Below the pieces are notes generated by a model that was not told the DNA's origin, did no database searches, and was given only the letters and a program-made list of their open reading frames with translations. A stretch of 64,000 nt of DNA from Mustelus asterias (taxonomy: Eukaryota). Every line of letters starts with the position of its first letter. Positions within the stretch are counted from its first letter, which is position 1. The stretch covers positions 109,058,001 through 109,122,000 of the forward strand of contig NC_135809.1 in NCBI RefSeq assembly GCF_964213995.1, in the 5' to 3' direction. A program made the position numbers and the translations under genes. Shown here in pieces: positions 1 to 64,000 of this stretch.

Positions 1-184
1 TTTGTATTGTAGTGTTGTGGTACATCCCAGTCGGGCTCCGCCTCCTGGGAGAGGTATAAAGGTCCCTGCTCTGGCTGGGACCCCTCAGTCTGGGATCGTG
101 TATATAATTGGTAGCTGCTTTGTTACAGCAAATAATAGCCCTTATTTCCTGAGCATCAAGCCTCGTGTATGATAACGCGCATCA
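1..184 (+). mobile_element. 3' part of an LTR (probably Gypsy-type), truncated by the window start
   Basis: TATAAA at 55-60, AATAAT-like polyA motif near 131, ends ...GCATCA (CA terminus). Confidence 0.5.
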
Positions 185-534
185 GAATTATAAAAAGTTG
201 AGGCACCAGTGACAGTGGGAAGTGGAGGGGGAGGGGTGCGGGGGGCTCTAGGTTCTCATCCCAGTGATGGGAAGTCAACGGGCAAATATTTCCAAGTCAG
301 CATTGTGTAAATCTTGGAGCAGCCGTAATGATGTTCCCATGCACCTGCTGTCCTAGTTCTTCTAAATGGCCACCGTTGCACATTTAACAGCAATTGAGAA
401 TGAATTAAAAATAGTCTAATTGTTCATTATTCTTTCCATCAATTCAGTTTGTAATTTGTATCTATAAACAAGAAGGCTGAGAAGAGAATTGGAACAAATA
501 AGTTTCTGTCACATGAATGCCTTTTGTTTTATAG

Positions 535-963
535 TTGCGTTAATAATTGGTGATATGAAGAAACCAGAAAAAATTATCGCTGGTGAGAAAATCAATCTGA
601 GTTGGAAAGTTTCTGTGTTCAGTCCAAGGGAGGTGAATAATTTTGTCACATCTGTGAAGAGGAAAGGGGAGCAGGAAGCAAAGAAGTTATTTCACTGGAA
701 AATCCCACTGGACAAATTCACAGGACCATTTGCAGTAACTGTCCCTCTCAACAATGTATCACATTTATTTGAGAAAGATGATTCCTTCAGTGCTGAGACA
801 CCAGAATTACAACGCGAATCTGATGGTTCTTTCTGCATTCCATGTTCCATTACATTGTGTCCTGATGTATCTAAGGATGATGGTGCTGAGTTAATCTTTG
901 AAGTTAAACAGGAAGGTACTGAGGAACCTTGGACTAAAAGCACAGTACTGAAGGTCACTGCAG
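535..963 (+). CDS. Internal exon of gene 1: atypical Ig C1-like domain (143 codons, phase 1-1)
   Basis: Acceptor ttttgttttatAG|535, donor GCAG|gtaatt at 963; 429 nt open. C1-type motifs LSWKVSVFSPREV, SDGSF..C.I.L, DDGAELIFEVKQ, P..K...L.V; both canonical Cys positions replaced (W, F). Confidence 0.8.
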
Positions 964-1267
964 GTAATTTCAGTATTTTGTACATCATACAAACTCTTGC
1001 AAACATGATTGTGAAATTCTTGAGTGGGAGATCATGACACCAACATAAAAACAGTTTTTAATGTTATTCCCTGCAATATGATGATGAAAATTAGCAAGTC
1101 CTGCATAGATTTGATGATTGGAACCACAGTTTAATTATTTAGTCTGAAGTTACTTGCTGTTTTCAATCAGGGTTCATTGGCCTTTGGCAGCTTTACATTC
1201 AAACTCTGTGGGATAATGTGGAGGGCCTCAGATATGTCCACTGAGGTATGCACAATAATTATTACTG

Positions 1268-2655
1268 ACCCCAGGCACCCCAGACCTCTTCCACCTTCTT
1301 TCATCGGGAAAAAGATACAAAACTCTGAGATCACTTACCAACCAACTCAAGAACAGCTTCTTCCCTGCTGCCATCAGACTTTTGAAAGGACCTACCATAT
1401 ATTAAAAAGATCTCTCTCTAAACCCTAGCTATGATTGTAACACAATGGATGGGATTTTCAGTTCTCGCTCGCCCTGAACCCAGAAAATCCCGCCCGAGGT
1501 CAATGGGCGTTTCTATGGTCCGCCCCTCACCTGCTCTGATCCCGTGGCGGGCGGGACAGTAAAGTTCGCCCATATATTCCGCACCTTCTCCTTTCCATAG
1601 AATCATAGAATCATACAGAGCAGAAGAGGCCCATCCAATCCCACCTAATGCCATCTGCCAGAACTTGGCCCAAAGCCCTGAATGTCATGATGTGCCAAAT
1701 GCTCCTTCAGATACTTTTTAAAGGATGTGAGGCAACCCGTCTCTACCACCTGTACAACTCCAAGATGATTTCCCTGCTTTTGTAATCTGTATCTCAATTG
1801 ATAAAGGCAAGTGTCCCATATGCCTTTTTCACCACCTACTAACATGCCCTTTTGTCTTCAGAGATCTGTGGACAAACATGCCATGGTCCCTTTGTTCCAC
1901 AGAACTTCCTAATGTCCTATAATTCATTGAGTACTTCTTTGTCAAGTTACTCCTTCCAAAGTGTATCAGCTCACACTTTTTAGGGTAAAATTCCATCTGC
2001 CACTTAACTGCCCATTTGACCATTCCATCTATATCTTCTTATAGCCTCACTGTTAACGACCTTCCAATCTTTATGTCATCCACAAATTTACTAATCCTAA
2101 CCCCCACCCGACATAGTCATCAATGTTATTGATATAAATCAGGAATAATAGGGGGGCCAACACTGATCCCTGTGGTATGCCACTGGACACTGGCTTCCAG
2201 TCACTAAAGCAGCCTTTTGTCCTCACTCTCTGTCTCCTACAATTGACCCAACTTTGAATCCACTTTATCAAATTACCCTGTATCCCATGTGAATTTACCT
2301 TCTTTACAAGTCTCCCATGTGGGATCTTGTCAAAGGCTTTGCTGAAATCCATATAAACTACGTGGACTGCACTATCCTCGTCTACACACCTGGTCACCAC
2401 CTCACAAAATTCAATCAAATTTGTTAGACATTTGTTAGTCTCTCTGACGAAGCCATACTGACTATCCCTAATCAAGCTTTGCCTCTGCAAGTGGATATAG
2501 ATGCTCTCCTTCAGATGATTCTCTAATAGTTTCCCTACCACTGACATGGTCCTTCTCTATGAACGGTATGTTTTGTCTGTATAGCACGCAAGAAACAATA
2601 CTTTTCACTGTATGCTAATACATGTGACAATAATAAGTCAAATCAAAATCAAATC
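1268..2655 (+). mobile_element. 3' end of a Rex1/Babar-type LINE split by a small MITE (about 1446-1571) and a CR1 fragment
   Basis: 1270-1445 matches the LINE end at 5264-5667 (...NSFFPAAIRLL); the element resumes near 2550 and ends in a (caaat)n tail. Confidence 0.65.
1597..2549 (-). mobile_element. CR1 LINE reverse-transcriptase 3' fragment, degenerate
   Basis: ORF 2071-2547: YMDFSKAFDKIPH, SGIPQGSVLAPLLFLIYIN; KWQMEF motif; catagaat-type tail at 1596-1615. Confidence 0.9.
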
Positions 2656-4081
2656 AGTGATTGTGAATTTGGAAGATGCCCTCGAAGAAGCATTATTTGA
2701 CTAAATGAAACAGAATATCACTGATTGATGGTGTGGAATGTAGGAGAGTGTTCCAGTCAGCAAAATACTCACTTTGTCATCGGTGAACAGGTTTATTTCA
2801 GGTTGTCACCCTTAACGCGCTAATGGGATCAAGAGATGATGGAAGCAATAAATGTAATGAAATACCTTAAGTTCTGTTGAAAGAGGGGGAAACAATTGAG
2901 CTTCAAGTATTCTTAGAAATATTAGCTACATCATTCAGTTATCTTGTCTGCCAGTCAGAAGGAAATGTAAGGTTCTGCTCCACAATTTTGAGTAATTGTC
3001 TTGACTGACACCTAGTATGTATTTGATGCAATAATGAATGCAGTCACACAGTTATCCTCATATTTGTACAAGATAAAGCTCTTTTTTTCAAATATCAAAT
3101 TTGATTCAATTTTTCAAATAGAATGTCCTTATGTACCCTGAAATTGAAATATCTTACTTTTACAATGATTATGTCACAGGAAAATATTTTGCTCATGAAT
3201 TCTGGGACAAATTGTATGAGAAAGTTGTGCAAAGTTGGCAATAATAATTGAAACTAATTGTCTGATGTATATTCAGGGCAGGTGGAGAAACCAAATAGAA
3301 CAAAATATAATTTATCGATTCAGTGGAATATAGGAGACTGTTCCAGTTAGCAAAAGCCTCATTCTGTCTGATGTTAACACATTTCTTTCAAGATTGTCAT
3401 CCTGAACAAAATAATGGTTGTAATGGACAGAATAAACGTGATGGGATGCATTTTGTTCCATTGAAATAGGGGGAAAGAATTCTATCTCATCGAGGCTTTG
3501 ATCTGCACATTGTGGCTTCAAGTATTCTGAGAAATATTAGCTACATCATTCAAAATCTCCCAGTCAGAAGGAAATGTGTTGATGTTCCAGTCCAAGACAT
3601 TGAGAAAAACCCTTGACTGAAACCATATTTTATGGAATGATAGTTTTGTTAAACACAAAAATTGATAGAATTTTCTGATTCAAATGCCACTGATGTATCC
3701 TCTCATTGAAGTGTGTTACTTTTACAACAAATAAGATCCAAGAAATAAAATTGTTCATAAAATTGTGGGCAAATTGTATCGCAAAACTGAACAATTTTGC
3801 CAAAGCTAATTTGAACCAATTGTCTGAGGTATACTCCCAGCAGTAAAAAAAAATGACTGACAGTTAATACTCTGAGAAGAAAACATAGCATCAGGCTTCG
3901 GGTTCTTAATGCTGCACTTATCTGAGAAAGATGAATATCTGTCCATGGATAAGAAAATATTGAGCTCATCTAATTTCATGTATATTGTTTGCACCTTATA
4001 CAAAAAAAATCAGTGTGCCTTCTGCTCCATTATGCTATGAGTTTACAGTATCTTATGTTTTGTTTCATCCCGATTTAACAG

Positions 4082-4171
4082 ACACCTCTTCAAACATTCC
4101 CAACAATATTCCGAATGAAATGGGAGTTCAACAGGATGGGAATGAAGGAACAGGGAATCCGGACACTGCAG
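4082..4171 (+). CDS. Old repeat exon a (90 nt): DTSSNIPNNIPNEMGVQQDGNEGTGNPDTA
   Basis: taacAG| ... GCAG|gtgggt, phase 1-1, open; the homologous upstream AG is mutated to CG, so the next AG 9 nt downstream is assumed. Confidence 0.55.
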
Positions 4172-4714
4172 GTGGGTTGATGATCAGGTCCACGACTTTC
4201 AGCAAATATCTTGACTGAAACCTGGTACATATTTAATGGGATGATGCAGTCACACAGTCATCCTCATATTTACATTTAATTAAAGTTCCTTTTGTTAAAT
4301 ATAGAAATTGATTGAACTTTCTGATGCGAACGCCACTGAGGTATCCTGACATTGAAGTACCTTTTCCGATGAATGAAATCGAGGGGAAAAAATCGCCTGT
4401 AAACACGTTGGCAAATTGTATAACAAAACTGAACAATTCTGCCAGTCCTAATTGAAATTAATTGAGGTATATTCAGGGCAGAAAGAAAAAGCAATGAACA
4501 GTTCATATTATCTGTGAGCAAAGGTGTTGCAAAAAAATTAGAATGCTTAATGAAGTACTTATCTGAGAAATAGGGATATTTATCTATGGATTAAAAGCAT
4601 TGAGCTCAACTTAATTCATGTCTATTATTTACATATTTCTAAACAATTATCACTGTACTTTCTGCTTATTTGTGCTAATGGTTTACACTGTCATGTAATC
4701 TCGTGTTCAACTAG

Positions 4715-4810
4715 AATCGACAGATGCCTCGTCAAGCGGTCCAAACAGTACTCCGAGTGAAATGGAAGAACAGAATCAAGATGAAGGAACAAATAATTCG
4801 GATACTGCAG
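4715..4810 (+). CDS. Old repeat exon b (96 nt): ESTDASSSGPNSTPSEMEEQNQDEGTNNSDTA
   Basis: gttcaactAG| ... GCAG|gtgggt, phase 1-1, open. Confidence 0.65.
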
Positions 4811-5263
4811 GTGGGTTGATGTTCCAGTCCAGGAGTTGTGCAAATGCCTTGACTGAAACCTAGTACATATTTGATGGAAAGATTCCACACACAGTCATCA
4901 TCAGATTTGTAAAGATGAAGCTGCTTTTCTTAAGTATAGAAATTGATTGAATTTTCTGATTCGAATACCACTGATGTATCCTGACATTGATGTATCTTAC
5001 TTTTACAATGAGGAAGATCAAGGGAAAAAATAATGCTTGGAAACATCTGGGCAGATTGTGTAACAACACTGAGCAATTCTACCAATACTAATTCAAACTA
5101 ATTGTCTGAGGTACATTCAGGGCAGGAAGAAAAAATGACTAACAGTTCAAACACAGTGTAAGAGAAAATATTGCATAAAAATTAGGGTGCTTAATGACGT
5201 TATTATCTGAGAAATAGGAATATTTATCCATGGATAAGAGGCATTGAGCTCAACTAAACCCAT

Positions 5264-6755
5264 GTTGATTTGATTTATTGTTGTCACCTGCATTAATATA
5301 CAGTGAATGGTATTGTTTCTTGTGTGCTATACATACAAAGCATACTCTACAGAGAAAAAGAAAGGAGAGATGGCAGAATGTATTGTTACAGTTATAGTTA
5401 GGGCATAGAGAAAGATCAGTTTAATACGAGGTAGGTCCATTTAAAAGTCTGAAGGCAGCAGGGAAGAAGCTGTTCTTGAGTCGGTTGGTACGTGATCTCA
5501 GACTTTTATATCTTTCTCCCGATGAAAGAAGGTGGAAAAGAATATGTCCAGGGTGCGTGGGGTCTTTGATTATGCTGGCTGCTTTCCCAAGGCAGTGGGA
5601 AGTGTAGACAGAGTCAACGGATGGGAAGCTGGTTTGCGTAATGGACTGGACTTTAGCCTTCTGAGAAGGTGGAGGTAGGGTGTCCATTTCCAAATTTCCA
5701 AAAAGGAGGAATTGCACACACACACAGGCCCCAGCCTCCCGCCAACAACAACATCCGCTCAGCCAGCCTCCCCGCGTCGCGTCATCATCGGAAACCGTCC
5801 GGAAACAGCCGAGCGCACCATTGCGTCATCCTCGGCAGCGTCTCCCCGCCCTCCCGAGTCAGCTTTGGCCACCCGCCGGAAATAGCCGGAGATCTCCGGG
5901 AGAGTCTCTCCGACCGATTCCACCCACCCCCAACACGTCATCTTCGGCAGTCTCCCCCTCCCCGAGTCAGCTTTGGCCAGCCGCCGGAAATAGCCAAAGA
6001 TCTCCTGGAGAGCTGCTCTGACCGATTCCATCCATCCGCCACCCGCCCCCCACCCCCCGCGTCATCTTGGGCAACGTGCCGGCTCAGACCAGAACGTCAT
6101 CGCGTCACCATCTGTGCTCCCCCCGACTCATCTTCGGATCCCTCCGGAAACAACTGAGCGCTTGGACACTCGCCCATTGCGTCAGCTTCGGCAAGCGCCT
6201 CCACACAGCCGAGAACGTCACCACCCACCCGAGCATGCCCGACTCATCTTCAGCCACCGATCGGAATGAGCCGAGGGCGCTGCGTTCTGACCGAGCATTG
6301 CGTCATCTTCGGAGGCACGGAAGTTGCGTCACCAGCCTTTGGGCACTCCACGGAATGAAGCTGACTTCGGAAATCCTCCGGAAAGAGCCGAGCGCCTGCC
6401 CTTTTTTAGTCAGACCCAAAAAAGGAGGACAAATTAACGTCCGGCTCGAGGTGGCGCCGGACGGAGGTCAGAGTGCTCAAAAGCCGGACTGTCCGGCCTA
6501 AAGCCGGACGTCTGGCCTCCCTAGGTGGAGGTGTTGGTGGGCTTTCTTCACTTTTGCGTTAGAGTGGAGTGACCAGGACAGGTGATCTGGACACCGAGAA
6601 ACTTAAAGCTCTCGACCATTTCCACTTCATCCTCATTGGTGTGGACGACGGCATGTCCTCAACTATGCTTCCTGAAGTCGATCAGTCCCTCCTTCGTTTT
6701 GCGGACATTAAGGGAGAGATTATTGTTGTTGTCGCAACAGTTCACCAGATTCTCA
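5264..6755 (-). mobile_element. Rex1/Babar-type LINE 3' fragment interrupted by an hAT-type MITE
   Basis: ORF 5421-5723 HCLGKAASIIKDPTHPGH...RTNRLKNSFFPAAFRLLN; (atttg)n tail near 5266; RT-distal sequence resumes at 6532-6755. Confidence 0.8.
5676..6523. mobile_element. Non-autonomous hAT-type DNA transposon (848 bp)
   Basis: Termini TAGGGTGTCCA / TGGCCTCCCTA; perfect 8-bp TSD GGTGGAGG (5668-5675, 6524-6531); internal ~110-bp direct repeat. Confidence 0.85.
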
Positions 6756-7593
6756 GGCCGGGATTTGACCATCGCATTGCGCCCATTTTCGGGCGCGAAA
6801 ATTTGGTAAAGTCGGGCATGAGGCGAGTAGCGCGATCTGTACCCGTTTCTGCGCTGGTTCGCACTTTGCTAAGGTCAAAAATGGGCGCAATCAGGAACCT
6901 GTACAAAATGGGCGCGACGGCCATTTAAATAATTCTGCCTGTATTTCAATCCACTGAACAAGCTACTTTACCAGCACGACTGCCTTTACCACCGCGTTTG
7001 CCCAATCCGGAATTGGTCTAGAACAGACTAGCTTGATGAAAGTCCGATTCTAGTGCTCCTTCAGTGAGGGTTAGTAAGGAGGTAAGTGTCTACCATTGGA
7101 CAGCTCCGTGCTGCTCCCAGGGGGGTCCTTTCGTGGCAGCCATGTTGCATTTCAGGTTGGGACGGCTCTGCGAGTGTGTGGGGAGGTGGGGAGCTGTTGC
7201 CTCAGCAAGGTGTCTGATGTCCAATTTGCAACACGGACCCGGGTCTCAGCACTGACCTTGGGTCTTGGGGACGCTGCTGGGTCCTGGTGCAAGCAGCACT
7301 CTTCCAGCTGAAGGATGTGCTGGAGGCCCTTGCAAATGACAGTGCTGCAGCCTCAGACTTTTTCAAGCAGCAGTGTCTGTGCTAACTACTGCATGAGTTC
7401 TGGGTGTGTATTGCTAGGGGGAGGATGGGAAGTCTGTGTTGCTGAGGGATGGGGGGCTGTGTTGCTCGGGGCATGTGGGGCTGGAAGTGGGGGAATGGGC
7501 AGTATGTGTTGCTGTGCAAGGGGCAAGCAGCATTCCTTAATCTCTCCATGTGTTTCTCCCATTTACCAAATCTGCCCTCCTTCAGATTGACGA

Positions 7594-8500
7594 GATGGCT
7601 TTTGTGATGCAACCGATTGATCTTGGCTGTCTCCCTCTACTCCTGCGAGTGGTAAGGCATGGGCCTCCTTGCCTGCAATTCATATTCCCAGTCAGCTGTC
7701 CACACCTGTGTCAAGGGGGTCACATATGCCCGGGCTGGCCAGTATATCAAATTTGGCCTGGACCAGGCCCAGCAGGAAGCTAGGGCTGCAGGATTCACGG
7801 CCATTGCAGGGATACCTAATGTGCAGAGGCTATCGACTGCACCCACATCGCCCTCAAGGCCCCGTTTCAGAATCCACAAAGTTTCATCAATAGAAAGGGG
7901 TTCCACTCCCTAAATATCCAATTGGTTTGAGACCACAAGATGAACATCATGCACGTCTGCGCCAGACACCCCAGCAGCATGCATGACAGTTTTATTCTGA
8001 GGTGATCAGACATTCCGGAGGCCTTTGAGGAGGAGCCCAGGGTGCAGGGATGGCTCATGGGTGACATGGGGTACCCGCTTCGGACTTGGCTGATGACGCC
8101 TGGGTGGAGGCCTGAGACTCAGATGAAGAGCCGGTATAATGAGGCCCAAATTGCCACCCGCTCTATCGTGGAGAGGTGAATAGGGCTCAAGAAAATGTGG
8201 TTCAGGTGCCTGGACCGCTGTGGCGGGGCCCTACAACACAGCCCCCTGATTTCTTCCTGCATTGTGGTGGTGTGCTGTGCCCAACACAACCTGGTGCAGC
8301 AGAGCGGTGACCTTTTAGAGGAGGAGGAGGACATGGAGGCTGGTCACTGGGGAGAAGGCCACCTAGCAGGAGGAGGAGGAAGAGGAGGAGGACCATACCG
8401 AGCAACACCACCCAGGCGCTGGAGGGTTGGCAGCAAGAATCAGACATTCAAGGGCAGCGAGGAAGGCCCTGATCGCCAGGCGCTTTGCTTACTAGTGGCC
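7594..8500 (+). pseudogene. Harbinger (HARBI1-like) DDE transposase pseudogene
   Basis: [15 protein letters not shown] across a frameshift, [36 protein letters not shown]; N-terminal part deleted; stops and frameshifts. Confidence 0.88.
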
Positions 8501-8682
8501 TGTGTTTCTGCACGCAGGTTCCATTTCCACCCCCCGCCCCCGACCAAAGTCCTCTTATCTCCTGCAACATTGTAACACCAAAGTGGTGGGCCTGGATATG
8601 CTGTGTTCGTGAGTTTCTTTGGCAGGCAGGAGGGTGATGACAACTTGTTAAGCAGCATTGTGATGATGCCCTGGTCCAAACT

Positions 8683-9074
8683 GATGAAGAGGAGGCAATG
8701 GCCTAGTGGTATTATCACTAGACTATTAATCTAGAAACTCCGCTAATGTTCTGGGCACATGGGTTCAAATCCCACCACAGCAGCTGGTGAAATTTGAATT
8801 CAGTAAAAAAATATTTGGAATTAAGAATTTACTGATGACCATGAAATCATTGTCGATTGTTGGAAAAACCCATCTGGTTCACTAATGTCCTTTAGGGAAG
8901 TCTGCCGTCCTTATCTGGTCTGGCCTACATGTGACTCCAGAGCCACAGCAATGTGGTTGACTCTCAACTGCCCTCTGAAATGGCCTAGCAAGCCACTCTG
9001 TTCAAGGGCAACAAGGAATGGGCAATAAATGCTGGCCTGCCAGTGACACCCTAATCCCACGAATGAATAAAAAA
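8683..9074 (+). mobile_element. tRNA-derived SINE inserted in the Harbinger element
   Basis: A box TGGCCTAGTGG (8699), B box GGTTCAAATCC (8762), A-rich tail, AAACT duplication; empty site visible in the second Harbinger copy (about 63176). Confidence 0.85.
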
Positions 9075-9490
9075 AAACTAGTCTGATTCCTACCTGAGGT
9101 CCACATACACCTGGGCCCACGTCTGTGTAGTGGGTAAGGGATCAGTGAACCCCCATAAAGGACCCCGGGGTGGGTGCGGTGGGGGAATGGAATCGCTCAT
9201 GGGTTCTGAGAAACCGATGGCTTTTCTCAGTGACACAGCGTTGAGGAACCTCCCCAACTGACACCAACATGAAGGATCCGTCCAGCGACCGTCAAGGATA
9301 CAGGATCCCTGTTTGAGGCAAATCTGCGAAAAATTAGTCACAGGTGGGTGGTGAAAAAACATTTTTATTGATTACAATAAAAGTGTCTAAATAATAAGTT
9401 GTAACATAAAAACGTGTGAACAGAAAACATTAAGGTGCTTAATAACCTACCTAACAAGTGCAGCCCTTCACCCATGCTATCTTAGTGCAA

Positions 9491-10665
9491 CTACAACTTC
9501 CTAACCTTACGTGGCTTAGCACTACATCTTGGTGTCTCCCCAGAATGTACATTGGAGATGGAGGGGGCTAGCTGTTTACCATGCCTCGTGGTCTGTGATG
9601 CTTGTGGCGGGCGTCTTCTGGACAGCCTGGATCTTGAGTGACCTGGCCGGCTTCCAGGTGTCTGGGACGTATCCGTGACACCCTCTTCAACCCACTGCCT
9701 CTGAGATGCCCTGGTGTCAGGAAGGGGGGAATCAGAAGGTGTAGCCATAGTCACAGTCTCCTGGCTGGAAAGCCTCGGCATGGGCTCGAGCCCTTCCTCC
9801 GCCCTTGGGGTTCCTGTGGGCCCCTGGGTCACTCCATGGGATGGCAGTGCTTCTGTACTGAGCTCCAGAACCTCCGGCACCACCTGGCCCTGCTAGTCCT
9901 GGAGGACCACCTGCATCCTACCCATGGTAGTTGAGCACTCTGCGATCGCCACTTGAGTCGGGGGTCACCTGTCAATGGTCGCAGCAAGTGCCCTCTGAGA
10001 TTGGACCACACTCTGCAGCCCCTCAGCCATGACCCTCTGTGACTGGGCCATGTTTTCTAGGGCTGCTGCATTAGCCCGCTATGTCTCAGGGCTGTCTCTC
10101 TGGGTCTCATGCAAGCTCTGGAGCCTCTTAGCCATGGGAGGTAAAACCTAGAGAAGCCTGTTGAGACCCTCAACCGTGGCCCACTGTGTCTCAGCCGTGG
10201 CCCTCTGGGACTCCACTGTGACCAACTGTGACCTGGCCATTGCTTGGAGCCTGCCACTCATGGTGAGGATCCCCTGCTTTCCACTGCAGACAGAACCCTT
10301 GCAGTGTTGGCCTGGGAATCACACAAGACAGGCAATATCTGGTCCGCCTGAAAGCTTTGGGACTCCTCCCAACATCCTCACAATCGGTCCAGTGTGGCCG
10401 TCAGCCCCTCCTGCATACCCTGGCTCTGTTGCTGCATCTCCAGCAGCTGAGGGAGAAGTGATTTCAGAGGCCTGGCATGTAGCCTGTGGCCAGCTGAGTC
10501 CTCGCCTCCGGCAGGCCTCCGCATGCTAGAGGGCTCAGACATTCCCTCCTCCACCCGATGTACATTATCAGATGTTTTGTGCTCACCAGAGAGTGACCCA
10601 GAAGCTTCATCACTAACTGGACCCACCGATGTGAGAGTATCTGGGATGGTGAGTTGTGAGGTGGA
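9491..10665 (-). pseudogene. Harbinger second ORF remnant (the ORF that normally encodes the Myb/SANT-like partner), C-terminal part
   Basis: Fragmented ORFs convergent with the transposase, coiled-coil-like LLEMQQQSQGMQEGLTATLDRL, basic C-terminus; homologous to 63684-63992; the Myb domain itself is not visible. Confidence 0.6.
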
Positions 10666-11367
10666 AGCTGACGCCAAAAAGGGGCCACCCTTGGAGGCAA
10701 AAAATGGGCCCAAAAGGCGGATCTTAAACTCCCCTAGTTTCAAGTCCACCCAGCACTTAGACAAAAAATAGTAAAATAGCGCCCAAAGTTCTGAGACCGA
10801 ATGACCCTTTGTCAGAGCTGAAGACAATACGAAGTAGGATGCAGCAAAAAGACAGCGGCTGCTGAAGATCGGAGATATTGACAAAGATGTCATAGACACA
10901 CAAACAAAGAGAATGTAAATGGTAGTGATCATGGCGAAGAAGGGTGCTGGTAGCCAAGAAGGGGATGTTGGTCATGTTGGTGTTTCGGTGCATCTGCTGC
11001 CTTTGTTGTTATGGATCTCAGTAGTTGCGAACTTGGAAGCTGCCCTTGAAGAAGTTGTATTCGACCAAATAAAACAGTGCATAATTTATTGATGGTGTGG
11101 AATGTAGAAGACTATTCCAGTTAGCAATAGCCTAAACTTGTCATCAGGTCAACAGAATTCCTTCAAGGTTGTGACCCTGAACAAACTAATGGGTGCAATA
11201 GATGGTGGACGCAATAAATGTGATGAAATGCTTTACGTCTCATTGAAAGACGTGGAAAGAATTGTTTCTCGCTGAGGCCTTGATCTGAAAATTGTGGCTT
11301 CAAGTATTCTTTTGACACATTAGCTAAATCATTTAGAAATGTTGTCTGCCTGCCAGAAGGAAATGGG

Positions 11368-11696
11368 TGCTTACCTCCTCACTAACCCTGACTGATGGGG
11401 CGCCCAAATTGGACATATATGGAGCATGTCTGTTTTGCATCGATTCTGGATGGGCAAACACAGTGGTAAAGGGGGAATTGCCGGTAAAGTTGGGTGTGCA
11501 GCCCTTTAAGTCAATTTAAATGCATGCAAATTGATTTAAATGGCCGTTGTGCCCATTTCGTGCGCCATCCCAATCGTGGCCATGAATGAGCCTTGGTGAA
11601 GAGGGAACTGGCATGGAGGCTGGCGCAGATCACGCTACTCGTCCCATGCCCGACTCCACCAAGTTTTCTGGCCCAAAAACGGGCGCAACGCGATTG
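11368..11696 (-). mobile_element. Inverted Harbinger left-subterminal fragment inside the first array unit
   Basis: Reverse complement of 6770-7090 and 49170-49470 type sequence. Confidence 0.75.
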
Positions 11697-12551
11697 TTTT
11701 CTGCCAATCAGAAGGAAATGGGTTCATGTTTTAGTCGAGGATATTGAGTAAATGTTTTGACTGCAACCTGGTACATTTTTGTGATGGAATGATGTCAACA
11801 GATCGCCAGAATTTCTTCAGGTTTGTGACCCTTAACAAAGTAATGGGTGCAATAGATGGTGGACGCAATACATGTGATGAAATGCATTACGTACAATTGA
11901 AAGAGGGGGTAAGAATTGTTTCTCACTGAGGCATTGATTTGACAACTGTGGCTTCATGTCTTCTTAGACACATTAGCTCAGTCATTCAGAAGTGTTGTCT
12001 GCCAATCAGAAGGAAATGGGTTGATGTACTAGTCCAGGATATTGATTAAATATCTTGACTGAAACCCGGTACATTTCTGTGATGGAATGATGCAGTTAGA
12101 GTCATCCTCATATTTGCATTGGATAAAGCTGCTTTTTTCAAATACAGAAACTGATTTCCATTTCCAATTAGAATGCCCGTTGATGTGTCTTGACATTGAA
12201 GTACCTTTCGTTCCCAATGTTCATGATCCAGGAAAATATTTTGCTCATGAATTCCAGGGCAAATTGGATATCAAAGTTGTGGAATTTTACAGGTAATATT
12301 TGAAACAAATTGTCTGAGCTATATTGAGGGATAGCAGTTAATACTGACGATGAGGAAATAAAAAATGCATGATGCTTGGGATCCTTAATGTAGCACTTAC
12401 CTAAGGAATAGGAATATCTAACCATAGATAAACAAGCAAGGAGGTTAACTAAATTCATGTGCAATATTTGCAATTTAGCCAAAAGCCTTGTTATCACTGT
12501 TCTTTCTACTCCATAACACAATGAGTTTACATTATCATGGTGTACATGTAG

Positions 12552-12644
12552 ACACAATGCGAACATCTTTAGATGAACCAAATGATACTGTGCATAAAGC
12601 TCCAACTGATCAGATTCAAGGACCAAAGGATCAGGAAAATAAAG
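12552..12644 (+). CDS. Repeat exon 1: DTMRTSLDEPNDTVHKAPTDQIQGPKDQENK
   Basis: catgtAG| 93 nt AAAG|gtgggt, phase 1-1, open. Confidence 0.7.
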
Positions 12645-14565
12645 GTGGGTTCAATGAAGAAATATCAAAGGTGCAAAGATTTTATTCATTCATGGTCTGA
12701 GGAACAATGTATAACGTTGAGTTCAATTTCTATTTGTATTGATGTGTTAAGACAGGTTCTGGTTACATTTGTACTTTTTTCTGAGTATGGTCCTGCGGAG
12801 TCTGGAGGCATTCCTTGTATTGTCATGAAGATAGAGGAAGTTTAAATGATCTATATTTGTATTGTTAAGTATTAGAAGTGAGGCTTAATTTAGTCTTGCT
12901 GTGGAAGGAAGTAAGGAGCTGCAGTTAGATTCATGTCATGCAAAGTATTTTGCATCTCGGGTGCAGATAATTTAGGAAGAAAAAATAAGTGGAAACAAGA
13001 ATCCCTGTTATTCAGTCCCAGCGTTCCCGGGCACACAAAGACACAGGGAATGGCAGAATTGCTGTCCTCTGTCTATATGACAGGGAGTGAAGACAGAAGC
13101 TCTGCACTCTCAGATTGTAAATTGAGCAACTTTGCTGAGGAGCAGATTGTGGACAACTCCTGCGTTGGAGTCACAGTTGCGAAAGTCCATATGGTGTAGG
13201 TGTATCCGAAGAGCCTTTGGGGATGTTGTTAGAGGTTTTCAGCCCTGTGACAATGTAGAAATGGACGCATCTTTCCAAGACAGGAATTTGTCAAACGTAA
13301 AGGGGAGTTTAAAAGCAAATTACTGTGGGTTCTGGAATCTGAACCAAAAACAGAAATGCGCGAAATCTCCGCAGGTCTGACAGCATCCGTGGAGAGAGAA
13401 CAGAGCTAATGTTTTGAGTCTCGATGATCTTTTGTCAGAGCTGAAGGCAATAGAAAGTAGGATGAGATTTAGACTGTTGTGGTGAGGGGTGTGGGGGACC
13501 CGTCGGGGCTGGATAGAGAGCCAGAGGTTGGTGAAGGCGGAGAAATTGACAAAGATATTATCGACAGAAAAATGTAGGGAATGTAAATGGTGGTGATCAT
13601 TGCGAAGAAGAATGCTGAGAGCTAAGAAGGGGACGTTGGCCATGTTGGCGTTTCGGTGCCCCTGCTGCCCTTATTGTTGTGGATCTCAGTAGTTGCGATC
13701 TTGAAGCTGCCCTTGAAGAAGTTGTATACGACCAAAAAACCAAAGTATTATTCATCGATGGTGTGGAATGTAGGAAGGTATTCCAGTTAGCTCTAGCCTA
13801 AACATGTCAACAGGTCACTAGAATTTCTTCACGTTTGTGACCCTTAGCAAAGTAATGGGTGCAAGAGATGGTGGACGCAATAAATGTGATGAAATGCATT
13901 ACGTACAATTGAAAGAGGGGGTAAGAATTGTTTCTCATTGAGGCATTGATCTGACAACTGTGGCTTCATGTATTCTTAGACACATTAGGTAAGTCATTCA
14001 GAAATGTTGTCTGCCAATCAGAAGGAAATGGGTTCATGTACGAATCCAGGATATTGAATAAATATCTTGACTGAAGCCCGGTACATTTCTGTGATGGAAT
14101 GCTGCAGTTAGAGTCATCCTCATATTTGCATTGGATAAAGCTGCTTTTTTCAAATACAGAAACTGATTTCCATTTCCAATTAGAATGCCCCTTGATATGT
14201 CCTGACATTGAAGTACCTTTCGTTCACAATGTTCATGATCCAGGAAAATATTTTGCTCATGAATTCCAGGGCAATTTGGAAAACAAGTTGTGGAATTTTA
14301 CAGATAGTATTTGAAACAAATTGCCTGAGCTATATTGAGGGATAACAGTTAATACTGACTATGAGGAATTAAAAAAATGCATGATGCTTGGGATCCTTAA
14401 TGTAGCACTTACCTAAGGAATCGGAATATCTAACCATAGATAAAGAAGCATGGAGGTCAACTAAATTCATGTGCAATATTTGCATTTGAGCCAATGTACT
14501 TCACTGTACTTTCTACTCCATAACATAATGAGTTTACATTATCATGGGTTTTGGTGTTCATATAG

Positions 14566-14658
14566 ACCCAAAGGGAACATCTTCAGATCAAGCAGGGGAT
14601 ACTGTGCATCAAGCTCCATGGGATCAGAATCAAGGAGCAAAGGATCAGGGAAATAAAG
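14566..14658 (+). CDS. Repeat exon 2: DPKGTSSDQAGDTVHQAPWDQNQGAKDQGNK
   Basis: catatAG| 93 nt AAAG|gtgggt, open. Confidence 0.7.
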
Positions 14659-16565
14659 GTGGGTTCAATGAAGAAATATCAAAGATGCAAAGATTTTATT
14701 CATTCATGGTCTGAGGAACAATGTATAACGTTGAGTTCAATTTATATTTCTATTGATGTGTTAAGACAGGTTCTGGTTACATTTGTAGTTTTTTCTGAGT
14801 GTGGTCCTGCGGAGTCTGGAGGCATTCCTTGTATTTTCATGAAGGTAGAGGTAGTTTAAATGGTCTATATTTGTATTGTTAAGTATTAGAAGTGAGGCTT
14901 AATTTAGTCTTGCTGTGTAAGGAAGCAAGGAGCTGCAGTTAGATTCATGTCATGCAAAGTATTTTGCATCTGGGGTGCAGATAATTTCGGAAGAAAAAAT
15001 AAGTGGAAACAAGAATCCCTGTTATTCAGTCCCAGCGTTCCTGGGCACACAAAGACACAGGGAATGGCAGAATTGCTGTCCTCTGTCTATATGACAGGGA
15101 GTGAAGACAGAAGCTCTGCACTCTCAGATTGTAAATTGAGCAACTTTCCTGAGGAGCAGTTTGTGGACAACTCCTGCGTTGAAGTCATAGTTGCGACAGT
15201 CCATATGGTGTAGGTGTATCCGAAGAGCCTTTGGGGATGTTGTTAGAGGTTTTCAGCCCTGTGACAATGCAGAAATGGGCGCATCTTTCCAAGACAGGTA
15301 TTTGTCAAATGTAAAGGGGAGTTGGAAAGCAAATTACTGCGGGTCTGGAATCTGAACCAAAAACAGAAATGCGAGAAATCTCCGCAGGTCTGACAGCATC
15401 TGTGGAGAGAGAACAGAGCTAATGTTTTGAGTCTCGATGATCTTTTGTCAGAGCTGAAGGCAATAGAAAGTAGGATGAGATTTAGACTGTTGTGGTGAGG
15501 GGTGTGAGGGACCCGTCGGGGCTGGATAGAGAGCCAGCGGTTGGTGAAGACGGAGAAATTGACAAAGATATTATCGACAGAAAAATGTAGGGAATGTAAA
15601 TGGTGGTGATCATTGCTAAGAAGGATGCTGAGAGCTAAGAAGGGTACGTTGGCCATGTTGGCATTTCGGTGCCCCTGCTGCCCTTATTGTTGTGGATCTC
15701 AGTAGTTGCGATCTTGAAGCTGCCCTTGAAGAAGTTGTATACGACCAAAAAACCAAAGTATTATTCATCGACGGTGTGGAATGTAGGAAGGTATTCCAGT
15801 TAGCTCTAGCCTAAACATGTCAACAGGTCACTAGAATTTCTTCACGTTTGTGACCCTTAGCAAAGTAATGGGTGCAATAGATGGTGGACGCAATAAATGT
15901 GATGAAATGCATTACGTACAATTGAAAGAGGGGGTAAGAATTGTTTCTCACTGAGGCCTTGATCTGACAACTGTGGCTTCATGTATTCTTAGACACATTA
16001 GGTAAGTCGTTCAGAAATGTTGTCTGCCAATCAGAAGGAAATGGGTTGATGTACTAGTCCAGGATATTGAGTAAATATCTTGACTGAAGCCCGGTACATT
16101 TCTGTGATGGAATGCTGCAGTTAGAGTCATCCTCATATTTGCATTGGATAAAGCTGCTTTTTTCAAATACAGAACCTGATTTCCATTTCCAATTAGAATG
16201 CCCTTTGATGTGTCTTGACATTGAAGTACCTTTCGTTCACAATGTTCATGATCCAGGAAAATATTTTGCTCATGAATTCCAGGGCAAATTGGATAACAAA
16301 GTTGTGGAATTTTACAGATAATATTTGAAACAAATTGTCTGAGCTCTATTGCGGGATAGCAGTTAATACTGACGATGAGGAAATAAAAAATGCATGATGC
16401 TTGGGATCCTTAATGTAGCACTTACCTAAGGAATCGGAATATCTAACCATAGATAAAGAGGCAAATTCATGTGCAATATTTGCATTTGAGCCAATGTACT
16501 TCACTGTACTTTCTACTCCATAACACAATGAGTTTACATTATCATGGATTTTGGTGTTCATATAG

Positions 16566-16658
16566 ACCCAAGGGGAACATCTTCAGATCAACCAGGCGAT
16601 ACTGTGCATAAAGCTCCACCGGATCAGAATCAAGGAGGAAAGGATGAGGAAAATAAAG
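16566..16658 (+). CDS. Repeat exon 3: DPRGTSSDQPGDTVHKAPPDQNQGGKDEENK
   Basis: AG/GT flanked, 93 nt, open. Confidence 0.7.
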
Positions 16659-18564
16659 GTGGGTTCAATGAAGAAATATCAAAGATGCAAAGATTTTATT
16701 CATTCATGGTCTGAGGAACAATGTATAACGTTGAGTTCAATTTCTATTTGTATTGATGTGTTAAGACAGGTTCTGGTTACATTTGTAGTTGTTTCTGAGT
16801 GTAGTCCTGCGGAGTCTGGAGGCATTCCTTGTATTTTCATGAAGGTAGAGGTCGTTTAAATGGTCTATATTTGTATTGTTAAGTATTAGAAGTGAGGCTT
16901 AATTTAGTCTTGCTGTGTAAGGAAGTAAGGAGCTGCAGTTAGATTCATGTCATGCAAAGTATTTTGCATCTCGGGTGCAGATAATTTAGGAAGAAAAAAT
17001 AAGTGGAAACAAGAATCCCTGTTATTCAGTCCCAGCGTTCCTGGGCACACAACGACACAGGGAATGGCAGAATTGCTGTCCTCTGTCTATATGACAGGGA
17101 GTGAAGACAGAAGCTCTGCACTCTCAGATTGTAAATTGAGCAACTTTCCTGAGGAGCAGTTTGTGGACAACTCCTGCGTTGAAGTCATAGTTGCGACAGT
17201 CCATATGGTGTAGGTGTATCCGAAGAGCCTTTGGGGATGTTGTTAGAGGTTTTCAGCCCTGTGACAATGTAGAAATGGGCGCATCTTTCCAAGACAGGTA
17301 TTTGTCAAATGTAAAGAGGAGTTTGAAAGCAAATTACTGCGGGTCTGGAATCTGAACCAAAAACAGAAATGCGAGAAATCTCCGCAGGTCTGACAGCATC
17401 TGTGGAGAGAGAACAGAGCTAATGTTTTGAGTCTCGATGATCTTTTGTCAGAGCTGAAGGCAATAGAAAGTAGGATGAGATTTAGACTGTTGTGGTGAGG
17501 GGTGTGGGGGACCCGTCGGGGCTGGATAGAGAGCCAGAGGTTGGTGAAGACGGAGAAATTGACAAAGATATTATCGACAGAAAAATGTAGGGAATGTAAA
17601 TGGTGGTGATCATTGCTAAGAAGAATGCTGAGAGCTCAGAAGGGGACGTTGGCCATGTTGGCATTTCGGTGCCCCTGCTGCCCTTATTGTTGTGGATCTC
17701 AGTAGTTGCGATCTTGAAGCTGCCCTTGAAGAAGTTGTATACGACCAAAAAACCAAAGTATTATTCATCGATGGTATGGAATGTAGGAAGGTATTCCAGT
17801 TAGCTATCGCATAAACGTGTCAACAGGTCCTAGAATTTCTTCACGTTTGTGACCCTTAGCAAAGTAATGGGTGCAATAGATGGTGGACGCAATAAATGTG
17901 ATGAAATGCATTACGTACAATTGAAAGAGGGGGTAAGAATTGTTTCTCACTGAGGCCTTGATCTGACAACTGTGGCTTCATGTATTCTTAGCCACATTAG
18001 CCAAGTCGTTCAGAAATGTTGTCTGCCAATCAGAAGGAAATGGGTTGATGTACTAGTCCAGGATATTGAGTAAATATCTTGACTGAAGCCCGGTACATTT
18101 CTGTGATGAAATGCTGCAGTTAGAGTCATCCTCATATTTGCATTGGATAAAGCTGCTTTTTTCAAATAAAGAAACTGATTTCCATTTCCAATTAGAATGC
18201 CCTTTGATGTGTCTTGACATTGAAGTACCATTCGTTCACAATGTTCATGATCCAGGAAAATATTTTGCTCATGAATTCCAGGGCAAATTGGATAACAAAG
18301 TTGTGGAATTTTACAGATAATATTTGAAACAAATTGTCTGAGCTCTATTGCGGGATAGCAGTTAATACTGACTATGAGGAAATAAAAAATGCATGATGCT
18401 TGGGATCCTTAATATAGCACTTACCTAAGGAATCGGAATATCTAACCATAGATAAAGAGGCAAATTCATGTGCAATATTTGCATTTGAGCCAATGTACTT
18501 CACTGTACTTTCTACTCCATAACACAATGAGTTTACATTATCATGGATTTTGGTGTTCATATAG

Positions 18565-18657
18565 ACCCAAGGGGAACATCTTCAGATCAACCAGGCAATA
18601 CTGTGCATGAAGCTCCATCGGATCAGAATCAAGGAGCAAAGGATGAGGAAAATAAAG
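18565..18657 (+). CDS. Repeat exon 4 (type B): DPRGTSSDQPGNTVHEAPSDQNQGAKDEENK
   Basis: AG/GT flanked, 93 nt, open. Confidence 0.7.
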
Positions 18658-20563
18658 GTGGGTTCAATGAAGAAATATCAAAGATGCAAAGATTTTATTC
18701 ATTCATGGTCTGAGGAACAATGTATAACGTTGAGTTCAATTTCTATTTGTATTGATGTGTTAAGACAGGTTCTGGTTACATTTGTACTTTTTTCTGAGTA
18801 TGGTCCTGCGGAGTCTGGAGGCATTCCTTGTATTTTCATGAAGATAGAGGCAGTTTAAATGATCTATATTTGTATTGTTAAGTATTAGAAGTGAGGCTTA
18901 ATTTAGTCTTGCTGTGTAAGGAAGTAAGGAGCTGCAGTTAGATTCATGTCATGCAAAGTATTTTGCATCTCGGGTGCAGATAATTTAGGAAGAAAAAATA
19001 AGTGGAAACAAGAATCCCTGTTATTCAGTCCCAGCGTTCCTGGGCACACAAAGACACAGGGAATGGCAGAATTGCTGTCCTCTGTCTATATGACAGGGAG
19101 TGAAGACAGAAGCTCTGCACTCTCAGATTGTAAATTGAGCACCTTTGCTGAGGAGCAGTTTGTGGACAACTCCTGCGTTGAAGTCATAGTTGCGACAGTC
19201 CATATGGTGTAGGTGTATCCGAAGAGCCTTTGGGGATGTTGTTAGAGGTTTTCAGCCCTGTGACAATGTAGAAATGGGCGCATCTTTCCAAGACAGGTAT
19301 TTGTCAAATGTAAATGGGAGTTTGAAAGCAAATTACTGCGGGTCTGGAATCTGAACCAAAAACAGAAATGCGAGAAATCTCCGCAGGTCTGACAGCATCT
19401 GTGGAGAAAGAACAGAGCTAATGTTTTGAGTCTCGATGATCTTTTGTCAGAGCTGAAGGCAATAGAAAGTAGGATGAGATTTTGACTGTTGTGGTGAGGG
19501 GTGTGGGGGACCCGTCGGGGCTGGATAGAGAGCCAGAGGTTGGTGAAGACGGAGAAATTGACAAAGATATTATCGACAGAAAAATGTAGGGAATGTAAAT
19601 GGTGGTGATCATTGCTAAGAAGAATGCTGAGAGCTCAGAAGGGGACGTTGGCCATGTTGGCATTTCGGTGCCCCTGCTGCCCTTATTGTTGTGGATCTCA
19701 GTAGTTGCGATCTTGAAGCTGCCCTTGAAGAAGTTGTATACGACCAAAAAACCAAAGTATTATTCATCGATGGTATGGAATGTAGGAAGGTATTCCAGTT
19801 AGCTATCGCATAAACGTGTCAACAGGTCCTAGAATTTCTTCACGTTTGTGACCCTTAGCAAAGTAATGGGTGCAATAGATGGTGGACGCAATAAATGTGA
19901 TGAAATGCATTACGTACAATTGAAAGAGGGGGTAAGAATTGTTTCTCACTGAGGCCTTGATCTGACAACTGTGGCTTCATGTATTCTTAGCCACATTAGC
20001 CAAGTCGTTCAGAAATGTTGTCTGCCAATCAGAAGGAAATGGGTTGATGTACTAGTCCAGGATATTGAGTAAATATCTTGACTGAAGCCCGGTACATTTC
20101 TGTGATGAAATGCTGCAGTTAGAGTCATCCTCATATTTGCATTGGATAAAGCTGCTTTTTTCAAATAAAGAAACTGATTTCCATTTCCAATTAGAATGCC
20201 CTTTGATGTGTCTTGACATTGAAGTACCATTCGTTCACAATGTTCATGATCCAGGAAAATATTTTGCTCATGAATTCCAGGGCAAATTGGATAACAAAGT
20301 TGTGGAATTTTACAGATAATATTTGAAACAAATTGTCTGAGCTCTATTGCGGGATAGCAGTTAATACTGACTATGAGGAAATAAAAAATGCATGATGCTT
20401 GGGATCCTTAATATAGCACTTACCTAAGGAATCGGAATATCTAACCATAGATAAAGAGGCAAATTCATGTGCAATATTTGCATTTGAGCCAATGTACTTC
20501 ACTGTACTTTCTACTCCATAACACAATGAGTTTACATTATCATGGATTTTGGTGTTCATATAG

Positions 20564-20656
20564 ACCCAAGGGGAACATCTTCAGATCAACCAGGCAATAC
20601 TGTGCATGAAGCTCCATCGGATCAGAATCAAGGAGCAAAGGATGAGGAAAATAAAG
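20564..20656 (+). CDS. Repeat exon 5 (type B, identical to exon 4)
   Basis: AG/GT flanked, 93 nt, open. Confidence 0.7.
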
Positions 20657-22555
20657 GTGGGTTCAATGAAGAAATATCAAAGATGCAAAGATTTTATTCA
20701 TTCATGGTCTGAGGAACAATGTATAACGTTGAGTTCAATTTCTATTTGTATTGATGTGTTAAGACAGGTTCTGGTTACATTTGTACTTTTTTCTGAGTAT
20801 GGTCCTGCGGAGTCTGGAGGCATTCCTTGTATTTTCATGAAGATAGAGGCAGTTTAAATGATCTATATTTGTATTGTTAAGTATTAGAAGTGAGGCTTAA
20901 TTTAGTCTTGCTGTGTAAGGAAGTAAGGAGCTGCAGTTAGATTCATGTCATGCAAAGTATTTTGCATCTCGGGTGCAGATAATTTAGGAAGAAAAAATAA
21001 GTGGAAACAAGAATCCCTGTTATTCAGTCCCAGCGTTCCTGGGCACACAAAGACACAGGGAATGGCAGAATTGCTGTCCTCTGTCTATATGACAGGGAGT
21101 GAAGACAGAAGCTCTGCACTCTCAGATTGTAAATTGAGCACCTTTGCTGAGGAGCAGTTTGTGGACAACTCCTGCGTTGAAGTCATAGTTGCGACAGTCC
21201 ATATGGTGTAGGTGTATCCGAAGAGCCTTTGGGGATGTTGTTAGAGGTTTTCAGCCCTGTGACAATGTAGAAATGGGCGCATCTTTCCAAGACAGGTATT
21301 TGTCAAATGTAAATGGGAGTTTGAAAGCAAATTACTGCGGGTCTGGAATCTGAACCAAAAACAGAAATGCGAGAAATCTCCGCAGGTCTGACAGCATCTG
21401 TGGAGAGAGAACAGAGCTAATGTTTTGAGTCTCGATGATCTTTTTTCAGAGCTGAAGGCAATAGAAAGTAGGATGAGATTTAGACTGTTGTGGTGAGGGG
21501 GACCCGTCGGGGCTGGATAGAGAGCCAGAGGTTGGTGAAGACGGAGAAATTGAAAAAGATATTATCGACAGAAAAATGTAGGGAATGTAAATGGTGGTGA
21601 TCATTGCTAAGAAGAATGCTGAGAGCTAAGAAGGGGACGTTGGCCATGTTGGCGTTTCGGTGCCCCTGCTGCCCTTATTGTTGTGGATCTCAGTAGTTGC
21701 GATCTTGAAGCTGCCCTTGAAGAAGTTGTATACGACCAAAAAACCAAAGTATTATTCATCGATGGTATGGAATGTAGGAAGGTATTCCAGTTAGCTATCG
21801 CATAAACGTGTCAACAGGTCCTAGAATTTCTTCACGTTTGTGACCCTTAGCAAAGTAATGGGTGCAATAGATGGTGGACGCAATAAATGTGATGAAATGC
21901 ATTACGTACAATTGAAAGAGGGGGTAAGAATTGTTTCTCACTGAGGCCTTGATCTGACAACTGTGGCTTCATGTATTCTTAGACACATTAGGTAAGTCGT
22001 TCAGAAATGTTGTCTGCCAATCAGAAGGAAATGGGTTGATGTACTAGTCCAGGATATTGAGTAAATATCTTGACTGAAGCCCGGTACATTTCTGTGATGG
22101 AATGCTGCAGTTAGAGTCATCCTCATATTTGCATTGGATAAAGCTGCTTTTTTCAAATAAAGAAACTGATCTCCATTTCCAATTAGAATGCCCTTTGATG
22201 TGTCTTGACATTGAAGTACCTTTCGTTCACAATGTTCATGATCCAGGAAAATATTTTGCTCATGAATTCCAGGGCAAATTGGATAACAAAGTTGTGGAAT
22301 TTTACAGATAATATTTGAAACAAATTGTCTGAGCTCTATTGCGGGATAGCAGTTAATACTGACTATGAGGAAATAAAAAATGCATGATGCTTGGGATCCT
22401 TAATATAGCACTTACCTAAGGAATCGGAATATCTAACCATAGATAAAGAGGCAAATTCATGTGCAATATTTGCATTTGAGCCAATGTACTTCACTGTACT
22501 TTCTACTCCATAACACAATGAGTTTACATTATCATGGATTTTGGTGTTCATATAG

Positions 22556-22648
22556 ACCCAAGGGAAACATCTTCAGATCAACCAGGCAATACTGTGCATG
22601 AAGCTCCATCGGATCAGAATCAAGGAGCAAAGGATGAGGAAAATAAAG
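22556..22648 (+). CDS. Repeat exon 6 (type B, G4E)
   Basis: AG/GT flanked, 93 nt, open. Confidence 0.7.
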
Positions 22649-24552
22649 GTGGGTTCAATGAAGAAATATCAAAGATGCAAAGATTTTATTCATTCATGGT
22701 CTGAGGAACAATGTATAACGTTGAGTTCAATTTCTATTTGTATTGATGTGTTGTGACTGGTTCTGGTTACATTTGTACTTTTTTCTGAGTATGGTCCTGC
22801 GGAGTCTGGAGGCATTCCTTGTATTTTCATGAAGATAGAGGTAGTTTAAATGATCTATATTTGTATTGTTAAGTATTAAAAGTGAGGCTTAATTTAGTCT
22901 TGCTGTGTAAGGAAGTAAGGAGCTGCAGTTAGATTCATGTCATGCAAAGTATTTTGCATCTCGGGTGCAGATAATTTAGGAAGAAAACATAAGTGGAAAC
23001 AAGAATCCCTGTTATTCAGTCCCAGCGTTCCTGGGCACACAAAGACACAGGGAATGGCAGAATTGCTGTCCTCTGTCTATATGACAGGGAGTGAAGACAG
23101 AAGCTCTGCACTCTCAGATTGTAAATTGAGCAACTTTCCTGAGGAGCAGTTTGTGGACAACTCCTGCGTTGAAGTCATAGTTGCGACAGTCCATATGGTG
23201 TAGGTGTATCCGAAGAGCCTTTGGGGATGTTGTTAGAGGTTTTCAGCCCTGTGACAATGCAGAAATGGGCGCATCTTTCCAAGACAGGTATTTGTCAAAT
23301 GTAAAGGGGAGTTTGAAAGCAAATTACTGCGGGTCTGGAATCTGAACCAAAAACAGAAATGCGAGAAATCTCCGCAGGTCTGACAGCATCTGTGGAGAGA
23401 GAACAGAGCTAATGTTTTGAGTCTCGATGATCTTTTGTCAGAGCTGAAGGCAATAGAAAGTAGGATGAGATTTAGACTGTTGTGGTGAGGGGTGTGGGGG
23501 ACCCGTCGGGGCTGGATAGAGAGCCAGAGGTTGGTGAAGACGGAGAATTTGACAAAGATATTATCGACAGAAAAATGTAGGGAATGTAAATGGTGGTGAT
23601 CATTGCTAAGAAGAATGCTGAGAGCTAAGAAGGGGACGTTGGCCATGTTGGCGTTTCGGTGCCCCTGCTGCCCTTATTGTTGTGGATCTCAGTAGTTGCG
23701 ATCTTGAAGCTGCCCTTGAAGAAGTTGTATACGACCAAAAAACCAAAGTATTATTCATCGATGGTATGGAATGTAGGAAGGTATTCCAGTTAGCTATCGC
23801 ATAAACGTGTCAACAGGTCCTAGAATTTCTTCACGTTTGTGACCCTTAGCAAAGTAATGGGTGCAATAGATGGTGGACGCAATAAATGTGATGAAATGCA
23901 TTACGTACAATTGAAAGAGGGGGTAAGAATTGTTTCTCACTGAGGCCTTGATCTGACAACTGTGGCTTCATGTATTCTTAGACACATTAGCCAAGTCGTT
24001 CAGAAATGTTGTCTGCCAATCAGAAGGAAATGGGTTGATGTACTAGTCCAGGATATTGAGTAAATATCTTGACTGAAGCCCGGTACATTTCTGTGATGGA
24101 ATGCTGCAGTTAGTCATCCTCATATTTGCATTGGATAAAGCTGCTTTTTTCAAATAAAGAAACTGATTTCCATTTCCAATTAGAATGCCCTTTGATGTGT
24201 CTTGACATTGAAGTACCTTTCGTTCACAATGTTCATGATCCAGGAAAATATTTTGCTCATGAATTCCAGGGCAAATTGGATAACAAAGTTGTGGAATTTT
24301 ACAGATAATATTTGAAACAAATTGTCTGAGCTCTATTGCGGGATAGCAGTTAATACTGACTATGAGGAAATAAAAAATGCAAGATGCTTGGGATCCTTAA
24401 TATAGCACTTACCTAAGGAATCGGAATATCTAACCATAGATAAAGAGGCAAATTCATGTGCAATATTTGCATTTGAGCCAATGTACTTCACTGTACTTTC
24501 TACTCCATAACACAATGAGTTTACATTATCATGGATTTTGGTGTTCATATAG

Positions 24553-24645
24553 ACCCAAGGGGAACATCTTCAGATCAAGCAGGCGATACTGTGCATCAAG
24601 CTCCATGGGATCAGAATCAAGGAGCAAAGGATCAGGGAAATAAAG
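24553..24645 (+). CDS. Repeat exon 7 (type A): DPRGTSSDQAGDTVHQAPWDQNQGAKDQGNK
   Basis: AG/GT flanked, 93 nt, open. Confidence 0.7.
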
Positions 24646-26551
24646 GTGGGTTCAATGAAGAAATATCAAAGATGCAAAGATTTTATTCATTCATGGTCTG
24701 AGGAACAATGTATAACGTTGAGTTCAATTTCTATTTGTATTGATGTGTTAAGACAGGTTCTGGTTACATTTGTACTTTTTTCTGAGTGTAGTCCTGCGGA
24801 GTCTGGAGGCATTCCTTGTATTTTCATGAAGATAGAGGTAGTTTAAATGATCTATATTTGTATTGTTAAGTATTAGAAGTGAGGCTTAATTTAGTCTTGC
24901 TGTGTAAGGAAGCAAGGAGCTGCAGTTAGATTCATGTCATGCAAAGTATTTTGCATCTGGGGTGCAGATAATTTCGGAAGAAAAAATAAGTGGAAACAAG
25001 AATCCCTGTTATTCAGTCCCAGCGTTCCTGGGCACACAAAGACACAGGGAATGGCAGAATTGCTGTCCTCTGTCTATATGACAGGGAGTGAAGACAGAAG
25101 CTCTGCACTCTCAGATTGTAAATTGAGCAACTTTGCTGAGGAGCAGTTTGTGGACAACTCCTGCGTTGAAGTCATAGTTGCGACAGTCCATATGGTGTAG
25201 GTGTATCCGAAGAGCCTTTGGGGATGTTGTTAGAGGTTTTCAGCCCTGTGACAATGTAGAAATGGGCGCATCTTTCCAAGACAGGTATTTGTCAAATGTA
25301 AAGGGGAGTTTGAAAGCAAATTACTGCGGGTCTGGAATCTGAACCAAAAACAGAAATGCGAGAAATCTCCGCAGGTCTGACAGCATCTGTGGAGAGAGAA
25401 CAGAGCTAATGTTTTGAGTCTCGATGATCTTTTGTCAGAGCTGAAGGCAATAGAAAGTAGGATGAGATTTAGACTGTTGTGGTGAGGGGTGTGGGGGACC
25501 CGTCGGGGCTGGATAGAGAGCCAGAGGTTGGTGAAGACGGAGAAATTGACAAAGATATTATCGACAGAAAAATGTAGGGAATGTAAATGGTGGTGATCAT
25601 TGCTAAGAAGAATGCTGAGAGCTAAGAAGGGGACGTTGGCCATGTTGGCGTTTCGGTGCCCCTGCTGCCCTTATTGTTGTGGATCTCAGTAGTTGCGATC
25701 TTGAAGCTGCCCTTGAAGAAGTTGTATACGACCAAAAAACCAAAGTATTATTCATCGATGGTATGGAATGTAGGAAGGTATTCCAGTTAGCTATCGCATA
25801 AACGTGTCAACAGGTCCTAGAATTTCTTCACGTTTGTGACCCTTAGCAAAGTAATGGGTGCAATAGATGGTGGACGCAATAAATGTGATGAAATGCATTA
25901 CGTACAATTGAAAGAGGGGGTAAGAATTGTTTCTCACTGAGGCATTGATCTGACAACTGTGGCTTCATGTATTCTTAGACACATTAGCCAAGTCATTCAG
26001 AAATGTTGTCTGCCAATCAGAAGGAAATGGGTTGATGTACTAGTCCAGGATATTGAGTAAATATCTTGACTGAAGCCCGGTACATTTCTGTGATGGAATG
26101 CTGCAGTTAGAGTCATCCTCATATTTGCATTGGACAAAGCTGCTTTTTTCAAATACAGAACCTGATTTCCATTTCCAATTAGAATGCCCTTTGATGTGTC
26201 TTGACATTGAAGTACCTTTCGTTCACAATGTTCATGATCCAGGAAAATATTTTGCTCATGAATTCCAGGGCAAATTGGATAACAAAGTTGTGGAATTTTA
26301 CAGATAATATTTGAAACAAATTGTCTGAGCTATATTGCGGGATAGCAGTTAATACTGACGATGAGGAAATAAAAAATGCATGATGCTTGGGATCCTTAAT
26401 GTAGCACTTACCTAAGGAATCGGAATATCTAACCATAGATAAAGAGGCAAATTCATGTGCAATATTTGCATTTGAGCCAATGTACTTCACTGTACTTTCT
26501 ACTCCATAACACAATGAGTTTACATTATCATGGATTTTGGTGTTCATATAG

Positions 26552-26644
26552 ACCCAAGGGGAACATCTTCAGATCAAGCAGGCGATACTGTGCATCAAGC
26601 TCCATGGGATCAGAATCAAGGAGCAAAGGATCAGGGAAATAAAG
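26552..26644 (+). CDS. Repeat exon 8 (type A)
   Basis: AG/GT flanked, 93 nt, open. Confidence 0.7.
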
Positions 26645-28543
26645 GTGGGTTCAATGAAGAAATATCAAAGATGCAAAGATTTTATTCATTCATGGTCTGA
26701 GGAACAATGTATAACGTTGAGTTCAATTTCTATTTGTATTGATGTGTTAAGACAGGTTCTGGTTACATTTGTAGTTGTTTCTGAGTGTAGTCCTGCGGAG
26801 TCTGGAGGCATTCCTTGTATTTTCATGAAGGTAGAGGTCGTTTAAATGGTCTATATTTGTATTGTTAAGTATTAGAAGTGAGGCTTAATTTAGTCTTGCT
26901 GTGTAAGGAAGCAAGGAGCTGCAGTTAGATTCATGTCATGCAAAGTATTTTGCATCTGGGGTGCAGATAATTTAGGAAGAAAAAATAAGTGGAAACAAGA
27001 ATCCCTGTTATTCAGTCCCAGCGTTCCTGGGCACACAACGACACAGGGAATGGCAGAATTGCTGTCCTCTGTCTACATGACAGGGAGTGAAGACAGAAGC
27101 TCTGCACTCTCAGATTGTAAATTGAGCAACTTTGCTGAGGAGCAGTTTGTGGACAACTCCTGCGTTGAAGTCATAGTTGCGACAGTCCATATGGTGTAGG
27201 TGTATCCGCAGAGCCTTTGGGGATGTTGTTAGAGGTTTTCAGCCCTGTGACAATGTAGAAATGGGCGCATCTTTCCAAGACAGGTATTTGTCAAATGTAA
27301 ATGGGAGTATGAAAGCAAATTACTGCGGGTCTGGAATCTGAACCAAAAACAGAAATGCGAGAAATCTCCGCAGGTCTGACAGCATCTGTGGAGAGAGAAC
27401 AGAGCTAATGTTTTGAGTCTCGATGATCTTTTTTCAGAGCTGAAGGCAATAGAAAGTAGGATGAGATTTAGACTGTTGTGGTGAGGGGGACCCGTCGGGG
27501 CTGGATAGAGAGCCAGAGGTTGGTGAAGACGGAGAAATTGACAAAGATATTATCGACAGAAAAATGTAGGGAATGTAAATGGTGGTGATCATTGCTAAGA
27601 AGAATGCTGAGAGCTAAGAAGGGGACGTTGGCCATGTTGGCATTTCGGTGCCCCTGCTGCCCTTATTGTTGTGGATCTCAGTAGTTGCGATCTTGAAGCT
27701 GCCCTTGAAGAAGTTGTATACGACCAAAAAACCAAAGTATTATTCATCGATGGTATGGAATGTAGGAAGGTATTCCAGTTAGCTATCGCATAAACGTGTC
27801 AACAGGTCCTAGAATTTCTTCACGTTTGTGACCCTTAGCAAAGTAATGGGTGCAATAGATGGTGGACGCAATAAATGTGATGAAATGCATTACGTACAAT
27901 TGAAAGAGGGGGTAAGAATTGTTTCTCACTGAGGCCTTGATCTGACAACTGTGGCTTCATGTATTCTTAGACACATTAGCCAAGTCGTTCAGAAATGTTG
28001 TCTGCCAATCAGAAGGAAATGGGTTGATGTACTAGTCCAGGATATTGAGTAAATATCTTGACTGAAGCCCGGAACATTTCTGGGATGAAATGCTGCAGTT
28101 AGAGTCATCCTCATATTTGCATTGGATAAAGCTGCTTTTTTCAAATAAAGAAACTGATTTCCATTTCCAATTAGAATGCCCTTTGATGTGTCTTGACATT
28201 GAAGTACCTTTCGTTCACAATGTTCATGATCCAGGAAAATATTTTGCTCATGAATTCCAGGGCAAATTGGATAACAAAGTTGTGGAATTTTACAGATAAT
28301 ATTTGAAACAAATTGTCTGAGCTCTATTGCGGGATAGCAGTTAATACTGACTATGAGGAAATAAAAAATGCATGATGCTTGGGATCCTTAATATAGCACT
28401 TACCTAAGGAATCGGAATATCTAACCATAGATAAAGAGGCAAATTCATGTGCAATATTTGCATTTGAGCCAATGTACTTCACTGTACTTTCTACTCCATA
28501 ACACAATGAGTTTACATTATCATGGATTTTGGTGTTCATATAG

Positions 28544-28636
28544 ACCCAAGGGGAACATCTTCAGATCAAGCAGGCGATACTGTGCATCAAGCTCCATGGG
28601 ATCAGAATCAAGGAGCAAAGGATCAGGGAAATAAAG
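28544..28636 (+). CDS. Repeat exon 9 (type A)
   Basis: AG/GT flanked, 93 nt, open. Confidence 0.7.
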
Positions 28637-30542
28637 GTGGGTTCAATGAAGAAATATCAAAGATGCAAAGATTTTATTCATTCTAGGTCTGAGGAACAAT
28701 GTATAACGTTGAGTTCAATTTCTATTTGTATTGATGTGTTAAGACAGGTTCTGGTTACATTTGTACTTTTTTCTGAGTGTAGTCCTGCGGAGTCTGGAGG
28801 CATTCCTTGTATTTTCATGAAGATAGAGGTAGTTTAAATGATCTATATTTGTATTGTTAAGTATTAGAAGTGAGGCTTAATTTAGTCTTGCTGTGTAAGG
28901 AAGCAAGGAGCTGCAGTTAGATTCATGTCATGCAAAGTATTTTGCATCTGGGGTGCAGATAATTTCGGAAGAAAAAATAAGTGGAAACAAGAATCCCTGT
29001 TATTCAGTCCCAGCGTTCCTGGGCACACAAAGACACAGGGAATGGCAGAATTGCTGTCCTCTGTCTATATGACAGGGAGTGAAGACAGAAGCTCTGCACT
29101 CTCAGATTGTAAATTGAGCAACTTTGCTGAGGAGCAGTTTGTGGACAACTCCTGCGTTGAAGTCATAGTTGCGACAGTCCATATGGTGTAGGTGTATCCG
29201 AAGAGCCTTTGGGGATGTTGTTAGAGGTTTTCAGCCCTGTGACAATGTAGAAATGGGCGCATCTTTCCAAGACAGGTATTTGTCAAATGTAAAGGGGAGT
29301 TTGAAAGCAAATTACTGCGGGTCTGGAATCTGAACCAAAAACAGAAATGCGAGAAATCTCCGCAGGTCTGACAGCATCTGTGGAGAGAGAACAGAGCTAA
29401 TGTTTTGAGTCTCGATGATCTTTTGTCAGAGCTGAAGGCAATAGAAAGTAGGATGAGATTTAGACTGTTGTGGTGAGGGGTGTGGGGGACCCGTCGGGGC
29501 TGGATAGAGAGCCAGAGGTTGGTGAAGACGGAGAAATTGACAAAGATATTATCGACAGAAAAATGTAGGGAATGTAAATGGTGGTGATCATTGCTAAGAA
29601 GAATGCTGAGAGCTAAGAAGGGTACGTTGGCCATGTTGGCGTTTCGGTGCCCCTGCTGCCCTTATTGTTGTGGATCTCAGTAGTTGCGATCTTGAAGCTG
29701 CCCTTGAAGAAGTTGTATACGACCAAAAAACCAAAGTATTATTCATCGATGGTATGGAATGTAGGAAGGTATTCCAGTTAGCTATCGCATAAACGTGTCA
29801 ACAGGTCCTAGAATTTCTTCACGTTTGTGACCCTTAGCAAAGTAATGGGTGCAATAGATGGTGGACGCAATAAATGTGATGAAATGCATTACGTACAATT
29901 GAAAGAGGGGGTAAGAATTGTTTCTCACTGAGGCATTGATCTGACAACTGTGGCTTCATGTATTCTTAGACACATTAGCCAAGTCATTCAGAAATGTTGT
30001 CTGCCAATCAGAAGGAAATGGGTTGATGTACTAGTCCAGGATATTGAGTAAATATCTTGACTGAAGCCCGGTACATTTCTGTGATGGAATGCTGCAGTTA
30101 GAGTCATCCTCATATTTGCATTGGATAAAGCTGCTTTTTTCAAATACAGAACCTGATTTCCATTTCCAATTAGAATGCCCTTTGATGTGTCTTGACATTG
30201 AAGTACCTTTCGTTCACAATGTTCATGATCCAGGAAAATATTTTGCTCATGAATTCCAGGGCAAATTGGATAACAAAGTTGTGGAATTTTACAGATAATA
30301 TTTGAAACAAATTGTCTGAGCTATATTGCGGGATAGCAGTTAATACTGACGATGAGGAAATAAAAAATGCATGATGCTTGGGATCCTTAATGTAGCACTT
30401 ACCTAAGGAATCGGAATATCTAACCATAGATAAAGAGGCAAATTCATGTGCAATATTTGCATTTGAGCCAATGTACTTCACTGTACTTTCTACTCCATAA
30501 CACAATGAGTTTACATTATCATGGATTTTGGTGTTCATATAG

Positions 30543-30635
30543 ACCCAAGGGGAACATCTTCAGATCAAGCAGGCGATACTGTGCATCAAGCTCCATGGGA
30601 TCAGAATCAAGGAGCAAAGGATCAGGGAAATAAAG
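30543..30635 (+). CDS. Repeat exon 10 (type A)
   Basis: AG/GT flanked, 93 nt, open. Confidence 0.7.
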
Positions 30636-32534
30636 GTGGGTTCAATGAAGAAATATCAAAGATGCAAAGATTTTATTCATTCATGGTCTGAGGAACAATG
30701 TATAACGTTGAGTTCAATTTCTATTTGTATTGATGTGTTAAGACAGGTTCTGGTTACATTTGTAGTTGTTTCTGAGTGTAGTCCTGCGGAGTCTGGAGGC
30801 ATTCCTTGTATTTTCATGAAGGTAGAGGTCGTTTAAATGGTCTATATTTGTATTGTTAAGTATTAGAAGTGAGGCTTAATTTAGTCTTGCTGTGTAAGGA
30901 AGCAAGGAGCTGCAGTTAGATTCATGTCATGCAAAGTATTTTGCATCTGGGGTGCAGATAATTTAGGAAGAAAAAATAAGTGGAAACAAGAATCCCTGTT
31001 ATTCAGTCCCAGCGTTCCTGGGCACACAACGACACAGGGAATGGCAGAATTGCTGTCCTCTGTCTACATGACAGGGAGTGAAGACAGAAGCTCTGCACTC
31101 TCAGATTGTAAATTGAGCAACTTTGCTGAGGAGCAGTTTGTGGACAACTCCTGCGTTGAAGTCATAGTTGCGACAGTCCATATGGTGTAGGTGTATCCGC
31201 AGAGCCTTTGGGGATGTTGTTAGAGGTTTTCAGCCCTGTGACAATGTAGAAATGGGCGCATCTTTCCAAGACAGGTATTTGTCAAATGTAAATGGGAGTA
31301 TGAAAGCAAATTACTGCGGGTCTGGAATCTGAACCAAAAACAGAAATGCGAGAAATCTCCGCAGGTCTGACAGCATCTGTGGAGAGAGAACAGAGCTAAT
31401 GTTTTGAGTCTCGATGATCTTTTTTCAGAGCTGAAGGCAATAGAAAGTAGGATGAGATTTAGACTGTTGTGGTGAGGGGGACCCGTCGGGGCTGGATAGA
31501 GAGCCAGAGGTTGGTGAAGACGGAGAAATTGACAAAGATATTATCGACAGAAAAATGTAGGGAATGTAAATGGTGGTGATCATTGCTAAGAAGAATGCTG
31601 AGAGCTAAGAAGGGGACGTTGGCCATGTTGGCATTTCGGTGCCCCTGCTGCCCTTATTGTTGTGGATCTCAGTAGTTGCGATCTTGAAGCTGCCCTTGAA
31701 GAAGTTGTATACGACCAAAAAACCAAAGTATTATTCATCGATGGTATGGAATGTAGGAAGGTATTCCAGTTAGCTATCGCATAAACGTGTCAACAGGTCC
31801 TAGAATTTCTTCACGTTTGTGACCCTTAGCAAAGTAATGGGTGCAATAGATGGTGGACGCAATAAATGTGATGAAATGCATTACGTACAATTGAAAGAGG
31901 GGGTAAGAATTGTTTCTCACTGAGGCCTTGATCTGACAACTGTGGCTTCATGTATTCTTAGACACATTAGCCAAGTCGTTCAGAAATGTTGTCTGCCAAT
32001 CAGAAGGAAATGGGTTGATGTACTAGTCCAGGATATTGAGTAAATATCTTGACTGAAGCCCGGAACATTTCTGGGATGAAATGCTGCAGTTAGAGTCATC
32101 CTCATATTTGCATTGGATAAAGCTGCTTTTTTCAAATAAAGAAACTGATTTCCATTTCCAATTAGAATGCCCTTTGATGTGTCTTGACATTGAAGTACCT
32201 TTCGTTCACAATGTTCATGATCCAGGAAAATATTTTGCTCATGAATTCCAGGGCAAATTGGATAACAAAGTTGTGGAATTTTACAGATAATATTTGAAAC
32301 AAATTGTCTGAGCTCTATTGCGGGATAGCAGTTAATACTGACTATGAGGAAATAAAAAATGCATGATGCTTGGGATCCTTAATATAGCACTTACCTAAGG
32401 AATCGGAATATCTAACCATAGATAAAGAGGCAAATTCATGTGCAATATTTGCATTTGAGCCAATGTACTTCACTGTACTTTCTACTCCATAACACAATGA
32501 GTTTACATTATCATGGATTTTGGTGTTCATATAG

Positions 32535-32627
32535 ACCCAAGGCGAACATCTTCAGATCAACCAGGCAATACTGTGCATGAAGCTCCATCGGATCAGAATC
32601 AAGGAGCAAAGGATGAGGAAAATAAAG
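32535..32627 (+). CDS. Repeat exon 11 (type B, G4R)
   Basis: AG/GT flanked, 93 nt, open. Confidence 0.7.
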
Positions 32628-34546
32628 GTGGGTTCAATGAAGAAATATCAAAGATGCAAAGATTTTATTCATTCATGGTCTGAGGAACAATGTATAACGT
32701 TGAGTTCAATTTCTATTTGTATTGATGTGTTAAGACAGGTTCTGGTTACATTTGTACTTTTTTCTGAGTATGGTCCTGCGGAGTCTGGAGGCATTCCTTG
32801 TATTTTCATGAAGATAGAGGTAGTTTAAATGATCTCTATTTGTATTGTTAAGTATTAGAAGTGAGGCTTAATTTAGTCTTGCTGTGTAAGGAAGTAAGGA
32901 GCTGCAGTTAGATTCATGTCATGCAAAGTATTTTGCATCTCGGGTGCAGATAATTTAGGAAGAAAAAATAAGTGGAAACAAGAATCCCTGTTATTCAGTC
33001 CCAGCGTTCCTGGGCACACAAAGACACAGGGAATGGCAGAATTGCTGTCCTCTGTCTATATGACAGGGAGTGAAGACAGAAGCTCTGCACTCTCAGATTG
33101 TAAATTGAGCAACTTTGCTGAGGAGCAGTTTGTGGACAACTCCTGCGTTGAAGTCATAGTTGCGACAGTCCATATGGTGTAGGTGTATCCGAAGAGCCTT
33201 TGGGGATGTTGTTAGAGGTTTTCAGCCCTGTGACAATGTAGAAATGGGCGCATCTTTCCAAGACAGGTATTTGTCAAATGTAAAGGGGAGTTTGAAAGCA
33301 AATTACTGCGGGTCTGGAATCTGAACCAAAAACAGAAATGCGAGAAATCTCCGCAGGTCTGACAGCATCTGTGGAGAGAGAACAGAGCTAATGTTTTGAG
33401 TCTCGATGATCTTTTGTCAGAGCTGAAGGCAATAGAAAGTAGGATGAGATTTAGACTGTTGTGGTGAGGGGTGTGGGGGACCCGTCGGGGCTGGATAGAG
33501 AGCCAGAGGTTGGTGAAGACGGAGAAATTGACAAAGATATTATCGACAGAAAAATGTAGGGAATGTAAATGGTGGTGATCATTGCTAAGAAGAATGCTGA
33601 GAGCTAAGAAGGGGACGTTGGCCATGTTGGCGTTTCGGTGCCCCTGCTGCCCTTATTGTTGTGGATCTCAGTAGTTGCGATCTTGAAGCTGCCCTTGAAG
33701 AAGTTGTATACGACCAAAAAACCAAAGTATTATTCATCGATGGTATGGAATGTAGGAAGGTATTCCAGTTAGCTATCGCATAAACGTGTCAACAGGTCCT
33801 AGAATTTCTTCACGTTTGTGACCCTTAGCAAAGTAATGGGTGCAATAGATGGTGGACGCAATAAATGTGATGAAATGCATTACGTACAATTGAAAGAGGG
33901 GGTAAGAATTGTTTCTCACTGAGGCATTGATCTGACAACTGTGGCTTCATGTATTCTTAGACACATTAGCTTAGTCATTCAGAAATGTTGTTTGCCAATC
34001 AGAAGGAAATGGGTTGATGTACTAGTCCAGGATATTGAGTAAATATCTTGACTGAAGCCCGGTACATTTCTGTGATGGAATGATGCAGTTAGAGTCATCC
34101 TCATATTTGCATTGGATAAAGCTGCTTTTTTCAAATACAGAACCTGATTTCCATTTCCAATTAGAATGCCCTTTGATGTGTCTTGACATTGAAGTACCTT
34201 TCGTTCACAATGTTCATGATCCAGGAAAATATTTTGCTCATGAATTCCAGGGCAAATTGGATAACAAAGTTGTGGAATTTTACAGATAATATTTGAAACA
34301 AATTGTCTGAGCTATATTGCGGGATAGCAATTAATACTGACGATGAGGAAATAAAAAATGCATGATGCTTGGGATCCTTAATGTAGCACTTACCTAAGGA
34401 ATCGGAATATCTAACCATAGATAAAGAAGCAAGGAGGTCAACTAAATTCATGTGCAATATTTGCATTTGAGCCAATGTACTTCACTGTACTTTCTACTCC
34501 ATAACACAATGAGTTTACATTATCATGGATTTTGGTGTTCATATAG

Positions 34547-34639
34547 ACCCAAGGGGAACATCTTCAGATCAAGCAGGCGATACTGTGCATCAAGCTCCAT
34601 GGGATCAGAATCAAGGAGCAAAGGATCAGGGAAATAAAG
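34547..34639 (+). CDS. Repeat exon 12 (type A)
   Basis: AG/GT flanked, 93 nt, open. Confidence 0.7.
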
Positions 34640-36558
34640 GTGGGTTCAATGAAGAAATATCAAAGATGCAAAGATTTTATTCATTCATGGTCTGAGGAAC
34701 AATGTATAACGTTGAGTTCAATTTCTATTTGTATTGATGTGTTAAGACAGGTTCTGGTTACATTTGTAGTTGTTTCTGAGTGTAGTCCTGCGGAGTCTGG
34801 AGGCATTCCTTGTATTTTCATGAAGGTAGAGGTCGTTTAAATGGTCTATATTTGTATTGTTAAGTATTAGAAGTGAGGCTTAATTTAGTCTTGCTGTGTA
34901 AGGAAGCAAGGAGCTGCAGTTAGATTCATGTCATGCAAAGTATTTTGCATCTGGGGTGCAGATAATTTAGGAAGAAAAAATAAGTGGAAACAAGAATCCC
35001 TGTTATTCAGTCCCAGCGTTCCTGGGCACACAACGACACAGGGAATGGCAGAATTGCTGTCCTCTGTCTACATGACAGGGAGTGAAGACAGAAGCTCTGC
35101 ACTCTCAGATTGTAAATTGAGCAACTTTGCTGAGGAGCAGTTTGTGGACAACTCCTGCGTTGAAGTCATAGTTGCGACAGTCCATATGGTGTAGGTGTAT
35201 CCGAAGAGCCTTTGGGGATGTTGTTAGAGGTTTTCAGCCCTGTGACAATGTAGAAATGGGCGCATCTTTCCAAGACAGGTATTTGTCAAATGTAAAGGGG
35301 AGTTTGAAAGCAAATTACTGCGGGTCTGGAATCTGAACCAAAAACAGAAATGCGAGAAATCTCCGCAGGTCTGACAGCATCTGTGGAGAGAGAACAGAGC
35401 TAATGTTTTGAGTCTCGATGATCTTTTGTCAGAGCTGAAGGCAATAGAAAGTAGGATGAGATTTAGACTGTTGTGGTGAGGGGTGTGGGGGACCCGTCGG
35501 GGCTGGATAGAGAGCCAGAGGTTGGTGAAGACGGAGAAATTGACAAAGATATTATCGACAGAAAAATGTAGGGAATGTAAATGGTGGTGATCATTGCTAA
35601 GAAGAATGCTGAGAGCTAAGAAGGGTACGTTGGCCATGTTGGCGTTTCGGTGCCCCTGCTGCCCTTATTGTTGTGGATCTCAGTAGTTGCGATCTTGAAG
35701 CTGCCCTTGAAGAAGTTGTATACGACCAAAAAACCAAAGTATTATTCATCGATGGTATGGAATGTAGGAAGGTATTCCAGTTAGCTATCGCATAAACGTG
35801 TCAACAGGTCCTAGAATTTCTTCACGTTTGTGACCCTTAGCAAAGTAATGGGTGCAATAGATGGTGGACGCAATAAATGTGATGAAATGCATTACGTACA
35901 ATTGAAAGAGGGGGTAAGAATTGTTTCTCACTGAGGCATTGATCTGACAACTGTGGCTTCATGTATTCTTAGACACATTAGCTAAGTCATTCAGAAATGT
36001 TGTCTGCCAATCAGAAGGAAATGGGTTGATGTACTAGTCCAGGATATTGAGTAAATATCTTGACTGAAGCCCGGTACATTTCTGTGATGGAATGATGCAG
36101 TTAGAGTAATCCTCATATTTGCATTGGATAAAGCTGCTTTTTTCAAATACAGAACCTGATTTCCATTTCCAATTAGAATGCCCTTTGATGTGTCTTGACA
36201 TTGAAGTACCTTTCGTTCACAATGTTCATGATCCAGGAAAATATTTTGCTCATGAATTCCAGGGCAAATTGGATAACAAAGTTGTGGAATTTTACAGATA
36301 ATATTTGAAACAAATTGTCTGAGCTATATTGCGGGATAGCAGTTAATACTGACGATGAGGAAATAAAAAATGCATGATGCTTGGGATCCTTAATGTAGCA
36401 CTTACCTAAGGAATCGGAATATCTAACCATAGATAAAGAAGCAAGGAGGTCAACTAAATTCATGTGCAATATTTGCATTTGAGCCAATGTACTTCACTGT
36501 ACTTTCTACTCCATAACACAATGAGTTTACATTATCATGGATTTTGGTGTTCATATAG

Positions 36559-36651
36559 ACCCAAGGGGAACATCTTCAGATCAAGCAGGCGATACTGTGC
36601 ATCAAGCTCCATGGGATCAGAATCAAGGAGCAAAGGATCAGGGAAATAAAG
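36559..36651 (+). CDS. Repeat exon 13 (type A)
   Basis: AG/GT flanked, 93 nt, open. Confidence 0.7.
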
Positions 36652-38561
36652 GTGGGTTCAATGAAGAAATATCAAAGATGCAAAGATTTTATTCATTCAT
36701 GGTCTGAGGAACAATGTATAACGTTGAGTTCAATTTCTATTTGTATTGATGTGTTAAGACAGGTTCTGGTTACATTTGTAGTTGTTTCTGAGTGTAGTCC
36801 TGCGGAGTCTGGAGGCATTCCTTGTATTTTCATGAAGGTAGAGGTCGTTTAAATGGTCTATATTTGTATTGTTAAGTATTAGAAGTGAGGCTTAATTTAG
36901 TCTTGCTGTGTAAGGAAGCAAGGAGCTGCAGTTAGATTCATGTCATGCAAAGTATTTTGCATCTGGGGTGCAGATAATTTAGGAAAAAAAAATAAGTGGA
37001 AACAAGAATCCCTGTTATTCAGTCCCAGCGTTCCTGGGCACACAAAGACACAGGGAATGGCAGAATTGCTGTCCTCTGTCTACATGACAGGGAGTGAAGA
37101 CAGAAGCTCTGCACTCTCAGATTGTAAATTGAGCAACTTTGCTGAGGAGCAGTTTGTGGACAACTCCTGCGTTGAAGTCATAGTTGCGACAGTCCATATG
37201 GTGTAGGTGTATCCGAAGAGCCTTTGGGGATGTTGTTAGAGGTTTTCAGCCCTGTGACAATGTAGAAATGGGTGCATCTTTCCAAGACAGGTATTTGTCA
37301 GATGTAAAGGGGAGTTTAAAAGCAAATTACTGCGGGTTCTGGAATCTGAACCAAAAACAGAAATGTTAGAAATCTCCGCAGGTCTGACAGCATCTGTGGA
37401 GAGAGAACAAAGCAATGTTTTGTGTCTCGATGATCTTTTGTCAGAGCTGAAGGCAATAGAAAGTAGGATGAGATTTAGACTGTTGTGGTGAAGGGTGTGG
37501 GGGACCCATCGGGGCTGGATAGAGAGCCAGAGGTTGGTGAAGACGGAGAAATTGACAAAGATCTTACCGACAGAAAAATGTAGGGAATGTAAATGGTGGT
37601 GATCATTGCTAAGAAGGATGCTGAGAGCTAAGAAGGGGACATTGGTCATGTTGGCGTTTCGGTGCCCCTGCTGCCCTTATTGTTCTGGATCTCAACAGTT
37701 GCGATCTTGAAGCTGCCCTTGAAGACCAAAAAACCAAAGTATTCTTCATCGATGGTGTGGAATGTAGGAATATATTCCAGTTAGCTATAGCCTAAACATG
37801 TCAACAGTTCGTCAGAATTTCTTCAAGTTTGTGATCTTTTACAAAGTAATGGGTGCACTAAATGGTGGACGCATTGAATGTGATTAAATGCATTACGTAC
37901 TATTGAAAGAGGGGGTAAGAATTGTTTCTCACTGAGGCATTGATCTGACAACTGTGGCTTCATGTATTCTTAGACACATTAGCTAAGTCATTCAGAATTC
38001 TTGTCTGCCAATCAGAGGAGAATGGGTTGATGTAGCAGTCCAGGGTATTGAGTAAATATCTTGACTGAAACCTGGTACTTTTTTTGATGGAATGATGCAG
38101 TTACACAGTCATCCTCATATTTGCATTGGATCAAGTTCCCTTTTTTAAATACAGAAACTGATTTCCATTGCCAATTAGAATGCCCGTTGATGTGTCTTGA
38201 CATTGAAGTACCTTTCTTTTGTCATTTTATGATCCAGGAAAATATTTTGCTCATGAATTCCAGGGCAATTTGTACAACAAAGTTGTGTAATTTTGCAAAT
38301 AATATTTGCAACAAATTGTCTGAGCTATATTGAGGGATAGCAGTTAATACCGACTGTGAGGAAATATAACATACGTAATGCTTGGGATCCTTTCTGCAGC
38401 ACTTACCGAAGAAATAGGAATATCTAACCATCGATAAAGAAGCAAGGAGGTCAACGAAATTCATGTGCAATATTTGCATTTTAGCCAAAAGCCTTATCAC
38501 TATTCTTTCTACTCCCTAACACAATGAGTTTACATTATCATGGATTTTGGTGTTCATGTAG

Positions 38562-38654
38562 ACCCAATGGGAACATCTTCAAATGAATGAAACAATACTT
38601 TGCATAAAGCTTCACCAGATCAGAATCAAAGACCAAAGGAACAGGAAACTAAAG
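38562..38654 (+). CDS. Repeat exon 14 with in-frame stop (DPMGTSSNE*): terminal coding exon or pseudo-exon
   Basis: AG/GT intact, 93 nt, TGA at 38588-38590. Confidence 0.5.
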
Positions 38655-39208
38655 GTGGGTTCAATGAAGAAATATCAAAGATCCCAAGATTTTATTCGTT
38701 CATGGTCTGAGGAACAATGTATAACATTGAGTTCAATTTATATTTGTATTGATGTGTTAAGGCAGGTTCTAATTACATTTGTAGTTTTTTCTGAGTATGG
38801 TCCTGCGGTGCCTGGAGGCATTATTTATATTTTCATGAAGATAGAGTTAGTTTAAATGATCTATATTTGTATTGTTAAGTCTTAGAAATGAGGCATAGTT
38901 GTAAGTGGGTTGAATTTAGTTCTGCTATGCAAGGAAGTAAGGAGTTCCAGTTAGATTCATGTAAGGCAAAGTATTTTGCATCTGGGGTACAAATAATTTA
39001 TGAACAAAAAATAAGTGTAAACAAAAATCCCTGTTATATGGTGACAGCATCCCTGGGCACACAAAGGCACAGGGAAAGGCAGAATTGCTGTTCTCTCTGT
39101 CTATATGACAGAGAGTGAAGACAGAAACTCTGTACTCTCTGATTGTAACCGGAACAACCTTGCTGAGGAGCAGATTGTGGGCAACTCGTGCGTTGAAGTA
39201 ATAGTTGC

Positions 39209-39713
39209 CACACTACCAGAAGGACGTGGAGGCTTTAGAGAGAGTGCAGAGGAGGTTTACCAGGATGTTGCCTGGTATGGAAGGGCTTAGTTATGAGGAG
39301 AGATTGGGTAAGCTGGGGTTGTTCTCACTGGAAAGACGGAGGATGAGGGGTGACCTAATAGAGGTGTATAAAATTATGACAGGCATAAATAGGGTGAACG
39401 GTGGGAAGCTTTTTCCCAGGTCGGTGGTGACGTTCACGAGGGGTCATAGGTTCAAGGTGAGGGGGGGGAGGTTTAACACGGATATCAGAAGGACATATTT
39501 TACACAGAGGGTGGTGGGGGCCTGGAATGCGCTGCCAGGCAAGGTGGTGGAGGCGGACACACTGGGAGCATTTAAGACTTATGTAGATAGCCACATGAAC
39601 GGAGTGGGAATGGAGGGATACAAAAGAATGGTCTAGTTTGGACCAGGAAGCGGTGCGGCCTTGGAGGGCCGAAGGGCCTGTTCCTGTGCTGTATTGTTCT
39701 TTGTTCTTTGTTC
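39209..39713 (+). mobile_element. 5'-truncated, relatively young CR1 LINE insertion
   Basis: Open ORF2 C-terminus (ALERVQRRFTRM...RRRMRGDLIEVYKIM...WNALP), (ttctttg)n tail, TSD TAGTTGC (39202-39208, 39714-39720). Confidence 0.92.
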
Positions 39714-40020
39714 TAGTTGCGACATTCCATATGGTGTAGGTTTATCCAAAGAACCTTTGGGGATGTTGTTAGATGTTTTCAGCCCTGTGACCACTGTAGG
39801 AATGGGCACATCTTTCGATGACAGGAATTTTTCAGACATAAAGGGGAGTTTGAAAGCAAATTACTGTGGGTTCTGGAATCTGCACTAGAAACAGAAATGG
39901 CAAGAAATCTCCGCAGGTCTGATAGCATCTGTGGAGAGAGAACAGAGCTAATGTTTTGAGTCTGGATGACCCTTTGTCAGAGCTAAGGCAATAGAAAGTA
40001 GCATGAGATTTATACTGTTG

Positions 40021-40112
40021 TGGGGTCGGCGGGGAGGTGGTGGCGGGGGCGGGTGGGGGGGGGGAGCGTGGTGCACGGGGGGGGGGGGGGGGGGGGGGTG
40101 GCCGGTGGCGGT
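40021..40112 (+). repeat. Expanded G-rich/poly-G tract
   Basis: Long G runs replacing the short ggtgaggggtgtgggg segment of other units. Confidence 0.85.
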
Positions 40113-41867
40113 GACCCAAGGGGTCTGGATAGAGAGCCAGCGGTTGGTGAAGTCAGGAGATAATGACAAAGATGTCATAGACAGAAAAATATAGGGGTCG
40201 TAAATGGTGGTGATCGTGGCTAAGAAGGGTGCTGATAGCTAAGAAGGGGAGATTGGTCATGCTGGTGTTTCGGCGTACCTGTGGCCCTTGTTGTTATAGA
40301 TCTCAGTAGTTGCAAACTTGGAAGCTGCCCTTGAAGAAGTTGTATTCGACCAAATCAACCGAAGTATTATTTATCGATGGTGTGGAATGTAGGAGAGCAT
40401 TCCAGTTAGCAATAGCCTAAACTTATCATCAGGTCACCAGATTTTCTTCAAGGTTGTAACCCTAACAAACTAATGGGTGCAATGGATGGTGGACGTAATA
40501 AATGTGATGAAATGCATTACGTGCTATTGAAAGGCAAGGAAAGAATTGTTTCTCACTGAGGTATTGGTCTGAAAATTGTGGTATCAAGTATTCTTCGACA
40601 CATTAGCTAAGTCATTCAGAAATGTTGTCTGCCAGCCAGAACGCAATGGGTTGATGTTCCAGTCCAGGATATTGAGTAAATATCTTGACTGAAACATGGT
40701 ACATTTTTGTGATGGGATGATGCAGTTACACAGTCATCCTCATATTTGCATTGGATAAAGCTCCTTTTTTCAAATACAGAAACTGATTACATTGTCCAAT
40801 TAGAATGCCCCTGTTGTGTCCTGACATTGAAGTACCTTTCTTTTACAATGTTTATGATCCAGGAAAATATTTTGCTCTTGAATTCCAGGGCATATTGTAT
40901 AACAATGTTTATATTTGAAACGAATTGTCTGAGCTATGTTGATGGGTATCTGTCAATACTGACTGTGAGAAAAAAATGCATAATGCTTAGGATCCTTAAT
41001 GCAGCACTTATCTAAGAAATAGGAATCTCTTACCGTAGTTGAAGAAGCAAGGTCAACTAAATTCATGCGCAATATTTGCATTTTCGCCAAAGCTTTATCA
41101 CTGTACTTTCTACTCCCTAACACAGTGAGTTGACATTATTCAGATTTTATGTATTTGTTCATGATTTGGGGAACCATGTATAACATTAAGTTTAATTTAT
41201 ATTTGTATTTATGTGTTAAGACAAGTTCTAGTTACATTTAGGATTTTCTGAGTTATGGTGCTGGGGAGTCTGGAAGCATTAATTGCATTTTCAGGAAAAT
41301 AGAGGTAATTTAGATGGTCTACATTTGTATTGTTAAATATTAGAAATGTAGCATAGTTTTAAGTGGGTTTAATTTAGTCTTGCTGTGCAAGAAAGTACGG
41401 AACTAGAATTATATTCATGTAAGACTTTTTTTTGCTTCTGGGGTTTTTGGTTGTGCTTCTTTGTTCTTGGAGAGGATGACAATATGAAAAGTAAACATGC
41501 TGGGGGAAGCATAACGTTGTTGCTTTGCAACCAAGATCATGTTAATGATAGGAAGGCTTTCTGATTGTTGTTTTAGCTGAATTCATTCGCAGTTGGATTC
41601 AGAAAGCTTGAAGAGGGAACGTATTTTAAGGCTTTTCTCATAGAAAAACCATATCATGGAGTAATGTTTAAGAAAACAAGCGCAGGAAACTTAATGAACC
41701 GCTAGTTTAAGGAGCATGGAGAAATGAAGAGAAGTTTCCAAGAAGATTGAAGCTAAAAGAACATAGATGAAGTGCCGTTGGGAACAGAACACTGTTTATG
41801 GAAGAAATACAGTAACAGTTTTAACAACACCAGGTTAAAGTCCAACAGGTTTATTTGGTAGCAAATA

Positions 41868-41904
41868 CCATTAGCTTTCGGAGCGCTGCTCCTTCGTCAG
41901 ATGG
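41868..41904 (-). ncRNA. Minimal type I hammerhead ribozyme motif (Penelope-type)
   Basis: CCAU-CUGACGA-A-GGAGC(AGC)GCUCC-GAAA-GCUA-AUGG: core, stem II, palindromic AGCU stem III, stem I CCAU/AUGG. Confidence 0.7.
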
Positions 41905-41932
41905 AGTGGAAATCTGAGAGCAAATTTCCACT

Positions 41933-41969
41933 CCATCTGACGAAGGAGCAGCGCTCCGAAAGTTAATGG
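41933..41969 (+). ncRNA. Minimal type I hammerhead ribozyme motif (Penelope-type), stem III variant GUUA
   Basis: CCAU-CUGACGA-A-GGAGCAGCGCUCC-GAAA-GUUA-AUGG. Confidence 0.6.
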
Positions 41970-43290
41970 AATTTGCTACCAAATAAACCTGTTGGACTTT
42001 AACCTGGTGTTGTTAAAACTGTTACTGTGTTTACCCTAGTCCAACACCGGCATCTCCACATTATGGAAGTAAATGTCAGAAACAAACTGATAAGTTTGGC
42101 TACAGACAATCCATAGATCTGAAGAAATCATAGGGTTTGGTATCATTATTTCCAGTGTTTGAAGCAACAGTATTGTGTTGGGGACTGAGTACCTGAGTTT
42201 GTGTAAAAGCATGTAAGACAACGGAAATCTGAAAGGAGAGGTGGAATCCTTGTGCTAGTTTCCTTGATAAAGTGTGGAGTGGAAACTTTGTTTGAAAAGA
42301 ATTTGGAAAACCTGAAGTGGATTCTTAATGCAAACAGGCGATTGAAGTTTTGAAAGAAGATTTTAAAGCGTGTCTTTTTTGGAGTGGAGTTTGGAAACAC
42401 TCGTATGACAATCATCTGGAGGGAAGTGGAAGAAAAAAACAAGGAAGATCAGTTGAGTGAGACCGGCCATTTGATTTCATTTTTGAATATTGTGCAGATT
42501 TGTAAAGCTAATGGGGGAGTACAGGAGTATTATATTATACTCAAACTTTTCCTGTTTAATAAATGACATTTTTCTTGCTGTTAAAAACTGATTAGAAGAC
42601 CTGTGACGATGTTCCTCCATGTTTTCTGAAAAAATAAAAAGAAGTTAGAATCTTTTGAGCCAGAGTTTCATTCTGGGATCTTGCCATCAACAGTAACACC
42701 AACTGAGATTGTAACAGTAAACATGCACTTGCGATGAGATTTTGCAACCCATGAAGTGTAGAAAGGAGTTTGTAGTTCAGAATATGTAGGAATAAAAAAT
42801 AAGTGGAAACAGGAATCCCTGTTATTTAGTGACACACAAATCCCTGTTACTTGGCACACAAAGAGACAGGGAAAGTCAAGATTGCTGTTCTTTCTGTCTA
42901 TATGACCGAGAGTGAAGACAGAAGCTCTGTCCTCTCTGATTGTAAATCCAGCAACTCTGCTGGGGAGCAGATTGTGGGGAACTCCTGTGTTGAAGTAATA
43001 GTTGCAATAGTCCACATGGTGTAGGTTTATCCAAAGAGATTTTGGGGATGTTGCTACAGGCTTTTAGCCCCGTGACAATGTAGGAATGGGCACATCCTTC
43101 CAACTCAGGAATTTGTCAGATGTAGACGGGAGGTTAAATTACTGCGGACTCTGGAATCTGAACTAACAACAGAAAATGCTGGGAAATCTCAGCAGGTCTG
43201 ACAGCATCTGTGAAGAGAGAACAGAGCTAATGTTGAGTCTGGATGACACTTTGTCAGAGCTGAAGACAATAGAAAGTAGGATAAGATTTT

Positions 43291-43473
43291 GTAAATTGAG
43301 TTTGTATCTTTATATGTCCTGTTTGTGAACAGAACTCCCACTTACCTGACGAAGGAGTAGCGCTCCGAAAGCGAGTGGCTTTTGCTACCAAATAAACCTG
43401 TTGGATTTTAACCTGGTGTTGTGAGACTTCTTACTGTGTTTACCCCAGTCCAACGCCGGCATCTCCACATCAT
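43291..43473 (+). mobile_element. Penelope-like terminal fragment with a mutated hammerhead (GAAAGCGA)
   Basis: Same family as 41809 and 48604; CTGACGAAGGAGTAGCGCTCCGAAA at 43346. Confidence 0.75.
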
Positions 43474-44440
43474 GGCTGGATAGAGAGCCAGCGGTTTGTG
43501 CAGACGGGAGAAATTGACAAAGATGTCATAGGCACAAAAACTTAGGGAATGTAAACAAATAACCTAAAACTAAATGGTGGTGAACTAAAAGTAAATGGTT
43601 AAGAAGTGTGATGATAACTTAGAATGAGAGATTGCTTGTGTTGCTGTTTTAGTACACCTGCTGCCCTTGCTTTTCTAGATGTCAGTGGTTGTGAACTTGG
43701 AAGCTCTCCTTGGAGAAGCAGGATATGACCAAAAAGAACAAAATATAATTTATTGATGATGTGGAATTTAGGAGAGTGTTCCAGTTAGTCAAAGCCAAAT
43801 TTTCTCATAAGTCAACAGATTTCTTTCAAGGTTGTGACACTTAACAAACTAATGGGTGCCATAAATAGTGGGTGCAATAAATGTGATGAAATGCATCATT
43901 TATTATTGAAATAGGGGGAAAGAATTATTTCTCACTGAGGCACTGATCTGTACATTGTGGCTTCAAGTATTCTTAGAAATATTAGCAGTGCAATGAACTT
44001 AGGAGAAAAGCAATAAGTGGAAACACACATTTCTGTTGCCTAGTGACAGGGTTCCAGGGATACACAAAAACCGAGGGAAGGACAGATAGGCAGTTTTTCA
44101 TATCTACAAACCAGAGAATGAAGACGGAAGTTCTAAACTCTCCGATGGTAAATCCTGCAACAATGCTGGGGAACAGATTGTGGGGAACGAAATGTGATGA
44201 AGTAATTGTGTGTTCAGATTGTGGTTTCTTGATACAGTTTGGAACTGAGCCAACCCAAGCAAGAAACCTTGGTGTTGAAATAGTGGCAAATCTTCACTGG
44301 GATTTTCTGTAAGGATATTCATGGGATAAAGGAAACAGTGTGAATTTGCAAAATGTTCTCCTGTTTGTTTTGAAAACTTGCCAACCATTTTATGTAGTGT
44401 AATATTATTCATTGTTCATTTGCAATAAACATTTTATTTC

Positions 44441-44760
44441 CATAGAATCCCTACAGTGCCGAAGGAGGCCATTTGGTCCATCAAGTCTGCACCGACCGGC
44501 ACCCCACCCAGGCCCTATCCCCGTAACCCCCACATATTTACCCTGCTAATCCCCCTGACACTTAGGGACAATTTAGCATGGCCAATCAATTTAGCCCGGA
44601 CATCTTTGGAATGTGGGAGGAAACCGGAGCACCCGGCGGAAACGCACGCACACATGGGAGAACGTGCAAACTCCACAGACGGTGACCCGAGTCTGGAATT
44701 GGACCCGGGTCGCTGGCACTGTGAGGCAGCAGCGCTAATCGCTGTGTCACCGTGCCACCC
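44441..44760 (-). mobile_element. V-SINE (HE1-like): tRNA head, V domain, CR1-type tail
   Basis: Reverse complement GGGTGGCACGGTGACACAGCG...GGAGTTTGCACGTTCTCCC...GGTGCTCCGGTTTCCTCCCAC; tail ctgtagggattctatg. Confidence 0.88.
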
Positions 44761-44822
44761 ACTGTTATAAAATGCACTGGCATTGTTATAAAATGCACTG
44801 GTATTTTTATAAAATGCACTGA
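44761..44822 (+). repeat. 21-bp tandem repeat, 3 copies
   Basis: (a.tgttataaaatgcactgg.)x3. Confidence 0.85.
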
Positions 44823-45365
44823 CAATGAAGGAACCGGCAAATATTTCCAAGTCAGAATTGTGTCAGACTTTGAGGATAAGTTGCGCATGCTGGTGTTTCA
44901 ATGCACCTTCTGCTCTTGTTCCTCTAGATGTCAGTGGTTATGCATTTGGAGGCTGTCCTCGAAGAAGCAGTACTGGACCAACTAAACCAAAATATACTTT
45001 ATTGATTGTGTGCAATGTAGGAGACTGTTCGAGTTAGCAAAAGCCTCATTTCATCAAAGACCAGCAGATTTATTTCAAGATTGCACCCTTAACAAATCAA
45101 TTTGTGCAATAGATGGTGGTGGCAAGAAATATGGTCAGATATATTTTATTGAAATGCAGGAAATAATTTTTACTCAATGTGGCACTGATCTGTACATAAT
45201 GGCATCAAGCGTCCTTTGAAATATTAGCTACACTATTCAAAAAGTAACATTGAGTTCATCTAAATTCATGTCCATTATTTGCATATCAGCCAAAAGAAAT
45301 ATCGCTGTACTTTCTGCTCCTTCATGCTCTGAGTTTACTTTATCATGTATTTTGTGTTCTTCTAG

Positions 45366-45517
45366 AATTAACAGAAGCGTCTCCAGAATATGGAAGCAAT
45401 AGTCCAAAAGAAATGGAAGCTCCACTGAATCAGAATGAAGAGCTAAAGAGTCCAGAAAATCAGGAATCAAAGTTGGTGCAGACTCAACGGTCCGAATTGC
45501 CTTTTTCTTTACTGTAG
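45366..45517 (+). CDS. Old repeat exon c, possible alternative terminal exon: ELTEASPEYGSNSPKEMEAPLNQNEELKSPENQESKLVQTQRSELPFSLL*
   Basis: ttgtgttcttctAG| acceptor, open in phase 1, homologous to exons a and b; donor lost, reads into a CR1-type tail to TAG at 45515-45517. Confidence 0.4.
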
Positions 45518-46198
45518 GGATTCTATGATTCTATGTGTTGTTATTCCAATGTACCTTGTTCTTCAAGATATCGGTGGTTGTGAGTTTGGAGGCAGCCTTC
45601 GAAGAAGAAGTATTGAACCAAATTAAACAAAGTATAATTAATTAATGGTGTGGAATGTAGGAGAGTGTTCCAGTTAGCAAAATCCTCATTTTATCATTGG
45701 TCAACAGATTTATTTCAAGATTGTCACCCTTCACAAACTAATGTGTGCAATAGATGGTCGAGGTAATAAATGTGTAGAAATGCCTGATGTTCTATTGAAA
45801 TAGGAGGATGTATTCTCACTGAGGCATTTATCTGTACATAGTGATTTCAGGTATTCTTAGAAATATTAGCTGCAGCATTCAGAAATAGCAGATGGAAATG
45901 TATTGATATTCTAGTTCAGGACTTTGGGCAAATATTTTCACTGACTCCTTGTCCATTTTTTGATGGAATGATGCAGTTGCACAGTCATCCTCATATTTGG
46001 ACAAGTGGAACCTGTTTTTTTCTCAAATTCGGAAATTGATTAAATTGTCCACTTTAAACACCACTGTTGTGTCCTTACCTTGAATTATGTTACTTGTGTT
46101 ACTTTTTCTTGTTGCTACCCATGGTGTTCACTGCTTGTGAAAATTGTAGAAATTACCAAGGAGTCTTTATGAACATTATTCAATTATGAACAAAAGTT

Positions 46199-46552
46199 CT
46201 AACAGGGTTTGACAGGGTAGATTCAGAAAGAATGTTCCCAATGGTGGGGGAGTCCAGAACTAGAGGTCATAGTTTGAAGATAAGGGGTAAACCATTTCGA
46301 ACTGAGGTGAGGAGAAATTTCTTCACCAAGAAGGTGGTGAATGTGTGGAATTTATTACCACAGAAAGTAGTTGAGCCAAAATGTTGTCTGATTTCAGGAC
46401 GAAATTAGATATAGTTCTAGAGGCTGAAGGGATCAAGGGGTATGGGGGGACGAGGGGATTAGAATATTGAATATGATAATCAGCCATGATCAAAATGAAT
46501 GGCGGAGCAGGCTCAAAAGGCCGAATGATCTACTCCTGATTCTAGTTTCTAT
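46199..46552 (+). mobile_element. CR1 LINE 3' fragment
   Basis: SRTRGHSLKIRG..FRTEVRRNFFT..VV.VWN motif and 3' UTR. Confidence 0.85.
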
Positions 46553-47097
46553 TACTGACATATGTACGTATTTGCAGTGGAGGGTACAGGTATGGAGAGT
46601 ATTTCTTGTCATGTCCTTAAATGTTGCTGTCTGTCCCAAGATGAAGCTATAGTTCATGTATTAGCTAACATTACCAGTGGATGGTACTGTACTCAGTGCC
46701 TTGTTTACCTTTAAGGTACCAAGACTTCCCCACAAGTATTTATCCCTTGGATATGGACTAACAATAATTTACTTACAGTTTGATTCAAGTCTTGTGGTAT
46801 TTTAGTCTTGTATCCTTAACTTCAATGTTGCAATTGTAATTTCTTAATCTCTAACCTCTTGGTGATTAAAATTTCCATGTTAACAGCACGCATTAACAGA
46901 GTTCACTTGACCCCATCTCCCCAACCCCCCACCCCCATTCAAGTCTTTGAAATCAGAGTTTGAGGCAGTGCAGAGATCTTGTACCCCAGCCACGTCTCAT
47001 CTACCATCTGATCAAGAGACACGACTGACACTTGAGCCGTTTGAACCACATGATTCCACACAATGACTTCTTCATTATTAGGATGGATGCAGACTGA

Positions 47098-47400
47098 TTT
47101 TTTTTTTCATTCTTTTATGTGATGTATACATTGCTGGTTCCAGCATATTTATCCATCCTTCATTGCCCTTGAGAAGGTGGAGGTTAGCCACCTTCTTGAA
47201 CAGTTGCAGCCCATGTGGTGCAGGTACACCCACAGTGCTATTAAGGAGCAGATTCCAGGATTTTAACCCAGTGACAGTGAAGGAACCACAATATCATTCC
47301 AAATCAGGATGGTGCGTGGCTTGGTATGGAATTTGCAGGTGGTGGTGTTCCCATACATCTACTGCCCTTGTCCTTCTAAATGGTTGAGATCGCAGGCGTT
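47098..47400 (-). mobile_element. LINE 3' end fragment (family related to the LINE-derived part of the array unit and to 205-380)
   Basis: T-rich tail; shares gaaggaacc..ttccaa.tcagg..ctgcccttgtccttcta with 44825-44930 and the unit. Confidence 0.6.
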
Positions 47401-48603
47401 AAATCTAAAGACTTGCTCAAATTTGAAGCTTGAGACCTTATTATCATATTAAAATGATGGACCATCCTCTGGTGAGCAGGTTAGTTGACTGCTCTCCAAC
47501 CTGCCACCATTGCACCTTTGTCTCGTATTTTAATTTTCTGCTGCTGGTAATTGTTTCAGAGAAAGCTTTGAGCAATCATTTGGTGTGGCCTTTTCTAAAA
47601 CTTTAATCTATTCCAATAAGAAAGAGTAGTGAAGAATCCATGGTTTTTTGCAATGGGACCATTTTACATTAATTTTAGGGACCAGCTGTTCCCCTTGGAA
47701 ATGACTCCAGCTGTTTACAGGCCAGGTGCTAAGATGCCAGTTTTGAAAACCTTCATATTGTATATCGGCAGCATCATCTTTAATCACGAGAATCTACACT
47801 CTGATGGCAATCCTAATTCAGAGGCTGATATCTGGGCCACGGTATTAAAAATAGAATTTAAAACGCTAAATTAAGAAATGAATTTAAAACACTATATTAA
47901 AAAGGAGTTTAAACATTTTAACATCACACATTCCCAACTTTTATCTTCCACTATCGGTGAAGCAGAATGTTAAGAGATCGATTAGGAGTCACAACTGAAT
48001 TCTTACATTTCAAAACTGCTGTTGAGATGCCAAGGTGTTGTAACCTTCCAGTTGCTTCTGAAAATATTGAACCTTTGGCTACATCATTACTCTGAAATTA
48101 AACATTTGTATGTGTGTATTATTCATATCACTCTGTGATTGTAATGTGCAGTTCCTGTGTTCATCCATTTATAGTTTTTGACAGGAGTGCCCTCTGTGGG
48201 CGTAATCTTACCAGCTCGCCCTGCCCATCGATGGGCGGAGCACGCCAGAAATGGGCAAGAGGCTGAATAGATTATTAAAATTTATTTAAATTTCCATGTG
48301 TTTAGCAAGCCCGGTGTTCAAGCGTCCGGGCTCACTTGCCTTTAGAGCCCCGCTGGAAAAGATTGTCTCCGGCAAGGAAAACACCCGCTCCCCATGAATG
48401 GGGAGTAGTCGTGTTGGCCTTGCTCGTGGAACCAGAGGTCATTGAGGCCCCCAGGGGAGGCTGAGGGCAGGGGGGGGGCCCAGCCTGGCACTTTGGCAGT
48501 GCCACCCTAGCACCTGGGGAATGCCCAGTGGGGCGGGGCCTACGAGGAGTGGAGCCAATGGGGGCAGGGCCTATGGGGGCTAGACCTATGGGATGAGGCT
48601 TAT

Positions 48604-48817
48604 ACAGTAAGAAGTCTCACAACACCAGGTTAAAGTCCAACAGGTTTATTTGGTAGCAAAGCCACACAAGCTTTTGGAGCGCTCGCTGCTCCAGAGGCTG
48701 CTCGAACGCTCCGAAAGCTAGTGGCTTTTGCTACCAAATAAACCTGTTGGACTTTAACCTGGTGTTGTGAGACTTCTTACTGTGTTTACCCCAGTCCAAT
48801 GCCGGCATCTCCACATC
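48604..48817. mobile_element. Penelope-like inverted terminal fragment
   Basis: Inverted arms; 11-bp TSD ATGAGGCTTAT (48593, 48818). Confidence 0.8.
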
Positions 48818-49151
48818 ATGAGGCTTATCGGGGCAGGGCTTGAAGGGGGACCCTATCGGGGATGGGGGGGGGGGAGGTGGGAGGGCCCGCTGCCTTTCTG
48901 CAATGGGTTCAGATTGGGGGAGGCCGCTGCACACTCTGCAATGGGATCGGATCAGTGAGGGGGGCCCTATCGGTCTGGGCAACGGGGAGGTGGGCGGCGG
49001 GGTCTAGATGCCCATGCATTGCGGGGCTTGTGATCAGCCGCGAGCCCCTGCAATTGCAGGTGGGGGAGGGGAAGCTGGTTGTGGCTGCCTGCTGTAGCAG
49101 GGGCCTGACAGCTCTCTGTCCGTCAACCCCTGCAGTTGCTATTGAGCTATT

Positions 49152-50128
49152 GGGCCCGATTTTACCATCAAATTGCACCTGTTTTCGGACGCGAAAACTT
49201 GGTAAAGTCGGGTATAGCGCGATCCGTGCCTGCTTCCGTGCTGATCCCCCCTTTACCAAGGCCCGAAAATGGCCACGATTAGGTCTGCACCCGAAACTGG
49301 CGCGATGGCCATTTAAATGCATTTGCATGCATTTAAATTGACTTAATGGGCTGGTCAAACCTTACAGGCACTTCCCCCTTTACCACCGCGTTCACCCATC
49401 CAGGTTGGCACGAAACAGACATGCTGCACAAAAGTTCGATTGGGGCACTCCAGTTAGTGAGGAGGTAAGTGCCAAGCACCCGATGACTCTCTGCTTGAGA
49501 TCGGTGATGGGGGGGAAAGGTTGGTGGGGGGGGGGAAGATTGAGGGGTGGAAGGTTGGTGGGGGGATGGTGTGGGAGGGAAAGGTGTGGGGGAGGAAGGT
49601 GTGGGGGGTGCGAAGGTGGGGTGAGGGGAAGGTGGGTCCGAATGCTCTCTGCTTAAGATCGGTGGGGCGGAGGGAGCTCCTCTGCCACTCTGCCTGAGAT
49701 CAGTGAGGGGGTGGGGGGTCTGCTGCCACTCTGCATGAGGTCAGTGAGGGGTAAGGGGGGGCCCACGATCAGTCTGGGTCTTGGGAGGGGGTGGGGGGAT
49801 AAAGGGGTCAGTAATGTTGTGGGGGTAGGGCAATGTCTGTGGGAGCCAGGGGGAGGCTTTATCCGGCCCGGGAGCGATGTGGCAGGGAAGCCATATTATA
49901 TTTTTTTTTTTCTGTGCGTGCGCGGTTGGAGGTGCCGATCGGAGCTGCAGGATATCGGGTGCGTTAAGCCCTTTCCACGGGCTTGTGCAGCGCGATTCAG
50001 ACTCGCTGATATTTTTGCAGGCAGAGCGTGTACGGGGGCGCCTGAGAACGGGACTAAAAGTCGGATCTGAAACACTCTCAGTTTCAAGTCCGCCCAGCAC
50101 TTCGAATCAAAATGGTAAAATAGGGCCC
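49152..50128. mobile_element. Harbinger-type MITE
   Basis: TIR GGGCCCGATTTTACCAT / ATGGTAAAATAGGGCCC; TSD ATT; subtermini match the transposase-bearing copies. Confidence 0.9.
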
Positions 50129-50316
50129 ATTGAGTTTGCATATGCGCAGTAGCTCCCTCTACAGGCTGGCTAGTGAATTAAGCCCAGCCCACTGCCTGCA
50201 GCAGCTAGAAACAGTCGAGACCATTTTTTCAGTGACTAAGTGCATAGATTGGGCATGAAAACTCACCCAAACAATGGATCAGGAACTCTCCCATTTTCAC
50301 GCTAGCTGGGCACTTA

Positions 50317-51078
50317 GGGCCCGATTTTACCATCAAGTTGCACCCATTTTCATGTGCGAAAACTTGGTAAAGTTGGGCATGAGGTGAGTAGCATGACCCA
50401 TGACTGCCTCCATATCCTTTCCTCCTTTACCAAGTGCCTAAAATGGCCGCCATTGGCACCGCACCCGAAACAGACGCAATGTTAATTTAAATGCATTTGC
50501 AGATGAGTCAGATGGCTCTCTGGTGGAGGTGGGGAGAGGGGGGGGCGGATCAGATTGCTCTCTGGTGGGGGGGGTGGGTCAAATCATTTTCTGGTGTGGG
50601 GGGAGGGAGGCGGGTCAGATCGTTCTCTGGTGGGGCGGAGGAGGAGGGAGGTGGGTCAGATCGTTCTCTGGTGGAGGGGAGGAGGGAGGTGGGTCAGGTG
50701 ACTCTTTGGTAGGGAGCAAGTGGGGCAGGGGGCTGCGATCAGTCTGGGTAGGGGGGTAGGGGGATAAGGGGACAGTTATGTTGTGGGGGTGGGGCAATGT
50801 CTGTGGGGGCCGGGGGGAGGCATTATCAGGCCAGGGAACATGTGGCAGTGGAGCGTTTTTCTATTTCTTTTACTGCGCATGCGCAGTTGAAGGCTCAGAT
50901 CGGAGCAGCAGTGTTTTCGGCACGATAAACCCCACCCACAGGATTCTGCAGTGCGATTCAGAATCCCTGTTTTTTTTCAGGCTGAGTGCGTACGGGGGCG
51001 CCTGAGAATGGGTCTAAAAGTTGGATCTGAAACACTCCCAGATTCAGCGTTTAGAATCAAAATGGTAAAATCGGGTCC
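50317..51078. mobile_element. Harbinger-type MITE
   Basis: TIR GGGCCCGATTTTACCAT / ATGGTAAAATCGGGTCC; TSD TTA. Confidence 0.9.
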
Positions 51079-51081
51079 TTA

Positions 51082-52049
51082 GGGGGCGATTTTACCATTT
51101 TTCTTCTAAGTGCTGGGAGGACTTGAAATGGAGAGCGTTTCAGATCCATCCTTTGGGCGTGCTTTCAGTCCCCCCCCCCCCCCCCCACCTCCCCCACCCC
51201 ATACGCACTCTGCCTGCAAAACTTTGAGCAAGTCTGTTGCTTGGTGCAGAAGCCTGTGGGCGTGGCTTAACACACCCAAAACCCTGCAGAGGGAGGCAGT
51301 GCACATGTGCAGGCCTCTGATGCTGCGCATGCGCATTAGCAGTAGCAGGGGTCTGACAGAAAAGAGAGAGCTGTGAGGCCCCTGCTACTGCTGGCTACCT
51401 GAAGCAGCTTCACCCCCTGCAATTGTGAGGCCCCGCAGCCTGAGATGTAGCCGCCGCCGACACCCCTGCCGCCGAGACCGATCGTGGACCCGCCGTCCTC
51501 CCCCCACCGATTGTGGACTCGTCGCGCTCCCCCCCACCGATTGCTACAGAGTGGCAGAGGGCCCCCACTCCCTCCTTCCCCTCATTGATCCTGCCCCCAC
51601 TGGGCCCTCCCCCATTGGCACCCCCAGCACTGTCCAGTGGGCATCGTCCAGGTGCCAGACTGGCATTGCCCAGGTGCCAGGATGGCACTGTCAGTCTGGC
51701 CCTGCCCAAGGAGCCCCCCCCCCTTGCCCTCAGCTTCCCCTGGTGGCCTCAATGGCCTGTGGATCCACCAGCGAGGCCAAGTCGACTGCTTCCTGTTCAT
51801 GGGGAGCATGGCTGTTCCTCGCCGGCAAGAACCTTTACCGGCGAGATCATAAAGAGGGGCAGGCCCGGGCGATTGAGCGCCAGGCTCGCTAAGCAGATGT
51901 AAAATAGCATTAAAATAAATTTACATACATTAACCTGCCTCCCGCCCATTTCTGGTGAGAGGCTGACCACGCTGGAAATCCAGCGCTCGTAAAATGGCGA
52001 AGCGATTTACGCCCGACTTTACCACCACCTCAATGGTAAAATCGCCCCC
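51082..52049. mobile_element. Harbinger-type MITE in opposite orientation, same target site
   Basis: TIR GGGGGCGATTTTACCATT / AATGGTAAAATCGCCCCC; flanks TTA/TCA. Confidence 0.9.
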
Positions 52050-52190
52050 TCAGAATCAATCTCATAAAATTCTGCCCTGTGTCTCTTGTCCCACTATTCC
52101 ATGGATCAAAACATATATTTAAATGTTTCATTCTGATGCATTCAAGTCTATGCTTTACCTTTTAATCTCAGAATGACCATTCAATGACCA

Positions 52191-52291
52191 GGGGTGGGAT
52201 TTTCCAGCCGCCTGTGCCCCAAGATCTGAAGTTCTTGCCCAAGGTTAACGGACCGTTATTCCCCAGTGGACAGGATGGGAAAATTCACCCC
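52191..52291. mobile_element. ~100-bp MITE
   Basis: GGGGTGGGATTTTCC ... GGAAAATTCACCCC inverted ends; related to 1446-1571. Confidence 0.65.
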
Positions 52292-53419
52292 TGGTTTCTT
52301 TGATAAGTAACAACATCTCTATAGTTTATTCTAAAAACAGTCTTGTCAGGTAGAAATGCAAGGCTTATTTGCGCACAGCAGGAAATATGAAGGCCTGTTC
52401 ATTACACTTTCTAAATACCCTAACTCACACACAAATCAAAAAATAAAAGTAAAGGAATTAGTCAAAGGTTAAAAGTTAGTGGTTCAAAGGGAAAGGACAG
52501 TGGAGTCCATGAAATGACCACCTGGTTATAGAGCTGGTTTTTCAGATCTGTGAAATTATCAATGATTCTTGCATTGCTTTTCAGGAGGACTTGAGGAACA
52601 CTTCCAGGTATTCAATTCCAACATTGAGAGCAACTTAGGAGTAGTTTATATTCACTTCCAGCTGTGCACTAGCTCTGGACTGGAAAGAGCTGTGGTCTTC
52701 TTTACACAAACCGTTGGTCCTTTTTCTCCAAAGTAAAAACCAAAACCAACCTTTAAACACAGTTTTCCAGTCATGGGTTTTTCCAAATGTGACACCTTTT
52801 GTACACAATCCACAAGGGTCAAGAGATATTCGGCTTCTTTCAAACTCATTACTCACCTTTTTTTGTAAAATAATGTCTTTTCCAGGATTAGTAATCAGGT
52901 TAACGTTTCCAGCCGTCACAACTTCCAATTGAACAGGAAGAATCATCCCTTGGATTTGAGATGTGAATATATCAGCCTTTCAAATCAGTGAGCTCTGTAT
53001 TTGTTCAAGTTGTATATCATTAATTCAGATGGTGAACTAACCGTATCATATCAAACAAATGATGATTTTTTTAAATTGCAGATGTACAGAAGTTGCATGT
53101 TTAGTAGCATTTAAATTCCCTGTAAAAACTAATATTCACGGAATTTTGACATTTACCTGTTAGACATCAAATGCTGGAAACTGGGGCACAAACCTGGCAG
53201 TGGAAGTGTGTTAACGAAGTGTTCCTGAGGTTTACTGATGTCTCGCATTGGAGACAGTGCTCCTGTTGCTTCACAGCATGAATTCCATTAAAATTCCAAA
53301 GTGTATTTGCAATCAGGCTTCAACTTTCAGTGGTAGTGTGCGGTCATCGTAGTATGTTTGAAAGAACAGGCATTCAGTATCTGTCAGCAAGCTGCATCAC
53401 TGCTCCTCTTAAATCTGTC

Positions 53420-53722
53420 CTTTTCCCCTTAGTAGAATTATCAATAACCAGGGGGCATAGATTTAAGGTAAGGGGTTGGAGATTTAGAAGGTATTTGAGG
53501 AAAAACCTTTTCACCCAGATGGTGGTGGAAATTTGGAACTCACTACCTGAAAGGATCAAAGAGGCGGGAGTTCTCACAATATTTAAGAAGCATTTAGATG
53601 AGCATGAGAAACACCATAGCATACAAGGCTGTGGACCAAGTGTTGGAATTGGGATTAGAATAGATAGGTGCTTGATGGGAAGTGCAGACACAATGGGCTG
53701 AAGGGTCTCTTTCTGTGCAGTA
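53420..53722 (+). mobile_element. CR1 LINE 3' fragment
   Basis: TRGHRFKVRG..FTQMVVEIWNSLPE..FKKHLD. Confidence 0.85.
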
Positions 53723-54330
53723 AAAATCTATGGGCAGGATTCTCCAGCCTTGTGAGACAGTCGATGGGAATCCCAATGTCCCGCAGATTGGGGCATCAGC
53801 CAATAATCGGGATTCTTGATCGGCGTCAAGGGGATCTGAAGGGGTGTGGGGGCTGAGGGGGAAGGGGGTCTGAGGGGGGGGGTCTGCAAGAGGGGATTGG
53901 GTCAGGCCACCCTCATGCCTGCACGGTGTTGGGCGGGGTGGATTTATCCATTATTTGTGGATGAGAGGGAGGATGCCTCTCTTTGATTGATGGTACTCCC
54001 TTGGTCTGTGGTGAGAGAGGGGGGCGTCACAATTTCATTTTTTTTGTGGGGAGTGCAGTCTCCAATGCCCTGATCTCTGAACAGTGGGGCTGGCTGGCGG
54101 GTTTCCAAAAAATACCTGATTAGCATCTTTCAGGTGGATGAATCCCATCTGACAGACACTGTCAACACTGTCAGTGGGAAACACTCCTGTTTTCCCATCT
54201 TAATTTACCCTAATATTTGTTGTAAAACTTTAATCAATGATTTATTTAAATTCACAAACATTTATTTTCTGTTAATATATTTCTGCATTTAGGAGATGAG
54301 ATCATGGTGGGAATATTAAGTAATTCATGT

Positions 54331-54367
54331 CAGGAAGTAGAAACACCGATATAAATAACATGGCGGA
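54331..54367 (+). promoter_or_regulatory. Putative core promoter of gene 2
   Basis: ETS-type CAGGAAGT (54331), TATAAATA (54350), YY1-like ACATGGCGG (54358), about 60 nt upstream of a leader-like ATG. Confidence 0.45.
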
Positions 54368-54413
54368 AAACTGACTGCACAGAGCCCATTCTCAGGAGTT
54401 CAGCAAAACAGAC

Positions 54414-54474
54414 ATGTCTGCAATAGTGTCAAAGTTTGTTCTGTTTTGTGCGCTTTGCTATAGTGTGGACACAG
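54414..54474 (+). CDS. Putative signal-peptide exon of gene 2: MSAIVSKFVLFCALCYSVDT
   Basis: Basic-hydrophobic-small residue pattern downstream of TATA; donor uncertain (weak A|gtgtgg at 54462, or a damaged G|aagt at 54474). Confidence 0.4.
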
Positions 54475-54769
54475 AAGTGCAAAAACAAATGAACTAACCA
54501 GTTGCCTAAGTGTTTCAATTCAAACCTCAATCAATTTGTTAAATAGTGCTTGGAAATAGTTCATGGCATTTTTCAAATTCATTTTTGGGGTATGGTGAAA
54601 AACATAGACCGGAGAGCTCGCTGTCACCACAAATGAAAGAAGAACTCTGAAGCAGGTGATCCTGGACATCTACCATTTTGAATTCTGTTCAACAGCACCT
54701 AACCCAAGGTGACCAACATCAGAATAAGAATACTTTATTCCTTACAAGTGAGAGGAGAGTTAGGTACAG

Positions 54770-54985
54770 TAGATTTATCAGCCTTCAATCCCATCAATTT
54801 CCCCAACACCATTTTCCTATTAATACTGATTTCCTTCAGTTCCTCCCTTTCAATAAGTCCTATGTTCCCCAATATTTCTGGTATATTTGTGAAGACAAAA
54901 CAAAAGTACGTATTTAGTTGGTCGGACATTTTTTGTTCTCCATTATAAATTCCCCTGTTTCTGACTGTAAGGTACCTAATTTGTT
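54770..54985 (-). mobile_element. CR1 LINE ORF2 internal fragment
   Basis: LNTYFCFVFT...ELKEISIN..MVLGKLMGLKADKS. Confidence 0.75.
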
Positions 54986-55489
54986 CAGCTGTCCCCTTTA
55001 CAATACATGAAAAATCTCAGCCCAGTTGAACTTGACTCCTTTAAGCCAATTGTGGCCAAGAAGGCCTGTTCCTTCACCCATCACTATTACCACTGGGAGC
55101 TGGGTAGACTTTTGTCCATGGCTTACAGGTACCATTGTGGTGTCTTTTATTTCTATTGCTTCTCCCATATAAGTCTTTAACTTAGCAGAAGAGTTCTCCA
55201 AGTCCAATGGTTGGACTCCATCTCTTAAGTACTGAAATGTATGCTCACCCACGACAGTGCCTGATGCCCTTGTATCTACTTCCACATTAAGAGCTTCCCA
55301 TTTACCCGGAGTGTTACAATAATAGGGTCTATCTTGCCTGTTTTTTGATTAGACAGAGTGTGAATACAAGAAACATTGGTGCTAGGCTCTTCCACATTGG
55401 AACATTTTGGTTGATCACGTATTCAGCGATCTTGACGTAGCTCTGTGCTGCTTTATCAAATATCCGCTTTTGTGACAATAAAAGCACTG

Positions 55490-58400
55490 AACTGCTACAG
55501 AGCATCCTGAAAAGGGAGGATGATGGGTTAAAAGTGATAGTACATGTTGGTACCAATGACATAGGTATTAAAAGGGATGAGATCCTGCAGAGTGAATATA
55601 AGGAGTTAGGCAGAAGATTAAAAAGCAGGACCTCAAGGGTAGTAATCTCTGGATTACTCCTGGTGCCGTGTGCTGCTGAGAGTAGGAATAGGAAGACAGG
55701 GCAGATGAATGTGTGGCTGAGGAGCTAAGGCAGGGGGCAGGAATTCTGATTTTTGGAACTGTTTTGGGGCAGAGGTGACCTGTACTAGAGGGACAGGTTG
55801 CACCTGAACTGGAGGGGGAATATACTGGTGGGGAGATTTGCTAAAGCTACTTGGGAGGGTTTAAACTAGTCTGACAGGGGGGTGGGGCACTAAAGAGTAG
55901 TGAGACAAAAGTGGATGTTGAGGCAAATACAGACAAGGCAGGTATGAGCATGGCAGGGAACAAGGGAATATTTTTGAATTAAACTGCAATTATTTCAATG
56001 CAAGAGACCTTGAAGGTAAGGCAGATGAACTCTGGGCATGGGTGGGTACATGGGATTGGGATACCACAGCTATCACAGAAACTTGGCTGAGGGAAGGACA
56101 GGACTGGCAGCTCAATGCTCCAGGATACAGATGATATAAGAAGGATAGAAGGGGAGGGGAGAGAGGAGGGGGAGTTGCATTTTTGATTAGGGAAAACATC
56201 ACAGCAGTATTTAGGTTATTCCTGCGGGATCGTCCAGTGAGGCTATATGGATGGAACTGAGAAATAAGAAGGGGGTGATCACTTTGATGCGATTGTACAA
56301 TAGGCCCACCAATAGTCAGCGGGAAATTGAAGAGCAAATATGTAGGGAGGTTGCAGATAACTGCAAGAATAATGGGGTTGTAATCGTGGGGGATTTTAAC
56401 TTTCCAAAACATAGACTTGGACATAGTGTTAAGGGCTTGAATGGGGAAGAATTTGTTAAGTGCGTTCAGGAAAAGTTTGTCAATCAATATGTAGATGGCC
56501 CTACTAGAGAAGGGGCAAAACCTGACCTCCTCATGGGAAATAAGGCAGGGCAAGTAACTGAAGTGTTAGTGGGGGATCACTTTGGGATCAGTGACCATAA
56601 TTCAATTAGTTCTAAAATAGTTACGGAAAAGGATGGGTCTTGTCCACAAGTTAAAGTTCTAAATTGAGGCAAGGCCAATTTTGATGGTATTAGACAGGAA
56701 CTTTCAAAAGTTGATTGGGAGAGGCAGTTCACCGGTAAAGAAACATCTGGCAAGTGGAAAGCTTTCAAAAGTGAGATAACAAGAGTTCCAGGCCAGCATG
56801 TTCCTGTTAGAGTGAAGGGCAAGGCTGGCAGGAGTAAGAAACACCGGATGACAAGAGATATTGAAGCTCTGATCAATAAAAATAAGAAAACACCATGCCA
56901 GGTATAGGCAGCTGGGGTCAAGTGAATCCCTTGAAAAGTATAAGGGTGTGGGAGTACACTTAAAAGGGAAATCAGGAGGGCAAAAAGGGGACATGAAGTA
57001 GCTTTGGGAGAAAGTGTAAAGGAGAATCCAAAGAGATTCTATTAGTCTATTAAGAGCAAAGGAGTGACTGGGGAGAGAATTAAAGATCAATAAGGTCATC
57101 TATGTGTGGAGCCACAGGCGAAGATTGAGATCCTAAACAAATATCTCTCATTAGTGTTTACCGTGAGAGAGACATGGAAGCTAGGGAACTTGGGGAAGTA
57201 AATAGTGATGTCTTGAAAAGTGTCCACATTGCAGAAGGGGAAGTACTGGAGATATTAAAATACATAAAGGTAGATAAATCCCTGGGACCTGATCACGTGT
57301 ATCCCAGGACATTGTGGTTAGCTAGGGAAGAAATTGTGGGGCCCCTAGCGAAGATATTTGTAACATCGACAACCACAGGTGAGGTGCCGGAAGACTGAGG
57401 GGAGGCAAATGTTCTGCCGTCATTTAAGAAAGGCGGCAGGGAAAAACCAGGGAACTACAGACTGGTGAGCCGAACGTCAGTGGTGGGTAAGTTGTTGGAA
57501 GGGATTCTGAGGGACAGGATCTACATGTATTTGGAAAGTCAAGAACTGATGAGGGATAGTCAGCACAGCTTTGAGCATGGGAAATCATGTCTTCTAAATT
57601 TGATAGTGGTTTTTGAAGGGGTGACCAAGTAAATAGCTGAAGGCAGTGCGTAGACGTTGTCTACATGGACTTTAGGAAGGCCTTCGACAAGATACTGCAT
57701 GTTAGACTGATCAGTAAGGTTAGATCACATGGAATCCAGGGAAAACTAACGAATTGGATACAAAATTGGCTTGCCGGTAGGAAACAGAGGGTAGAATGTT
57801 ATATCTCAGACTGGCGGCCTGTGACCAGTAGTGTGCCGCAGGGGTTGCTGCTGGGTCCATTGTTGTTTGTCATTTATATAAATGATATGGTTGAGAATAT
57901 AGGAGGCATGGTTAGTAAGTTTGTGGATGACACCAAAATTGGTGGTGTCGTGGACAGGGAAGAAGGTTATCTAAGACTGCAATGGGATCTTGATCAACTG
58001 AGCCAGTGGGCCGAGGAATGGCAGATGGAGTTTAGTTCAAATAAATATGAGGTGTTGCATTTTGGTAAGACAAACCAGGGCAGGACTTACACAGTTATTG
58101 GTAGTGACCTGGGAAGTGTTTCCTTGAAAGTAGTGTCACAGGTAGGCAGGGTGGTGAAGAAGGTGTTTGGCACACTTGCCTTCATTGGTCAGAGCATTGA
58201 ACACAGGAGTTGGGACATTATGTTACAACTGTACAAGACACTGGTAAGGCCACATTTGGAGTACTGTGTACAATTCTGACCGCCCTGCTATAGGAAGGAT
58301 GTTATTAAACTGGAAAGGGTGCAAAAGAGATTTACAAGGATGTCACTGGGACTGGAAGATTTGAATTATAACGAGAGACTGGGAATTTTTTCACTGGAGC

Positions 58401-59046
58401 GTAGGAGAATGAGGGGTGACCTTATAGAGGTTTATAAAATCATGTGGAGCATACATAAGGTGAATAGCGAAGGTCTTTTCCTCAGGTTAGGGGAGTCCAA
58501 AATTAGAGGGAATAGCTTTCAGGTGAAATTTGAAAGTTTTACAAGGGACCTGAGGGGCAACCTTTTCACACAAATCTTTTTAAAAATTCATTTATAGGTC
58601 ATGGGCATCGCTGGCTGGCCAGCATTTATTGCCCATCCCTAGTTGTCCTCGTTCAGAGGGCAATTGAGAGTCAACCACATTGCTGTGACTCTGGAGTCAC
58701 ATGTAGGCCAGACCAGGTAAGGACAGCAGATTTCCTTCCCTAAAGGACATTAGTGAACCAGATGGTTTTTCCGACAATCGGCAATGGGTATTTGGAATGA
58801 GCTGCCAAAGGTGGTGGTGAGGCGGGTACAATTACAACATTTAAATGACATTTGGACAGGTACACGGATAGAAAAGGTTTAATAATATTTAGTAATATAA
58901 TATTTTATATTAGGAATATAATATTTAGGGATATGGGCCAAATGCAGGCAAATGGGACAGGTTCAGTTTAGGAAACCTAGTCAGAATGGACGAGTTGGGC
59001 CTACTGGCCTGTTTCCGTGCTGTATGTCTCCAAGACTCTGTGACTC
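55490..59046 (+). mobile_element. Long degenerate CR1 LINE (ORF1 esterase end, endonuclease, RT, 3' UTR)
   Basis: VIVHVGTNDI; ITETW, VIVGDFNFP, SDHN; MDFRKAFDK, VPQG..LGPLLF, SKFVDDTK; RPHLEYCVQF; many stops. Confidence 0.93.
58575..58785 (-). mobile_element. 3' half of the SINE family seen at 8683, inserted in CR1
   Basis: Reverse complement of 8850-9074 type sequence. Confidence 0.8.
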
Positions 59047-60154
59047 AGCCTCCTTAAACTGACATGATTCAGGAATAACGCCTGCAAGCAATGTGCATTG
59101 AATAGTGTTGCTGGTGAAGCCACAGACGAACCTATCCTGTAGCTCATTTAGGGTGGCTCCAAATTCATAATACTCTGGTAATTGCTTCAGTTTAGAAATG
59201 TAAGTCATGATCAATTCAGCTGAGGGTCTCACCCTTGAATTAAGTTTGAACAACTGGAGCCTGACTGATGGTCAGGTTAGAATTAATCCTTCACTAAATC
59301 CACAAGCTCACTGAATGATTTGGAGTTGGGGCTATAAGACTGCAAATAAAGTTATAGATCTGAGCTCCACAAACACTCAGGAGAATTGCTTTACATTTTG
59401 CCTTGGTCCTTATTTCATTTTGTTAGAAATAATACCCAACGCGGTATTGTGTCCAATCCTTCGTGGAGGAGTCAAATGTGTTTGTTCACCCTAAGAGAGG
59501 CATTCTGGTGAGTACTCTTTTTTCTCAAACTTTCATTAAAACATGATACTCACAGGTGGCAGGCCAGAGATAATGTCAGGATAACTTATCCTCGTCGCCA
59601 GATGTAAAGACCCACTTTCACAGACTTCATTAGTGAACACAAAAAGTACTTATGAATAAGAATTGTACCGCAGCCTCATGGCTGTAACTAGTTCCCAAAA
59701 TGTCTCTGCCAAGGAGCCTCTCTCACCATGGCTGATTCCACACTCTTGAGTCCCGATTGGTCACCGAGGCCATGTGATCCTTACTCTGCTGTGTTGCCCT
59801 GAAAGGGGCAATCACCGCAGCTTCTCTGTTCATTTGTTCAAAATATTACTGATACTTGCTTTGTGGATTTTGACACCTATGTGAACATGAAATGGAGGCA
59901 TTAAGGCAGCATATCATCAGGCCCGGCGTGTCACTGAATAAGGTGCAATACACTCAGTTATATAATCAATAAGGAGCCTGAACATTTGGTTCTTTTTCCC
60001 TTCACTCTCCACATGGACGCATGGGACAGATCTGTATGTTGCTTGTTTAAATTTGGTAGAAATCCACAAATATGTTTTGTAGACAAAACCATATAATTTT
60101 GTTATTGAGGTACATGTTGTTTGATGATTTTATAATTTTGCCTTTTTTTTAAAG

Positions 60155-60490
60155 ACACAAGAGATCTGGAGATATTTCAAAGTCCACTGAAAGTATTAAA
60201 TGAAGATGTTCTCCTGAAGTCCAAGGTAACTGGCCTTGTTGGTGACACCATTGACCTAAACAAGTTAGGAGTCCAATGGATGCTTGAGGGACAAACTGAA
60301 GTGTATTCATTCTTTGGAGGAGAACATATCACAAAGCGACCTGGAGGATACATTTCTCAGAGTGATTTACTAACTGGAGATGCTTCACTTTATCTTCCAA
60401 AAGTACAGTTAAGAGACGAAGGAAGATACACTTGCATTGTGTACATTACTGCTGAAAAAGTAAAAAAGACTTCAGCAATGCAGGTGTCAG
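60155..60490 (+). CDS. IgV exon of gene 2, B7-H6/NCR3LG1-like (112 codons, phase 1-1)
   Basis: ccttttttttaaAG| ... TCAG|gtaagg; DLEIFQSPLKVLNEDVLLKSKV...LGVQW...VYSFFGGEHITKRPG...GDASLYLPKVQLRDEGRYTCIV resembles the B7-H6 V domain (FEFFGDH..FRPGA..GDASLRLP). Confidence 0.85.
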
Positions 60491-61387
60491 GTAAGGATTA
60501 CAAAAACGCATGTTGTACTTTTGCATTAAATTAGATCAGAAAATGCATCAGTCGATAAATAATGCTTATTTCCCGCTCTGTCCTGTAACTTTGGCAGGAG
60601 CTACCAGAAACCTTGTTTATACACATAAGCAATCTTTCTGCACCATTTCCTGTGAGTGGAGGAAGCCACATGGCATTTACAGGAGTTAATGCCAGTCAGA
60701 GCTGCCCCTGGTTGAGTTTGTGGAGACGTCAGAGAGTCATTTAACTTAAATATGCCTGGCATGTTCTGCAGCGCTCTGGATGTATCTCAGATGTCTACAT
60801 TCATCCTGAGCTTCTATGCTGACACATAGGGGGTGATTTTACCATCGCGTTGCACCCAATTTCGATTTCCCCTTTACCAAGGCCCGAAAATGGCCGCGAT
60901 TGGGACTGCACCCGAAACGGGCACGACGGCCATTTAAATGTATTTGTACGTATTTCAATACACTTAACGGACTGCATGCCTAACTTTACCAGCATTTCCC
61001 CTTTTACCACCGCGTTCGCCAATCCGGAATCAGCGTGAATCAGACATGCTCCATAAAAGTCCGATTCGGGTGCTCCATCAGTGAGAGTTAGTGAGGAGGT
61101 ATGTGCCTCGCGTCTGACAGCTCTCTGCTGCTTACGGGGGTCCTTTCATTGCGGCCATTTTGTTTCTCGGTTTGGGGGGGAGATTTGCGAATGTGTGGGG
61201 GAGTGAGGGGCTGTTGTTCAGCATGGCGTCCGATGTCCGATTTGCAACATGGACCCAGGTCTCAGCACTGACCTCGGGTCTTGTGGATGCTGCTGGGTCC
61301 TGGTGCACTCATCACTCTTCCAGCTGAAGGATGTGCACAAAGCCCTTCCAAATTGCATTGCTGCAGCCTCAGAACCTTTCAAGGAAC

Positions 61388-61618
61388 TGTGATTCTGGGG
61401 AGCATGTGGGTGGGAGAATGGGAGGTCTGTGATTCTGCGGAGCATGTGGGTGGGAGAATGGGGGGTCTGCGATTCTGGGGAGCATGTGGGTGGGAGAATG
61501 GGGGTCTGTGATTCTGGGGAGCATGTGGGTGGGAGAATGGGGGGTCTGTGATTCTGGGGAGCATGTGGATGGGGAAAAGGGGGGGGTCTGTGATTCTGGG
61601 GAGCATGTGGGTAGGGGA
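61388..61618 (+). repeat. ~40-bp G-rich minisatellite, about 6 copies
   Basis: (tgtgattctggggagcatgtgggtgggagaatggggggtc)n. Confidence 0.92.
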
Positions 61619-61749
61619 ATGGGCAGTATAGACAGTGTGTATTGCTGGGCTAGGGGTAAGCAGGTGTAGAGGTTCCTCAACCTCTACATGTGTTCCTCTC
61701 CATCTCTAACACCACCCCCCCCCCCACCCCCCGTCCTTTCAGAGTGACC

Positions 61750-63000
61750 AGAAGGCTTTTGCGATGTAACCAATTGATTTTGCTGTTCTTTTGTTGCTGC
61801 TGGAGCTGAGGAGGAGGAGCAGGTGAAAGAATTGCGGGCACAGGAGGCCTGGGCCTTGCCACTTGCAGGAGTGGGGGGAGATGGCCAACAGAGCAGGAGG
61901 TGGCCGCGTTTCGCCCAGAGGGGGCGGGGGGGGGGGGGGGGGGCGCAGGAGAAGGAGGGAGCGGAGATCTCAGCAGTTCCATGCACGTGTGTCATTTGAA
62001 CAGATGTTGGACACTGTGTGCCATCGACGGCTCCGCCTCTGAAAGGAGACAGTGCAACACCTGTGCCACCTGTTGCAGGACCTGGCACCGAGGGGCAGGG
62101 GGCACCCACTGTCGGCTGTCAAATTGATGGCCACTCTGAACTTTTATGCGACTGGCTCTTTCCAGACCCCTAGCGGAGATGTACGTGGCATTTCCCAGTC
62201 AGCTGCGTACACCTGTGTCAAGCAGGTCACGGAAACCCTGTATGCCTGGGCTGAGCAGTACATCAAATTTAACCATGACCAAGCCCATCAGGAAGCCTGG
62301 GCTGCAAGGTTTGCGGCCATTTTGGGGATGCCTAACATACAGGGGGCCATCGACTGCACCCATGTCGCCCTCAAGGCCCCGCTGCAAAAGACATGAAGAT
62401 TCATCAACAAAAAGGGGTTCCACTCCCTGAATGTACAACTAGTGTGTGACCACAACATGAACATTGTGCACATCTGTGCAGCGTGCACGACAGCGTCGTT
62501 CTCAGGAGCTCTGACACACCGGAGGCCTTTGAGGAGGAGACCAGGTGGCTTGTGGGTAATATGGGTTACCCACTTTGGACATGGCTGATGACGTCTGTAC
62601 GGATGCCTGTGTCTGAGGCGGAAACCCGCTATAATGAGGCCCTTGTAGCTGCCCATGCGATAGTAGAGAGGTGTACAGAGCTCCTGAAAATGCGGTTCCG
62701 CTGCCTGGACCGCTCTGGCGCGGCCCTACAATACAGCCCTGTGATCTCTTCCCACGTTGTGGTGGTGTGCTGTGCCCGACACAACCTGGCACAGCAGAGA
62801 GGTGACCTATTGGAGGAGGAGGAGGACGTGGAGGCTGACCAATCGGCATCGTTGGGGAGGAGGCCCAGCAGGAGAAGAAGGAAGAGGAGGAGGAAGAAGA
62901 GGAGGAGCACACTGAGCAACACCACCCAGGTGCTGGAGGGCTGGCAGCTCGAAAGAGGCATGTGAGGGCAGCTTGGGAGACCCTGATCACCAGGCGGTTC
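61750..63000 (+). pseudogene. Harbinger (HARBI1-like) transposase pseudogene
   Basis: LNFYATGSFQ, GISQS, QGAIDCTHV, KKGFHSLNVQLVCD, HDS, GYP, IVERC..LKMRFRCLD, CCARHN; stop at 62394, YPG motif deleted, second catalytic D reads N (GNMGYP). Confidence 0.92.
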
Positions 63001-63535
63001 AGCCTCTAGAGGCCTGTGTTTGTGGGTTCCATTCCCCCCTCCCCCACAAAGTCCTTCTATCTCCTGCAACATCATCACACCAGGGTGGTGGGCCTGGGTA
63101 CACTATGTTAGATAGTGTCTTTGGCAGGCAGGAGGGTGATGACAACTCGCTAAGCACCAATATGATGCCCTGGTGCAAACTAGTTTGACTCCTACCTGAG
63201 CTCCGCATGCACGCTGGCACCTGGGCCCATGTCTGTGTAGTGGGTAAGGGATCTGAAACCCCCATACAGGGCCCTGGGGCGGGTGGGGTGGGGGAAGGGA
63301 GGGAATCATTCATGGGTTCTGGGGAACCAATGGCTTCCTTTTCTTAGTGACACAGCATTGAGGGTCCCCCCAAACTAACATCAACATGAAGCATCGCTCT
63401 GGCGATCATCAATGGAAAAGGATTCCTGTTCAAATCAAATCTGAGACAAATTAATCACAGGTGAGTGGTGAAAAAACATTTATTGTTTACAATGAAAGTG
63501 TCTAAATAATAAGTGCTAACATAAAAACTTGTGAA

Positions 63536-63595
63536 CAGAAAACAAAGAACAATACAGCACAGGAACAGGCCCTTCGGCCCTCCAAGCCCGCACCA
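63536..63595 (-). mobile_element. Very short CR1 3' tail, same family as 39209
   Basis: Reverse complement of 39650-39713; absent at the equivalent site of the first Harbinger (about 9425). Confidence 0.75.
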
Positions 63596-64000
63596 ACATG
63601 GTGCTTAAAAATCTATCTAAATAGTGCAGCCCTTCACCGTGCCATCTTAGTGCTAATGCAACTTCCTAACCTTGCGTCTACTATTATATGTCTATGTCCC
63701 CAGAATGTACATCAGAGGTGGAGGGTGCCAGCTGCCTACCACGCCCTGTGGCCTGTGTTGCGCTCAGTGAGCGTCCTCTGGAGGGCCTGGACCTTGAGGG
63801 CCTTGGCCTGCTTCGAGGTGTCTGTGACGTATCCATCCCACCCTCTTCGTTCCACTGCCCCTGAGATGCCCTGGTATCAGGAAGGGAGGAGTCAGAGGGC
63901 GCAGTCACAGCTACAGTCTCCTGGCTGGAAGGTCCCGGCATGGGCTCGAGCCCTTCCTCATCCCTTGGGGTTCCTGTGGGCCCCTGGGTCACTCCATGGG

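Follow-up and report, generated by a model that had tools for sequence, protein, structure and literature searches.

A 2-kb tandem repeat with candidate tail exons at a B7-like locus of Mustelus asterias

The window, a 64,000-nucleotide stretch of the Mustelus asterias genome (NCBI RefSeq assembly GCF_964213995.1, contig NC_135809.1, forward-strand positions 109,058,001 to 109,122,000), carries on its plus strand a phase 1-1 exon of 429 nt and 142 full codons at 535–963 (all coordinates are those of the window, all features described lie on the plus strand, and a slash marks the exon boundary in splice sites). This exon is open in phase 1 only (no stop, vs 9 and 15 stops in the two alternative frames) and is bounded by the acceptor tttatag/TT and the donor CAG/gtaatt. 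Its product is, by structural modelling, a V-like Ig fold: the AF2 prediction is all beta with a pLDDT of 91.6, and in a Foldseek search of the PDB 490 of the best 500 matches reached E ≤ 0.001, the top ones being nanobodies, TCR V-beta, MPZ and the sodium-channel beta subunit (TM 0.5–0.6). No Pfam family was found for it at E ≤ 10, and a sequence search of the PDB gave nothing better than E 0.16. Read from the sequence, the canonical B-F disulfide is absent, as neither the B-strand (LSWKV) nor the F-strand (AELIFEV) contains a cysteine. Its reading as a C1 extracellular domain was rejected on account of the V-domain Foldseek matches and of the post-transmembrane place of the module in related proteins. 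The sequence-only reading of this locus had proposed an Ig-family immune-type gene, which agrees with the Ig fold and with the B7-like relatives described below; a C1-like assignment of the domain does not stand.

A HMMER search with the exon product gave 38 relatives, all the named ones being NCBI 'uncharacterized protein' models, which come from sharks, rays, a chimaera and amphibians; the relatives are automatic gene models whose underlying support is not visible. Those whose sequences were read carry the module after a hydrophobic segment and basic residues, in 1–7 copies and with repeated polar spacers of 25–36 aa that form in-frame runs. Their ectodomains match CD276/B7-H3 (2e-23) and NCR3LG1/B7-H6 (2.5e-21) in the PDB, with a slightly better score for B7-H3, and consist of V-set and C1-set domains, both of which are also precomputed on P0059, a 717 aa gene model of Mustelus asterias (LOC144499271). 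The relatives thus support membership of the gene in the B7 family, with ectodomain and transmembrane exons that would lie outside the window; tblastn of the window with the relatives found only the tail module and the IgV exon (60118–60507) of a neighbouring paralogous gene. Since the module follows the transmembrane segment in the relatives, the repeats would extend a probably cytoplasmic tail and not a stalk, which favours the tail in the earlier proposal that they lengthen a stalk or tail.

Two old spacer exons, also phase 1-1, follow the module: exon a (4082–4171, 90 nt) and exon b (4715–4810, 96 nt), both with the layout AG...CAG/GTGGGTT. Exon 535–963 is 93.7% identical (133/142) to residues 543–684 of P0059, and the segment that directly follows the module in this model (686–714) shares 24 of 29 residues with exon a; additionally, the split codon at the joint gives D in both. 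As the annotated model passes straight from the module into the exon a ortholog, it supports the junction 963>4082, which had been put forward for checking. Exon b shows 55–58% identity to three P0059 spacers (E 3e-8 to 5e-5).

A repeat search, together with a blastn comparison of a single unit with the window, delimited a tandem array of 13 units of 1992–2014 bp each (12645–38654), every unit being made up of an intron and, 3' of it, one 93-nt exon. Exons c2–c8 end at 14658, 16658, 18657, 20656, 22648, 24645 and 26644 and exons c9–c14 at 28636, 30635, 32627, 34639, 36651 and 38654, each starting 92 nt before its end, and an older, diverged 93-nt copy, c1 (12552–12644), stands at the array head. 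By blastn, identity to the reference unit is 98.1–99.8% for units 3–13 and 96.5% for unit 2, and unit 14 matches the core units at 92%; the pairs (u8,u9) and (u10,u11) represent a recent 4-kb duplicate with 4 and 0 intron differences. Decayed material is found on both sides: short unit copies around exons a and b (2654–5243, 64–75% identity to the core unit by blastn), a partial older unit running into c1 (10785–12551, 84–91.5% identity by blastn, the decayed stretch spanning 10785–12644 with c1 included) and, 3' of the array, decayed and rearranged units (38655–46041, by blastn and alignment), of which the copy at about 41140 has its exon deleted. An intronic block of about 120 nt lies upstream of each exon (for example 24433–24552, including GAGTTTAC), and in the old copies it is better conserved than the exon itself (identity 0.64–0.78 vs 0.52–0.64 when a, b and x are compared with the c types).

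A whole exon, together with its acceptor, donor and branch-like motif, is present in every repeat unit (14/14) and at a and b. The c-type copies are exactly 93 nt in 14/14 cases and are bounded by AG and AAG/GTGGGTTCAATG, whereas the 3' end of the old copies is CAG/GTGGGTTGATG; all segment lengths are multiples of 3. The motif TTTAC is located 22–36 nt upstream of the acceptor in 17/17 copies (copy x at 45366 counted), and the interval between them is AG-free, with the single exception of an AG that abuts the motif in copy a. In the c-type acceptors the pyrimidine tract is weak (0.55). Phase 1, in which exon 535–963 ends, is stop-free in 15/16 copies (a, b and c1–c13), c14 having a TGA, and the peptides so encoded are rich in D/Q/S/G/P/N/K, Cys-free and without a heptad pattern. 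These results bear out the sequence-only reading in its description of one TTTAC/AG/93-nt/AAG/GTGGGT segment per ~2-kb unit, with the motif about 30 nt upstream of the acceptor and an AG-free stretch between, in its phase 1 reading through c1–c13 and in its count of 30+32+13x31 = 465 codons.

The use of the stop-free frame as a sign of coding, on the other hand, holds only in part: phase 1 is open as claimed, but frame 0 (from exon base 1) is equally open in 15/16 copies, with its sole stop in c1, which had been overlooked. Given that second open frame, the T-poor composition of the segments (15% T vs 30% in the remaining unit), the ~20% of random 90-nt windows in the repeat region that are open, and the non-independence of the 13 near-identical core copies, stop-free status is weak evidence alone. 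The open frame could then reflect only youth and T-poor composition, as in an explanation that we regard as rather unlikely, in which amplification of a spacer exon together with its intron, within the last intron of the gene or just past its 3' end, produced a silent satellite whose copies enter mRNA seldom or not at all. The core copies, 98–99.8% identical, are indeed young, their acceptors are weak, and the P0059 model terminates three codons past exon a, before any c-type exon.

A silent satellite should change at the intron rate throughout, whereas the amplified exons change 3.5–5 times faster than their introns and without indels; in the old copies, exon gaps are only of 3, 6 or 9 columns, compared with introns that have many other gaps. 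Among the 12 core units, variable columns number 12/93 in the exon vs 107/1926 elsewhere, and few parts of the unit vary as little as the immediate flanks of the exon, again unlike what silence predicts. Exon and intron likewise diverge unequally between types A and B (6/93 vs 23/1906, p 0.0017) and between the core and unit 14 (19/93 vs 109/1891, p 3e-6). Types A and B are fixed for different bases in 6/93 exon columns vs 0/1926 intron columns, which also counts against silence; the introns of u9 and u11 are identical (0 differences) and their exons differ at 7/93, and over the 13 copies introns are about 1% apart and exons up to 7.5%. At least two exon sequence types have thus been kept while the introns were homogenized, which points to selection on the encoded peptide. 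In phase 1, pS (0.056 and 0.079) is close to intron divergence (0.058 and ~0.085) and pN is 0.23 and 0.20; a synonymous rate near that of introns with a raised non-synonymous rate is what a translated frame predicts. Counted by codon position, the minimum number of changes is 17/11/5 (p 0.038) and C<>G changes make up 8/24 in the exon vs 11/194 in the intron (p 2e-4), a codon-position pattern and a substitution spectrum that are at odds with unexpressed copies. Non-neutral, codon-periodic evolution of the amplified exons is supported by these tests, which have few independent events behind them.

Against this evidence, differences limited to exons could also be obtained with the array unexpressed, if c-type exons at other genomic places acted as donors in gene conversion.

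At the level of transcripts and peptides, exon 535–963 occurs in no run on record as RNA, depth is zero on c1–c3 in X1, X3 and X5 (guessed-RNA runs from another organism), and the joints 12644>14566 and 14658>16566 are listed in none of 4 runs. The 31-aa c-type peptide was found in 0/62 fetched relatives (blastp-short, E<0.5), the best match of a c-type HMM having E 1.5. The zero depth, the unlisted joints and the peptide search are all in line with silent copies; against them stands run X13 (kind unspecified), in which a 123-nt contig of depth 257 covers 12564–12644 and its match ends exactly at the donor, an exon-limited depth about 100 times that of the neighbouring intron contig. Nearby intron contigs in X13 have depths of 2–8, the c3 bin reaches 220 and the c2 bin 0, and these reads are only a hint of amplified-exon use. 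The case for the amplified exons, which may be spliced into mRNA, is an evolutionary one. The exon skipping that had been proposed for them has a counterpart in a relative, since Heterodontus isoform X2 lacks one 26-aa spacer found in X1.

At the 3' end of the array, c14 (38562–38654) is a decayed copy with intact splice sites, whose in-frame TGA in phase 1 falls 64 nt before the donor. Further downstream, the b-like copy x (45366–45517) has a good acceptor, lacks a GT where the homologous donor would stand, and is open in phase 1 for 50 codons, up to a TAG at 45515–45517; ATTAAA at 45622 and AATAAA at 45765 follow, and copy x is accordingly annotated here as a candidate terminal coding exon. 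An ENPSQ-type terminal exon, present in three relatives, was not found at the locus. The c14 stop ahead of an intact donor would also suit cassettes that are spliced without contributing protein, being 3'-untranslated, decay-targeting or decoy exons whose differences were imported by gene conversion from the functional spacers of neighbouring paralogs. We consider this quite improbable: the stop of the Mustelus model right after exon a, the shuffling of exon types independently of introns seen in u9 and u11, and the paralogous gene close by agree with it, whereas exon b is open in phase 1 over all 32 codons, so that reading would run on into c1, the synonymous and non-synonymous rates in phase 1 are those of a translated frame, and no c-type exon was seen in the window beyond the array.

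The reading that we prefer, with a probability of about 0.6, takes the 2-kb repeat as an intron with its exon, amplified not long ago in the 3' region of a gene that resembles B7-H3 and B7-H6. The plan of this gene, as taken from the relatives, would comprise a signal peptide, an IgV, an IgC1 and a transmembrane segment, and then a cytoplasmic tail of V-like Ig-fold modules of about 140 aa with short polar acidic spacers between and after them; exon 535–963 would be the last V-like module, and a and b old spacer exons. One spacer unit may have expanded to about 2 kb, partly via uptake of a dispersed repeat, and the enlarged unit would then have multiplied in tandem, latest in 4-kb steps. The phase 1-1 exon of 93 nt would thereby have reached 13 copies with conserved branch site, AG and GTGGGT, each spliced copy adding 31 Cys-free D/Q/S/G/N/K-rich residues with the frame unchanged, until reading closes, presumably at the c14 TGA, or at the copy x TAG in transcripts that skip c14.

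The sequence-only reading did not recognise this arrangement as described for the B7 family, and here it has to be corrected. According to the available text of PMC4046983, chicken BG genes, of the B7/butyrophilin superfamily, have a long cytoplasmic tail made from many small frame-neutral exons (13 to 36 by gene), whose variation is linked to function; they are the closest printed precedent. The BG tail exons in that text are of 21 or 24 nt, coding for heptads that presumably form a coiled coil, and the tails are presented without Ig-fold modules (PMC4046983). The shark exons have 90–96 nt, are polar, lack heptads and lie in near-identical 2-kb units after a V-like module. The nurse shark UrIg2 is likewise a shark IgSF gene with near-identical exon duplicates, attributed to recent tandem duplication of adjacent exons, but in the available text of PMC12227049 it is an extracellular C1 exon pair that was duplicated three times, not a 13-fold spacer array. 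P0059 and the other relatives (P0001–P0062) share with the window's gene the tail module, the module-to-spacer junction, tandem spacers of 25–36 aa and a B7-like V-set plus C1-set ectodomain, yet they have at most a handful of consecutive spacers, compared with the 15 that would follow in the window's gene (26-kb array). In human LPA, the kringle IV-2 repeat is also a multi-kilobase tandem unit with whole exons in frame, whose copy number sets protein length; its two exons encode a folded extracellular kringle, whereas the shark unit has one exon for a short, probably disordered segment. The PEVK region of titin uses many short symmetric exons of about 28 disordered residues each in a combinatorial manner, beside disulfide-free intracellular Ig domains, and would resemble the shark tail as proposed here, but it has no sequence relation, differs in composition and is found in a muscle protein, not in a membrane protein of the B7 type.

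A wider proposal, possible but doubtful, is that of an exon-bearing macrosatellite whose exon copies are kept apart by selection as their introns are made alike through unequal exchange. A B7-like gene of the NK-ligand type would thereby gain a germline tail whose length varies with copy number, whose content depends on exon skipping and whose 31-aa modules come to differ in sequence under diversifying selection, and the same modules might be secreted in transmembrane-less isoforms, like one modelled in Heterodontus. If the exons are silent, the locus would be a warning that splice-ready, open and frame-neutral segments can persist in a satellite. The contrast between exon and intron within one array offers a clean natural experiment on selection vs homogenization in tandem repeats. 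Were the amplified exons in use, the tail of a vertebrate immune gene would be seen in the midst of its growth, and the locus would also draw attention to an unstudied family of cartilaginous fishes and amphibians, represented by automatic gene models alone, whose B7-like proteins have tails composed of polar spacers and V-like Ig modules that lack the disulfide. The wider proposal, if true, would represent a new source of variation for an immune gene, outside its binding domain.

The apparent satellite is a tandem repeat of about 2.0 kb, registered by repeat finding in 14–15 copies across the window at a spacing of 1992–2014 bp; alignment of one unit to the window with blastn delimits 13 full units (12645-38654). 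Identity to the reference unit is 98.1–99.8% in units 3–13, 96.5% in unit 2 and 92% in the last unit, and broken older copies lie at 2654-5243, 10785-12644 and 38655-46041 (TRF, whose longest period was 500, is blind to this repeat). All 14 units end in a 93-nt segment (c1–c14) bounded by an AG and by an AAG followed by GTGGGTTCAATG. Two older copies of the segment, a (4082-4171, 90 nt) and b (4715-4810, 96 nt), both end in CAG followed by GTGGGTTGATG, and all 17 copies, including a further copy, x, at 45366, have a TTTAC motif 22–36 nt 5' of the acceptor. The unit anatomy proposed in the sequence-only reading (93-nt segments with AG acceptor, AAG donor and TTTAC motif) is thus borne out, the segments in 14/14 units and the motif in 17/17 copies.

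GC skew is constant and strong over 12000-44000 (+0.20 to +0.27, against 0.03–0.07 in the flanks), and G makes up 24.8% and C 15.5% of a unit's + strand. Each 2-kb unit also carries a dispersed short repeat at unit positions ~665-825 (e.g., 13310-13470 and 15327-15460), probably a SINE-like element that helped the unit to grow from about 630 bp to 2 kb. No RNA families were found in the window with Rfam.

The exon at 535-963 is open only when read with a phase-1 start and a phase-1 end, and in phase 1 a, b and c1–c13 are open and c14 contains a TGA; the phase match and the open run c1–c13 that had been claimed were therefore both seen. The stop-free reading carries little weight alone because the core copies are near-identical. 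The frame that starts at exon base 1 (frame 0) is no less open (15 of 16 copies), T makes up 15% of the segments, and a random 90-nt window in the repeat region is open in about one-fifth of placements.

The best evidence that the amplified segments may be coding comes from evolutionary signals internal to the window, where few independent events underlie the tests of exon against intron. When a, b and x are compared with the c types, identity is 0.52–0.64 in the exon versus 0.64–0.78 in the 120 nt of intron upstream, and gaps in the old-copy exons span 3, 6 or 9 columns only, whereas the introns contain many other gaps. Among 12 core units, 12 of 93 exon columns are variable compared to 107 of 1926 elsewhere, so that the exon is the most variable of the non-overlapping 93-nt windows (the adjoining upstream window has 2 variable columns). 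The two exon sequence types within the core units, A and B, differ at 6/93 exon and 23/1906 intron positions (p = 0.0017), and the core differs from unit 14 at 19/93 and 109/1891 positions respectively (p = 3e-6). Fixed differences between six type-A and four type-B units number 6 in the 93 exon columns and 0 in 1926 intron columns. The pairs u8–u9 and u10–u11 are copies of one another through a very recent 4-kb duplication; between u9 and u11 no intron position differs, against 7 of 93 in the exon. Changes between C and G account for 8 of 24 variable columns in the exon against 11 of 194 in the intron (p = 2e-4), with Q/E, A/P, S/W and A/G as the resulting replacements.

Read in phase 1, c14 and c7 differ by a synonymous proportion of 0.056 and c1 and c7 by 0.079, near the intron divergence of the matching units (0.058 and, from blastn, ~0.085); the corresponding non-synonymous proportions are 0.23 and 0.20. 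Minimum changes at the three phase-1 codon positions are 17, 11 and 5 (p = 0.038), a clustering that falls at the third positions of frame 0 and could speak for frame 0 as the true one. The synonymous proportion in frame 0 would be 0.46 and 0.20, far over the intron rate (2.4–8x); that frame is also incompatible with the phase of exon 535-963, and its translation is unlike the spacers of the family. For these reasons frame 0 was rejected, and phase 1, with synonymous change at about the intron rate, gives the coherent picture. Assembly error is an unlikely origin of the exon differences because they are substitutions, many of them between C and G, and involve no indels. Part of the exon pattern could also arise by gene conversion from c-type exons located elsewhere. 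A silent satellite, whose amplified segments are not used as exons, would not be expected to carry, between its AG and GT, a stretch that changes fast, with codon periodicity and without indels. Real coding cassette exons are the favored reading, with a probability of roughly 0.6; the original observation is confirmed and its interpretation partly supported.

The 142-aa translation of exon 535-963 matched no Pfam family and gave marginal PDB sequence matches with nothing usable, and a homologous-protein search with the exon alone returned none within a band of 78–248 aa. HMMER, run in full against 1.84 billion representatives, yielded 38 relatives of the module, and every named one is an NCBI "uncharacterized protein" model. 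The hosts comprise Heterodontus, Scyliorhinus, Stegostoma, Heptranchias, Cetorhinus, Mustelus, rays, skates and Callorhinchus, with frogs and a newt as more distant hosts. Those relatives whose sequences were inspected run from signal peptide through IgV, IgC1 and a hydrophobic segment followed by basic residues to one to seven modules of ~140 aa, with short D/E/Q/S/G/N/K-rich units, often repeated, between and after the modules; this topology suggests that the modules are cytoplasmic. Pfam finds V-set and C1-set domains in a relative's ectodomain, which matches the solved structures of CD276/B7-H3 (2e-23) and NCR3LG1/B7-H6 (2.5e-21). Modeled with AlphaFold2 from an 18-row alignment, the module of the window is all beta (pLDDT 91.6), and its Foldseek neighbors are V-type Ig domains (TM 0.5–0.6, E ~1e-4). 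The assignment of the exon to the Ig family therefore holds for its predicted fold, with the refinement that the modeled domain is V-like, without the canonical disulfide, and located in the tail. Because of that location the repeats would extend a tail and not a stalk, so that of the "stalk or tail" that had been proposed the tail is favored. Weaker but significant matches to the module (E 2e-13 to 5e-7) occur in long amphibian "uncharacterized" proteins of Bombina, Dendropsophus and Lissotriton (P0015, P0017 and P0023), with up to 8 matched stretches, so the module is not limited to cartilaginous fishes.

The protein treated as ortholog, P0059 (Mustelus asterias LOC144499271, 717 aa), was found when the scored region was a relative's module; like the relatives, it is an NCBI gene model. 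Its residues 543-684 are identical to exon 535-963 at 133 of 142 positions, the following residue is the D expected from the split codon G/AC, and the next 29 residues match exon a (24/29 identical, E 9e-21). The junction 963>4082 expected by the sequence-only reading is therefore present in this annotated model, in which the a/b-type segments are predicted coding exons; three a/b-like spacers also lie between its two tail modules. A stop in P0059 three codons past exon a counts against the amplified-exon finding. The c-type peptide had no match among the 62 fetched proteins compared, and region 543-717 as query found none closer than P0059 itself in a band of 394–1254 aa.

Exon 535-963 occurred in no read run recorded as RNA, its best holder, X10 (share 0.97), being probably source DNA. 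Three runs guessed to be RNA (X1, X3 and X5) and one whose kind is not recorded (X13), all from another organism, were aligned to 11700-16700 at 85% likeness. X1, X3 and X5 covered the dispersed repeat only (13310-13470 and 15327-15460) and none of c1–c3, and no exon-exon joints were listed in the four runs over this interval. The dispersed repeat draws very many contigs in all four, with a summed depth of up to 86443 (X13). In X13, a 123-nt contig of depth 257 aligns to 12564-12644 with 12 mismatches and its match ends exactly at the donor, leaving 42 letters unplaced; a neighboring intron contig (11987-12461) has a depth of 2.4, and the bins of c3 and c2 have depths of 220 and 0. The contigs reveal neither strand nor ends, and the exon-limited one fits, short of proof, a spliced and expressed c-type exon in a related species.

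By tblastn, the relatives' proteins match the window in two places only, one being the tail module and the other an IgV exon (60118-60507, +). The latter has weak Pfam V-set/I-set matches and shares 65% identity with the N-terminal V domain of the relative P0002 and 41–52% with several other relatives. This exon belongs to the next gene of the cluster, so the gene ends between the tail module and that exon, and the B7-like genes are arranged head to tail. Units after c14 are broken, one without its exon. The pyrimidine tract is best (0.75) in copy x (45366-45517), which lacks a GT where its homologs have their donor; read in phase 1, this copy gives 50 codons to a TAG, with ATTAAA 105 nt downstream, and we infer it as a candidate terminal exon. 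The ENPSQ-type terminal exon of three relatives was found on neither strand of the window.

GC-rich blocks (5244-10784, ~48000-52000 and 60800-64000; GC 0.53–0.56 against ~0.40) break up decayed units, and the one between exon b and c1 looks like an intronic transposon insertion. An ORF at 62483-62962 matches DDE_Tnp_4 (6e-17, Harbinger-type transposase), with similar ORFs at 7659-7913. Reverse-transcriptase fragments (RVT_1, ~2e-18) lie at 2074-2547 (-) and 57665-58276 (+); an ORF grouped with them at 39205-39636 (+), without a Pfam match, splits the first decayed unit past the array. A G-rich 40-nt tandem repeat occupies 61387-61623 (5.9 copies, 90% matches).

Analogies to the array are offered by LPA KIV-2 and titin PEVK. 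No description of this family's tail architecture was found in the literature searched, the papers likeliest to treat shark B7H6 lying outside that search. The nearest published parallel is the chicken BG family of B7-superfamily proteins, in which exons of 21 or 24 nt, 13 to 36 in number, encode the cytoplasmic tails (PMC4046983); the principle is shared, whereas exon size, peptide type and genomic form differ. In the shark IgSF gene UrIg2, exon pairs are described as recently duplicated (PMC12227049). The array is classed as an exon-bearing tandem amplification in a B7-superfamily tail. Among Heterodontus gene models, isoform X2 lacks exactly one 26-aa spacer present in X1, and isoform X3 of Heterodontus francisci (P0041) lacks exactly the 31-aa transmembrane exon; cassette skipping is therefore at least modeled in the gene family. 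Since P0041 keeps its signal peptide, secretion would be expected for its entire series of V-like modules otherwise read as cytoplasmic.

What the first reader, a model, noticed from the sequence alone, without database searches (positions are those of the whole stretch)
14566..36651. Variation among young copies appears concentrated in the exon and is almost all amino-acid changing (types A and B)
Seen: among copies 2-13 I count 12 variable sites in 93 nt, 11 non-synonymous (R3K, G4E/R, A10P, D12N, Q16K/E, W19S/P, A25G, Q28E, G29E) and 1 synonymous. Type A (AGD..Q.PW..QG) and type B (PGN..E.PS..EE) differ at 6 of 93 nt, all non-synonymous, and B is more acidic. Introns look only about 1-2% different by eye. 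Order of copies 2-13: A',mixed,B,B,B',A,A,A,A,B'',A,A. Inference: diversifying selection or maintained repeat types within a homogenising array. Caveat: 11:1 alone is not significant against a neutral expectation of about 3:1.
Basis: partly seen in the sequence, partly recalled or inferred. Interest (0 to 1): 0.7.

Follow-up and report, generated by a model that had tools for sequence, protein, structure and literature searches.

The report
Shark immune-ligand exon array diversifying
A shark gene resembling the killer-cell ligand B7H6 carries 14 tandem copies of a short, likely intracellular exon whose protein-changing positions vary about two to five times more than the surrounding introns, most likely because selection favours new variants while copying between repeats evens out the rest.

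Summary
Observation confirmed: copies 2-13 have 12 variable exon sites (11 non-synonymous), types A and B differ at 6 non-synonymous sites, and the order is as stated; introns differ by 1.6%. The 93-nt exon lies in the predicted cytoplasmic tail of a shark B7H6-like V-C1-TM gene. Contigs from two other organisms join exon end to next exon start, which supports splicing and the frame. In copies 2-13 alone the excess is marginal: 2.2-fold, p 0.01-0.03, at the edge of the intron-window range, and 12:1 is not significant. Edge copies strengthen it: the core stem (5.6x) and copy 1 (4.5x) show the excess, while the path to copy 14, which has an in-frame stop, does not (1.06x). Against selection: the young excess is entirely G<->C transversions, and derived alleles recreate nearby 6-7-mers (p 0.003-0.007), so templated mutation remains a rival. 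'Maintained types' is not shown: A is mostly derived and B dominates three other DNA runs. Verdict: likely episodic diversifying selection in a converting exon array (0.55), a known pattern in a new gene. The scan noted a similar exon-over-intron pattern in another gene and genome (e1-8621033, unchecked).

The parts
535..963 (+). Third Ig-like exon of the predicted cytoplasmic tail of the B7H6-like gene (142 full codons, phase 1-1; the canonical Ig cysteines are missing)
   Evidence: AlphaFold pLDDT 86.5, all-beta Ig fold; 92-94% identical to the two copies upstream in P0009
4082..4171 (+). Older acidic linker exon, phase 1-1, 90 nt
   Evidence: paralogue of an exon used in P0009
4715..4810 (+). 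Older acidic linker exon, phase 1-1, 96 nt
11792..39212 (+). Tandem array of about 2.0-kb exon+intron units, 14 exons
   Evidence: a head-to-tail unit junction is also seen in contigs of runs X10, X11, X12
12552..12644 (+). Copy 1 (edge), frame open; exon 16-17% from the core while its introns are 3.5% from it
14566..14658 (+). Copy 2, type A'
16566..16658 (+). Copy 3, mixed type (keeps alleles shared with the edge copies)
18565..22648 (+). Copies 4-6, type B, B, B' (exons 18565-18657, 20564-20656, 22556-22648)
24553..30635 (+). Copies 7-10, type A (exons 24553-24645, 26552-26644, 28544-28636, 30543-30635); 7+8 and 9+10 look like a duplicated dimer
   Evidence: introns of c7 and c9 differ at 7 sites, c8 and c10 at 1
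32535..32627 (+). Copy 11, type B''
34547..36651 (+). Copies 12-13, type A (exons 34547-34639, 36559-36651)
38562..38654 (+). Copy 14 (edge), in-frame TGA at codon 10 with intact splice sites: likely a dead exon, or the end of the frame
40104..41139 (+). Older unit-like intron copy (82-84%) whose match stops just before the exon position; exon absent
45366..45517 (+). Diverged linker-like exon, phase 1 start, open to a TAG at 45515-45517; candidate last coding exon (inferred)

Best explanation
The array is a run of 31-codon exons in the predicted cytoplasmic tail of a shark B7H6-like gene, homogenised by likely unequal crossover and gene conversion, while likely episodic selection for new amino acids (or against overwriting the exon) keeps the exon two to five times more variable than its introns. 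Shown: array, counts, gene context, exon-only excess. Inferred: splicing in this species (junctions are seen only in two other organisms), the recombination mechanism, and selection. Types A and B are most likely a stage in turnover, with A the mostly derived form, not proven long-term balanced types.
For: Excess at several depths: copies 2-13 12/93 vs 111/1883 (p 0.011); copies 3-12 10/93 vs 58/1897 (p 0.0009); c1 vs c14 16/93 vs 128/1264 (p 0.03). Branch split: core stem 5.6x (p 0.005, all five changes at codon positions 1-2), copy 1 4.5x (p 0.01), path to stop-bearing copy 14 1.06x (95% range 0.46-2.1; a 2.5x intrinsic rate has p 0.004). Positions 1+2 have 28 changes vs 10.75 expected, position 3 has 5 vs 4.8 (deficit p 0.034). 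Copy 1's peak starts and stops at the splice sites (16/93 vs 17/310 upstream and 10/310 downstream). Fixed A/B differences: 6/93 in the exon vs 4/330 in the linked intron (p 0.01). The six pure A exons are identical although their introns vary at 62 sites (p 0.047; 0.19 without c13), which a hypermutable exon does not predict. Frame and splicing: phase 1-1 matches the upstream exons of P0009; contigs of X13 and X5 run from 24645 straight into the start of another exon copy, and X5's continuation has a stop in the other open frame. Ectodomain's best solved match is human B7-H6 (E 2e-28; next family 1e-11).
Against: dN over dS is never clearly significant (12:1 p 0.11-0.19; 21:3 p 0.10-0.17; 29:4 p 0.05-0.10). 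In copies 2-13 the whole excess is G<->C: 7 vs 0.37 expected, other changes 6 vs 5.2; selection on amino acids does not predict this. Derived alleles recreate nearby 6-7-mers more than matched nulls (p 0.003-0.007). No charge enrichment; clustering by codon is weak (p 0.05 by variance, 0.53 by unchanged codons). The copy-14 control is confounded: if conversion rewrote copy 1's introns, the 101 intron changes include stem changes. Older linker exons of the same gene show dN below dS in 3 of 5 pairs, no difference in 1, and 5N:1S in 1. Expression in this species is not shown, the RefSeq model P0009 ends upstream of the window, and no database protein holds the repeat (a weak search). The finding was picked after the fact from a large scan.
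Confidence: 0.55

Rival explanations
1. A local mutational process in a weakly constrained exon: the purine-rich exon has internal 21-nt sub-repeats, and short templated copying between them (or another G<->C-prone process) raises change only inside the exon. G and C sit mostly at codon positions 1-2, so the changes look non-synonymous without selection.
For: G<->C is 7 of 13 exon changes vs 7 of 111 intron changes (p 6e-5); 7/44 vs 7/759 per G/C site. The G<->C rate per G/C base is similar at position 3 (1 of 7) and positions 1-2 (6 of 35). Lag 21 is the best internal period, and two A-defining changes (sites 27, 45) each copy the motif 21 nt away. Templating test p 0.003-0.007, with no such signal in introns. 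The tail looks weakly constrained: a paralogue's Ig-exon pair has 9 non-synonymous and 0 synonymous codons at the flank rate.
Against: No excess on the path to copy 14. No change among six A exons (at a 3x rate p 0.0001, or 0.007 without c13). Non-G<->C changes are also in excess once the edge copies are added (15 vs 6.9, p 0.005). Matches are only 6-7 nt, and the best offsets show no clear preference for multiples of three. The test was devised after seeing the data.
Confidence: 0.25
2. Chance within a recombination mosaic: one deep local genealogy happens to cover the exon, and the scan picked it.
For: Copies 2-13 sit at the edge of the intron-window range; simulated p 0.01-0.03; four-gamete violations within about 200 nt on both sides show a mosaic.
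Against: The excess repeats on the core stem and on copy 1 and persists inside the linked A/B tract. By hand, X13's exon pieces differ from the window by about 16-20% and its one intron-like contig by about 6% (orthology not shown). Chance does not explain the G<->C skew.
Confidence: 0.12
3. A and B are long-lived functional types held together by balancing or subfunctional selection.
For: Two discrete types with few intermediates (1 of 12); identical A exons on two intron backgrounds; run X13 also holds two different exon forms.
Against: A is derived at 4 of 6 sites (27, 45, 55, 85) against the edge copies. All six B alleles make up the dominant contig in X10, X11 and X12, and in X11 that contig is as deep as its flanks (34.7 vs 27-34), so A may be rare elsewhere (contigs drop rare variants, so absence is not shown). 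No A-like form is seen in X13 or X5.
Confidence: 0.08

Closest known systems
Peak of divergence under gene conversion (human red/green opsin exon 5; Teshima-Innan signature), as reviewed in PMC3924837 (passages read)
   Same: Introns homogenised, a sharp divergence peak confined to an exon, read as selection opposing conversion.
   Different: Here it lies among 14 tandem exons inside one gene, not between two genes; no functional residue is known; the types are not shown to persist across species.
Shark B7H6 (NCR3LG1) family; nurse shark protein P0036, named B7H6 in UniRef
   Same: Signal-V-C1-TM layout with Ig-like domains after the membrane segment; 34% identity over 457 columns, including the first tail domain.
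   Different: This paralogue repeats only the first, cysteine-less tail domain and adds low-complexity linker exons, one expanded 14-fold. P0022, further down the cluster, looks more like P0036 in layout (by inspection; no tree built).
Genes with homogenised exon-intron repeats: Argiope MaSp2 and flagelliform spidroins (PMC9779670, passages read); tenascin-X (reference title only)
   Same: Repeated exon+intron units, introns about 98% alike, edge units diverged, higher-order dimers.
   Different: Those are secreted structural proteins, and the paper reads homogenisation as favoured; here the repeat is a predicted cytoplasmic linker of an immune ligand with excess amino-acid change.
Shark UrIg2 repeated C domains (PMC12227049, passages read)
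   Same: A shark Ig-superfamily gene with near-identical duplicated domains, gene conversion and a plastic structure.
   Different: A different gene family; its repeats are extracellular Ig domains.

Membership tests
B7H6 (NCR3LG1)-like genes | Ectodomain of one V and one C1 Ig domain, closest to B7-H6 | tested here: met
   Pfam V-set and C1-set in P0009; best PDB match human B7-H6 E 2e-28, next CD276 1e-11
B7H6 (NCR3LG1)-like genes | Type I membrane layout, with Ig-like domains after the membrane segment as in nurse shark B7H6 | tested here: met
   Leader, V, C1 and hydrophobic exon map 63-50 kb upstream (membrane segment judged by eye); alignment with P0036; Ig fold
B7H6 (NCR3LG1)-like genes | Binds NKp30 | not testable with these tools
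   Needs a binding assay
B7H6 (NCR3LG1)-like genes | Orthology to B7H6 rather than paralogy within the cluster | not tested
   No tree built; at least four V-C1-TM genes lie in the cluster
Coding exon array | Copies spliced head to tail in one frame | tested here: inconclusive
   Junction at the predicted donor in contigs of 2 of 4 runs laid (X13, kind not on record; X5, RNA by guess), both other organisms; not shown for this species; copy 14 has a stop
Selection peak under gene conversion | Flanks homogenised by exchange between copies | tested here: met
   Intron pi 0.016; four-gamete violations
Selection peak under gene conversion | Divergence peak confined to the coding segment | tested here: met
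Selection peak under gene conversion | dN significantly above dS | tested here: inconclusive
   p 0.05-0.19
Selection peak under gene conversion | The same types kept across individuals or species | tested here: inconclusive
   B dominant in 3 of 3 DNA-like runs; A not seen outside the window, but contigs drop rare variants
Selection peak under gene conversion | A functional difference between the variants | not testable with these tools
   Needs experiments

The most novel reading that the evidence does not exclude
The tail of a shark NK-ligand paralogue works as a renewable cassette of disordered peptides: new variants arise in one exon (possibly by short templated copying between its own sub-repeats), are favoured because they escape or bind an intracellular partner such as a viral antagonist of the ligand, and sweep through the array by unequal crossover, so that array make-up differs between individuals.
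Probability: 0.15. Interest if true: 0.75.

Novelty: new member of a known kind. Interest (0 to 1): 0.45.

Why it matters
If true, it is a case of positive selection on the inside of an NK-cell ligand rather than on its receptor-binding face, and it points to an unknown cytoplasmic partner for the unusual Ig-bearing tails of shark B7H6 genes. The array also offers a compact natural test (14 copies, one with a stop, two exon types) of selection against conversion. If the G<->C, templated-looking spectrum proves mutational, it is a warning that exon-versus-intron tests in low-complexity exons can mimic selection. Four searches and a broader one listed no paper on this array or on shark B7H6 tails, but two key papers on B7H6 evolution were not held, so absence from print is not shown.

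Tried and rejected
Other reading frame (phase 0, open in copies 2-14): rejected; it has a stop in copy 1 and in X5's next exon and does not fit the phase of the upstream exons. Run search with the Ig exon: no RNA holder listed; X1 and X7 gave no cover on the unit; neither is evidence. Protein search for the repeat peptide: nothing (weak). Pfam on the tail Ig domain: none. Rfam on one unit: none. Own-genome search: the array exon occurs only here, 14 full matches among 16, so no second haplotype could be compared. A conserved terminal exon like that of the paralogue P0013 was not found in the window. Charge selection: not enriched. Cluster-wide G<->C excess in exons: not seen (7/82 vs 32/528, p 0.46; non-independent pairs). 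A single TCA/TGA deamination signature: only 2 of 7 exon G<->C events. Assembly error as the source of the types: B alleles are confirmed in other runs; several singleton alleles match edge copies; A alleles stand in 7 copies but were not confirmed outside the assembly. Tree-based dN/dS was not run: recombination and 30 codons make it unreliable. No complex prediction was run: no partner is known.

Full report
1. Observation. Self-comparison shows a tandem array of about 2.0-kb units at 11792-39212. Each unit holds a 93-nt segment between AG and GT; there are 14 (coordinates), and the genome search finds the segment nowhere else. In copies 2-13, 12 of 93 sites vary, with 13 changes: 12 non-synonymous and 1 synonymous. 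Introns vary at 111 of 1883 gap-free sites; pi is 0.0159 against 0.0451 in the exon. Columns with gaps were left out of all counts.

2. Is it more than chance? For copies 2-13 alone, modestly. Fisher p is 0.011. Forward simulations of neutral conversion with four tract lengths give p 0.02-0.03 for the site ratio and about 0.01 for the pi ratio (replicates with 85-165 variable sites kept). Against sliding 93-nt intron windows the exon is at the edge: 25 of 1791 windows reach 12 sites, and the top pi is 0.0450. Dropping edge-influenced copies 2 and 13 raises the ratio to 3.5 (p 0.0009), yet 3 of 1805 windows still match the site count and 14 match pi. N:S of 12:1 has p 0.11-0.19.

3. What the gene is. 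An Ig-like exon at 535-963 led to RefSeq protein P0009 (named Mustelus asterias by the database, on a contig of the same length as the window's). Its leader, V, C1 and hydrophobic exons map 63-50 kb upstream, followed by two copies of the Ig-like exon and acidic linker exons, all phase 1-1. The ectodomain's best solved match is human B7-H6 (E 2e-28). A profile search found relatives across sharks, rays and chimaera, in coelacanth and in two frogs, among them a nurse shark protein named B7H6 with the same post-membrane domain. That domain folds as an Ig sandwich (pLDDT 86.5) and lacks the usual cysteines, which fits a cytoplasmic site (inference). So the array exons are predicted cytoplasmic linkers. 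The RefSeq model stops upstream of the window at a short intronic acceptor, so the array is not in that model.

4. Is it spliced? Not shown in this species. In run X13 (organism E, kind not on record) two deep contigs (257 and 669) cover only the exon, and one runs from the donor at 24645 directly into the start of another exon copy; X5 (organism A, RNA by guess) shows the same junction; X1 and X7 gave nothing. Copy 14 has an in-frame TGA at codon 10, so it must be skipped or end the protein; a diverged exon at 45366-45517 could be the last coding exon (inference).

5. Older copies. Copy 1's exon is 16-17% from the core while its introns are 3.5% from it; copy 14's is 18-20% against 10.8%; copy 1 vs copy 14 is 17% against 10%. 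Copy 1's peak falls off at the splice sites. Split by branch over 1246 intron sites: core stem 5 exon vs 12 intron changes (5.6x, p 0.005), copy 1 private 5 vs 15 (4.5x, p 0.01), copy 14 private 8 vs 101 (1.06x), three-way 1 vs 4. The stop-bearing path therefore shows no excess (range 0.46-2.1x). Caveat: if conversion overwrote copy 1's introns but spared its exon, the 101 is inflated; that reading still needs something exon-specific. Over all 14 copies, positions 1+2 carry 28 changes against 10.75 expected and position 3 carries 5 against 4.8; N:S is 29:4, p 0.05-0.10. Older linker exons of the same gene do not share the pattern: dN is below dS in 3 of 5 pairs, one pair is identical, one has 5N:1S with exon 6.7% vs flank 3.3%, p 0.09. 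The Ig-like exons are less diverged than their flanks in all 3 pairs and about equal in the paralogue's pair.

6. A result against simple selection. In copies 2-13, 7 of 13 exon changes are G<->C, against 7 of 111 in introns (p 6e-5); site 45 could be read otherwise, giving 6. Without them there is no excess (6 vs 5.2). The exon has a 21-nt internal period, and derived alleles recreate 6-7-mers found nearby more often than base-matched nulls (p 0.005-0.013; 0.003-0.007 with templates present in at least 4 copies); intron alleles do not. These tests were made after seeing the data. Templated mutation would explain the confinement to the exon and the spectrum, but not the quiet copy-14 path or the six identical A exons. 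Selection within a restricted amino-acid alphabet could give the same matches (inference).

7. Types A and B. Against the edge copies, A is derived at sites 27, 45, 55 and 85, B at 81 and 45; site 33 is ambiguous. The A/B split extends to about 330 nt downstream of the exon and is broken by recombination on both sides. In runs X10 and X12 (one sample) and X11 (a second sample) of organism D, the dominant contig carries all six B alleles, and in X11 it is as deep as its flanks. A majority allele there at 25135 is held by only 3 of 12 window copies. Array make-up thus likely differs between haplotypes, and A looks like a spreading derived form. Contigs drop rare variants, so this does not show that A is absent.

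8. Mechanism. Shown: a homogenised exon+intron array with an exon-limited excess of change at codon positions 1-2 on open-frame lineages. Inferred: unequal crossover and conversion copy whole units and parts; new exon variants are favoured, or exons resist overwriting, and sweep through the array. I put this at 0.55, local templated or G<->C-prone mutation under weak constraint at 0.25, chance at 0.12 and long-term balanced types at 0.08. The selective agent is unknown; human cytomegalovirus down-regulates B7-H6 (PMC5561058, search listing only), so a viral antagonist is a possible lead, not evidence.

9. Comparison and novelty. The pattern matches the peak-of-divergence signature described for opsins (PMC3924837, passages) and the homogenised exon-intron repeats of spider silk genes (PMC9779670, passages). 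PMC12227049 (passages) describes converted repeats in another shark Ig-family gene. PMC11599192, PMC10751288 and PMC6514059 were searched by term only and gave nothing on this gene. Two papers on B7H6 evolution were not held. It is a new member of a known kind, in an unusual place: the predicted inside of an NK-cell ligand. Interest 0.45.

Noticed in passing
window about 60155-60490: A V exon about 69% identical to that of P0009, with the first canonical Cys replaced by Ser; no C1 or membrane exon was found between it and the next gene. Likely an orphan pseudogene.
   Followed up: partly
L014-L040 (about 63 kb upstream to 260 kb from the window start): A cluster of at least four V-C1-TM B7H6-like genes with post-membrane Ig-like domains, plus one more such domain on the minus strand at G000:C9:109346453-109346854.
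   Followed up: partly
P0002, P0006, P0007, P0008: Paralogues or orthologues in other sharks carry up to about nine near-identical copies of the cysteine-less tail Ig domain; tail length is very plastic across species.
   Followed up: no
L024:3724-4146 vs L026:2551-2973: The paralogue's two tail Ig exons differ at 9 non-synonymous and 0 synonymous codons, at the same overall rate as the flanks.
   Followed up: partly
about 30 kb to 12.6 kb upstream of the window start vs 10.3 kb upstream to window 44669: An older segmental duplication (85-96%) made the third Ig exon and the array region; the upstream copy has unit-like introns without the array exon.
   Followed up: partly
L017 (35.3 kb and 32.4 kb upstream): Two 99-nt linker exons are identical in a duplicate whose flanks differ by 2.8%; the RefSeq model uses neither.
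   Followed up: no
window 4303 and 4938: The same short intronic acceptor-plus-stop motif that ends RefSeq model P0009 upstream recurs after both older linker exons; it could give truncated forms.
   Followed up: no
window about 7500-8500 and 39213-39650: By eye and from recall, a Harbinger-like transposase remnant before the array and a LINE-like fragment at its 3' end; not tested.
   Followed up: no
window 25360-25440 (and each unit): A very high-copy short repeat sits in each intron unit (depth in the millions).
   Followed up: no
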